Assembly (NCBI RefSeq): GCF_964204645.1
Contig: NC_134033.1
Coordinates: forward strand, 950,131-1,014,130
From: Tubulanus polymorphus
Lineage: Eukaryota > Animalia > Nemertea
Direction of reading: 5' to 3'
Length of the DNA stretch: 64,000 nt
Position 1 is the first letter of the stretch. The number at the start of each line of letters is the position of its first letter. Positions 1-64,000 of the stretch are shown piece after piece. Made by a program: the position numbers and the translations under genes. The notes below the pieces were generated by a model, which was not told where the DNA came from, searched no databases, and saw only the letters and a list, made by a program, of their open reading frames with translations.

Positions 1-77
1 GCAGACTTAAAATTGGCCGACCTGAAGGAAAGAATTCTCAATGTCACCAATTGATGCAGATCTCTAGATAAACGAAT

Positions 78-1510
78 GCAGACCCCGTTCCAGCTGCTGC
101 CTTCCCAGTTAGGCGCCCTAGGCAGCGGACCCTCCGGCAGCCGCACCCTGCTGCGCAGAGGTGGTCCCGTCGCGTGGACGGGCGGCTGTGGGAGGGGGAG
201 TTACGGGAGGTAAGCATCATCTCATCGAAAAGAGCCCGCGTTGGTGCCGTGAAAGTAAGTTTGATTTGCGTCAAATCATTTTAAGTTCGATAATCTGGGC
301 AGGGTTTTATAGACCACATCATTTTCTCCTAGGGGTAAATCCTCAACCTTGGCCCGATTTCATAGACCGGGTTTCAATGTTGCCCCTAGCGGTAAATCCT
401 CAACATAGGTGACAACCACCATTGTAACAATGATAAACTATGGTAATAACTGACAAATTTTTAAATGTTTCCATTTCGAACCACTTTTCAAGTGATTTTC
501 GCGTCTCTGCACCCACAGTTCATGGTTATTCATGAAGACTTGACCATTATTTCCTGTTTTTAAGTCATGTAGATTATTATCATTGTGGTTCACCAATGAT
601 TATGAGGATATTTTATTGTTTTCAAAATTTGCATCGGAAAAAGAATTATCCCTGAACCTTTCCGGTCCTACCGAGCTATTCACATATAGAATCCCTGAAT
701 CTCTCCGGTCCTACCGAGCTATTCACATATAGAATCCCTGAACCGAGCTATTCACATATAGAATCCCTGAACCTTTCTGGTCCTACCGAGCTATTCACAT
801 ATAGAATCCCTGAACCTTTCCGGTCCTACCGAGCTATTCACATGTAGAATCCCTGAACCTTTCCGGTCCTACCGAGCTATTCACATGTAGAATCCCTGAA
901 CCTTTCCGGTCCTACCGAGCTATTCACATATAGAATCCCTGAACCTTTCCGGTCCTACCGAGCTATTCTGATACCGAATTCTCCAAACAGTAAGAAATCA
1001 TTTAATGTTTCGATGATTTAATCAATGTTGATCGTTTTGTTTTTTCCAGAGAGACGAGATACCGCAACTGCGCCGCTCCCCGCGGCTACAATGCCGTCGA
1101 GTAAGTTTGAATTATTTACTGAGTTAGTGGTATTCCAGATCTGATAACGACTTTGAGAGTAGTGCCTCCATTTTTAAGAGCTTTGAAATATCAAAATACT
1201 TTCAAGATCACAATGATTTCTAGTTGTGGTTATTTTTCGATCTCTTTCATCTGAACCTTGGCAGTGGGAGGGGGAGTTACGGGAGGTAAGCATCATCCTA
1301 ATTTGTTTATTTAACAATCATTGAAGAGATTAGGCGGAATATCGCCGTGGATCCGCGGTATTTAGTTAATTTTTTGACGCGATGTAAGTACAACTTTTTG
1401 CACTTATATTAAACTCTCTACTTTCTCTTTTCACTGATCACATCATTTTTCATCCCCCGCTCGTGTTGAGATAAATATCCTCAACGTATATTGAATAAAG
1501 TACTGGCTGT
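78..1510 (+). pseudogene. Inverted, rearranged partial paralog of the 3' part of the micro-exon gene
   Basis: 78-209 matches exon 6873-7108 (ADPVPAAA...WEGELRE|gtaag). 225-254 resembles exon 11736-11777. 255-1049 matches the introns at 11735 to 10491 with an internal deletion. 1050-1100 resembles exon 10440-10490. 1318-1383 resembles exon 9119-9184 with the acceptor changed CAG>CAA. In-frame TAA at 69-71. Confidence 0.75.
646..968. repeat. ~40-bp minisatellite (CCTGAACCTTTCCGGTCCTACCGAGCTATTCACATATAGAATC), ~8 units
   Basis: Direct tandem units with no spacers; inverted homolog at 10570-10780. Confidence 0.95.
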
Positions 1511-2084
1511 AATGGTGTAAAACTATCTCGCTCTATCCGTTATCAATTACACTTTCCTGTTCGACCGATAATCAGAAGATTATGTATCAAAAGAAATCCT
1601 AAATTATCTCAAATACTGACAAAACTTGAGAGTGAGAAGCAAAAAACATTTTCATGCTGGTATCACGGTTCCCTCAGTTATATGAATTCAGAATTCCCAA
1701 GTATTTCATGGGTGATTTTTCAATTTTCCCAAATGGCAATGAACACATATCGTCATGCAACAGTCAACATTTTAGCGGTGACTGGTTGATAAAGGTGATT
1801 TTCAAGGGAAACTGCTGAAGAAAGTCGCCCTTGGCAAATTACAACATGTGAAATATAATGAATTTCCCAAGTATTTTCCTGATATAAGGAAAATTTTTTT
1901 CAAATTCCCAAATATTTCCAAACCGGGAATTATTATTACAAAATTCCCAAGTTTTTCCCAATTTCCCTGTTCTGTGGGAACCATACGGTATAATCCGCAC
2001 ATCGTAAACGGATGCATAGCAAAAATCGAAAAAAATAATTTGGTGTCTATAATTTGAGAATGTACCTTTATAAGAATAACTAAG

Positions 2085-2372
2085 TATACATGTGACTAAA
2101 TATACACATAACTAGACATACACAAACCTAGACATACACAAACCTAGACATACACATGCCTAGACATACACATGCCTAGACATACACATGCCTAGACATA
2201 CACATGCCTAGACATACACATGACTAGACATACACATGCCTAGACATACACATGCCTAGACATACACATGACTAGACATACACATGCCTAGACATACACA
2301 TGACTAGATACACACATGACTAGACATACACATGACTAGGTATACACCTGACTAAGTATTCAGGTGACTAGT
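2085..2372. repeat. 16-bp minisatellite (CTAGACATACACATGM)n
   Basis: Direct observation; diverged inverted counterpart at 4865-5040. Confidence 0.9.
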
Positions 2373-2641
2373 CAGAGACTGCATTCGTGTTTTAATAGTT
2401 GTTATCATTGTTTCCAGAGGGTTGGAGAAACCTCTGGGGAGTTACTGGACATATCCCGTGAATCGTAGCGGTCTAACCAGGAAGATGACCATATCCAGAC
2501 CAACCAGAATACCCGCTTTTGAAAACCCTCTTACATCTTCCCATATTGCTGGCTGAATGCGTGCTCGCGGCGCGTGTTGGGCGTAAATTCTTGATATCTG
2601 CACCGGCAACGTGGACCTGAGTAAAAGCTCAGCAACAATTT

Positions 2642-3060
2642 AGAGGGGAGTGGGTAGACCAGGGAGGGAATAGGGCAGGACTATGGGAGAATTTGGGAGG
2701 GGAGCAGAAATGGGAGTAAGAGGGAGATAGAAAAGAGGTAAGGAGGAGGGCAGAGTATAAAGAGGATATGAGGGAGGGAGGGATGCAGGGAGGGAGGGAG
2801 GGATGCAGGGAGGGAGGACAAGAGGAAGTGAAAGAGGAGGGCAGAGCATAGAGAGAAGAGATTAGGGCAGGGTAGGGAAGAGGATGTGAAGAGGAAAGGG
2901 AGAGAGGGAGGATCAGGTATGGGAGAGGATGAGAGGAAGAGGGTTAGGGTAAGGAGAGGATGGTAAAGGAGAGAGGCAAGAAACGTGGAAGGGAGGAGGA
3001 AAAGAAGAGAGAGGAGGAGCAGGGTAGAGGGTAGAGGAAAGAGGGAGCCAAAACTAGGGA
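2642..3060 (+). repeat. Polypurine (GA-rich) low-complexity tract
   Basis: About 420 bp nearly devoid of pyrimidines on the + strand. Confidence 0.85.
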
Positions 3061-4864
3061 TGCAATATCCAGTTATACTAAGTGAAAATACCAAGAATCT
3101 ACGTGCCAAGATAAATGAGGAGGGCCTACAAAAAAAAGTCTAAGAAAAAAAAACCTAAGAAAACGAAATACCTAAAAAAGTGTTTGGAAAAAAATCAGGA
3201 ATTTCTGAAAATATTGTGACAAATTTTGAATATTTTTGCTATATGATTTTTAAGAATGGTCTAAAGAGCAACGAACCCAGTTTCACGAAGTATAATTTGA
3301 CAATGATTGGTTCTAACTCAATCCTAAACTGAATATCTTCGTGAAACTGGGCCCACATAGGAATACCAACCACCCCCACAACCCGAACCCATCCTCAACC
3401 ATGTCCCTACACCCCATCCCAGGGTTTAATGGGTTCAGACGACACGCGTGAAGAACTAACAATCATTCTCGCAAAAACAGAACCAACATTCACTGTATAC
3501 AACATTCACACACACACACACACGCACACACATACTAAGAGAAGCTTCGTAATTGAAACGTTGAAATTAATTTCGAATATTTCATTCAATTAATGGATTC
3601 ACAAAAAAGTATCAACTCCTTAAACGAGTTTCCAAACGTTTTTGTTTAACTTTGCCTAGGATCGAAACATCACGAATTGTTATGAAATCCGAACTCCAAA
3701 TCTATTTCAAATTTTCAATTACGTTCTTCTGAGAAAAAACAAAAGAAGACCAATCTTAATAATGATTATTTCAAAAATTTTCTAAAATATCAAAACATTC
3801 TCAGTAGTTCCCGACGCAGAAAAAATTTTGCCTAGAATTTTGCCTAAGTTAAACCTAATTTAACCTAATATATTTTGTCTGGGATCGATTTTTTCGGATA
3901 TTTCCTTGAATCATTTGAACACTTGCCTCAAGTTGGGCTTAAACGACAAGTGAAACTGTGTACTCTGAATAAAACATTGTTTCTTATAATCCATTTTACA
4001 CTGTATCGAAGAATTGTCAACAAGTCTAATAGGGAGAACAATAGACTCAATTTTTTTTAAATAAATCGAAAATAAATTAAGTTCAGAAATTAGCCTACAC
4101 CTTTCACGCCTAAATACTGAAATATTTTCCAAATGATCAAAATTATAATTTGTCGGCTTGAAAAAATTGGAAACACATTGTTAGAAATGAAAAAAATGGA
4201 GTCTCTTGTCTCTTATTCAACTAGAGTAGATTCTTTTTCTATCTTTCAATACAGCATAAAATGGATATAAAAGCTAGTTCATTTAGACTGCACCGTTTCA
4301 CTATCATATCAAGACCAAACTCGAGGCATGCGTTCAAAAGATTGAGAAAATTATCCCGAAAAATCTACCACAGACAGAAAAATATAAGACTTATGTTAGA
4401 TAAGAAAAAAAAAGAAAAAAAACCGAACTCCTTAAAATTGTAATAATAAAGCCTAAACTATCACTAAACCTAAACTATAAAAAAAAGGTAGGAAGAGGGG
4501 GGCCAAGATCTCGGCACAGCGAGCCAGGGGGGTTAGTGCACATCCTGCGCTCGCTAGGAGGGTACATGACCACCCTCCCGCAACCTCGGGAGGACCTCCT
4601 ACTGCAGCCTCGGGAGGTCTTATGCCTCGTGCTACAGCCTCGGGAGATTTTATACCTCCTATTCCGTCACTTCCGACGGAAATACGCCATTGCCAGCTCT
4701 GGAAGAATGGGATGTTTCGTGCGAGTTTATCTCCGGAAGGCCCGGATCTGCGGCCATCAACCCAGCACCGTACGATTCATATCGAGATATGACTAGTAAC
4801 TCCGAGAGGTAGCCCAACCATAGAAACAATGATAGCAACTAGTAAAACAGAATACAGAGTCTGA

Positions 4865-5175
4865 CTAGTCACAAGAATACCTAGCCACGTATATACCTAG
4901 TCATGTGCACACCCAGCCATGTGTACATCCAGCCATGTGCACACCTAGTCATGTGTACACCCAGCCATGTGTACATCCAGCCATGCGCACACCCAGCCAT
5001 GTGTACAACTGGTCATATGCATACTTAGTACCTGAATACATATGTACCAAGCACCTAACAGCACCTGCACCTAAAAGGATCTGCACCTGTACCTGAGAGC
5101 ATCTGCACCTGTACCTAAAAGGACCTGCACCTGTACCTAAAAGGATCTGCACCTGTACCTTATAGTATCTGCACT
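4865..5175. repeat. 16-bp minisatellite (CAGCCATGTGTACACC) followed by CTGCACCTGTACCTAAAAGGA repeats
   Basis: Direct observation. Confidence 0.85.
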
Positions 5176-5416
5176 TGGAAAATTGACTGCAATTTTCGCA
5201 AAGAGTAATTTTTACTCAAATTGCTGAAAATTAGAAAATATGGACGAGGCGAACACGTCGAAAAAACGTTTGACACGCAAAATATTGTTTTAGAAAAAAT
5301 CGGTTTAAGAAAATGCCGAGATATCGATCGACGGTTTTTCGAATAATCTGAACTCAATTGAGCTGATTATCAATTTATCGACTGATCGACTTTCAACTGA
5401 CTACTACGACCGAGTC

Positions 5417-5895
5417 ACTGACTTATAAAGACTTACTGACTACTACTGAACATGACTACTGTGATTGAGTGACTGCTACAGAGTCACCAATACTATTACT
5501 ATTAATGACAAAATGACTACTACGAGTCACTGACTACAACTTAGTGACTACTATTAACCAAAAAATGACTACTACAACTGACTTATAAAGACTTACTGAC
5601 TACTACTGATCATGACTGCTGTGATTGAGTGACTGCTACAGAGTCACCAATACTATTACTATTAATAACAAAATGACTACTACGAGTCACTGACTACAAC
5701 TTAGTGACTACTACTAACCAAAAAATGACTACTACAACTGACTTATAAAGACTTACTGACTACTACTGATCATGACTGCTGTGATTGAGTGACTGCTACA
5801 GAGTCACCAATACTATTACTATTAATGACAAAATGACTACTACGAGTCACTGACTACAACTTAGTGACTACTACTAACCAAAAAATGACTAGTAT
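5417..5895. repeat. 3 x 160-bp tandem repeat built from ACT/GACT motifs
   Basis: ACTGACTTATAAAG recurs at 5417, 5577 and 5737. Confidence 0.9.
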
Positions 5896-6079
5896 GACTG
5901 CGTAACTTGACTGAATGACTACACTACTACTGCTGATTAACTGACTACCATGACCGATGAAAAAAACTGTTTCGTTGAACTGCTGATTACCCGGATACAG
6001 GAAGCAGTTGAATCGTAAATGACCCAGTGAAGCAGTGAACAAACAAGCCTACCTCGTTACTGGATCATTTACGATTCAT

Positions 6080-6541
6080 CTACTCCCTGTACCCACGCCT
6101 AAACAAGACCGATTTTAAATCATGTAAAAGAGCCTTTGATCTATCCGAAGATAGAAGCTCCTCCCACGGTCCCACGGAACCGCGAGCCACCACCCGCACT
6201 TCGGCGCGGCATCGGTCGCTGGACAGAACTCTGTCCAGCGCCGAAACCGGGGCAGCGGCCAACGGCTCCACGGGGGCAGGAGGAACCCCTCTTACCTCCT
6301 CAACCTCCACGACCATCTCCTCTTCTACCGGTTCCGGCTCCGGCTCCGGCTCCGGGACCGGTTCAAACACCGGTTCCGGTTCCGGCTCCGGCACCGGCAC
6401 CGCCTCCACCACCTCCGGAACTACCACGACGCCGATCTCCTCCCCTCCGCCACCGCGTCGCTCCCCCTCGGGAGGCGCCACACCACCGCGACGAACCGCC
6501 GGACGGCGTCGTCTTCGATGCCGAGCGGTGCGCGTGCCCGT
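6080..6541 (-). CDS. Terminal exon: Arg-rich stretch, Pro-Glu repeats, helical C-terminus
   Basis: ttttgcag acceptor at 6542; ORF 6080..6565 in the track; phase-0 join to exon 6873-7108. Confidence 0.8.
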   Translation of the reverse strand, partial: TGTRTARHRRRRRPAVRRGGVAPPEGERRGGGGEEIGVVVVPEVVEAVPVPEPEPEPVFEPVPEPEPEPEPVEEEMVVEVEEVRGVPPAPVEPLAAAPVSALDRVLSSDRCRAEVRVVARGSVGPWEELLSSDRSKALLHDLKSVLFRRGYRE

Positions 6542-8065
6542 CTGCAAAAAAAAGAAAACATTCATTTACTAAATGATCGGTTGAAAAGTGATTTTTTACA
6601 GAAAATTTTCGGATCAGTAACCGAGCTGAAATAATGAAACAATTGATTACATATAAACAAAGAGATAAATCGTCGCGATCTGGGAAACAATATTCTAAAG
6701 GGTTAGAAAATAAAGCAAAAAAAAAAATGACGATGGCTCGCTGAAAATGAAAGTATTATTAAAGAAAAGATATTATAAGTGATTCATAAAAACTGTTCGT
6801 GTGAGAGAAATTCATTCGAAATCAAAACTGAGAGAAATATAAAAAAACAGTTAATGTTGAGATGATGCTTACCTCCCGTAACTCCCCCTCCCACAGCCGC
6901 CCGTCCACGCGACGGGACCACCTCTGTGCAAGAGGGTGCGGCTGCCGGAGGGTCCGCTGCCTAGGGCGCCTATCCGGGGAGGCAGCAGCTGGAACGGGGT
7001 CTGCCAGCTGGTCATCCAAGACAGGACCAAGGTTCAAGTGAAAGAGGTCTATGGCCTCTTTCACGTCCTCCGGACCATCCTCCACCGTCTCAATTAATAT
7101 TGGTTCCACTGTAAAATATAAAATAGAAAGAAATACATTAACCATCAGGAGAAACAATTAATATATCAAGGGCGGATCCAGTCCCCCGCCTTTAATATCT
7201 TCAGGTGCCCTCAAGATATTTTTAGGAATTTCTTTTTCCATTTTATAAAGAAAGATAAAGTATTCTCTCATGATGGCTATCGAATAGCCTCGTGCAACAA
7301 AATTTCAAAATTTTCTGGGGAGAAACACTTAAGACCCCTTTCATCCCTTCACGAGTGCTCATGTGCCCTTCAGTAAACCTTCCAAAAATCCTGGCTCAGC
7401 CCTTGTAGATTTACAGTGAACCCAGTGTAGCTAGTAATCTCATTAATACAAAATGGCTGACTTTCCACTTGAAGTGTGATTGGTTGCCAATAATTTGTGA
7501 CATCATCATGCAGCAGAATGTGGGATGCGGAAAGAATACAATATCAGTCTCGATGAGTGACATTGATGGGCTGGTTGAGAATTTAGGGGTTGTCGGGACA
7601 GGGTTACTACAGTACAGCACAGAAGTAACTAAACATTGTATCATTGTATTGTTCAGTCACATGAACAAATAAATAGGTGTCATACCATCAGCGAACCATC
7701 ACTTAACCATCAGGTGAACCCCTGCCATAACCGCAAACCATGATTCATGATGATTTGAAAATAATTCTAAATGGTAGGCATGGAAACTTGTTAAAATTGA
7801 TCTAGTTCATAAAATGCAGTCTATTTTCTCTGATTCAAATCAGTTCAAGAAGACTTTTTTGGCAATGCTTCAATTAACAGCGTAAAATGGATGCAAAAAC
7901 GATGGTTTATTCAGACCGCGCGGTTTCACTGGTCGTATTTAAACCAAATTTGATGCGGTATGTGTTTAAAACAATGAGCGACATATGGTATATGGAGTAT
8001 ATTACTTCATGCCTTGCCAAACACTAATTACTTACTCACCAAATCACTCAATTAACCTGTTCTTA

Positions 8066-8118
<53 letters not shown>

Positions 8119-11100
8119 ATATATATATCCGTTTTCAGTCAATATCTCACACCTGACGATGATCTCTAGGGTGAGATCGAAACGTCGTGTTCTTATGTTT
8201 TAGATTGTTTCCATAAATAAATTCTCGATTTTAGAATTCTTTTAATTTGTAAATAAAGTTGGTTTTTATCTTATTAACCCTTTCAGTGCTGACTGATCAA
8301 TACCCTATAGTGCTGGAGATAATTTGAAAATTTTGAAAAATTCCACCCAAGTGTGTTGAATAACGGGAATAGCACTACAGTGCGTCTACACCACGGCGCG
8401 GTGTATCGTTAGTTACTGATATTTCACGGTGTCTGAAAATGGTTGACGCCACACGAAAATAAATAGGCTTCTGTTATACAGAATTCTGTTGTAAACAGAA
8501 AGGGAACAATGATCTCGTTTTTCGATTTCAATTATTTCTAGGATGTACCGTCAATAAGACCCGGGGCTTGATGAGGCAGTGGCTGCGTTACTGTGGCAAG
8601 CGAGGATCAGCTAGTGGTTACTCCTCAATTACCGTGCTTCAATTTCGTCGACACTTCCCGATTGAACTGTAGCCGACTCATCGCTTTATCAATACGCGAA
8701 AGTTCACGATTGGTAGAACACTATATCCGTGTTGACGCGATGAGGAGAGAATCCCACAATGATAATAAAAAGTCCGAAAATGAAACTTCGATATAGTCGA
8801 AACGTTGAAATAAACTACTATCTCGAAGTTTCATTTTTGGACTTTTTATTATCATTGTGGGATTCTCTCCTCAACGCGAAAGTTGCTCGAACAAAAATTC
8901 GTTTGATTATATTTGAATTTTGTAAGCGAAAATCGAGTTCGAAAATAAACTAATTTCATCGCGTATCAACGAGTGTATTTTTGCGCCATCTGTACGCAGC
9001 CAGTACCTTATTCAATGTACGTTGAGGATACTTAACACGAGCGGGGGGGGGGATGAAAAATGATGTGATCAGTGGAAAGAGAGAGGAGAGAGGTATAAAT
9101 GCAAAAAGTTGTACTTACATCGCGTCAAAAAATTAAGTAGATACCGCGGATCCGCGGCGATATTCCGCCTTATCTCTTCGATGACTGTAAAATAAATAAA
9201 TGAGAAAAATTATTAGTATTTCATTAAATCATGGACGATCAATAGGAGTTTTACGACGTGGACAATACAGTCAAAGTCCGTTATACTGCCGCCATACTCC
9301 ATCAGGAGTGACATGATTTTGGGCATTTTAACGTGCTGGATCCATTTCCATAAATGAGTTAACTCTGATCTCAGAATCTAGTTCTACATTTGCGAGAGTT
9401 AATTCTGAACTCAGGATCCAGTTCCACAGATGAGTTAGATTTAACTCTGAACACAGAATCCAGTGCTACAGTTACGAGTTAAAGTTAACTCTGAACTCAG
9501 GATCCAGTTCTACAGTTACGAGTTAAAGTTAACTCTGAACTCGGGATCCAGGACCCAGTTCCACAGTTGTGAGTTACAGTTAACTAAATTAATCATCAGT
9601 TATCAACAGTAAGGCGCTCAGTAACATCTTTCATATTTCTGTTCAAATCAGAGACAAATTCAGTATTTCTTGTCATAAAATAGTAACAAATACCGAAAAT
9701 CAGTAACAGTTTGGGCAGCTCTGCTAAAAATGTCTGGCTACAAACGGACATATCTAAATAGGATCATGAATATGTGTAGACTTACCATTTTCCGTCGCAT
9801 CGACGGCGGGGGCGGCAGCTGCATTTTCTGCCTATAATATAATAACAATCATGATGTTAAGGTTTAAGAAAACAACAAAAAAATTTGTCAAAATTTATGC
9901 AGTTTTTACTAGCGTTTCGATAACACGAATCGTAATTAGAGAGATAATGGGGCCAATTCCCTATATGAAATCAAAAGCTGAAATAGAGCCTGCAAACAAG
10001 AGCATTTCAAGAGCTCAACTAATGCAGCGCAAAGTTTCCAAACAAACCAAGAAATCACAATTTCAAAGTTTTTCTTGATTTCTCTTTATAGTACATTCGC
10101 CGTTTATGTATAGCAGTTCCGGTCCATTGGATAATCCTTTCATCATCGCTTTCATGAAATTTGAACAGTAGGGAACTGGCACCCCAGCTATCCCTTCAGA
10201 TGGCACCGCTTAGGTATGTGAGACAATCTAATGGGACAGAAAGTGAATTTCAGAGACGTCGTCTGCGCGACAAGTCGTCGTCAAATTAGAGCATCGATAT
10301 TTTTTCGCGCATCTCTTATTGTATTAATAGTGAGCACTGGATCATATCATTACGGTTAAAAATACCCGACTATTTGATATCTCTAATTTGAGTAGTTTTC
10401 ACCTGAATATATGACAGCGCAAGGGCTCTAATAACTTACTCTTCGGCGTCTCAGCCGCGGCGATCGCCTCAGCGGCGGTATCTCGTCTCTCTGGAAAAAA
10501 CAAAACAATCAACATTGATTAAATCATCGAAACATTAAATGATTTCTTACTGATTGGAGAATTCGGTATCAGAATAGCTCGGTAGGACCAGAGAGATTCA
10601 GGGATTCTATATGTGAATAGCTCGGTAGGACCAGAGATTCAGGGATTCTATATGCGAATAGCTCGGTAGGACCAGAGAGATTCAGGGATTCTATATGTGA
10701 ATAGCTCGGTAGGACCAGCGAGATTCAGGGATTCTATATGTGAATAGCTCGGTAGGACCAGAGAGATTCAGGGATTCTGTATGTCTTCCTGTTCATTGAC
10801 GTGTCAGTTATGATCAACACATTCAGTGTATTTGATACATTATAATTATTTTCACTTATAGTTCAAACTTACATCAGCTTGCGGCGGCGGCGGCGTCGCA
10901 GGTGTTTCAGTCTAAAAAGTAAAAAAACGATATTTCCATTGGTTATAAAAACATGAAAATGATTCATTTCAACTTAATATAATAAAACTTGGTTCCACAG
11001 TTCAGGACCCAGTCCCACAGTTACAGAACCTGGCTCCGCAGTTCTGGACCCAGTCCCACAGTTACAGAACCTGGCTCCGCAGTTCTGGACCCAGTTCCAC

Positions 11101-14100
11101 AGTTTGAAGTTATGATCTAGTAAAGAGTTTCCGATGCTGGATCCTAGTTTTCCAGCCAATGGTATTCAGTTAGTTCCGTGCGATGGTCATCAAGCCGATT
11201 GTCATAAATTTCTAGATCTCTCCCTGTCCCGCCGCCCCAGAATTAGGTATTTTTACTTTTTCTTTGGTTTCGATTTTTTGGTGCCACGAGATCCAAAGCA
11301 GAAGAATTCTACACTATTTTAATTCTTTTTCCGATGCAGATTTTGAAAACAATAAAATATCCTCATAATCATTAGTGAACCACAATGATAATAATCTACA
11401 GGACTTAAAACAGGAAATAATGGTCAAGTCTTCATGAATAACCATGAACTGTGGGTGCAGAGACGCGAAAATCACTTGAAAAGTGGTTCGAAATGGAAAC
11501 ATTTAAAAATTTGTCAGTTATTACCATAGTTTATCATTGTTACAATGGTGGTTGTCACCTATGTTGAGGATTTACCGCTAGGGGCAACATTGAAACCCGG
11601 TCTATGAAATCGGGCCACGGTTGAGGATTTACCCCTAGGAGAAAATGATGTGGTCTATAAAACCCTGCCCAGATTATCAATAAACTTATTTGAAATTAGC
11701 TTCACTTAAAATGATTTGACTCAAATCAAACTTACTTTGATTGGTCTGACGCGTGCCCGTTTAGGGCTAACGGGGTCCTATAAAATAAAAACAAGTTGAA
11801 ATCAACATCCAGAATTTTCAAACATATTTCTGAAGGAAATCTCAATTTCAGATTATCTTAATAATCTTTGGTGAGCCACGAAAATGATAATCTACACAAC
11901 TAAAAAATGGAAATGAATAACCATGAACTGCAGGTGCAGAAACGACAACACCACTTGCAAAAAGGGCTTCAACAAACTCTCCACAATCACAAGAGGCACG
12001 TACTACCATCGCGAAAATCTTGTGCCTTTTTTTCCATGCCCAAAATAGATGTTCAAGCCACTTGGAAAGTGGTTTTTTTCGCATCGACAAACTCTCGTCG
12101 CAATCACAAATCATACTTGTAGTAAGCTTAAACTTTCACAAGATCCCGTCGGCAGGCGGACAGATGGAGAGACAGGCGGACAGACGGAGAGACAGGCACA
12201 CAGACGAACGGACTGTAAAATGATTTGATGAAATTCAAACTCACCGATGCCGGTACCTCGAGCTTCCTCTTCTATAAAATAAAAAATCAACTCTAGTTTA
12301 ACGACGTCAACAAAAATTCAGACATATTTCATCTGCAGTCGTTTGTGTTCAACTGTAAATTCAATAGAAATGTTCACAATATTTACCGGCACATTCACGC
12401 ACGTGTGGAATTCATTTCTCTACATAAAAAGAAAAACAAGAGCTCAATTTAGCATTTATGAAAATCAGAATAAATTATCTCGAATCTCGCATTTTTTTAA
12501 TAGCTTGGTTGACAGGGTAGACTATTGAAATATCATTTCGGAAAATTTAAAAAAAAAAGAACTCGCTCAGCGCGATAAACACAGTTTTTGAAGGAAGAGG
12601 GAACGATCGATAGGGCAATATACATATGTCCAAAACAATGATCCTTGGAAAGTTCGAATTCGGCACACAAATGTGATCAAAAAAAGAATAAACGCGCGGT
12701 TTTCAATTTTTTCATCATTCAAGCCGGGATTCTCATTCGGCGAAGGTGAAAAACTTTTTTGCTCGTTTTCCACTGAATTTGTTCCACGGATAGGAGTAAA
12801 AAAAAATTCTACTTTTGTTTGACTTTTCTTCAAATTTCGGGAGGCGGTTCCCGTAAACCAAGCTATTTAAGAAAAAGCCTCATCTGGTGAACCATCAACA
12901 ATAGTTATTATTACGTTATAGGTTGTTACTAATGATCGGATTTATGAGAACCACAACGGTATAGTGTACATTATGGAATAAAGTTCAAGTTTTTGTCAGT
13001 AGATGGCAGGCAGGTGGTATTTATAAAGTGACTGGGTGTCAACATGTGTAACTGAAATTGTCTATTGTAAACTTACGTCAATTTGCACAATACGCGCGAT
13101 TTCCGATTCCTAGAAATGTAAAGAAAAAAAATTCTGAAATCAAGTTTTGAATAACTATACCACGGATCAAAGATTCCATGATCTAAATTCTTAGTTGACC
13201 CTCGATTTAGAGGCTATTTTGAGGATAATTGAACCGATGGATGCTGCGTGACATGATTTCAATATTCTACTAACTCGGTCTGAAGAATATTCACATCGAT
13301 ACAAAACTGTGACCGAGCCGCAACTTTTAAACATTCTTAGTTTCACTTAAAAACATTGCTTCACGCTATTATCAATACCAATTTTACGAATAATATGAAC
13401 TCGGTAAGATGAATATTCGCATCGATACAAACTGTGACCGAGTGAGACTACTTTCAAACACTCTTTAGATATAACTGGCTTCAGCTGTGATTAATTTAGG
13501 ACCGAAGATACTACTCTATATAGCTTAATCAGTAGCGGATCCAAACTAGATTCCATTGTATTCCGGAATATAGTCAGAATAACATTTTTTTTTTTAAAGT
13601 AACTCGATCCAACAGAATGTCCCAGATACAAGGAAATTAGAACATATTTCAAAATTCTTATTGGTTAGGACCCCTAAACTGCGGCAGCTGCAGCGGTCAG
13701 GCAAAAAATATCTTTAAGGAATATAGCCAAATTCACCAGCCCCCCACGGAACTGCCCCTAAGTAATGACATTTTATAATTGAACCCATGATACCGTATAG
13801 CGGCAGCAAACAGATCGGTCACAATTACCAGTGTTTATGTTTTCCAACAACAAATAAGCTAGCAAAAACTAGGTGCCTTTAGCCTACGAGCAAAATTGGT
13901 CGTAGCTTTAGCCAAGTTTGACCTTGGTGGAGATATGCTATGGGATCTCTTAGAACATGGATAATTCAGCAGGAAAATCAATATCAGATTATAATAATCT
14001 GGTGAACTACGAAAATAATTATCTTTTACAACTTACGATAATGGTAGGAGCCTCGGGCTCCGGCGGCGGCGGCTCTGGGAAATCATCATTCTAGTAATCA

Positions 14101-17100
14101 AAATAACATGAAATATCATGAAAAATTCTAGCTAACCCTAAAAGCGAGTATATATGGAGCCACCCACTAATGAAAGGGATGGCTCCAAATTCACTGAGAA
14201 CGAGTAGGCGATCAAAAGGATATTTACCCAAAGGTCGTCGAATAAATTGATGTCCTATAAAAAAGAATACAAAAAATTTATTACGATAAAACGTACGTAT
14301 GTTTTTGGTAAATGACACTTACTGATCACAAGTGACATATGGTCACGATAGTATCACAATTGCTTGCCAGTGAGGCTAGGCGTTCACCAGAGCCAAGTTT
14401 CATAGATGTTGGGAAAAAATAATACCAGCTGGGATCATTTCGAAATTTTTCAGTTATTACCAAGGTTTTCATTATGAAGTTGTCACCTATGTTGAAGATT
14501 TACCTATAGGCAACCAACAGGGCTGCCAACCTCTGAAAAGTGCTATCAGTAACAAATTGTAATATGAAAATAAATGTTCAAATCAATCAGTAATCAACAG
14601 TAAGACCCTCAGTTAGATCTTTCATACTTCTCATATGCATCGAACAAAACAAATCAGTATTTCTTGTCATAAAAGAGTAACAAATATCGAAAATCAGGAA
14701 CAGTTGGCAACTCTGGGTAACATTGATATCCGGTTTACAAAATCGGGCTCAGGTTGAAGAAATACCTCCAGGGTATTATTGATATACAGTCTATGAAACA
14801 GGGCTAAGGTTATCAATATTTAACATCGATATCGAAAATGATTTAATGAAATTGAAACTTACCTCGTCACGCGGAATCTTCGGCGGGCTGACAGGTTGCT
14901 GTAAAATATTTTTAAAAAAGTTGAAATCAACATTCAGAATTTTGATACACATTGATAATAATCTACACGACTTAAAACAGGAAATAATGGTCAAGTCTTC
15001 ATGAATAACCATAAGCTGTGGGTTCAGAGACGTGAACATCACCGACCGACCGACCGACCGACCGACCGACCGACCGACCGACCGACCGACCGACCGACCG
15101 ACCGACCGACCGACCGACCGACCGACCGACCGACCGACCGACCGACCGACCGACCGAGGGTAGACCACTTTTTTTCCTGATTTTGTAGTATTAAGAATTT
15201 ATAAATCCCCTGTGTTTTCCAGGATTTTGGTAAAAATCTATCAAATTCCCCAATCTTTCTGATTCAATGAGATTGCCAGGTTTTCTAGGACATTAGCACC
15301 CTTGAATTGCTGAACAATGCCTATACCACTGGCGATTGTGAGATCCTATCTATGGACGAAAAGACAGATTGAAAGTAATAACGCGAGAACGATTCGATAG
15401 AATTCAAACTGACCTCGTCGACGGATCGGCATCGTCGCTTTCTGGTGACCTATAAAATAAACGAGCAACATTTAGATTTAATCATTTTTCATTTTCAAGT
15501 TCATGATCACGTGTAGTTCGGACATGGAAAGCATTTCATGAGAGAAATTGAGTGGAGCCGATTTAAGACTGCGAGGAAAGATATCAGTAATGTCAGTGAT
15601 GAGCGAAAACTAAAAACATGGCCAAAACTTACTTCTTTCGTTGTTGTTATTGTTGTTTGTTTGCACTGATGCCATGAAAGAAAAAAAGAGAATTAATTTT
15701 AGTTTTGTTATTTTATGTTCAGTAGCACACGTAGGTATCAATATACGTAATAAATGAGTTCTAAGCGACGGATGCCTCGTTATAGATATTGTTTTGATTC
15801 TGTATCGTTATTTAATAAAACGAACAGGAGAATTTTTATGACTTTGTTCCCGGTATGAAATACATTGGCTGTCAGATAGAAATGAACACGACAGAAAATC
15901 CATGATACAGAAAAATGCTGACTTACTTCCTTCGGTGGTGCTGCTGCTGTTGGTTTCTGTTGCAATAAAAGAAAGAAAATTCAGTAAGTTTTTTTTCTTA
16001 TATTTCATATACAGCAGCAAACGTTAATAAACACAGTAGACATAAAAACTGGACAGGTTTATATAGATATCTGTATCTGAAAAATGATTTTGATGTCATT
16101 AGCATAAATATCTTACATTAAGTTAAGTGCAATTCCTGAGTGCTAATGGATTAAAGTTGATGTTAAGACAGGATCATCTACGCGGGTATACATGGGAAAC
16201 GAATGACGCTTAATTATAAAATTGAACTTACTCGTGCAGGAATGGCCGCTGCCACTGCTGGATCTGTTGGTTTCTGTTGCAATAAAAGAAAGAAAATTCA
16301 ATAAGTTTTTTTTTTTTATATTTCATATTCAGCAGCAAACATTAAACACAGAAGACACAAAAACTGGGCAGGTTTAATATCTGTGTCTGGAAATCGATGG
16401 AAATCGCAAAAAATAATTGCCCATAGGCCGAGAGGTTTACCACAGCCTTATGAAATGCTTATATCAGATAACGAAATAGGGATGTAAAGTGTAAGGTGCG
16501 AGAAGTTTCGGTCTCGGTTAGAGAAATGAACGTAATCATAAAATCGTAATTATAAAATAGAAACTTACTCGTGCAGGAACGGCCGCTGCTGCTGCAGCTG
16601 TTGTTGTTGTTGTTGGTTTCTGCTGCAATAAAAGAAAGAAAATTCAGTTTTGTTTTAAATTTCATATTCAGCAGCAAGCGTTAATAAACACAGTAGACAT
16701 AAAAACTGGACAGGTTCATATAGATATCTGTATCTGAAAAATGATTTTGATGTCATTAGCATAAATTTCTTACATTAAGTTAAAATCAAACATGCCACAT
16801 GGTAAATCATTTTGAAGGGAATCGAACTCAGATTAAATTCTGTAACTTTTGACAAAATTCTGATGAAAAGCTCTTTAAGAATCGATTGTTATATTATTTG
16901 ATGATCATTGGTTTACATATATCTGTTGGTTAATATTATCAATGAACTTGTGGTCCAGTCGCCAATCCCACGCGAAAAATGATTTGGACGCTTGATAATC
17001 AGACTTATTTAATATTCAACGCCCCCTGGTGAAAATATACAAAAACCGTTGACCTTGAAACTCGTCACTATCATAGAAAATGTCGCTAGTGAACAGATGG

Positions 17101-20100
17101 AGAGATGAACAGACGGACAAAAAAGTCCATGATACAGAAAACTTCAAACTTACAAATGCTGCTGCTGTTTTTGCTGCTGCTGCTGCTGCTGCTGCTTTCA
17201 TCTGCTATAAAAGAAAAGAGAAGTCATGAATTTCTTGCGTTATTTCGTATTCAGTTGCAAACATTAAACATAGATCATATCTTGATTAAAACAAAAGAAA
17301 CAAAAAACAAGTTTTTTATCTGTGTTTGGAAAAACTCTGATATTTATGTAACTTTGAAATTGATATTTCTGTATTCGTTTGTTTTACGGTTTAAAAGATA
17401 TAAAGTCGATTAAACAGACAAATTCAAACTTACTTCTAATGCTTTTTTTTTCCTTTCCCTCTGGAAAGAAAAGAGAATTAATTTATTTAGTTTTGTTATT
17501 TCAGACTCAGTAACTGTGTGACCTAAATCCGCCTGTAATTATTCGAAAGAATTTACTTACTTCCATTTTTCTCTTCTCTTTCAGAGTCTATTAAATAAAA
17601 ACGATTCAATTAAATTCTTTTTCTATTTTCAAGAGTGATGAGAGTAATCAACAATAGAAATTGTTATCGGTGACGATAAACTAGAAATTATTGTGTGATT
17701 GTTTGGTATCAGCTGAGCTGTTAAAATGAGGAGAAACTAAAACTTAGCAAAGTGGCAACAACTGGAAGACAGGTAAAGAATGTTGCAGTCTTCGTAAAAA
17801 ACGACAGAGTTTACTTAATTTGTTATTGACTTCGAAAGAATTAAGCTTAGCCGTCTTAAAGCGAAGTTTCACGGGAATCCATCGAGAAATACAGGGCAAA
17901 CTTTGGTTTTTCGTCGCTAGTCGACCAATGGTTGGAAATCACTGAACGCACGATAGCTCAGTCGAAACATATTCCAGCCATCTTGGAATCATGAAGTCCG
18001 AACTACAGCGACCGTGCTCAATACCACAGTCGATCATTTCTGACTATAGTCATAACTGACATTCTGTTGCACTTAGTTCACAAATAGTCGACTAACTGCG
18101 ATAACCAAAGTTCGTCCAGGCTTTGTCGCGCTAAAAATAAATTCAAGATGGCCGCCGATGACATCCTTCAATAGGGGTTAACGTGTGCCCTATATCGCAC
18201 CGAGGATTGCAGGCTGGATGATGCTGGGACTGCACACACGGAGTAAGATTAGATGGCCCCCACAACCGAAGAAACATTAATATACTCTCATATTATAGTT
18301 GTCATAATCAAGTATGGATATTATTAACACTATTATTCTTACCTCCTGCGCGACGAGCCGGTCGCGTAGTTCGTGGGCGTACTCGTAGCAGTTGTCAACT
18401 GCTACTTTCGGCCCACGAACTACCACAATGGCGTGTACCCTCGGCGTATCTACGATCACTTGCTGTAAATAGAGAACAAAAGAGACTGTATGAGCATTTT
18501 AAATCAGTAGCAGTTTGAAAGTGATGAGAAATAAACGTCATTCACTGAAAGCTCGTTATATACAACAATGAATTTCAGTAATCTGTTCGTTTATAATCGA
18601 TATGAAATTATTAAAATGTTTTATTTTGGACGGAATTCTCAGGTTTATAATAAAACTAACAAATAGTTAGATAAGTCGTTATATCCAAAGTCATTTTAAC
18701 GTGAAAGTAATGAATTGAATACAAAATGTATAGAGCATTTTCACCCTTTGACTGTTTAATTTATGTAATCAAAGTGGCTCCCCCTAGGGTAAGCTGCACT
18801 TCCTTTGAAATCAATCTTTTTCACATTACCGGATGTTTTCGCGTCAGCGTCTTCTGGAACGAGGCCCTGAGCGACGTCCCCAACTTTAATTCGAAAACTG
18901 TTTCGATTTCCTGAAATATAAATGAAAAATTTTACATCTCCATAAATATCAATTAGAGGAAAACTGAAAGAGGTGTTTATTGACACCTTGAATGACACAT
19001 GAATTGCTTGTCAACGATTGACGATATATGAATTAATCGGGGTCGAATTCTGTATTTTCCTTTCATAGGAATGAAAGTTACGAAAGCAGTGTTGTCGTAT
19101 GTCAGTTACATCTTTATTCTTCAAGTTCTCCGTGTTCCTGTTCCGTCCGATGAGTCGGGGTAGTCAATCAGTGTGACTACTAGCAGGATCAATAAATATA
19201 TGTTGAATTTGAATATATCGATGATTGAATTGAACGGACCGGCAAAATCTCTAGTCTCTAGCCCCGATATATCAACGAGGTAATACCGGTACACAAATGT
19301 CTATTGTCAATAAGACATATATAAAATTTATCGAACAGAAAACATACAGAATGAAATATGTTATATTCAGAGTTGCCACTTATGTGAAGCTAAAAATCTG
19401 GAAAATAAGTCGGGGGTCTGGGGCCCTCCCCCAAAAATTTTTTAAATTAGAACGCCAGGAGATGCGTTCTGGCGCAATACGCGTTATAGGCCTCACTTTC
19501 ATTACCGCTTATAGATCTTTTTTTCAAATAGCAATTGGCTCCGGCAAATACACCTCATATATTAACCAGAGAGCCAAAAAACAAACGAAGCGTCAGTCGA
19601 TTTCGATCGTTGTGTCATCTTGGTTTAATCGTGTACTGCGCGCGGGGTCGTTGCCACTACGTGGCAGCACAATACGGCTTTTTCGAACTCTCTACGGAGC
19701 CGTCACGTTTTGATGTTTAGGGTCGAATCCCGAATTGATTTTATTTTTTTCGCGATGTTTTCTTTTGTGGTTATTTGACTTCTCCCGAAAATCCAGAAAT
19801 GAAATTGGATTTTTTTTAAAATCCGGAATTCCGGAGAAATCCGGAGAAGTGGCAACACTGTATATTACAAAATGGATAAGCGAACATTCACAATTGTAAT
19901 TGTTATTTTGAAATGCTTCAATATTGAAATCTTCACCTGTCAAGGGATTCGAACCCACTACGCTAAAGCTGTTCCCCGAACCCCTTGACCTCACGAGTCA
20001 TTGGAGTCGTTACTAGCCGACCAGAATCCGGTCGTACCAATCACAGCCCTTGTAACAAACCGTCAGTTGACTTATGTTGGTTTTCCCGTTAAATAGACCA

Positions 20101-23100
20101 ATCAGCGAACGTTTTACCGAACAAGGAAGTATTTCGCAAATCGATATATGACGTCACGCGCAACAGCGCCAGTAATGAAATCACGCTTCATGAGGCCAGG
20201 GGGCTGGTGGAAGCGAGTTCGGGAGTGATACCGGACCCCTGGCAAGCGTTATATTACAAAATGGATAAGCGAACATTCACAATTGTAATTGTTATTTTGA
20301 ATTGCTCCAATATTGATGACGTAGCGCACATTGACTCACACAAAACCATAGGCGTCCCCGAGGGGGTGCAGGGGTAGCGGACCCTTTTCAAGATAGCTAA
20401 CTTCTCAAGTTAACATGTAATCAATGTTCAAGATTTTTCTTGCCAATTTGACTTAAGTCCTTTAACTCTAAGTGATTCATTTAGAGCCTGGAAAACGTCT
20501 CTAAAGCCTCAAATTTAAAAAAAAGTTTTTTGGGGGAGGCCCCCCAAACACCAGACATTGTGCTTGGATGCTGGATTGATGCTTATTCGAACCCCGTATG
20601 AAAATTCCTGGGGACGCCTATGAGAACCTGTTTTAAATAACGCACAGGTATGAATGTATATGAACATCGTTGTAATTCCGGTTTTTACGGCATCAAAAAA
20701 GTTGCGATATTCGCTTCGCTATTAACACTCCCTCCCGTTAAATAATACAGTCGAATTACCAAAAAATTGCATCAAAAGATTGAATCGTGAGAGCATCTCA
20801 AAAACGACATTTCAATAAATTGTCGTTAAGCCCTTGGGTTGTTTATCCTATACCTGAAATTTAAGGAGTTAGCAAATAAATAGGTCGCTGAGCTATAATT
20901 AATTGGAGAGGCGCAGTGGCCAAGTGGACTAAGCCGCCGGTCACTGGTCTCATCAATCCAGGGTTTATAGGTTCAAACCTTTGTGACGACAGAGTTTCTT
21001 AGTCGAATGTTTTTCTCTGGTCTCTTAAACAACGAATCCACTTATAATGCCATGTGTGGCGCTTAGCGTTTTGAGGCTCTTAAAAAGAGCTATAATTCGT
21101 GCAAATTAGATCATTTTTCAAAAAATTGTTACCAATCTTTTCTAAGGGTCAGTCATACCCTAGAAACCTTTCAATTAACATTAAGCTCTATCTCTTACAG
21201 TTTTCACTCTATGGAGCTCGAAAGTTTCTATTGATTTTCCTACTTTTATGTTAACAATGATGGGCACTCTGAGTGTTTTTTTTTATCAAATCACCCGTGA
21301 GTGCTGAAAGAGTTATGCCCTTGGATGATATATACTGGGAGGAGGGTTGATCCGACGTGACTCCTTAACTCATTTCCACCCAAACACGTTCTCGTATGTT
21401 CGTTATCTCCCATCACATTCCTGCCAAAACCGTACTGGCAAAATGGTTGGCTTGTTTCTTAACTCAAACCCGTACTGATACCGTTGGCTTGATTCTTAAC
21501 TCAAAACCGTACCGATACGGTTGGCTTGTTTCTTAACTCAAAACTGTACCGATACGGTTGGCTTGATTCTTAACTCAAAACCGTACCGATACGGTTTGCT
21601 TGATTCTTAACTCAAAACCGTACCGATACGGTTGGCTTGATTCTTAACTCAAAACCGTACCGATACGGTTGGCTTGGTTCTTAACTCTAACGATAGATGG
21701 CGAATTCATCGCACAACACCAGTTAGTTTAATGCCTTTTACTACTAAACAAACTCATCAGTTGTTCTATACAGTGTGCGAGTGACATCATCTATTGAAAT
21801 GGGGGCTGAACACGCATGAACGAGCATATATTCTGCAAAATACTCCCTCTGCACTGGTTATCGCTACAGATTTTATCACTCTTAGAAGAAATGCCGCTTA
21901 TTTTACATGAAAATGCAAGACCAGATCAAAGATATAAAACAAATTTGATGAGAAGATATCTCTTCTTGTTTTTGTTTTATGAATCTCTGAAAAACACGGA
22001 AATCCTGGCAAAACGCAGCATTGCCTGAAAAATAGGCGTGGCAGGCAAAGAGTTACGAATGTTCTTCATTTATATTCCCGCTTTTTTCTCATATACCCTA
22101 ATTATTCACTCGCCTTAAGCCCGCCGCACCCGGCATAACATTTGTTTCGCCAAAACAGAAAACACACTTTTCAGAACACGTTTTGCCCACAAACAATAAA
22201 ATGTTCAACGGACACGACATTTTGCTGTTCGGCGTTTTGTGTTTTGCCTTCCCCGCACATCTCACATTTTCATCTCAAGTCTCAACATATTACAATTGAT
22301 AACCAGCCAACAGAACGGATACATCTAAACTTACTTCGATGTCTGGGGACGCCAACGTGGACCTCGTTCCAGTGTGATGCTGTAAAAGAATAAAATTCAT
22401 TAATACAAAGCCTAGGAATTGGTAAATCAACCATGGAAAACATCATCTTGTTTTGCAGAAAATCTACCAGGGGAAAGAAAAAAACGAGTCGGAATCTATT
22501 CAATCGTTGCGCTTATGAAAATCAGCACCAGTTTATGGGCATAAAAATGTGCGCCAAGAATTGAATTTGATGACCAATACAAATAAACCAAAAATAGACA
22601 GGTTTGATATCTGTAACCGAATTGGATTTAGAGCCGCCTTTTTTCAGGTCAAAAACGATAAGTTACGAAGGGAATCGAACTCCGATTAAATTCTGTAACT
22701 TTGATGATAATTCTGACGAAAAACTCATAAGAATCGGTTGTTTCAAGGTAACAGAAGAATTAATACTTACTGCCTTTGCTGCTGTTTGTTTACGCTGATG
22801 ACATGAAAGAAAAAAAGAGAATTCATTTTAGTTTTGTTATTTCACGTTCACACGTTAAATACAGTAAATATAAATACATCAATAAAAGAGATACATAAAA
22901 TATATGCACATATATCCGTGAGCAAATGCTTCCAGATTTTACTGTGTGCGCTAATATTATATAAAAAAAACTTGATTATAAAATAATTCTAAGTGACGGG
23001 AATTTATTTCATTGAAAGCAGGATTATTTTCATGACTTTGTTCCCGGTATGAAATATACGATGAAAATCACAAACAAATCATCGTCTGTCAGAAAGAAAT

Positions 23101-26100
23101 AAACACGACTAGAAATTCCATGATACAGAAAACTTCTCACTTACTTCTGGTGCTGTCGTTTTTGTCGTCGTCGTCGTCGCTGAATTCTGTCGCAATAAAA
23201 AAAAAAGAGAATTCATGAATTTCTTGCATTATTTCATATTCAGTAGCACACATTTAACACAGGAGATCATATTATAATTAAAACAAGAGACAAGTTTTAT
23301 ATCTGTATTTGGAAAAACCCTGATATTTCTGTATTCGTTTGTTTTAGGGTTTTATTTAAACAATATAAAGTCCATTAAACAGAAAAATTCAAACTTACTG
23401 TATTCGTCGCTGTTTGTCTGTTCTGTTGCAATAAAAGAAAAGAGAATTCATTAATTTCTTGCATTGAAACTCTGATCTCTGTAACTTTGATATTTCTGTA
23501 TTCGTTTGTTTTACAGTTTGATTCAAACGATATAGAGTCCATGAAACAGAAAAATTCAAACTTCTGTTGTCGTTGCTGCTGCTGCTGCTGCTGCTGCAGC
23601 AAACTGTCGCGATGAAAGAATAGTAATTAATTGCATTGTTATTTCATATTGAGTAGCACACATTTAACAGAGATCATTATTAAAACGAATACCAGACAGG
23701 TTTAATATCTGGAAAAAGATTTCATCAGAGTAAACTTGTTACAATGAGAGAAAACCAAAAACACCACGCGATAAATCAGTTTGATAATTCCTTTTATCGG
23801 GATATTTGCACTTTAAAAATGACAATTGTAATTATTATCATTACTATTATCGTTATTACTACGAGTTTGATGATAATTATGAACTATATGCGCAAATATA
23901 AGCGTATGTGTAAGTGAGCGCGCGCACAAACTGAAGACGAAATCAGTTACAACTTGCTTAAAGAGTTATGAAGTTTCAATGACTCTCAGCGAAAATGGTA
24001 GATATCATATTCCACCGAGGAGATTAATAGAAAACTTACAAAATGAATTTCCGCTTCTACTGTTATCTAGAAAAGAGAATTAACATTCATATCTATAAAA
24101 ATCATTCATTAAATGATCAATGAATCTAAGCGCCAGTTTTATGGAGACCAATGTTTACTTTAATAAATCTGGGTTAACTTGATTAAAAGTGAATTCAGTT
24201 AACTGAGCACGGGTTAAACATAATACCAGTCTAACCGGCTTCAGAGGACCAGGTTAAACAAAACAGGTTTACATAAAATGATATCATAAAATCTAAACTT
24301 ACTGGCGGCGGAATTTCCTCCAGGACTTCTGGCTGTTGGAAAAGAACAATAACATTCACATTCAGGTCAAAAACGATAAGTTACGAAGGGAATCGAACTC
24401 CGATTAAATTCTGTAATTTTGATGATAATTCTGTTGAAAAACTCATAAGAATCGGTTGTTTCAAGGTAACAGAAGAATTTCTACTTACTGCCTTTGCTGC
24501 TGTTTGTTTACGCTGATGACATGAAAGAAAAAAAGAGAATTCATTTTAGTTTTGTTATTTCACGTTCACACGTTAAATACAGTAAATATAAATACATCAA
24601 TAAAAGAGATACATAAAACATATGCACATATATCCGTGAGCAAATGCTTCCAGATTTGACTGTGTGCGCTAATATTATATAAAAAAAACTTGATTATAAA
24701 ATAATTCTAAGTGACGGGAATTTATTTCATTGAAAGCAGGATTATTTTCATGACTTTGTTCCCGGTATGAAATATACGATGAAAATCACAAACAAATCAT
24801 CGTCTGTCAGAAAGAAATAAACACGACTAGAAATTCCATGATACAGAAAACTTCTCACTTACTTCTGGTGCTGTCGTTTTTGTCGTCGTCGTCGTCGCTG
24901 AATTCTGTCGCAATAAAAAAAAAAGAGAATTCATGAATTTCTTGCATTATTTCATATTCAGTAGCAAACATTAAACACAGGAGATCATATTATAATTAAA
25001 ACAAGAGACAAGTTTTATATCTGCATTTGGAAAAACCCTGATATTTCAGTATTCGTTTGTTTTAGGGTTTTATTTAAACAATATAAAGTCCATTAAACAG
25101 AAAAATTCAAACTTACTGTATTCGTCGCTGTTTGTCTGTTCTGTTGCAATAAAAGAAAAGAGAATTCATTAATTTCTTGCATTGAAACTCTGATCTCTGT
25201 AACTTTGATATTTCTGTATTCGTTTGTTTTACAGTTTGATTCAAACGATATAGAGTCCATGAAACAGAAAAATTCAAACTTCTGTTGTCGTTGCTGCTGC
25301 TGCTGCTGCTGCTGCTGCAGCAGCAAACTGTCGCGATGAAAGAATAGTAATTAATTGCGTTGTTATTTCATATTGAGTAGCACACATTTAACAGAGATCA
25401 TTATTAAAACGAATACCAGACAGGTTTAATATCTGGAAAAAGATTTCATCAGAGTAAACTTGTTACAATGAGAGAAAACCAAAAACACCACGCGATAAAT
25501 CAGTTTGATAATTCCTTTTATCGGGATATTTGCACTTTAAAAATGACAATTGTAATTATTATCATTACTATTATCGTTATTACTACGAGTTTGATGATAA
25601 TTATGAACTATATGCGCAAATATAAGCGTATGTGTAAGTGAGCGCGCGCACAAACTGAAGACGAAATCAGTTACAACTTGCTTAAAGAGTTATGAAGTTT
25701 CAATGACTCTCAGCGAAAATGGTAGATATCATATTCCACCGAGGAGATTAATAGAAAACTTACAAAATGAATTTCCGCTTCTACTGTTATCTAGAAAAGA
25801 GAATTAACATTCATATCTATAAAAATCATTCATTAAATGCTCAATGAATCTAAGCGCCAGTTTTATGGAGACCAATGTTTACTTTAATAAATCTGGGTTA
25901 ACTTGATTAAAAGTGAATTCAGTTAACTGAGCACGGGTTAAACATAATACCAGTCTAACCGGCTTCAGAGGACCAGGTTAAACAAAACAGGTTTATATAA
26001 AATGATATCATAAAATCTAAACTTACTGGCGGCGGAATTTCCTCCAGGACTTCTGGCTGTTAGAAAAGAACAATAACATTCACATTCAGGTCAAAAACGA

Positions 26101-29100
26101 TAAGTTACGAAGGGAATCGAACTCCGATTAAATTCTGTAACTTTGATGATAATTCTGACGAAAAACTCATAAGAATCGGTTGTTTCAAGGTAACAGAAGA
26201 ATTAATACTTACTGCCTTTGCTGCTGTTTGTTTACGCTGATGACATGAAAGAAAAAAAGAGAATTCATTTTAGTTTTGTTATTTCACGTTCACACGTTAA
26301 ATACAGTAAATATAAATACATCAATAAAAGAGATACATAAAATATATGCACATATATCCGTGAGCAAATGCTTCCAGATTTTACTGTGTGCGCTAATATT
26401 ATATAAAAAAAACTTGATTATAAAATAATTCTAAGTGACGGGAATTTATTTCATTGAAAGCAGGATTATTTTCATGACTTTGTTCCCGGTATGAAATATA
26501 CGATGAAAATCACAAACAAATCATCGTCTGTCAGAAAGAAATAAACACGACTAGAAATTCCATGATACAGAAAACTTCTCACTTACTTCTGGTGCTGTCG
26601 TTTTTGTCGTCGTCGTCGTCGTCGCTGAATTCTGTCGCAATAAAAAAAGAAGAGAATTCATGAATTTCTTGCATTATTTCATATTCAGTAGCAAACATTA
26701 AACACAGGAGATCATATTATAATTAAAACAAGAGACAAGTTTTATATCTGTATTTGGAAAAACCCTGATATTTCTGTATTCGTTTGTTTTAGGGTTTTAT
26801 TTAAACAATATAAAGTCCATTAAACAGAAAAATTCAAACTTACTGTATTCGTCGCTGTTTGTCTGTTCTGTTGCAATAAAAGAAAAGAGAATTCATTAAT
26901 TTCTTGCATTGAAACTCTGATCTCTGTAACTTTGATATTTCTGTATTCGTTTGTTTTACAGTTTGATTCAAACGATATAGAGTCCATGAAACAGAAAAAT
27001 TCAAACTTCTGTTGTCGTTGCTGCTGCTGCTGCTGCTGCAGCAGCAAACTGTCGCGATGAAAGAATAGTAATTAATTGCGTTGTTATTTCATATTGAGTA
27101 GCACACATTTAACAGAGATCATTATTAAAACGAATACCAGACAGGTTTAATATCTGGAAAAAGATTTCATCAGAGTAAACTTGTTACAATGAGAGAAAAC
27201 CAAAAACACCACGCGATAAATCAGTTTGATAATTCCTTTTATCGGGATATTTGACCTTTAAAAATGACAATTGTAATTATTATCATTACTATTATCGTTA
27301 TTACTACGAGTTTGATGATAATTATGAACTATATGCGCAAATATAAGCGTATGTGTAAGTGAGCGCGCGCACAAACTGAAGACGAAATCAGTTACAACTT
27401 GCTTAAAGAGTTATGAAGTTTCAATGACTCTCAGCGAAAATGGTAGATATCATATTCCACCGAGGAGATTAATAGAAAACTTACAAAATGAATTTCCGCT
27501 TCTACTGTTATCTAGAAAAGAGAATTAACATTCATATCTATAAAAATCATTCATTAAATGATCAATGAATCTAAGCGCCAGTTTTATGGAGACCAATGTT
27601 TACTTTAATAAATCTGGGTTAACTTGATTAAAAGTGAATTCAGTTAACTGAGCACGGGTTAAACATAATACCAGTCTAACCGGCTTCAGAGGACCAGGTT
27701 AAACAAAACAGGTTTACATAAAATGATATCATAAAATCTAAACTTACTGGCGGCGGAATTTCCTCCAGGACTTCTGGCTGTTAGAAAAGAACAATAACAT
27801 TCACATTCATTAGAATTATTTGAAAAATAAGCATCTGGGGGCGGTTGCACGTCAATCGAGACTTAAGTCCGAAAGTGGTCTTAAATCTTAAGACTGGTCT
27901 TAAGTTGTTAGATTGGCTATAGAAACCAAGTTGGTCTTAGACTGATCTTAAGTCAAAACCCTGACTATGGAACCGGCCCCAGAAAATGTTTCAGTTTTGA
28001 ATATTGATTGTAACATCAAATGATAACCGGTCCCGGGTTCAATTCCACATTTAATTCATTATTCCATCTGTATCCTGGATGGTTAGTGAGGTGGAGTGGA
28101 CGGTATCTTTGATGGGTTGGTATGAACGCCAACACCAGGGGGAGTGGGGGCGGGGGATTTAAATCTAGCTCCGATATATCAATGAAATAGTGCGCACTAT
28201 CTCAAAAATATCGATGACGTAGTGCACATCTACTCAGGTAAGTATACTAGGTATCAATGTAGATACAGACATATTATTGGAACAAAAAAAAATGAATACT
28301 TACTATCTGCTTTCGTTTTGGAGCCATATTTCTAGAAAACAAAATAGAGACATCATAAACATTTGAGCGACGACACTTATCATCATTTGAAAATTGGCAT
28401 ATCGATTGTAAACAAATCCGCCAGATGACAGATCTGTAATCAGTCAGTGCTATGGAGGGTAGCCCTTGGGTTTTAATAGAAACAATTTCAGAGACAACAC
28501 ATTAACAACTTTCGTCAGCGAATTCCCTTGAGAATCATCTGTATCAACCAGTTACAGATGATTCTCAAGGGAATTCGCTGACGAAAGTTGCACTTGGTAA
28601 ATACACAAAATATAAATGAATTACCCAAATATTTCCTTGATTTTATGAAAATTTCCGAAATTTATTTTTGGAAATATTTCCAAACTAGGAATTATCATTT
28701 CAAAATTCCAAAGTTTTTCCCAATTTCTGCGTTCTGTGGGAACCATGAGTATGCCTGTTTATCTAAGTGCTGAGGTGGAATTTTTTAAATCTTTACATCT
28801 CCAGCACTTTCGAGTATTGATTAGTTCAATGAAATGCTTAACGCACCTTAAAATTTCAACAAAATATTTTGTTTAGGGTTTCATTCAGTAAACCATCAGG
28901 CCATACATGCAGTTCAACAGTTTTGGACGCAATGGGATACCGGCAAGGCTAATGAATAAGACCCTAAAGATATTTTCTGTTGAAGACATTTTGAGGGCAC
29001 CAACGATTCCCTACCATTTTTCATTACCAGTTGAAATTTGGTTTATTTCAGAATGTTTTAAATCTAAAAAACTGATCAAGAAATGTGGAACTGGGAGGTC

Positions 29101-32100
29101 CAGAACGGTGGAACTGGATCCTGATAGCCGCTTTAAATGAAATCTTTTTGAAATTTTTGTTGAAGAAATTAAATTTGTGTAGGGTGCCAAAAATCCCAGA
29201 TCAGTTATCCAAAGTAATACACGCTAAATTTTTTATTTTCGTGTTTAAACTTTTCTCAACTTGGTCTCAACAGGACCAGTGAAACTGTATAGTCCAGATA
29301 AACCATCGTTTCTATATCCATCTGACACAGTTTTCAAAGGATTGTCAAAAAATCGTCTTTAACTGATTTGAATCAGAGAAAAGAGACTACATTTTATGAA
29401 CTAAATAAATTTTAACAATACGTTCCATGCCTACCATTTTGAATTATTTTCAAATCATCAAAAATCATATTTCAGAGGCATGGAAACACAAGAAACATTT
29501 TGTTAGAATTTCAAAAATGGCTGATCTTTTGTAATCGCAACATGAGAAAATGAAGACTTTTTGGCAATTCTTCAATATGGTGTAAAGTGGATGTAAATAC
29601 AACTGTTTATTCGGACTGCACATTTTCACTCTGGTCGTATCGAGACCAAATTGAGGTGTGTTCAAAAGTTTAACCCCTTCAGTGCGTCTACAGCACAGTG
29701 TGGTATATAAATCGGTGATGGATTTTGCTAATTCACCGCACTGTGGTGTCTTGATGTAATAAGTAATTAGTTTTTATCTCTATTGAAAGATGACAGCACC
29801 TGTCAAACATAGTGAAATACTAGTACCGTATTTTCCGGCCAATAAGCCGATTTTCTAGCCTCAGATTTTTACCCAAAATATCGTGATCGGCTTATCGGGC
29901 GGATACGATCTGACATAAAAAATCACTTCCCGATCTATGCCACTCTAATGCTCTCAATGATCGTCAAAATCAAGAAAAGTGGTCGATATTTATTTGAGGT
30001 AATTATTTACTACCAATTATAATCTATTTTGAACTATTTTATTTTTACTTTGATTGTTCCATCACCGCACAGCGGCGATGGTATACATTTATATAATGCG
30101 CGAGTTCATCGTACTACCACATGTCGGTTCATACATTAGTATATATGCAAATCAGCAGTGAGCCCCATACTGCGTGTATGGCTGTGTGTATAGTAATCAG
30201 CTGAGTGAGTCTATATATAGCACAGTCACTCGGCGATGATAGTATACACAGCACTCTCACACATCGGCGGGCGCTACTGTCAGCCTCTTAAATGTCAATT
30301 AAGACGAACTAATTGACAAATCAGTGAATTAAAATCTCTGATGAAGGACCTCGGCTTATTGGGCGAAGCTTTATGAAATCCATGTATTTTAGGCTAAAAA
30401 ACTGCCCTCGGCTTATTGGCCGGAAAATACGGTAGCTAATGATACACCGCGCCGCGGTTTAGACGCACTACAGTGGTATTCCCGTTATTCAACAAACTAG
30501 GGCAGAATTTTTCAAAATTTTAAAATTATCTCCAGCACTATAAGCTATTGATCAGTCAGCACTGAAAGGGTTAAGAGAAATATCACAAAGTAACGGATGT
30601 CATGCAAAAATTATGAAGACATCGGTCCATTCCGTTTCATGAACGTAAAAATAAAACCCTGTAAATCAATTCAACATTCACTAAATTCACCTGCATTAAT
30701 GAAGAAATTTAAAATCGATTTTAAGTGTAAGATATTTTTTATCTAAGTGGGTCCTAGTCTAATTGGGTCTAACAGTCAGTTTCACAAAAATTTTATTGGC
30801 GAGATAAACTTTAGTTAATGATGAAATTTTATTATCGATTCTAAGTGTAAGGCTAAACAAAAATGATATCTTGTTTCCCTGCAGCGGCCGGGTCATTTTT
30901 GTAAAATATGATAAAATTTATAAACAGTTCATTTCTATAGCGGCCGGGTCTGTTATGGTAAAATTGATCACGATTTTAAAAAAAAGTAATGTATAGGGTA
31001 GATAGGCGGCCGGCCGGGTCAACATTTAAGCTCAGCAGAGCAGAGAAAACAAGGTATCAATTTTTTTTAGCCTAAGATATTCTTCATCTAAGTGGGTCCA
31101 AGTCTAATTGGGTCCAAGAGTCAGTTTCTCGAAAATTCTACAGCTATTTTCTATTTCGACTTGACTTGCACATCAGGTGGCCTAGCTCAGTCAGTTTTAG
31201 TGGTATATACCTGATAGAAGTCTTATTAGGACCAGAAAGGACTGGCAGTTGACGAAAAACATTGTTTTCTGATCCATTCTACACTGTATTTAAGGATTGC
31301 AAAAAAGTCTTCATTGAAAACAGTTAAAATAAAGAAAAGTGGCTCTATGATTCTAACATTCTAACAAAAGTGGCTCTATGATTCCAACATTAAATTCTAA
31401 CAATTTATTTCCATGCCTACATAGCAAACTTCAGTTGCTAAGGCTTTTTTGTAATCATTTGATACAGTGTGCAATCGATTAAAAAACGACTGCCCCTCAG
31501 TAAGTTTAGGTAGTATATACCTGATATTAAAGAAACGGGTTAAAAGGGTAAGCACAGATGGGCAGCTGATCTAAAAGCATCGGTTCCATTTAAACTGCAT
31601 TGAGGGATAACCTAAATCTTCTTTAACTCAAATGATCTTCAATACAACGTAAAATGGATTAAATATCAAAGTTTTAGGTTGGCCGCCTATCTCTGTGCCA
31701 TCTCATTTGAGACCTTTATAACAGGTTACGTACTACCAAAACTGACTGAGCTAGGCCACCTGATGTGCGGCCAAATCTAGTTGAAATAGAAATTAATCGA
31801 AAAACAATATTCTTTACCAACACTAATGGATACAAAAATCTTGTAAAACCAGGGCCAACTAAAATCGGGGAAGCAATTTCATGACATAAATTTGACACCA
31901 AAATCTATTTCATGGCTCAGTATTTTATGAGAATAGATAATTCTAGAATATAATAATATTTTGCCTAGTATTTGTTGATTTGTATCAACATCATCCACAG
32001 CTAATAGTGATCTAAGGTCTCAGTGAGTTGTATTGTATTCAAACATCTGTAAGACATGCCGTTACATTTTGAGCAGCCAGGGTTTGACTAAGGGTTTGCC

Positions 32101-33258
32101 AGGGTTTGACTAGTTCGCCATCTAGTGGATACTATGAATTATGAGTGTCTATCGGATTAAATTGTCCGCTGGCAGATGAGCTTGGCAAGAAAGTTTTTCA
32201 AATCGATTCTGAAAATATTTACATTTAATTCAGTTTATCTCAGCAATAAATTTTTTGTGAAACTGACCCCTGGACCTAATTAGACTAGGCCCTACGTGAA
32301 GAAAATCTTACTCTAAAATCGCTTTAAAATTATTTCAACACGGGTGCATATTGAATCGATTTAGGATTAATTTCGTTTTGGGAAAATGTACCCAGGGTCG
32401 TATATTTCCTATAGGCAGCTATCAGGATCCAGTTTCACAGTTCTGGACCCAGTTCCACAGTTGTAAGTTAGAGCTAACTGAGTTCATTTTCAATGTTTTA
32501 ACTACAATCAATTTTGAACTCAGATTTAGAGTTCAGGTTTAAAGCAAATTGAAATGAACTAATTTTAACTCAAAGTAAACCAAAGATGAAACCGAGATCG
32601 AATGCTGATTTTCAGATGCAGCTCTCAATTCAGAATAATTCTTATCAAAATAATTTCTGATCTTTAGAACTAATTTCACACCCCTTAACACTGGACAAAA
32701 ATGAACTCAGCTAGCTCTACCACAACCTGGAAGCTTTGTTTATTTTCTACCCTTAGCTACGTATAAAGCTCGGGTCTAAAATCAAAACTTCACTTCAAAA
32801 ACTTAGGCCTAGTTTACAAAAAATGGCCACCGGGCTGAAGAGGTAGGAGGGAGAGGGATCGCCGCCGACGGGGCTTTGTTTCTTCAGTTTTCTTCTGCCG
32901 TTCGTTCGACCATCTCATTTTTTCAACCAGTCGCTGCTGTGATGATATTCTCCTGCAGAAATTTGAGATCTCAAAAAGATCGGCCTCAAGAATATCGGCG
33001 GCAATCAGGATTGAGGAGCGGGATGGGTGCGGAAAGTGGCGCCATTTCAGACGACGGAATATCGAGTTAAAACATCGTCTGAAATATCAGTTTACATCAA
33101 TAGATGATCGTCAAAAACTATTTCTACGCCGTCCAAACGACCTCTTCTGTGATATTGGCCGTAAAATCTACCGCAAAACGATCCGATTTAACGGATGTAA
33201 AGAGATTTAAATCGAAAAAAATCACCAACACGTTTACTTACATCGCTCGATTTAGCAT
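6080..33258 (-). CDS. Multi-micro-exon gene, ~706 aa low-complexity basic/Pro-Ala-Thr-rich protein with one KH-like segment; function unknown, probably nuclear
   Basis: Exons in transcript order, each AG/GT-bounded with a pyrimidine tract: 33242-33258 (tentative), 28304-28331, 27748-27777, 27485-27511, 26844-26867, 26587-26631, 26213-26236, 26027-26056, 25764-25790, 25117-25140, 24863-24904, 24489-24512, 24303-24332, 24040-24066, 23399-23422, 23145-23186, 22771-22794, 22335-22379, 18830-18910, 18343-18462, 17561-17587, 17434-17460, 17154-17201, 16569-16619, 16232-16273, 15927-15956, 15633-15665, 15414-15449, 14863-14898, 14037-14090, 13077-13109, 12245-12271, 11736-11777, 10873-10911, 10440-10490, 9786-9831, 9119-9184, 6873-7108, 6080-6541. 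Joined they give 2121 nt with no internal stop, ending at TAG 6080-6082. Phases are consistent at every junction. Confidence 0.8.
7167..7405. mobile_element. hAT-like MITE, degenerate
   Basis: Imperfect TIRs CAAGGGCGGATCCAG / CTGGCTCAGCCCTTG; flanks TATAT/TAGAT (4 of 5 match). Confidence 0.55.
8065..8128. repeat. (AT)n microsatellite
   Basis: Direct observation. Confidence 0.95.
8149..8190 (+). ncRNA. Minimal type I hammerhead ribozyme (Penelope-associated type)
   Basis: Stem I ACAC(8149-52)/GTGT(8187-90); core CTGACGA (8153-59); stem II GATCTC/GAGATC with loop TAGGGT; GAAA (8179-82); palindromic ACGT in place of stem III; cleavage triplet GUC (8184-86). Confidence 0.75.
8274..8430. mobile_element. 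One end of a piggyBac-like MITE, inverted copy of the family at 29674-30570
   Basis: TTAA-CCCTTTCAGTGCTGACTGATCAATA... is the reverse complement of 30435-30574. Confidence 0.75.
8736..8878. repeat. Near-perfect inverted repeat or foldback (~60-bp arms)
   Basis: GAGGAGAGAATCCCACAATGATAATAAAAAGTCC... pairs with ...GGACTTTTTATTATCATTGTGGGATTCTCTCCTC. Confidence 0.9.
9335..9590. repeat. Tandem copies of a dispersed GGATCCAGTTCCACAGTT...GAGTTAACTCTGAACTC repeat family
   Basis: About 40-bp units; the same family occurs at 10990-11105, 29085-29120 and 32425-32540. Confidence 0.7.
10570..10782. repeat. ~40-bp minisatellite, ~5 units, inverted homolog of 646-968
   Basis: GAATAGCTCGGTAGGACCAGAGAGATTCAGGGATTCTATATGT repeated. 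Confidence 0.95.
12501..12865. mobile_element. MITE with TAG...CTA termini; superfamily uncertain, Academ-like termini
   Basis: TIRs TAGCTTGGTTGACAGGG / CCCGTAAACCAAGCTA. Confidence 0.55.
15041..15156. repeat. (ACCG)n microsatellite
   Basis: About 29 perfect units. Confidence 0.95.
18343..18910 (-). CDS. Two larger exons (81 and 120 nt) encoding the only globular-looking segment, KH-like
   Basis: EIETVFELKLGTSLRASFQKTLTRKHP + QVIVDTPRVHAIVVVRGPKVAVDNCYEYAHELRDRLVAQE. VVVRGPxxAVxxxxxxxxEL resembles the last strand and helix of type I KH domains; no GxxG loop is present. Confidence 0.6.
19368..19860. mobile_element. hAT-like MITE with apparent 6-bp TSD
   Basis: TIRs CAGAGTTGCCACT / AGTGGCAACACTG; TATATT on both sides. 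Confidence 0.7.
20347..20622. mobile_element. hAT-like MITE
   Basis: TIRs CATAGGCGTCCCC / GGGGACGCCTATG; flanks AAAAC/AGAAC. Confidence 0.7.
20901..21086 (+). mobile_element. tRNA-derived SINE with 11-bp TSD
   Basis: A-box TGGCCAAGTGG (20917), B-box GGTTCAAACC (20970), short A tail, and direct repeat GAGCTATAATT at 20890-20900 and 21087-21097. Confidence 0.8.
21427..21690. repeat. 37-bp minisatellite with an internal hairpin (AACCGTA-CCGA-TACGGTT), ~7 units
   Basis: CTTAACTCAAAACCGTACCGATACGGTTGGCTTGATT repeated. Confidence 0.9.
22643..27809. repeat. 3 x ~1.72-kb near-identical tandem duplication, each unit carrying 5 (+1 weak) micro-exons
   Basis: TTCAGGTCAAAAACGATAAG recurs at ~22643, 24361 and 26085; track ORFs repeat at 23375, 25093 and 26820. 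Confidence 0.95.
27837..27981. mobile_element. Small palindromic MITE, PIF/Harbinger-like
   Basis: CTG-GGGGCGGTTGCA ... TGGAACCGGCCC-CAG termini; internal CTTAAG repeats. Confidence 0.5.
28304..28331 (-). CDS. Exon containing likely start or N-terminal NLS-like motif (N)MAPKRKQI
   Basis: ttttctag|AAATATGGCTCCAAAACGAAAGCAGATA|gtaagt; in frame with the upstream ATG exon 33242-33258 (MLNRA-I). Confidence 0.75.
28506..28590. repeat. Perfect hairpin, 38-bp arms, 9-nt loop
   Basis: CAACTTTCGTCAGCGAATTCCCTTGAGAATCATCTGTA-tcaaccagt-TACAGATGATTCTCAAGGGAATTCGCTGACGAAAGTTG. Confidence 0.95.
29674..30570. mobile_element. piggyBac-like MITE carrying a nested insertion
   Basis: TTAA at 29670-73 and 30571-74; TIRs CCCYTTCAGTGC. 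Confidence 0.8.
29826..30432. mobile_element. Tc1/mariner-superfamily (Tc2/pogo-like) MITE nested in the piggyBac-like MITE
   Basis: Perfect 25-bp TIR CCGTATTTTCCGGCCAATAAGCCGA; TA TSD; no transposase ORF. Confidence 0.85.
30851..31072. mobile_element. MITE with TAA TSD (Harbinger- or Zator-like)
   Basis: TAA-GGCTAAA...TTTAGCC-TAA; the empty site AGTGTAAGATATT is seen in the adjacent duplicate at ~30724. Confidence 0.8.
31147..31793. mobile_element. Foldback or MITE with ~55-bp imperfect inverted ends
   Basis: GCACATCAGGTGGCCTAGCTCAGTCAGTTTT (31168) vs AAAACTGACTGAGCTAGGCCACCTGATGTGC (31738). Confidence 0.65.
32818..32952 (-). CDS. Candidate optional 135-nt phase-2 symmetric exon (MRISSQQRLVEKMRWSNERQKKTEETKPRRRRSLSLLPLQPGGHF), or 5'UTR
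   Basis: tttctgcag acceptor and a weaker gtaaac donor; open and in frame between 33242-33258 and 28304-28331. Confidence 0.35.
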
Positions 33259-33400
33259 GAATGATAATGCGCGCAACGGGCGAGCCAATCACCTTGACGG
33301 AAACAATAGGATCCAATCAACGGAACGGATACTATCGGATGCCGGACCACGTGGTGTGTTTGAATCGGCGGCACTCGGATACGGATTCTATAACCGAACC
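33259..33400 (-). promoter_or_regulatory. Putative promoter of the micro-exon gene (CpG-rich, two CCAAT motifs)
   Basis: GCCAATCA at ~33284 and TCCAATCA at ~33312, immediately upstream of the first exon, in a locally CpG-rich stretch (32830-33620). Confidence 0.4.
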
Positions 33401-33635
33401 GTCGAAATGATATATCATTATCAATTTCAATTGATGTATCGAAATATCAATTCGACTATCGATAGAAATAGAAATGATTATATCGTAGATCTTTTAATAT
33501 CAGTATCGGATTTTTTTAAGATTTTACGGACGCCCGACGACCAAACAACTCACATCATCCTCGATTGCCAGGGGCCGGATGAAACGTTGAACGCGGACTG
33601 CGTATCGGCCATCGGCACTATCTAGGCTATGAACC

Positions 33636-34415
33636 CAGGGGCGGATACAGGGGGTCGCACCTGCGGCACGTGCGACCCCTTGAATTTGTGAAGTGCCCTT
33701 TTCAAAAAGATTCTCATGAAAATACAGCGCCTGCAAAATCCGACGTCCGGACCTATGAAATTAATTAGAATTTGAATTATTGCGGAAAAGGGCACTTTAT
33801 ATTGCAAAAAATGGCACGTTTCATTGAATCAATTGCCAAAAGGCACGTTATATTGTCAAGAAGGGCACATATATTGCGAAAAAGGGCACGTTCATTTGCA
33901 AAAGAATTAAGAAAAGTGCTCCAAAAATAGTTTGAAAAATCCTGTTATGGGCACGATTAATCTCCAAAATGAGGGCGCATGTGTTCAATCATATTACCGT
34001 ACTGATGTGCTCTGACAGGGCACAACTCTGTGACTATCGGCACGTTCAAATTGCCAAAAAAAATTCTAAAGGCACATTGTATTGCCGAAAGGGCACGTTC
34101 ATAAAAATTCAGAAAAGGCCTCAAAAATAGTTGGCTCAAAAAAATGACTAATAACTATCACATTCTAAAAGGGGCACATTCAAATTGCAATAAATACTAA
34201 GAGTGGTTTGTTATTGCCTAAAATTCAGACAAGGGTATTTTTGCTATTTTGATGCCTCAGATGCTCTGATAGCTGGGCTTCAAATTTTTAACTGATTCTA
34301 AACCCCTTGGTGGCTTCGTACCTTCGGTGCTCGCCTCGTCGTGGTAATACAAATCCGGACAGGTGCCCTCTTGAATGAGTGCTACCCCTTGAATTTGGGC
34401 CTAGATCCGCCCCTG
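33636..34415. mobile_element. hAT-like non-autonomous element with 5-bp TSD
   Basis: TIRs CAGGGGCGGATAC / GATCCGCCCCTG; GAACC duplicated at 33631-35 and 34416-20; internal AAGGGCAC repeats. Confidence 0.8.
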
Positions 34416-34782
34416 GAACCGATACCAACCAAACACTTTCAAAAATAACTTGAAACCTTATTTAGAAATAATTGCGATTAAGATTTCATCCCCGGCTTTA
34501 ATTACTCTTGTTAGCTCATGTTTTATTAGTAAAAATGTTCATGTAAGTCCCAGACGAAGTCTCTTGATATTTCGGCTAAAACATTTACATGGTGTATTGT
34601 TTTTATATACTTGTAATCGATTTTAATAAATTAATCGATTTTCAATCGTCATTGTAATAATTTTGTTCTTTTTGAATAAATTTCTTTTTAATGTTTCGGA
34701 TAATTCTATTGATTTTCCTTGTGTAACAATGAGTGAATTGCTAGCTACCTCCTGAGGGAGAGACTCTCTTTAGTGCCTGCGG

Positions 34783-34860
34783 ACCATGGGGGAGACCATG
34801 GGGGAGAACATGGGGGAGACCATGGGGAGAACATGGGGGAGACCATGGGGGAGAACATGG
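34783..34860. repeat. Short GGGGAGA(A/C)CATG minisatellite
   Basis: Direct observation. Confidence 0.85.
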
Positions 34861-34866
34861 AAGAGG

Positions 34867-37572
34867 CGTATCTCTTTAACACCCGTATTGCTCGGGTTAG
34901 TTTTACTACCAACGGGTGGCGCTGTATGTAAATTTCACATAAATCAACGACTTTCGGCTATTAGCGGTACTTAAGACCACTTGAAAACATCATAGTCAAT
35001 TGCGGTAGTAGTGAAAAAAAAAGATACAGTACAAAGATACAGTACGGTGTACAGTTAAGGACATGATTCCATAGGACCCATACTAGAGACATTTTATTCA
35101 GACAAGGACTATTAGTTTAACATAATCTTCATGACATTTTCAGCAATTAATGATCTGTTGAATTAATTAGTAATTCAGTCTTTCGGTGGTTCGAGATAAA
35201 ATGCCCGCAAAATAAGAACCTAACGAACCAGGGCTGACCACAAATTGCCCACCAGATAAATTTTCGAAACGACACAATCCAATCATGTTTGGTATCAAAT
35301 GTGGCTCGGACCATGGTCTATTAACTGACCACTGCATGACCAGTACCATATATAGTAAATTATTTGTTTTGCAAACAATCAAGTTGTTTGGTGTCAAATA
35401 ACTAGAAATGATGTGGGCATTAATCTAAAAATTGTTTAACTGACCAATACTTGACCAGTACTGACCAGTTATCAGTGCTAACCATAACCCCCCATAAGTA
35501 ATTTATATGTTTAGTAAAGCCATAAAATCGTGTTTGGGCGTCGAGCGACTAAATATGGCGCGGGCTATGATCTAACAACTATTTAACTGACCTATTTTTT
35601 TTACCAATACTGACCTTTAAGTAATTTGTCTATTTTAGAAGCAACACAGTCGTGTTTGGTATCTAATAATTAGATATTGTGTGGGCTTTCATCTAACAAC
35701 ACTATTCCAACTGACCAAATCTTGACCAATACTGACCACATAGCTATATTTATCTGTTTCAGAAACAACTTAGTCGTATCTGGTATCAAATGATTTCATT
35801 TGGCCTGAACGTAAATATAACAGCTCTTCTAGATGTATAAGCTACACAAGTACTCTCTAATTACCGGTTAAATGTTTTTAGAAATGACACGGGGTTTTGC
35901 CTGAACCCTTCGTTAGAACTACTAGCTCTTATATTTAAATTTGTCGCTTGAAAAGTCTTGTCAGATTTTTATAGTAGGTAGCGAGCTAACTTTGGAATTT
36001 CCTACTAAAGTCTATCCCAGTGGTTATGATCGCGGTGCATCAAACAGTTCATATCATCGCAGATCTGGAACCCTGTGGTTTCTATGTGCTCAACCCTGCA
36101 AGTAACTGAGGTCAGGCAACTACAACATTCAAGAGTGAATAACACTAAAGTTTTCCCATCCTGGTCATTCACTTCTCTTTATTCCTCTAGATTTGGTTTT
36201 TTCTTGTATATTCTCAAAAGTGCTGCCAAATAGCAGTGAAAACGTGTGGACTCCAGTCAGGTCCAGGCTTCTACTTATCAGAAATTATTGAAACATGAAA
36301 CATGAAGCTAGGTCAATAAGCAATTTCTTTTTATGAATGACTTTAAGAAAACTGGAAAAAGAGAAACATCTGTACCGGTATCGTACCGGTACATTTTTTT
36401 GCCATTATGAGAATGCCGGTTTGCTAGCGTATCTCTTTAACACCCGTATTGCTCGGGTTAGTTTTACTACCAACGGGTGGCGCTGTATGTAAATTTCACA
36501 TAAATCAACGACTTTCGGCTATTAGCGGTACTTAAGACCACTTGAAAACATCATAGTCAATTACGGTAGTAGTGAAAATAAAAAGGTACAGTACAAAGAT
36601 ACAGTACGGTGTACAGTTAAGGACATGATTCCATAGGACCCATACTAGAGACATTTTATTCAGACAATGACTATTAGTTTAACATAATCTTCATGACATT
36701 TTCAGCAATTAATGATCTGTTGAATTAATTAGTAATTCGGTCTTTCGGTGGTTCGAGATAAAATGCCCGCAAAATAAGAACCTAACGAACCAGGGCTGAC
36801 CACAAATTGCCCAACATAAATTTTCGAAACGACACAATCCAATCATGTTTGGTATCAAATGTGGCTCGGACCATGGTCTATTAACTGACCACTGCATGAC
36901 CAGTACCATATATAGTAAATTATTTGTTTTGCAAACAATTAAGTTGTTTGGTGTCAAATAACTAGAAATGATGAGGGCATTAATCTAAAAATTGTTTAAC
37001 TGACCAATACTTGACCAGTACTGACCAGTTATCAGTGCTAACCATAACCCCCCATAAGTAATTTATATGTTTAGTAAAGCCATAAAATCGTGTTTGGGCG
37101 TCGAGCGACTAAATATGGCGCGGGCTATGATCTAACAACTATTTAACTGACCTATTTTTTACCAATACTGACTAATACTTTAAGTAATTTGTCTATTTTA
37201 GAAGCAACGCAGTCGTGTTTGGTGTCTAATAATTAGATATTGTGTGGGCTTTCATCTAACAACACTATTCCAACTGACCAAATCTTGACCAATACTGACC
37301 ACATAGCTATATTTATCTGTTTCAGAAACAACTTAGTCGTGTCTGGTATCAAATGATTTCATTTGGCCTGAACGTAAATATAACATCTCTTTTACATGTA
37401 TAAGCTACACAAGTTCTCTCTAATTACTGGTTAAATGTTTTTAGAAATGACACGGGGTTTTGCCTGAACCCTTCGTTAGAACTACTAGCTCTTATATTTA
37501 AATTTGTCGCTTGAAAAGTCTTGTCAGATTTTTATTGTAGGTAGCGAGCTAACTTTGGAATTTCCTACTAAA
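34867..37572. repeat. Two ~1.14-kb direct repeats (~34867-36009 and ~36427-37572) separated by a ~420-bp spacer
   Basis: Both start GCGTATCTCTTTAACACCCG and end GGAATTTCCTACTAAA; near-identical. Confidence 0.9.
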
Positions 37573-39929
37573 TGCAAAAGATTATCTCGTGGGGTTTTGA
37601 ACGAACAATGTTTCGATTTGTAATTGTAACGTGCGCATTTGAGCCTGTAACGTGCACATTTCACTCGCGTGAACGTGCCTATCGGTACCATTATGCGAGA
37701 CTTGTTCAAACTGAACATTAAAGAAGATATTATATCATATCATATATATGAATATAGAAGGAATGATAATGTAGTAGTTTCGTAGCTGCTCTCCACTGAC
37801 CACAGATCAAAGTTAATCGCCTGATATGAAGTATATATTGTTATAGGGATGTAGTAGTTCAGCGAGAATTCAAACTTATGGGTAATTCTGAGTGATCACT
37901 CAAAATTACCCATAAGTTTACGCTGACCAATAGAGAAAGCTGTAAGGCCTAAGAAAAGATGCATTAAGTATAACGTATCTTTCAATATAATGAAGAAGTA
38001 TTCAATTGGCCATCTGATCACAACAATAGTGACTTGTCTTATTGAAGCAATTATAAAATACCGGAGAGTTAATTGGAGAACCCTGAATTCAAAACAATTC
38101 CACACTCAATCGTTCACTTTGAAAACACAATTTACAATTTGTGGACATGCATTTTTTCTGCACGAAAAGCATGAAGTATATTATATTTGCTTGTAAAAAT
38201 TTGAAGTTTTCGGGGAAGATTTTTGGCCTAACCTGTGAACATGTCCTTCATATATTTTCTTCATATAAGACCGACCCTTGAAATAATGCTGAGAGTTTCG
38301 AGGAAAATTATGGTAGGATGTAAACTTAGGCCGCTTCGTATCCGTGGAAGGTTGCTAATTATTGATTCTATACACAATAATCATAAGTACGTAACATGAG
38401 ATTCGATAGAATATCGTTTTTCAATCATACGTACGCGAATTATCGCGTTATAAAGATAAATGGTACTTTAATATACTTGTTAAGTCTTATAATGTTTATT
38501 TCTTTAGTAGTACAAATCAAGAGTGGATCTGCAGGCCACCTGAGACTATTCCACGATCTAAGGTCAGTTGCCAAAAGTTAGTAAGTTTACCAGTGGATAG
38601 TTAACATTAATAATGACAATTAAAACTTCATTGCTAAAATAACTTTGTACTTGTAAAATAGTCACACTCAAATGCGGAGAATCGATAATACGATAATACG
38701 ATACGAAAACTCACTGTGTTCAAACAAATTCAAAAAGATGATCTCTAGTGAGAAATTGAACGTTGTGTCGTAATGTTCTAATGATAAAACTTGGTTTGAA
38801 ATTTGAAATCTGTACATAGTGGTTCTTTTTCATATTAACAGTGTATTTGGCCATGTATCAGATTGTATAATGGTTAATCTAAACTAACTGGTCCCAGAGT
38901 TGTATCCTTAATTCCTGTAATAGAGGATGCAATCTTTTTGTGGCAAACAGTACAAATAGCTAGAAAAAGCAACGATAGTGCATTGTTAAACTTGAAGCAA
39001 GCGTACATTGGTTTGTTTAGGTTTTTCGTTGGGAAAATTAATGTTTAATCATTATTGAAATATCCGAGGCGAGCTTTTCCAGGAATTTACAAAGTTGAGC
39101 TTTACACAAGGAATGCTTTTGTAGTCCGATATCCGTGATTACCTCTGGCATGGAGAGATACAATCTAAAACGTAGTCAAATATTTTACCACAATTTTCTA
39201 TGATTAGTAAAAAGATTGAGTACCGGTAATAGACATAAACATGCAAACAGTAATATCTGAATTCCACTCTATTTCAAACTCATTCATCTTTACACAAACT
39301 CCAACTTGTTGAACAGTTCAAAATCGCGTGGCTTGAATTATTGCGATAGCTAAAATTAGGGACCACGATACTTGCTCATCTACACTGGCTACCAATTTAA
39401 CAAAGGATTGAATTTGTGTGTTTGATGTTGTAACAATACCATACTGAATTATGGTTTCAGTTTCTATTTTTTGATTGAACATTTATATCACATATTGGGC
39501 ATCATTTTTACCAGTATATATGGAATAACTTATCCATATATCATTTTTGATTTTATATAATCTGACTTTTGAGATGTCATTCAATCAATGCATTCATATG
39601 CGGTCGTCGCTTTCAATAGCCACCACGGACTGGCTCCTTATTATCTCCTTAGCGATACCTTGGCGGACGATCCCACACGTTTCTTGCCCCAGCCCTAGAA
39701 TGCTCAATTATAGTCGTCATGAACACCCGATTTGAAATCAAATTCCAAAGACTCCTAAAAACATATCTGCTTACTCGATTACTCTAAAGCGCTTTTGAAC
39801 ATTTATATACAAGAATCAGTGAAATTGGCGCTTTATCAGTTGTATTCATCATTCGAACCCACAATTCTCCTATCCTATGAATGTGGAGACCCATCCTCGT
39901 AAGAGAATGAATATATAGGCTCTGTCATT

Positions 39930-40006
39930 TGATATGAGGCTACGTGTCATCTTTAATTGAAATCATGTGATTTCAATTAAAGGTGACCCGTGGCCCTCAT
40001 ATCATT
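39930..40006. repeat. Imperfect palindrome (~36-bp arms)
   Basis: TGATATGAGG...TTTAATTGAAATCA / TGATTTCAATTAAA...CCTCATATCA. Confidence 0.8.
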
Positions 40007-40933
40007 ACGTTATGTTTTAAGGCTGGGCGAGAATATATTCTTATGTTTTTGTTTCTGTGAATGTTGCTATTTAAGAGTTCAATAATTTCAGTCTTCCAAA
40101 CAAAGGGTTTTTCTTTATGTTTCGTGTCCTGTTTTTCCATAACCCTATCGCATTTTAGGTATCTTTTCGCGGATGACCGAAAGTTGCTGTCCCTTTCTAG
40201 TAATTTGATGATATATGTCGAATTTAAATTTTAAAAAGAAATCAGGCATATCTCCTTGTTTGACTAAGCATGAACTCAACTTTAAGGGGCACTCCCTTAA
40301 AAGGCACCGAAGTGAAATCATGTGTCGAGCGGAGATGACAGAATTTCTTCAAAATCGGCGGGGAAAATTGAGTATTTTGAAAATAATAATTTTACATGTA
40401 TGCAAACCCGTAATATCTCTCTAGAAATAACAATACGACGACAAGCACTTTCGAATCCGACCACGATATTCGAGAAGTTTCACTAGGGCAGTGGTGGTCA
40501 GTGATGGTCAATTTATGAATTTTCAATGGCGAATCCTTTCTAGTTTGACACCGTAACGCGGTAACAGGTAGTGGTCTTTCTACGAAGCCCACGCGGTGAG
40601 CGATATTATTTTAAAAATTTTTTTTTTAAACCACAGTACCACGAAGTAATAAGCATCGTTTAAGCACTTGAAACAGCCATTAACCACTTGAAACTGTCAG
40701 ATCAAACATCATACCGCATCCCCGCAAAGAGGGGTAGTTCAGCAAACCGGAGTTTTCATTGGCCTCTCTAGACTACCCCGGAAAACTCATAATGGCCGGG
40801 AATCGGGGCGGGGTTAGGTTTAGAGATAGAGGTTAGGGGACCAAACCGAAGGTTCGGAGACCCCACTAGTGCACGGGCAGCGGGTTATCCCTGTAAAAAA
40901 AGTAGTAAAAGTTAATTGTTGTAGTGAGGCGGT

Positions 40934-41758
40934 CTACGGGACGTTCATGCCTCGGGGCGTGTTCGTGTCGAGTCGTCGTATCCAGTCTTGTTCGGCTGCT
41001 TCGCGGATCGGTCTCGTGGAGCCTGGTAGGTGTTGGAGACCGTACACCCGAAAGTGTTCGCGGGTGTGGTCGACTTGGTTGAAGTGGTCCGAGACTGGAG
41101 TCGAATTCTTCGTTCTGATGCGTGAGACGTGATGCGTGACGCGTTCTCGTAGAGACATTCCGGTTTGGCCGACGTACAGCATGTTGCACTTGGTGCATTC
41201 GATGCAGTATACAATTTCACGGGTCGCGCAATTGATTGTGCTGCGGATCGCGTGCATTTTGTTGTGGCTGCGGCAAACGGTTGTTTCTCGGATGAGTGGA
41301 CACGTACGACATCTCGGTGTTCTGCATTTCTTGGTGCCTCGACGTCGGGTTGTCGGAGTTCTTTGAGTAGAACTGGAAATAGAAGAATTGGAAACAACGG
41401 AAGTATTTCTGTTACGATGCGGTGAAGAGGGGACTCGGGGAGGGGGTGGCTCCGTGGGTTTGAGCTGCGACGAAGTTAGGAGATCTTTGAGACTCTTTTG
41501 CTTGGTGTAGGCGGTGACCGTGGTTACCTCGTCCGACCGGCCGGTGGCCGTAGCCAGTTCCGTAAATCTGGTTCGGATGTTACGGGCTAGGGTTCTGTTG
41601 GCTTCGGAGTGAGGTAAGATAAGCGGTAAACGCTTTTTCGGCGGTTCGTTGGCCCGTTGTTGTTCTCGTAGATCTCGTTCGGCGTGGTGCCGTAGAGCTT
41701 GGCTTTTGATGTGTCGCAGTTCGCGGTCTTTGTAGCCACGACCTCTGAGTACTTTAAG
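40934..41758 (-). mobile_element. 5'-truncated Penelope-like retroelement (Neptune-type): RT thumb, Cys linker, GIY-YIG endonuclease
   Basis: Uninterrupted ~274-aa frame: LKVLRGRGY...LPLILPH...AYTKQKSLKDLL...CRTPRCRTCPLI...INC...IVYCIECTKCNMLYVGQT...LRERVTHH...DHF...EQDWIRRLDTNTPRGMN. It has the CCHH motif of PLE endonucleases, and the extra Cys cluster in the linker is typical of the Neptune clade. Confidence 0.9.
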
Positions 41759-41832
41759 TTTTAGTTAGGGATCATAGTATAGTTAGTTATCTAGTAGTAG
41801 TTAGTTGCTCTTCGCAAATTTGTGAGCAATAA

Positions 41833-41883
41833 ATCTATCTATCTATCTATCTGTCTGTCTGTCTGTCTGTCTGTCTGCCTGCC

Positions 41884-41924
<41 letters not shown>

Positions 41925-41981
41925 GTCTATCTGTCCATCCGTCTATCCGTCTATCTGTCTGTCTGTCTGTCTATCTGTCTA

Positions 41982-42011
<30 letters not shown>
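41833..42011. repeat. (TCTG/TCTA)n microsatellite
   Basis: Direct observation; lies between the PLE fragment and the tandem array. Confidence 0.95.
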
Positions 42012-42012
<1 letters not shown>

Positions 42013-45000
42013 CCCACCACAGCCTGTTTTTTATGAGTATCAATCCGCTTTAGTCCGGTTAGTTGACTAAATAGTCCAGTTAGTTCACAAATAGTCTGGT
42101 AAGTTCACGTATAGTCCAGTTAGTTCACTAATAGTCCGGTTAGTTGACTAGTAGTCCGGAAGAAGTTGACTGAAGAAGTAAAACAGTGATGAATTTCAGT
42201 TGAAGTCCACCACGTCCAGTATTCATGATGAAGTTTACACACGACAGCCCGACAGAGGAAAACCTGAAATATAAAATTGAAATTACATTAACAGGAAGAC
42301 TGACTGAGAGGTTGGGGGAGGATGGGGTGATGAGGTTGTGGGAGGATGGGGTGAGAGGTTGAGGGAGGATGGGTGAAAAGGGAAGCAAAACAGTACAATT
42401 ACTCTGACATAGTAAAGGCTCAGGCAAAGTTTTCAGCAGTTTTCAGCACGACACTGGATTAACAGATTCTCATTTTACACAAGAGCCCAGCCTGTGGCAG
42501 TGGGAGAAAGCTGGTGTAACTAACTGGTCGAGTCAGCTGGTCTTAACCTGCTGAACAAGATGTGGTGCCGGAGGAAGTTGAAGGTGAAACTATCGCCTGC
42601 ACCATGTGCAATGCAAGCGGCTAGGGTAGTGCGGCCCGTGTAGGCTAGAAAGTGGTAATTGACACCGAGTGAGGTCCCTGTTAGTCTAGTACCTAGCCGT
42701 CGTTCCCTAAACAACCCGGAACTCGTAGTAACAACGACTGACTGATTCAGACTAAATTCGAGTAGGTCCCGGCCTCACTAGTCACTGACAGTGACTGTCG
42801 AAGTGTCTGCGAAGTCACTGGGTCTGGAGTGAGTGAGGTCCCCCTAAAGTGTGTGTACCTGAGGACATGAAAATAAAATATCATGAATGAATTCTTATCT
42901 TTTTTACCAATATCAAAATTCGTACATTTAGAATCACCGCGGCTTTAAAGTCTTTATCAATTGAAGGAATAGTTCACTGTGAATAAAGAATTAGCGATTG
43001 AATTGAGCCCGCTCCACAGTAAAAATAGTGCGATCTAATCTTGGCCATCTAGTGCTGCCCCTATGTATAACGATAGCGTGGAAAACGTGAACTAACATAA
43101 TACTCGCTTGCCAGAGTCTTCGAACGGCAGGAGTGGACGAACTAATTACCGATTTGCGGGCCGGATTCCGAGGAAAATTCTCAAACTCTGAAAACTGCTC
43201 TGAAACGTTCGAACCAAACAATTTTTCTATAAAGGAATGAGCCTTAAAAGAGTTAATTTGAATCGGGGTATTTCTAGTATGGTCTGGGAGAGAGCGATAG
43301 GTGTTTGTATGTTCCCTGTTTATTTGCGCGCAAATAGACTTTATGGAAGAAAAAATATGGACATTTTGTCAATTCTGATGATAAATTATCATTGAAAAAT
43401 GAAAATGAATAATTTATTCAGTATACAAATACTATATTAATTGATAAGTAAGTGAATTTTAGCTAAAAAGAATTAAATATGTTACCTAAAAAATAAGGAA
43501 ATATCATACAAAATTCAGAAAGTATTCAAAGTATCATATTTAATCAGAATTAGACGACACACTGGTCCGTATTGTACGTAATGAGGACATTTAAATTCCG
43601 GCGGTAAATATGCGCTATTTTAGTTCGCAGAAATTCCGCTATCGTTATTCATAGGGGCAGCACTGTACGGTAAATATTTAACTCAGCCTCGCGATCTTAC
43701 TGTGGCATGCGAGCAGTACAGATATTTTTCTTAGCCGAATTTCGTTGATTATCTAATACGATTCCATTGTATATGAATAATTCTACTATCGTTTAAGGTT
43801 TTTCGAAGGGGATCATCTTTTTAAAACGAATTTTAAACCATTTTTGATAGAACTCTTTTGTCTGCGGAATGTATTAGCATCCGGTAAAGCGGTAGGCTCA
43901 CATGCCAAAGGAAGAACTTCAAGCAAATTAAACTTTATTCTCTAAAATAGTGCATTCAACTACCACTAACACTGTAACCAGAAATAATGCTCGGAAACTA
44001 TTAAAGAATAATGCTTAAGAGTAAATTTGAAGTCAAGTTCTCCCAATATTTGTTCGTTTGTTTGTTTATCCTCCCGGTGAGTTCTAACACTGCCCACACA
44101 TATTTATCCAGTTCATCTGATCCTGATCATCAAACTCAAAAAGTCAATAATTCCATCCTAATGATGACAAACATCCTAAAAGATATAAAAGAAACTTAAT
44201 AGATTTGATGTCACCAATCAGTTATACACAGTTAGAGTTAAGTCTAGTTACCGGTGTATCAGAGAAATGGCAATCTAAGGTAGGCTACTCCCAAAATGAG
44301 TGTCAGGGGTCAAATATTTTTTGTCTCCGATTTTGATGAAATTCCGTTCAGACATGTATTAAGGGGTGCTGATCGCAAATCTGAACGAATTTTCCGGATC
44401 CGAGGCAAAATATGCACCCCAAAAATGGGGTACAAAGTCAAAATTTTTTTTTGGCCCAATTTTAATGAAACTTAGTGCAGACATGTTTTTTTGGGGTGCT
44501 GATTACAAATATGAGGTTAGATTTTGGATCCGAGGCAACTAAAATGAGATATTCAGGATTTCGTGTATTGACCCCCTTAATTTCGTCACAAATTTTGATG
44601 AAATTTGCCTGGGAAATTCGGTCCAAAAAAGAATTTTATTCAATGATGTCAAATATTCAATTAATTTTTAAGGTAGAAATTGATGCTCTTACTAAAACCC
44701 TGAATTATAATTCCTGCAACACAATTATAGGCTGCTTCAAATAACCACATTGACAATTCTTATGAAATGCAGTAAACAGTGTTTACAGATAAACTGCTTT
44801 CTCATAATTGTTTTGGAAACTTATAAGAAATTCTACTCACACACTCACTAGCCCTTGTCGAGCAGTAATGGTAGTCCACCGAGTTCCACAAATCCACATA
44901 CAGAGTTCCACACCTCCTGGAGTCCACCACAGCCTGTTTTTTATGAGTATCAATCCGCTTTAGTCCGGTTAGTTGACTAAATAGTCCAGTTAGTTCACAA

Positions 45001-46124
45001 ATAGTCTGGTAAGTTCACGTATAGTCCAGTTAGTTCACTAATAGTCCAGTTAGTTGACTAGTAGTCCGGAAGAAGTTGACTGAAGAAGTAAAACAGTGAT
45101 GAATTTCAGTTGAAGTCCACCACGTCCAGTATTCATGATGAAGTTTACACACGACAGCCCGACAGAGGAAAACCTGAAATATAAAATTGAAATTACATTA
45201 ACAGGAAGACTGACTGAGAGGTTGGGGGAGGATGGGGTGATGAGGTTGTGGGAGGATGGGGTGAGAGGTTGAGGGAGGATGAAGTGAGAGGTTGGGGTGA
45301 GGTTGAGGGAGGATGGGGTGAGAGGTTGAGGGAGGATGGGGTGAGAGGTTGAGGGAGGATGGGGTGATGAGGTTGTGGGAGGATGGGGTGAGAGGTTGAG
45401 GGAGGATGGGTGAAAAGGGAAGCAAAACAGTACAATTACTCTGACAAAGTAAAGGCTGAGGCAAAGTTTTCAGCAGTTTTCAGCACGACACTGGATTAAC
45501 AGATTCTCGTTTTACACAAGAGCCCAGCCTGTGGCAGTGGGAGAAAGCTGGTGTAACTAACTGGTCGAGTCAGCTGGTCTTAACCTGCTGAACAAGATGT
45601 GGTGCCGGAGGAAGTTGAAGGTGAAACTATCGCCTGCACCATGTGCAATGCAAGCGGCTAGGGTAATGCGGCCCGTGTAGGCTAGAAAGTGGTTATTGAC
45701 ACCGAGTGAGGTCCCTGTTAGTCTAGTACCTAGCCGTCGTTCCCTAAACAACCCGGAACTCGTAGTAACAACGACTGACTGATTCAGACTAAATTTGAGT
45801 AGGTCCCGGCCTCACTAGCCACTGACAGTGACTGTCGAAGTGTCTGCGAAGTCACTGGGTCTGGAGTGAGTGAGGTCCCCCTAAAGTGTGTGTACCTGAG
45901 GACATGAAAATAAAATATCATGAATGAATTCTTATCTTTTTTACCAATATCAAAATTCGTACATTTAGAATCATCGCGGCTTTAAAGTCTTTATCAATTG
46001 AAGGAATAGTTCACTGTGAATAAAGAATTAGCGATTGAATTGAGCATGGTCATGGTCTTTTGTCCGAATGTGAATGGCCGTGGAATATGTTCGAATGTTT
46101 TCCTGTCACAATCGGGCGTCAAAT

Positions 46125-46196
46125 AAAATTATGGGATTTGAACCACAAACCATTCGTCTAGCAGTCCAGCACCCTACCCACTACGCTATAGGGACG
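46125..46196 (-). mobile_element. tRNA-derived SINE head or pseudo-tRNA
   Basis: Minus strand GTCCCTATAGCGTAGTGGGTAGGGTGCTGGACTGCTAG...GTGGTTCAAATCCCA: A- and B-box-like motifs, poor cloverleaf. Confidence 0.55.
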
Positions 46197-46319
46197 TACT
46201 GCCAGCCTGCAGGGGAACTCATATTTATCCATTGCTTAAGCAAATTTTATCAAAAAAATAATGCCATCTACCGGGCGAGACAGGAACTACATAGTTCCTA
46301 TCACAACCCGGTAGATGGT

Positions 46320-46712
46320 GGAGAATGAGACCAGAGTAAGGAGAGAGAGAGATGAGGACTATGAGAATGAGAGATGAGAATGAGACAGAGAGATGAGGAT
46401 GAGACGAGACAAAGAGAGATGAGAATGAGAGAGTGAGATGAGGATGAGACTATGAGAATGAGAGATGAGAATGAGAGAGTGAGATGAGAATGAGAGAGTG
46501 AGATGAGGATGAGAGAGTGAGATGAGGATGAGACTATGAGAATGAGAGATGAGAATGAGAGAGTGAGATGAGAATGAGACTATGAGAATAAGACAAAGAG
46601 ATGAGAATGAGAAAGTGAGATGAGGATGAGACTATGAGAATGAGAGATGAGAATGAGATAGAGAGATGAGAATGAGAGAGTGAGAGATGAGAGATGATAG
46701 AAAGAGACAGAG
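46320..46712. repeat. GAGATGAGAAT-type compound purine-rich microsatellite
   Basis: Direct observation. Confidence 0.9.
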
Positions 46713-49700
46713 AGGGGATTGTATATCACCTGAACTTCTATGTTCCCCGTTGCAGATTGTAGATGCCGTCAGTAGTTTACAGTTTTACAGTTTTTAGTTC
46801 AAACAGATATTTATCCCATCAGCAGCAAAGTCATCACATAGTTAGTCCTCGTGGACATAAAGTTCACTATAACTGAAGTCAAGTTCTCCCAATATGTGTT
46901 CATTTGTTTGTTTATCCTCCTGGTGAGTTCTAACACTGCCCACACATATTTATCCAGTTCATCTGATGTAGTCCTGATCATCAAACACAAACGTCAACAA
47001 TTTCATCCTAATGATGACAAACATCCTAAAAGATATAAATGAAACTTAATAGATTTGAGGCGACCAATCAGTTATACACATTGTAAGAGTTAAGTAAAGT
47101 TACTGGTGTATCAGAGAAATGGCAATACAAGGTAGGCTACTCCCCCCAAAATAAGTGTCAGGGGTCAAATATTTTTTGTCTCCGATTTTGATGAAATTCA
47201 GTATAGACATGTATTCTTGGGTGCTGATCACAAATCTGAACAAATTTTTCGGATCTGAGGCCCAGAAAATGAGGAATTCGAATTTTTGGGGGGACCCCTA
47301 AATTTTCAAAAGGCCTTGGACCCCAGAGTTTTCGAGATATTCAAAATCTGATTACAGATTTGGAATCAGCACCCCTGAGAATATAAAGGACTAAAATTTC
47401 AAGCAAATCGAAGAGATTCGGTTTTTTGGCCAAAAATGGCAAAAATCTAAGGTGTTAGTCCAGGAGTTTTTTTTCGGCGAAAAATTTTTTTTCTCTGATT
47501 CCTTCTAGAATTGGTAGGAATATGTGTTCTGAGGTGTAGATTCCGGATCCGCAATCAGATTTTGAATCGAAATTCATCTTCATGGGCAAATAAGGGTTTT
47601 AATGCCCAAAATATGCACCCCAAAAATGGGGTACAAAGTCAAAATTTTTTTTTTGCCCAATTTTAATGAAACTTAGTGCAGACATGTTTTTTGGGGTGCT
47701 GATTACAAATATGATGTTAGATTTTGGATCCGAGGCAACTAAAATGAGATATTCAAGATTTCGTGTTTTGACCCCCTTAATTTCGTCACAAATTTTGATG
47801 AAATTTGCCTGGGAAATTGCCTGCTCTTTCTAAAAACCCTGTATTATAATTCCTGCAACACAATTACAGGCTGCTTCAAATAACCACATTGACAATTCTT
47901 ATGAAATGCAGTAAACAGTGTTTACAGATAAACTGCTTTCTCATAATTGTTTTGGAAACTTATAAGAAATTCTACTCACACACTCACTAGCCCTTGTCTA
48001 GCAGTAATGGTAGTCCACCGAGTTCCACAAATCCACATACAGAGTTCCACACCTCCTGGAGTCCACCACTGCCTGTTTTTCATGAGTATCAATCCACTTT
48101 AGTCCGGTTAGTTGACTAAATAGTCCAGTTAGTTCACAAATAGTCCGGTTAGTTGACTAGTAGTCCGGTTAGTTGACTAGAAGTCCGGTTAGTTGACTAG
48201 TAGTCCGGAAGAAGTTGACTGAAGAAGTAAAACTGTGATGAATTTCAGTTGAAGTCCACCACGTCCAGTATTCATGATGAAGTTTACACACGACAGCCTG
48301 ACAGAGGAAAACCTGAAATATAAAATTGAAATTACATTAACAGGAAGACTGACTGAGAGGTTGGGGGAGGATGGGGTGATGAGGTTGTGGGAGGATGGGG
48401 TGAGAGGTTGAGGGAGGATGGGTGAAAAGGGAAGCAAAACAGTACAATTACTCTGACAAAGTAAAGGCTGAGGCAAAGTTTTCAGCAGTTTTCAGCACGA
48501 CACTGTATTAACAGATTCTCGTTTTACACAAGAGCCCAGCCTGTGGCAGTGGGAGAAAGCTGGTGTAACTAACTGGTCGAGTCAGCTGGTCTTAACCTGC
48601 TGAACAAGATGTGGTGCCGGAGGAAGTTGAAGGTGAAACTATCGCCTGCACCATGTGCAATGCAAGCGGCTAGGGTAGTGCGGCCCGTGTAGGCTAGAAA
48701 GTGGTTATTGACACCGAGTGAGGTCCCTGATAGTCTAGTACCTAGCCGTCGTTCCCTAAACAACCCGGAACTCGTAGTAACAACGACTGACTGATTCAGA
48801 CTAAATTTGAGTAGGTCCCGGCCTCACTAGTCACTGACAGTGACTGTCGAAGTGTCTGCGAAGTCACTGGGTCTGGAGTGAGTGAGGTCCCCCTAAAGTG
48901 TGTGTACCTGAGGACATGAAAATAAAATATCATGAATGAATTCTTATCTTTTTTACCAATATCAAAATTCGTACATTTAGAATCAGCGCGGCTTTAAAGT
49001 CTTTATCAATTGAGGGAATAGTTCACTGTAAATAAAGAATTAGCGATTGAATTGAGCCCGCTCCACAGTAAAAATAGTGCGATCTAATCTTGACCATCTA
49101 GTGCTGCCCCTATGTATAACGATAGCGTGGAAAACGTGAACTAACATAATACTCGCTTGCCAGAGTCTTCGAACGGCAGGAGTGGACGAACTAATTACCG
49201 ATTTGCGGGCCGGATTCCGAGGAAAATTCTCAAACTCTGAAAACTGCTCTGAAACGTTCGAACCAAACAATTTTTCTATAAAAGAATGAGCTTTAAAAGA
49301 GTTAATTTGAATCAGGGTATTTCTAGTATGGTCTGGGAGAGCGATAGGTGTTTGTATGTTCCCTGTTTATTTGCGCGCAAATAGACTTTATCGAAGAAAA
49401 AATATGGACATTTTGTCAATTCTGATGATAAATTATCATTGAAAAATGAAAATGAATAATTTATTCAGTATACAAATACTATATTAATTGATAAGTAAGT
49501 GAATTTTAGCTAAAAAGAATTAAATATGTTACCTAAAAAATAAGGAAATATCATACAAAATTCAGAAAGTATTCAAAGTATCATATTTAATCAGAATTAG
49601 ACGACACACTGGTCCGTATTGTACGTAATGAGGACATTTAAATTCCGGCGGTAAATATGCGCTATTTTAGTTCGCAGAAATTCCGCTATCGTTATTCATA

Positions 49701-52700
49701 GGGGCAGCACTGTACGGTAAATATTTAACTCAGCCTCGCGATCTTACTGTGGCATGCGAGCAATACAGATATTTTTCTTAGCCGAATTTCGTTGATTATC
49801 TAATACGATTCCATTGTATATGAATAATTCTACTATCGTTTAAGGTTTTTCGAAGGGGATCATCTTTTTAAAACGAATTTTAAACCATTTTTGATAGAAC
49901 TCTTTTGTCTGCGGAATGTATTAGCATCCGGTAAAGCGGTAGGCTCACATGCCAAAGGAAGAACTTCAAGCAAATTAAACTTTATTCTCTAAAATAGTGC
50001 ATTCAACTACCACTAACACTGTAACCAGAAATAATGCTCGGAAACTATTAAAGAATAATGCTTAAGAGTAAATTTGAAGTCAAGTTCTCCCAATATTTGT
50101 TCGTTTGTTTGTTTATCCCCCCGGTGAGTTCTAACACTGCCCACACATATTTATCCAGTTCATCTGATCCTGATCATCAAACTCAAAAAGTCAATAATTC
50201 CATCCTAATGATGACAAACATCCTAAAAGATATAAAAGAAACTTAATAGATTTGATGCCACCAATCAGTTATACACAGTTAGAGTTAAGTCTAGTTACCG
50301 GTGTATCAGAGAAATGGCAATCTAAGGTAGGCTACTCCCAAAATGAGTGTCAGGGGTCAAATATTTTTTGTCTCCGATTTTGATGAAATTCCGTTCAGAC
50401 ATGTATTAAGGGGTGCTGATCGCAAATCTGAACGAATTTTCCGGATCCGAGGCAAAATATGCACCCCAAAAATGGGGTACAAAGTCAAAATTTTTTTTTG
50501 GCCCAATTTTAATGAAACTTAGTGCAGACATGTTTTTTTGGGGTGCTGATTACAAATATGGGGTTAGATTTTGGATCCGAGGCAACTAAAATGAGATATT
50601 CAGGATTTCGTGTATTGACCCCCTTAATTTCGTCACAAATTTTGATGAAATTTGCCTGGGAAATTCGGTCCAAAAAAGAATTTTATTCAATGATGTCAAA
50701 TATTCAATTAATTTTTAAGGTAGAAATTGATGCTCTTACTAAAACCCTGAATTATAATTCCTGCAACACAATTATAGGCTGCTTCAAATAACCACATTGA
50801 CAATTCTTATGAAATGCAGTAAACAGTGTTTACAGATAAACTGCTTTCTCATAATTGTTTTGGAAACTTATAAGAAATTCTACTCACACACTCACTAGCC
50901 CTTGTCGAGCAGTAATGGTAGTCCACCGAGTTCCACAAATCCACATACAGAGTTCCACACCTCCTGGAGTCCACCACAGCCTGTTTTTTATGAGTATCAA
51001 TCCGCTTTAGTCCGGTTAGTTGACTAAATAGTCCAGTTAGTTCACAAATAGTCTGGTAAGTTCACGTATAGTCCAGTTAGTTCACTAATAGTCCGGTTAG
51101 TTGACTAGTAGTCCGGAAGAAGTTGACTGAAGAAGTAAAACAGTGATGAATTTCAGTTGAAGTCCACCACGTCCAGTATTCATGATGAAGTTTACACACG
51201 ACAGCCCGACAGAGGAAAACCTGAAATATAAAATTGAAATTACATTAACAGGAAGACTGACTGAGAGGTTGGGGGAGGATGGGGTGATGAGGTTGTGGGA
51301 GGATGGGGTGAGAGGTTGAGGGAGGATGGGTGAAAAGGGAAGCAAAACAGTACAATTACTCTGACATAGTAAAGGCTCAGGCAAAGTTTTCAGCAGTTTT
51401 CAGCACGACACTGGATTAACAGATTCTCATTTTACACAAGAGCCCAGCCTGTGGCAGTGGGAGAAAGCTGGTGTAACTAACTGGTCGAGTCAGCTGGTCT
51501 TAACCTGCTGAACAAGATGTGGTGCCGGAGGAAGTTGAAGGTGAAACTATCGCCTGCACCATGTGCAATGCAAGCGGCTAGGGTAGTGCGGCCCGTGTAG
51601 GCTAGAAAGTGGTAATTGACACCGAGTGAGGTCCCTGTTAGTCTAGTACCTAGCCGTCGTTCCCTAAACAACCCGGAACTCGTAGTAACAACGACTGACT
51701 GATTCAGACTAAATTCGAGTAGGTCCCGGCCTCACTAGTCACTGACAGTGACTGTCGAAGTGTCTGCGAAGTCACTGGGTCTGGAGTGAGTGAGGTCCCC
51801 CTAAAGTGTGTGTACCTGAGGACATGAAAATAAAATATCATGAATGAATTCTTATCTTTTTTACCAATATCAAAATTCGTACATTTAGAATCACCGCGGC
51901 TTTAAAGTCTTTATCAATTGAAGGAATAGTTCACTGTGAATAAAGAATTAGCGATTGAATTGAGCCCGCTCCACAGTAAAAATAGTGCGATCTAATCTTG
52001 GCCATCTAGTGCTGCCCCTATGTATAACGATAGCGTGGAAAACGTGAACTAACATAATACTCGCTTGCCAGAGTCTTCGAACGGCAGGAGTGGACGAACT
52101 AATTACCGATTTGCGGGCCGGATTCCGAGGAAAATTCTCAAACTCTGAAAACTGCTCTGAAACGTTCGAACCAAACAATTTTTCTATAAAGGAATGAGCC
52201 TTAAAAGAGTTAATTTGAATCGGGGTATTTCTAGTATGGTCTGGGAGAGAGCGATAGGTGTTTGTATGTTCCCTGTTTATTTGCGCGCAAATAGACTTTA
52301 TGGAAGAAAAAATATGGACATTTTGTCAATTCTGATGATAAATTATCATTGAAAAATGAAAATGAATAATTTATTCAGTATACAAATACTATATTAATTG
52401 ATAAGTAAGTGAATTTTAGCTAAAAAGAATTAAATATGTTACCTAAAAAATAAGGAAATATCATACAAAATTCAGAAAGTATTCAAAGTATCATATTTAA
52501 TCAGAATTAGACGACACACTGGTCCGTATTGTACGTAATGAGGACATTTAAATTCCGGCGGTAAATATGCGCTATTTTAGTTCGCAGAAATTCCGCTATC
52601 GTTATTCATAGGGGCAGCACTGTACGGTAAATATTTAACTCAGCCTCGCGATCTTACTGTGGCATGCGAGCAGTACAGATATTTTTCTTAGCCGAATTTC

Positions 52701-55700
52701 GTTGATTATCTAATACGATTCCATTGTATATGAATAATTCTACTATCGTTTAAGGTTTTTCGAAGGGGATCATCTTTTTAAAACGAATTTTAAACCATTT
52801 TTGATAGAACTCTTTTGTCTGCGGAATGTATTAGCATCCGGTAAAGCGGTAGGCTCACATGCCAAAGGAAGAACTTCAAGCAAATTAAACTTTATTCTCT
52901 AAAATAGTGCATTCAACTACCACTAACACTGTAACCAGAAATAATGCTCGGAAACTATTAAAGAATAATGCTTAAGAGTAAATTTGAAGTCAAGTTCTCC
53001 CAATATTTGTTCGTTTGTTTGTTTATCCTCCCGGTGAGTTCTAACACTGCCCACACATATTTATCCAGTTCATCTGATCCTGATCATCAAACTCAAAAAG
53101 TCAATAATTCCATCCTAATGATGACAAACATCCTAAAAGATATAAAAGAAACTTAATAGATTTGATGTCACCAATCAGTTATACACAGTTAGAGTTAAGT
53201 CTAGTTACCGGTGTATCAGAGAAATGGCAATCTAAGGTAGGCTACTCCCAAAATGAGTGTCAGGGGTCAAATATTTTTTGTCTCCGATTTTGATGAAATT
53301 CCGTTCAGACATGTATTAAGGGGTGCTGATCGCAAATCTGAACGAATTTTCCGGATCCGAGGCAAAATATGCACCCCAAAAATGGGGTACAAAGTCAAAA
53401 TTTTTTTTTGGCCCAATTTTAATGAAACTTAGTGCAGACATGTTTTTTTGGGGTGCTGATTACAAATATGAGGTTAGATTTTGGATCCGAGGCAACTAAA
53501 ATGAGATATTCAGGATTTCGTGTATTGACCCCCTTAATTTCGTCACAAATTTTGATGAAATTTGCCTGGGAAATTCGGTCCAAAAAAGAATTTTATTCAA
53601 TGATGTCAAATATTCAATTAATTTTTAAGGTAGAAATTGATGCTCTTACTAAAACCCTGAATTATAATTCCTGCAACACAATTATAGGCTGCTTCAAATA
53701 ACCACATTGACAATTCTTATGAAATGCAGTAAACAGTGTTTACAGATAAACTGCTTTCTCATAATTGTTTTGGAAACTTATAAGAAATTCTACTCACACA
53801 CTCACTAGCCCTTGTCGAGCAGTAATGGTAGTCCACCGAGTTCCACAAATCCACATACAGAGTTCCACACCTCCTGGAGTCCACCACAGCCTGTTTTTTA
53901 TGAGTATCAATCCGCTTTAGTCCGGTTAGTTGACTAAATAGTCCAGTTAGTTCACAAATAGTCTGGTAAGTTCACGTATAGTCCAGTTAGTTCACTAATA
54001 GTCCAGTTAGTTGACTAGTAGTCCGGAAGAAGTTGACTGAAGAAGTAAAACAGTGATGAATTTCAGTTGAAGTCCACCACGTCCAGTATTCATGATGAAG
54101 TTTACACACGACAGCCCGACAGAGGAAAACCTGAAATATAAAATTGAAATTACATTAACAGGAAGACTGACTGAGAGGTTGGGGGAGGATGGGGTGATGA
54201 GGTTGTGGGAGGATGGGGTGAGAGGTTGAGGGAGGATGAAGTGAGAGGTTGGGGTGAGGTTGAGGGAGGATGGGGTGAGAGGTTGAGGGAGGATGGGGTG
54301 AGAGGTTGAGGGAGGATGGGGTGATGAGGTTGTGGGAGGATGGGGTGAGAGGTTGAGGGAGGATGGGTGAAAAGGGAAGCAAAACAGTACAATTACTCTG
54401 ACAAAGTAAAGGCTGAGGCAAAGTTTTCAGCAGTTTTCAGCACGACACTGGATTAACAGATTCTCGTTTTACACAAGAGCCCAGCCTGTGGCAGTGGGAG
54501 AAAGCTGGTGTAACTAACTGGTCGAGTCAGCTGGTCTTAACCTGCTGAACAAGATGTGGTGCCGGAGGAAGTTGAAGGTGAAACTATCGCCTGCACCATG
54601 TGCAATGCAAGCGGCTAGGGTAATGCGGCCCGTGTAGGCTAGAAAGTGGTTATTGACACCGAGTGAGGTCCCTGTTAGTCTAGTACCTAGCCGTCGTTCC
54701 CTAAACAACCCGGAACTCGTAGTAACAACGACTGACTGATTCAGACTAAATTTGAGTAGGTCCCGGCCTCACTAGTCACTGACAGTGACTGTCGAAGTGT
54801 CTGCGAAGTCACTGGGTCTGGAGTGAGTGAGGTCCCCCTAAAGTGTGTGTACCTGAGGACATGAAAATAAAATATCATGAATGAATTCTTATCTTTTTTA
54901 CCAATATCAAAATTCGTACATTTAGAATCATCGCGGCTTTAAAGTCTTTATCAATTGAAGGAATAGTTCACTGTGAATAAAGAATTAGCGATTGAATTGA
55001 GCCCGCTCCACAGTAAAAATAGTGCGATCTAATCTTGGCCATCTAGTGCTGCCCCTATGTATAACGATAGCGTGGAAAACGTGAACTAACATAATACTCG
55101 CTTGCCAGAGTCTTCGAACGGCAGGAGTGGACGAACTAATTACCGATTTGCGGGCCGGATTCCGAGGAAAATTCTCAAACTCTGAAAACTGCTCTGAAAC
55201 GTTCGAACCAAACAATTTTTCTATAAAGGAATGAGCCTTAAAAGAGTTAATTTGAATCGGGGTATTTCTAGTATGATCTGGGCGAGCGCGATAGGTGTTT
55301 GTATGTTCCCTGTTTATTTGCGCGCAAATAGACTTTATCGAAGAAAAAATATGGACATTTTGTCAATTCTGATGATAAATTATCATTAAAAAATGAAAAT
55401 GAATAATTTATTCAGTATACAAATACTATATTAATTGATAAGTAAGTGAATTTTAGCTAAAAAGAATTAAATATGTTACCTAAAAAATAAGGAAATATCA
55501 TACAAAATTCAGAAAGTATTCATAGTATCATATTTAATCAGAATTAGACGACACACTGGTCCGTATTGTACGTAATAAGGACATTTAAATTCCGGCGGTA
55601 AATATGCGCCACTATTTTAGTTCACAGAAATTCCGCTTTCGTTATTCATAGGGGCAGCACTGTACGGTAAATATTTAACTCAGCCTCGCGATCTTACTGT

Positions 55701-57534
55701 GGCATGCGAGCAATACAGATATTTTTCTTAGCCGAATTTCGTTGATTATCTAATACGATTCCATTGTATATGAATAATTCTACTATCGTTTAAGGTTTTT
55801 CGAAGGGGATCATCTTTTTAAAACGAATTTTAAACCATTTTTGATAGAACTCTTTTGTCTGCGGAATGTATTAGCATCCGGTAAAGCGGTAGGCTCACAT
55901 GCCAAAGGAAGAACTTCAAGCAAATTAAATTTTATTCTCTAAAATAGTGCATTCAACTACCACTAACACTGTAACCAGAAATAATGCTCGGAAACTATTA
56001 AAGAATAATGCTTAAGAGTAAATTTGAAGTCAAGTTCTCCCAATATTTGTTCGTTTGTTTGTTTATCCCCCCGGTGAGTTCTAACACTGCCCACACATAT
56101 TTATCCAGTTCATCTGATCCTGATCATCAAACTCAAAAAGTCAATAATTCCATCCTAATGATGACAAACATCCTAAAAGATATAAAAGAAACTTAATAGA
56201 TTTGATGCCACCAATCAGTTATACACAGTAAGAGTTAAGTCTAGTTACCGGTGTATCAGAGAAATGGCAATCTAAGGTAGGCTACTCCCAAAATGAGTGT
56301 CAGGGGTCAAATATTTTTTGTCTCCGATTTTGATGAAATTCCGTTCAGACATGTATTAAGGGGTGCTGATCGCAAATCTGAACGAATTTTCCGGATCCGA
56401 GGCCCAGAAAATGAGAAATTCGAATTTTTGGGGGGACCCCTAAATTTTCAAAAGGCCTTGGACCCCAGAGTTATCGAGATATACAAAATCTGATTGCAGA
56501 TTTAGAATCCGCACCCCTAAAAATATAAAGGACTAAAATATCAAGCAAATCGAAGAGATTCGATTTTTTGGCCAATAATGGCAAAAATCTAAGGTGTAAA
56601 GTCCAGGAGTTTTTTTTTCTCCGATTCCTTCAAAATTTTGTAGGAATATGTATTCTGAGGTGTAGATTACGGATCCGCAATCAGATTTTGAATCGGAATT
56701 CATCTTCATGAGCAAATAAGGGTTTTAATGCCCAAAATATGCACCCCAAAAATGGGGTACAAAGTCAAAATTTTTTTTTGGCCCAATTTTAATGAAACTT
56801 AGTGCAGACATGTTTTTTGGGGTGCTGATTACAAATATGAGGTTAGATTTTGGATCCGAGGTTCCTAAAATGAGATATTCAGGATTTCGTGTTTTGACCC
56901 CCTTAATTTCGTCACAACTTTTGATGAAATTCGCGAAATTCGGTCCTAAAACGATTTTTATTCAATTATGTCAAATATTCAATTAATTTTTAAGGTAGAA
57001 ATTGATGCTCTATCTAAAAACCCTGAATTATAATTCCTGCAACACAATTACAGGCTGCTTCAAATAACCCCATTGACAATTCTTATGAAATGCAGTAAAC
57101 AGTGTTTACAGATAAATTGCTTTCTCATAATTGTTTTGGAAACTTATAAGAAATTCTACTCACACACTCACTAGCCCTTGTCTAGCAGTAATGGTAGTCC
57201 ACCGAGTTCCACAAAAACCTCCTGGAGTCCACCATTGACTGTTTTTTATGAGTATCAATCCACTTATAGTCCGGTTAGTTGACTAAATAGTCCCGTTAGT
57301 TCACATATAGTCTGGTAAGTTCACGTATAGTCCAGTTAGTTCACTAATAGTCCGGTTAGTTGACTAGTAGTCCAGTTAGTTGACTAGTAGTCCGGAAGAA
57401 GTTGACTGAAGAAGTAAAACTGTGATGAATTTCAGTTGAAGTCCACGTCCAGTATTCATGATGAAGTTTACACACGACAGCCTGACAGGAAAACCTGAAA
57501 TATAAAATTGAAATCACATTAACAGGGCGACTGA

Positions 57535-58036
57535 CTGAGAGGTTGGGAGAGGATGGGGTGAGAGGTTTGGCGAGGAGGGGGTGATGAGGTTGGGGGAGGA
57601 TGGGGTGAGAGGTTGGGGAGGATGGGGTGAGAGGTGGGGGAGGTTGGGGTGAGGTTGAGGGAGAATGGGGTGAGAGGTTGAGGGAGGATGGGGTGATGAC
57701 GTTGGGGGAGGATGGGGTGAGAGGTTGGGGAAGGATGATGTGAGAGGTTGGGGAGGATGGGATGAGAGGTGGGGGCAGGATGGGATGAGGTTGGGGGAGG
57801 AGGGGGTGATGAGGTTGGAGACAATGGGGTGATGAGGTTGGGGGAGGACGGGGTGAGAGGTTGGGAAGGATGATGTGAGAGGTTGGGGGAGGATGGGATG
57901 AGAGGTTGGGGGAGGTTGGGGTGATGAGGTTGGGGGAGGATGGGATGAGAGGTGGGGGAGGTTGAGGTGAGGTTGAGGGAGGATGGGATGAGAGGTTGAG
58001 GGAGGATGGGGTGATGAGGTTGAGGGAGGATGGGTG
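57535..58036 (+). repeat. Expanded G-rich minisatellite (GAGGTTGGGGGAGGATGGGGTGA)n
   Basis: About 500 bp here versus ~200 bp (units 2, 5) and ~70 bp (units 1, 3, 4); it generates the spurious Pro/Ser/His ORFs. Confidence 0.9.
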
Positions 58037-61000
58037 AAAAGGGAAGCAAAACAGTACAATTACTCTGACAAAGTAAAGGCTGAGGCAAAAGTTTTCAGCA
58101 GTTTTCAGCACGGCACTGGATTAACAGATTCTCGTTTTACACATGAGCCCAGCCTGTGGCAGTGGGAGAAAGCTGGTGTAACTGGTCGAGTCAGCTGGTC
58201 TTAACCTGCTGAACAAGATGTGTTGGAAAAGAGGGACGAGGGAGTAACAGGAATTGTACGAACAGTTCATCAACAAGATTTGTGAAACTATCGCCTGCAC
58301 CATGTGCAATGCAAGCGGCTAGGGTAGTGCGGCCCGTGTAGGCTAGAAAGTGGTTATTGACACCGAGTGAGGTCCCTGTTAGCCTAGCACCTAGCCGTCG
58401 TTCCCCGAACAACCCGGAACCGGTAGTGTAACAAAGACCGACTGATTCAAAATAAATTTAGTAGGTCTCTCACCAGTGGCAGTGTCGTGACGACGTGTCT
58501 ATCTTGCGCCGAAGTCAACTGGAGTGAGGTCCCCCTGTGCGTCCCTGTGTGAGGATATGAAATATCATGAATTCTTGTCTTTTGACCCAATATCAAAATT
58601 TGTACATCTAAAATCATCGTGGCTTTAACGTCTTTATCAATTGAGTTCGAACTGTAAATAAAGATTTAGCGATTGAATTGAGCCCGCTCCACAGTAAAAA
58701 TTGCGCGATCAATTCAATCTCGACCGTCTAGTGCTGCCGCAATGTAAAAGGATAGCGTGGAAAACGTGAACTAACATAATACTCGCTTGCCAGAGCCTTC
58801 GAACAGCAGTAGTGGACGAACTAATTACCGATTTGCGGGCAGGATTCCGAGGAAAATTCTCAAATTCTGGAAACTGTTCTGAAACGTTTGAACCAAACAA
58901 TTTTTCTATAAAAGAATGAGCCTTAAAAGAGTAAACTTGAATCGGAATATTTCTAGTATGGTCGGTGAGAGAGCGACAGGTGTTTGTATGTTCCCTGATT
59001 ATTTGCGCGCAATTAGAATATATTGAAGAGAAAATATGTACATTTTGTCAATTCAGATGATAAATCATCATTCAAAAATGCAAATGAATAATCAATTCTG
59101 CATATGAATACTGTATTGATTGATAAGTAAGTGAATTTAAGCTAAAAAGAATTAAATATGTTACCTAAAAATTAAGGAAATATCATACAAAATTCATAAA
59201 GTATTCATAGTATCATATTTAATCAGAATTAGACGACACACTGGTCCGTATTGTACGTAATAAGGACATTAAAATTCCGGTGGTAAATATGCGCCACTAT
59301 TTTAGTTCACAGAAATTCCGCTTTTGTAATTTCTAGGGGCAGCACTGTACGGTAAATATCTGACTCAGCCTCGTTATCTTACTGTGGCATGCGAGTAATA
59401 AAGATATTTTTTTTAGCCGAATTTCATTCAATGTTTAATACGATTCCATTGCATATGAATAATTTTACTCTCGTTTTGGGTTTTTTGAAGGGGATCATCT
59501 TTTTAAAACGAACTTCAAACCATTTTTGATAGAACTCTTTTGTCTGCGGAATGTATTAGCATCCGGTAAAGCGATAGGCTCACATGCCAAAGGAAGAATT
59601 TCAAGCAAATTTAATTTTATTCTCAAAAATAGTGCATTCAACAACCACTCACACTGTAACCAGAAAAAAATGCTCTGAAACTATTAAAGAAACAATCTTC
59701 TATGAAAGAATTAGGCTTAAGAGTACATTTGAATCGGGGTATTTCTAGTATAGTCGGGGAGAGAGCGACAGGCGTTTTGACCCCAGTATCCTAGGTACTA
59801 TAAAAGTCTTTTTTAGACGATCACGATTCTAAACCTGATCCAAAAATCGGTCATCAAGTGAGCACAGACATTTATTGCTAACTATTTCATACATCTAACT
59901 ATTTTTTCTAATCTACCGAAACAACTGATCAGTATTTGCGTGTGTTGTGTTTGGTGTCATCGAGATGAACATTGAGTCTGTCGTCGGGTGGACCGAGGCC
60001 GAATATATTGAACAGGGCCGCGTAGAAAGCGATTGATGCCGGGATACTGTTCGTTTCGTCGGCTGGAAAATAACGAAGCTGACTCCCGTGATTTCTTACC
60101 GGCAAGTGCGGCGGTTAAATGGCACGAGCAAAGATAACTTCATTAAAAATACTCGGCTTGTTCACAATGCCGCTTCAAATTATGCCTTGAATGTGCCGAA
60201 ACCTGCCGAAACCTGCCGAACTGAGTGAGTCTGAGGAGATGAAAGAACTCTTTACCACAACGAACGGCAAAAAACCTCAGAGATTCTTTCTATTGTCCGC
60301 TTACCACGTCAGATAAGAAACGATCTAGCCCTGGCAAGCGAGGAAAAGGTCCCGTTTTGCTACGGCAAACGAGACAAGATTTTACACACATGTTAAATAT
60401 ATACGGATACAGAAAAAGAACGAAAATGAATACCAACTTACCACTCAGTTTGATGACACGAATCCCTAGAATGTTCTATTTGGTGACGCTTAGACCTCAG
60501 GGCCGTAGGAGGAGCGGGGAGTTTAGTCTTATCTTATTCCCATACGGAAAATCCCACATGTATTCATCTTGGTCAGTCAATATCATCCTGAATCTCTGCT
60601 AATTCAAACTGCACCACACGGTCCACACACGGTAGATATTCTCCCAAATCCCTTCGTGTCGTAAGGCAGTATATATAAGTTTAAGTTACCGTAAGAGGAG
60701 CGGGGAGTTTAGTGTAATGTATATAGGTTAATCGCGTCTGTCCCGGTCACGGTTCCATTGAGTCGTACGTGGCGGAATATGAAACTTCAATCTTCAAACG
60801 AATAGGCATGTTAATAAACATAAAATTAATGTTGAATCATAATTTCATTAAAGTATTCACCATGTTAAGACAATTCCTTGAAGGGTTTCATCTAGCAGAT
60901 TTCCACCAGCACCACAGTGGTCAAGATGGCGAAAAGGGAATAAAAATCAGGGCTATCCCGGGTTCGAATCCAATCTAGAACTCATGCCGATTCAGGGCCG

Positions 61001-61879
61001 GATATCCGATGTTCGAAGACCCTAATCACTCCGCTTATGCTGAACTGTAACAGTTATCTTCTGTCCAAAATGGAAAACAAAAACCCAAAACCAAATCTAA
61101 GATTTATGATAATATACCGTTTTTTATTTAGTATCAAAATTAAGAAAGATTTTTGATCGATTTTCTACAGTTGTCAACCGTAAAATATGTGTCTTTTTTA
61201 ACACTTGTTTACTTTAAAAATAGATGCTCACAATATTCGTCATCAAATGCGTACATTGTAAAAACCTTATCATCATCATCGCGATAATGATGCGAGATGA
61301 AACAAATCCGACATCATAAACAATACAAAGAATCAAATCTGCTTTTAACTTACCCCATCTTTTTTTCTTGAGACCCAACATTAAATTTCAGATATCAATT
61401 TATAGCAGCCCGGAGCCTGCCTCCCTCGGCCTCGGTCATGCAGCCCCTCAGACACTCAATACATTGCCGATTTCCTTCTTCAAATTTTTGATCGTCAAGA
61501 ATTCTCTCAAATAATTAGTTTGTAATTAAATAGACATCGCTCGAGATCAACTCGATGTTGGTTGAAATATTTTTTGTAACACTATTCATCAAGTCAGATA
61601 TCACACTACTCGACTAAGCAAATCTTTAGTTCAGAGGAAATTCCAAAAGATGACAATCTGTGAATCTATGGGCGCTGTCTGGATAAACAGGGGTGCCCTA
61701 GGTCCAACTCGTTTTACTGCTGCTGAGGTGTCCTAGGTTCGAACCCGGTTTACTGCTGGAGGGAGGTCCTAGTTTTCCATAAAACAAACGATGAAATCTT
61801 ATTTGTCCAGATGAATCTTTTATTCAATTCCGATAACCACAATTGATTTCCTAATTTGCATAATTGATACATATATTAA

Positions 61880-62130
61880 AAATATCAAGATTACATCAGA
61901 CTTGTTATTTAGATAATACAGACCTATCTATAGATTATACATAAACATATCTTAGATTACAGACTTAATAACTACATTACATAGACTTGATATGTAGATT
62001 ACTTAGACATCTTAGATTACATAGACTTGATATCTATAGATTAAATTACATAGACTTGATATGTAGATTAGATAGACATCTGTTATATTAAATAGAATTT
62101 ATATGTAGATTACATGTATTTGATTTGCAG
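61880..62130. repeat. Degenerate TAGATTACATAGACTTGA minisatellite
   Basis: Direct observation. Confidence 0.7.
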
Positions 62131-62493
62131 ACAATAACCAGTAGGTCTAACGCGCTGACAGGACGTCTCACCATGCTATCAGGTTCGAATCCTGAAATGC
62201 AGTGGCTCACAGGACCCGGGCTTGAATCGAGAGTTAAGCCGGGTGTAGGTCGCAGTGAGTAACAAGCCGTCGCAAGACCGACCTATAGTGAGTTAACTCC
62301 TATTCAAACAGGGGCACGAATTTCAAACCCGAATTGTAGAACTGGTCCTGAATCGAGTGGCAAACGCGACTATGCTTACTAAGGCAATGTAACGGATCCA
62401 CCAGGTGGCTCTAGTAAAGTAGGATTTAAGAATCTGTTTAAAAAGCCTAAAAGCGATTTAAAGTTTATGTATCACTAAAACTCATCACATATT

Positions 62494-63856
62494 TTAACCG
62501 TCCAGAAACTGCAACGCGCCGAGAATCACTCCAACAATTATTAACAAATTCATCCTGTAGATGGCAGCACTGTTACAATAGCTGAAATCGTCGCAGCAAA
62601 AAACATAGAAATTGTTAACATTTTGTGTTACAGAGCCACCAATGTGCACCAATTTACAATTCTCGTCAGTTTTAAGCATACAGCCTCGAATGTAAGATGT
62701 AGGGTTTTCGTCATCATTGGTTACCTTCTGAAATTAAGAAGATATACTGTCATTCGATTGATGGCGCTGAGACTAGGAGCTACACACGTGATCTCCTAAA
62801 GTCTACACTTTTCTGAAGAATTGCTAAAAAGTCTTCCTTACCTCATTTGAATCAGAGAAAAGAAAGAGACTCCATTCTAAATTAATTTCAACAATATGTT
62901 TCCATGCCTACCATTTGAAATTATGTTCAAATCATCTAAATTCATGGTTCGTTGGCATGAGAATGCAGGAAAAACATTGTTAGATTTTGAAAAATGGCTG
63001 ATCTTTTCTCATTTCAACATGAGAAATGACGACTTTTTGACAATCCTTCAATACTAGTGTAAGTCAATGGATATAGAAACAATCGTACATATTTAAGGGG
63101 TTGTGTTAAAAAGTATCACTGCTTAGAAATTAACCCCATTTCACGAGGATTGCTGCGGGTGAGTTTCTATTTAAAAACGTTGGTTACACTTTGGAAAGAT
63201 ATTTCCTGTCTGTCACACCTGCTCTCCGCGCGACGTTTTGGTCCGTAATTTCGTTAATAATGAGTTTATCTGTACATATTATGCATCAATTTATCGAGTA
63301 AGGAATTCGCATTCAGAAGTAAATCATGAATTGGCATAAATTTGTTTGCGTTTTCATCTATCGGCGATCGTTTACCTAGCATACGCTCGCGTAATGCTGA
63401 AAACAGCTTTTGCGGCCCGTAACGTGGCGCCACCTACTGTATTTTGTTAAGCTAATGAATAGGTGATGACGTATCTTCGACTCCCGTAGCGCAGTGCATT
63501 ACGAAGTTTTGAATAGACAAAACACTTACCACACAGGTATGATCAATGGGACATGCGGTGCCTTTTACGTTTGTCTTGTAGGACTCGAGCTTGTCGTTAA
63601 CGAATTTCAAACCAGTCGAGGTACCTTCATATATAGATTTTTTACACTCATTCGTCGACGAAGAGTCTTCGATTGCAGAAATTCCAACTGACAACAAAAA
63701 GTAGACGAATTTACTTTATCGATGTAGAAAGTTTTAATCTAAATTTCTATATCCTAAACTCACCCTTTTTGGCGAAGGCATTCATCGCAGCGAATCCGTA
63801 TGAAGAGCCATAATCGCGCCAGCAGGATGCGCATGTCAGATTTGAAAGAGCTGTTC
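62494..63856 (-). CDS. Ly6/uPAR (three-finger, quiver/sleepless-like) GPI-anchored protein; 5' end unresolved
   Basis: Exons 63764-63856, 63530-63687 and 62494-62727 splice in frame: ...TALSNLTCASCWRDY...NECKKS...TACPIDHTCVKVT...YIRGCMLKTDENCK...VFCCDDFSYCNSA followed by a hydrophobic tail. Ten Cys, a terminal CCxxxxxCN, and a GPI-signal-like end. Confidence 0.85.
62800..63080. repeat. Dispersed repeat family, also at 7740-7970 (inverted), 29250-29665 and 31260-31430
   Basis: Shared TTTGAATCAGAGAAAAG...CCATGCCTACCATTT...AAAAATGGCTGATCTTTT. Confidence 0.7.
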
Positions 63857-64000
63857 CTGAAAAGAAAAAAATAAATCAGCGTCTCTAACACTGAATTGTA
63901 TATATATAATTTTCTTACCAGCTGTGCTACGAGGACGTGGACAAACCGTGCGCGAGTCCACCCCCGGTCGACTAGGAAAAAGAAAGGGCGAAGAGAAAAT

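Follow-up and report, generated by a model that had tools for sequence, protein, structure and literature searches.

Does the minus strand of a 64,000-nucleotide stretch of Tubulanus polymorphus DNA (hereafter, the window) carry a genuine gene divided into dozens of tiny exons, and if so, how did so many of them come to share a single phase? We traced a coherent reading frame of 41 exons and ~743 codons on the minus strand from 28331 to 6080, unbroken from ATG 28327 to TAG 6082-6080, including the phase change at a 46-nt exon; with an upstream exon, the gene spans ~27 kb (33258-6080, minus). Exons of 54 nt or shorter make up 36 of the 41, and 39 of the 41 are multiples of 3. Every exon quoted in the first-pass annotation was found on the minus strand at the position given there, with a pyrimidine tract and AG before it and a GT donor after it. 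All 33 exons listed between 27777 and 10440 proved to be phase 0-0 multiples of 3 without a stop in frame 0; of these, 31 measure 24-54 nt and the remaining two 81 and 120 nt. The same interval holds three additional, doubtful poly-Ala exons with the degenerate donor GTTTGA. The features are as follows.

33242..33258, minus: 3' end of a 5' non-coding or first exon, donor GTAAGT at 33241; upstream in-frame ATG (MLNRAIN-) in weak context
28304..28331, minus: 28-nt exon, MAPKRKQI; likely start ATG 28327, context AAATATGG
26213..27777, minus: cassette copy 1, span of its exons
27777-27748, minus: cassette 1, PEVLEEIPPP
27511-27485, minus: cassette 1, ITVEAEIHF
27048-27007, minus: cassette 1, doubtful poly-Ala exon
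26867-26844, minus: cassette 1, NRQTATNT
26631-26587, minus: cassette 1, NSATTTTTTKTTAPE
26236-26213, minus: cassette 1, RKQTAAKA
24489..26056, minus: cassette copy 2, exons 26056-26027, 25790-25764, doubtful 25327-25280, 25140-25117, 24904-24863, 24512-24489
22771..24332, minus: cassette copy 3, exons 24332-24303, 24066-24040, doubtful 23603-23562, 23422-23399, 23186-23145, 22794-22771
22335..22379, minus: 45-nt exon, HHTGTRSTLASPDIE
18830..18910, minus: 81-nt exon, EIETVFELKLGTSLRASFQKTLTRKHP; donor GTAATG
18343..18462, minus: 120-nt exon, QVIVDTPRVHAIVVVRGPKVAVDNCYEYAHELRDRLVAQE; weak resemblance to the C-terminal half of a vigilin KH domain
17561..17587, minus: 27-nt exon, TLKEKRKME
17434..17460, minus: 27-nt exon, RERKKKALE
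17154..17201, minus: 48-nt exon, MKAAAAAAAAKTAAAF; tandem acceptor permits 51 nt; 42-57 nt in paralogues
16569..16619, minus: 51-nt exon, KPTTTTTAAAAAAVPAR; tandem acceptor permits 54 nt
16232..16273, minus: 42-nt exon, KPTDPAVAAAIPAR
15927..15956, minus: 30-nt exon, KPTAAAPPKE
15633..15665, minus: 33-nt exon, CKQTTITTTKE
15414..15449, minus: 36-nt exon, VTRKRRCRSVDE; donor GTCAGT; 33 or 36 nt in paralogues
14863..14898, minus: 36-nt exon, QPVSPPKIPRDE
14037..14090, minus: 54-nt exon, NDDFPEPPPPEPEAPTII; invariant in six paralogues
13077..13109, minus: 33-nt exon, ESEIARIVQID
12245..12271, minus: 27-nt exon, KRKLEVPAS; donor GTGAGT
11736..11777, minus: 42-nt exon, DPVSPKRARVRPIK
10873..10911, minus: 39-nt exon, TETPATPPPPQAD
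10440..10490, minus: 51-nt exon, RDEIPPLRRSPRLRRRR; the phase 0-0 run ends here
9786..9831, minus: 46-nt exon, AENAAAAPAVDATEN plus 1 nt; phase changes to 1; 46 or 52 nt in paralogues
9119..9184, minus: 66-nt exon, (V)IEEIRRNIAADPRYLLNFLTR; phase 1-1
6873..7108, minus: 236-nt exon, (L)EPILIETVEDGPEDVKEAIDLFHLNLGPVL...RLWEGELRE
6080..6541, minus: 462-nt last exon; stop TAG 6082-6080; internal GTAAGA at 6295 read through

Splice signals along this model are close to uniform. The donor is GTAAGT in 32 of 40 cases, and all acceptors are CAG or TAG, with a mean pyrimidine fraction of 0.76; tandem NAGNAG-type acceptors occur at 17204/17201 and 16622/16619. For the 46-nt exon, no other acceptor leaves the next exon open, and past 10440 the phase changes (exons of 46, 66, 236 and 462 nt) with the frame still continuous. 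A strict scan for micro-exons (pyrimidine tract, AG, 12-60 nt, GTRAGT) returned 27 minus-strand and 0 plus-strand candidates within 6080-28340, compared with 2-3 in the rest of the window and a mean of 1.9 in shuffled sequence.

Coding capacity was assessed by comparing the window with paralogous copies A-F, seven copies in all. Every exon keeps its splice sites, multiple-of-3 length and open frame in these copies, and no frameshift or stop was found in their exons (~1.6-2.2 kb of coding sequence each). Of 28 unique exonic indels, 26 are multiples of 3, against 45 of 186 (24%) in the intron flanks (P = 2e-14). Read in the predicted frame, the non-repetitive micro-exons have a dN/dS of 0.19 and the larger exons one of 0.25, against 0.8-3.8 in the two shifted frames. 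Because these young copies (1-5% divergence) share common descent, comparisons among them lack independence. Among the paralogues, the 51-nt exon at 10440..10490 shows 9 synonymous changes versus 1 non-synonymous. Contig C8 additionally carries three tandem intron-less copies (L027, 4983-5191, 5707-5915 and 6419-6634) in which the 81-, 120- and 27-nt exons abut at the predicted junctions. The first junction is codon-colinear, RKFKDITIDLP aligning with RKHP and, across the junction, QVIVDTP; to judge from these alignments, the copies most probably lost both introns by way of a spliced RNA. Frame-specific selection, in-frame indels and the intron-less junctions therefore indicate that the gene codes for protein, and the original description of a genuine protein-coding micro-exon gene stands, with frame, splice sites and amino-acid sequence selected across the seven copies.

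These data also bear on whether the locus might be no functional gene at all, only a repeat block of recent origin, non-coding or in decay, with exon-like cassettes in which triplet repeats keep the frame. Such a block would fit the lack of a polyadenylation hexamer (neither AATAAA nor ATTAAA occurs in the 1.9 kb that follow the stop codon), the failure to find a homologue, and the poly-Ala and poly-Thr tracts, which naturally slip in triplets. It would fit, too, the outcome of a search of RNA runs, none of which contained the locus; the single candidate RNA run of this species yielded no contig there. It would also fit the overall divergence, 1.87% in exons versus 1.46% in intron flanks, by which exons are no more conserved than introns. 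The Ala/Thr/Pro-rich exons have a dN/dS of ~1.9, so that part of the protein is weakly or diversifyingly constrained, or its alignment is hard. However, the purifying selection is frame-specific and falls on exons that are not triplet repeats, seven copies are free of stops and frameshifts, and the C-terminal exons are conserved with open frames at at least 34 distant loci; degenerate, frameshifted copies exist elsewhere and look different. We give a non-functional repeat block almost no credence.

The single phase of the long run appears to have a historical basis. A 1.72-kb cassette, present three times in tandem, accounts for 15-18 exons, and 13 more exons belong to two older cassette families, which leaves ~13 exon lineages. 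Intron flanks are 70-90% identical among ten exon types, and three other types form a second family. Cassette DNA was found at the paralogue loci only, and it is therefore no genome-wide repeat. As recorded in the DNA, these identities show the micro-exon array to be the outcome of recurrent tandem duplication with exon and flanking intron as the unit, and the phase-0 run is, so read, largely inherited through cassette duplication rather than the product of 33 separate coincidences. The first-pass annotation had judged so long a one-phase run very unlikely by chance; this holds for the ~13 lineages, all of them symmetric, for which the chance is (1/3)^13 ~ 6e-7 if lengths are random, and fails for the exons taken as 33 independent events. 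Only symmetric exons can be copied without damage to the frame, and the run has therefore remained unbroken. The array goes on changing as triplets slip and entire cassettes are gained or lost, and module length and number accordingly vary between paralogues with the frame kept.

Symmetry of this kind also invites the reading, advanced at the outset, of a combinatorial isoform generator, in which phase 0-0 micro-exons are skipped in varied combinations and each copy yields a large repertoire. Exon-skipping diversity is possible on arithmetic grounds, as any of the 33-36 symmetric exons could be dropped without a frameshift; the three poly-Ala exons with the GTTTGA donor are perhaps included only sometimes, and the tandem acceptors offer further choices. 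Transcripts of the schistosome micro-exon genes (MEGs) vary likewise by skipping symmetric exons, a hallmark of these genes (PMC10526429). Yet the near-uniform GTAAGT donors and good pyrimidine tracts fit constitutive inclusion at least as well, a dN/dS of ~0.19 implies that each micro-exon is translated often enough for selection to act, and the ~9 copies, with their different cassette numbers and lengths, already supply diversity. We consider large-scale exon skipping unlikely; on the sequences compared, protein diversity is demonstrably produced at the DNA level, between paralogues.

By sequence comparison, the gene is one of ~9 near-identical copies that form a lineage-specific family. The full copies, on three contigs, are 94-99% identical over exons and introns, and their carriers are segmental duplications in blocks of at least 42 kb each, clustered within 0.4-3 Mb of contig ends, which may be telomeric. 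Inverted partial pseudo-copies adjoin full copies, and paralogue E has only two cassettes. Young ampliconic or subtelomeric multi-copy gene families travel in large segmental duplications, and the present family resembles them in copy number, identity, block size and position near contig ends. In at least 34 loci that are more distant, the similarity is confined to the two C-terminal exons, whose open frames measure 122-150 aa with 45-53% amino-acid identity, and this brings the superfamily to at least 43 loci; this wider family lies in regular arrays with a period of ~31-46 kb. We regard it as likely that the locus is one of several copies of a coding gene of ~41 exons and ~743 aa that is restricted to its lineage, was amplified recently and had its array built by cassette duplication.

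The predicted protein has a short basic N-terminus (MAPKRKQI), then a long low-complexity middle rich in A, P, E, T and R with K/R clusters, encoded almost wholly by phase 0-0 exons of 24-54 nt. Summed over exons, its composition is A 15.8%, P 11.2%, E 10.9%, T 10.8%, R 9.7%, V 7.7%, K 5.1% and Cys ~0.5%, with 110 K+R versus 108 D+E and basic clusters KRK, RKKK, RKRR, KRKL, PKRAR, RLRRRR and RHRRRRR. Inspection bore out the annotated modular product without a signal peptide: it is low in complexity and highly charged, and the N-terminal exons MAPKRKQI, PEVLEEIPPP and ITVEAEIHF contain no hydrophobic core. We also weighed a secreted or extracellular mucin-like structural protein whose signal-peptide exon was missed upstream and whose Thr/Ala/Pro modules serve as O-glycosylated spacers. 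Thr-, Ala- and Pro-rich repeats change fast by slippage, as those of mucins do, and the 5' end is known from sequence alone; against this, ATG 28327 has strong context and is followed by charged residues, its exon is identical in all copies (the peptide in 6 of 6 paralogues compared), and the sole upstream in-frame ATG gives MLNRAIN, which is not hydrophobic. Together with the many Arg/Lys clusters, the scarcity of Cys and the lack of a hydrophobic segment in any exon, this makes a mucin-like product very improbable. The predicted protein may instead be intracellular, probably nuclear and largely disordered, with modules that may serve as short linear motifs and basic clusters and with a conserved C-terminal module as functional anchor. 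Nuclear localisation and CDK regulation are suggested at the motif level only. The MAPKRK start and RRSPRL, the latter in a 17-aa exon bearing RRSPRLRRRR, presumably recall the HMGN-type nucleosome-binding motif (RRSARLSA), which we treat as a lead only.

The C-terminal part (~125 aa, last two exons) is the only region common to the wider family. Residues 22-78 of the 236-nt exon are kept at 46-53% identity in distant members, and the 462-nt exon encodes an Arg-rich stretch, a stretch of PE repeats and, at the C-terminus, a conserved module of 66 aa. As the annotation had anticipated, parts of the protein, searched separately against Pfam, PDB and 1.84 billion protein representatives, matched no characterised family. 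The larger exons had no matches in Pfam; the 78-aa exon had two among the 1.84 billion representatives, both spurious, and none among 15 billion predicted proteins, even from its own species. Micro-exon peptides are too short for single searches, and two structure predictions were both of low confidence (pLDDT 64.5 and 66.8).

Midway along the protein, the sole segment that is compact and free of repeats (67 aa) is encoded by the 81-nt exon, its first half, and the 120-nt exon. The latter aligns with the exon for the strand-strand-helix C-terminal half of a KH domain in a vigilin-like gene of the same genome (contig C7, L028; KH_1 in Pfam at E 2.5e-22 and 3.8e-10), with 13 of 32 aa identical (41%; VVQIRGPKEDVDKCYKYLQKL versus VVVRGPKVAVDNCYEYAHEL), a genome-wide E of 0.037, a pairwise E of 6e-8 and an hhalign probability of 74%. 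The two exons start no more than one codon apart in domain position, each after a phase-0 intron. Neither the 40-aa exon nor the natural fused copies matched KH_1 (PF00013) at E up to 10, a search in which the vigilin ORFs, as positive control, do match. The GXXG loop is absent, the 81-nt exon reading ...KLGTSLRASFQKTLTRKHP, and this exon has no similarity to the N-terminal half of the vigilin KH domain. A PDB profile search was likewise silent, and the structure model of a natural fused copy was unreliable and not KH-like. With neither a KH_1 profile match nor a GXXG loop, we do not assign the segment to the KH domain; the resemblance of the 120-nt exon, seen in sequence comparison, is a lead, not a membership.

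Among known systems, schistosome MEGs come closest in architecture: their coding sequence consists mostly of micro-exons (6-81 bp) with multiple-of-3 lengths, the intervening introns range from 100 nt to a few kb, gene predictors easily overlook them, and they form a lineage-specific multigene family without homologues elsewhere and with low-complexity or disordered products (PMC10526429). A signal peptide is invariably present at the N-terminus of MEG proteins, which are shorter than ~190 aa and have 10-20 exons, typically of 15 nt (PMC10526429). The gene in the window shares the mostly tiny multiple-of-3 exons, the intron size range, the ease with which predictors overlook it, the lineage-specific multigene family and the low-complexity product. 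It differs in its ~743 aa and 41 exons mostly of 24-54 nt, its lack of a signal peptide, its Arg-rich basic/acidic composition with three or four larger conserved exons, and its ~9 copies in 42-kb segmental duplications. Its length, its exon number and the absent signal peptide set it outside the MEG family, and searches with its larger exons found no sequence relation. In titin PEVK-type regions, short same-phase exons each encode one disordered module and are multiplied by duplication of exon-intron units, and module number varies without frameshift. The present array is alike in its series of short same-phase exons and in modules multiplying by duplication; unlike PEVK, it is dominated by A, P, E, T and R rather than P, E, V and K, has no Ig or Fn3 domain in Pfam, and belongs to an independent ~27-kb gene rather than a giant muscle protein, so we rejected a PEVK-type region.

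The gene would provide a natural example of a long disordered region built from tandem-copied symmetric cassettes and then altered by triplet slippage, with the whole gene amplified in 42-kb blocks after cassette growth. It suggests that micro-exon architecture is not limited to secreted proteins and that selection on frame and sequence can be detected from paralogue comparison alone; such genes probably escape both gene predictors and protein databases. A bolder and rather doubtful proposal is that the lineage-specific superfamily, with its 43 or more loci arrayed near chromosome ends, joins a conserved C-terminal module to a fast-changing array of symmetric micro-exon cassettes and forms a hypervariable nuclear or chromatin-associated repertoire through paralogue differences plus exon skipping. 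If true, it could serve, for example, germ-line conflict or self/non-self recognition, and another animal lineage would then have its own, non-secreted equivalent of the schistosome MEG system. Once resolved, the wider family and its expression could explain dozens of arrayed genes near chromosome ends. The degenerate, frameshifted copies that look different lie in the contig C8 array and at 78-1510 of the window.

On the minus strand of the window, eukaryotic DNA with ~38% G+C, positions 28331 to 6080 carry a string of very short open segments, each with a pyrimidine tract and CAG/TAG on its 5′ side and a GT donor on its 3′ side. These segments yield a gene model of 41 coding exons and ~743 codons, in which 36 exons do not exceed 54 nt, 39 of the 41 lengths are multiples of 3, and 32 of the 40 donors read GTAAGT. 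The elements of the model, from 5′ to 3′, are as follows.

28327 (−): start ATG in good context, encoding MAPKRKQI
27777–22771 (−): three tandem 1.72-kb cassettes, each with one doubtful poly-Ala exon and five strong exons encoding PEVLEEIPPP, ITVEAEIHF, NRQTATNT, NSATTTTT(T)KTTAPE and RKQTAAKA
3′ of the cassettes (−): a 45-nt exon, followed by exons of 81 nt (18910–18830) and 120 nt (18462–18343)
from there to 10440 (−): fifteen more exons of 27–54 nt
9831–9786, 9184–9119, 7108–6873 and 6541–6080 (−): terminal exons of 46, 66, 236 and 462 nt, ending in stop TAG at 6082–6080

The 46-nt exon moves the frame to phase 1, precisely the shift required by the following exon, which is open in that frame only, and phase 0 is regained through the 236-nt exon. 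The three poly-Ala exons are additional to the 33 strong exons; their donor reads GTTTGA because a T was lost from an ancestral GTAAGT, as the homologous flank beside the NRQT exon indicates, and they may be dead exons. Neither AATAAA nor ATTAAA occurs in the 1.9 kb 3′ of the stop codon (6082–4200, minus strand); the presumed 3′ untranslated region contains a 160-bp tandem repeat in three units at 5417–5891.

The first-pass annotation had counted 33 consecutive frame-neutral exons between 27777 and 10440 and considered so long a run in a single phase very unlikely by chance. The count was reproduced, with 31 of the 33 strong exons measuring 24–54 nt. In a strict exon scan, the minus strand of the gene region yielded 27 candidates and its plus strand none; two or three turned up in the rest of the 64 kb, and shuffled sequence gave 1.9 on average. 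The run is thus above chance, but its 33 exons are not independent, since the threefold cassette (15–18 exons) and families of exons with shared flanks both reflect duplication. When each exon was compared together with 130 nt of flank per side, intron ends that were 70–90% identical proved common to the FAAA, NRQT, NSAT, RKQT, RERK, MKAA, KPTT, KPTD, KPTAAAPP and CKQT exons, and the QPVS, DPVS and KRKL exons formed a second flank-sharing group. About 13 independent exon lineages are left once duplication is counted, all of them symmetric, and therefore the unbroken phase-0 run mostly reflects growth through tandem duplication of exon–intron cassettes. In such growth, cassettes are copied in tandem and symmetric exons alone survive the copying in frame; cassette duplication largely explains the statistical surprise of the run. 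A transposon origin is ruled out, given that no ORF in the window exceeds 251 aa and that cassette DNA is confined to the paralogue loci.

The analysis adds three new facts to the micro-exon gene: amplification in 42-kb blocks, a superfamily and intron-less copies. The 40-aa product of the 120-nt exon has 11 matches at 95–100% identity in the 267.8-Mb assembly, and about nine full copies, defined by the 21-aa, 78-aa and last exons, lie on contigs C9 (two), C8 (one) and C11 (six). The six that we fetched (copies A–F, with copy F at C9:1.57 Mb) are 94–99% identical to the window, in exons and introns alike, and the duplicated block spans window positions ~1 to 42013. Every copy is located 0.4–3 Mb from a contig end, and partial, inverted or scrambled pseudo-copies, such as that at 78–1510, accompany the full copies.

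Comparison of the seven copies (the window and A–F) argues for coding. In each exon the splice sites are retained, the length is divisible by 3 and the frame is open, despite differences in length such as NSATTTTTTKTTAPE / NSTTTRTTAPE / NSATTTTTTTTTTKTTAPE; VTRKRRCRSVDE / VTRKRRRSVDE / VTRKRCRSVDE also vary between copies, as do the numbers of KPT...PAR exons (2–4) and large cassettes (2 or 3). No frameshift or stop was found in the 23 non-cassette exons of any of the seven copies. Counted as unique events, 26 of 28 exon indels are multiples of 3, the remaining two being a +1/−1 pair 3 nt apart, compared with 45 of 186 indels in 200-nt intron flanks (P = 2 × 10−14). In the predicted frame, non-repetitive micro-exons have a Nei–Gojobori dN/dS of 0.19 and larger exons one of 0.25, against 0.76–3.8 in the two shifted frames. 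The Ala/Thr/Pro-rich exons reach ~1.9, a sign of rapid or diversifying evolution or else of poor alignment. Taken over all exons, divergence (1.87%) is no lower than in intron flanks (1.46%); constraint acts on the frame and on particular residues and not on the whole sequence. The observation of a micro-exon gene is confirmed, and by these sequence comparisons the gene is real in an evolutionary sense.

Two of the predicted junctions gain indirect validation from contig C8, where a tandem array of three degenerate units with a period of ~724 bp (L027 4983–6634; C8:13995582–13997233) carries the 81-, 120- and 27-nt exons abutting without introns. In the window the last of these exons lies at 17587–17561 (−), and the corresponding introns measure 367 and 755 nt. 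Codons correspond one for one at the first junction, and the reading frame runs on through the second; the intron end 5′ of the 81-nt exon is kept, no donor follows, and two units contain a 1-nt frameshift. A spliced RNA intermediate is the simplest explanation for such exact removal of two introns, and it is from this origin that the validation of the two junctions follows. The array resembles a copy that underwent partial processing and was amplified afterwards.

Four sequencing runs were aligned to 15160–19000, of which three were found to be DNA and the fourth was a possible RNA run with the same species label. The alignments gave continuous genomic contigs, with no splice joint on 15160–19000 across the four runs, three of them DNA, and the possible RNA run yielded no contig at all on this interval. 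Variants in the runs comprise synonymous changes at 18433–18451, 18887 and 18890 and 3-nt deletions at 15430 and 15934; they agree with coding constraint and derive at least partly from paralogous copies, and thus are not independent evidence. One DNA contig joins 15507 to 18641, a joint that matches a rearranged C8 paralogue (L008/L027) lacking the micro-exon block 15507–18157, so reads aligned at 90% identity mix paralogues.

Homology searches were run exon by exon, with multi-exon queries limited to copies that lack introns in the genome itself. Pfam gave a single low-complexity pseudo-hit for five larger exon pieces and no match for four other ORFs of the window; phmmer, run with the 78-aa exon on 1.84 billion protein representatives, gave two matches, both tandem-repeat artefacts, which implies that the species' own copy is also absent from that collection. 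Neither the 40-aa exon nor profile A1 matched any PDB sequence, and the ESM Atlas gave no usable match. With these exon-level queries, no homologue appears in Pfam, the PDB, the ESM Atlas or the 1.84 billion representatives. AF2 models of a natural fused copy disagreed among all five (pLDDT 64.5), the C-terminal 68 aa were modelled as four helices with low confidence (pLDDT 66.8), and Foldseek found no match for the latter in the PDB (best E 6.3); neither prediction carries weight in the interpretation.

Summed per exon, the predicted protein is rich in A (15.8%), P (11.2%), E (10.9%), T (10.8%) and R (9.7%), counts 110 K+R and 108 D+E residues and has no hydrophobic N-terminus. Because of its basic clusters (KRK, RKKK, RKRR, KRKL, PKRAR, RLRRRR and RHRRRRR) and S/T-P sites (SPKR, SPPK), both mostly kept among copies, our best guess is an intracellular, probably nuclear, disordered protein, and its description as modular, disordered, probably nuclear and of unknown family is reasonable. 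The putative combinatorial isoform generator is not favoured by the predicted splice sites, which are uniformly strong. Schistosome micro-exon genes (MEGs) have 10–20 exons of 6–81 bp, mostly multiples of three, and encode small secreted proteins with a constant signal peptide (PMC10526429). The present gene is like them in exon architecture, family expansion and orphan status but differs in signal peptide and size, and the exon-by-exon searches showed no sequence relation to them; it is MEG-like in the build of the gene but no member of the family. Its composition is likewise not that of titin PEVK.

Residues 22–78 of the 78-aa exon and 86–151 of the last exon have distant matches at 45–53% identity. 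These fall in open frames of 122–150 aa, ~1.3–1.5 kb apart, at no fewer than 34 further loci, and the C-terminal ~125 aa is thus the core conserved across a large family specific to this lineage.

C6, 0.65–1.75 Mb: ~18 loci, spaced ~31–35 kb
C3, 0.42–1.33 Mb: 10 loci
C8, 15.07–16.31 Mb: 6 loci
C12: weaker matches

Outside the family, the best match of the 120-nt exon is a weak one to the genome's vigilin-like multi-KH gene (L028, C7:5003500–5006500, minus strand), in the exon for the C-terminal half of a KH domain, with 41% identity over 32 aa, a genome-wide E of 0.037 and an hhalign probability of 74%. Intron positions differ by at most one codon, and the vigilin-like exons (1681–1577 and 1495–1288 of L028) start and end within KH domains. 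The GXXG loop is absent, the 81-nt exon has no similarity, and neither Pfam nor PDB supports KH; a KH relation of the 120-nt exon may serve as a lead. An ORF on C4 (L029) was dropped as unrelated to the domain.

Several other repeats were observed. At 78–1510 the plus strand carries a partial copy of 3′ sequence from the gene, inverted and scrambled (86–96% identity), with pieces in the order 7004–6858, 11738–11320, 10784–10433, 6898–6861 and 9204–8997, and this arrangement is found beside other gene copies as well. A 43-bp tandem repeat (ACCGAGCTATTCACATATAGAATCCCTGAA...) occupies 10572–10784 in an intron of the gene and, inverted, 742–968 in the partial copy, and related 41–44-bp repeats lie at 9357–9551 and 10986–11104. 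Upstream of the gene, 34867–42013 has more copies on C11 at 0.34, 2.90, 3.23, 3.73 and 3.77 Mb, where no exon of the gene matches, and the ~180-bp unit at 41834–42013 forms a long tandem array at C9:1544529–1546832. The ~320-bp element at 1660–1984 recurs on many contigs in dozens of copies at ~90% identity and probably represents a miniature or short interspersed transposon.
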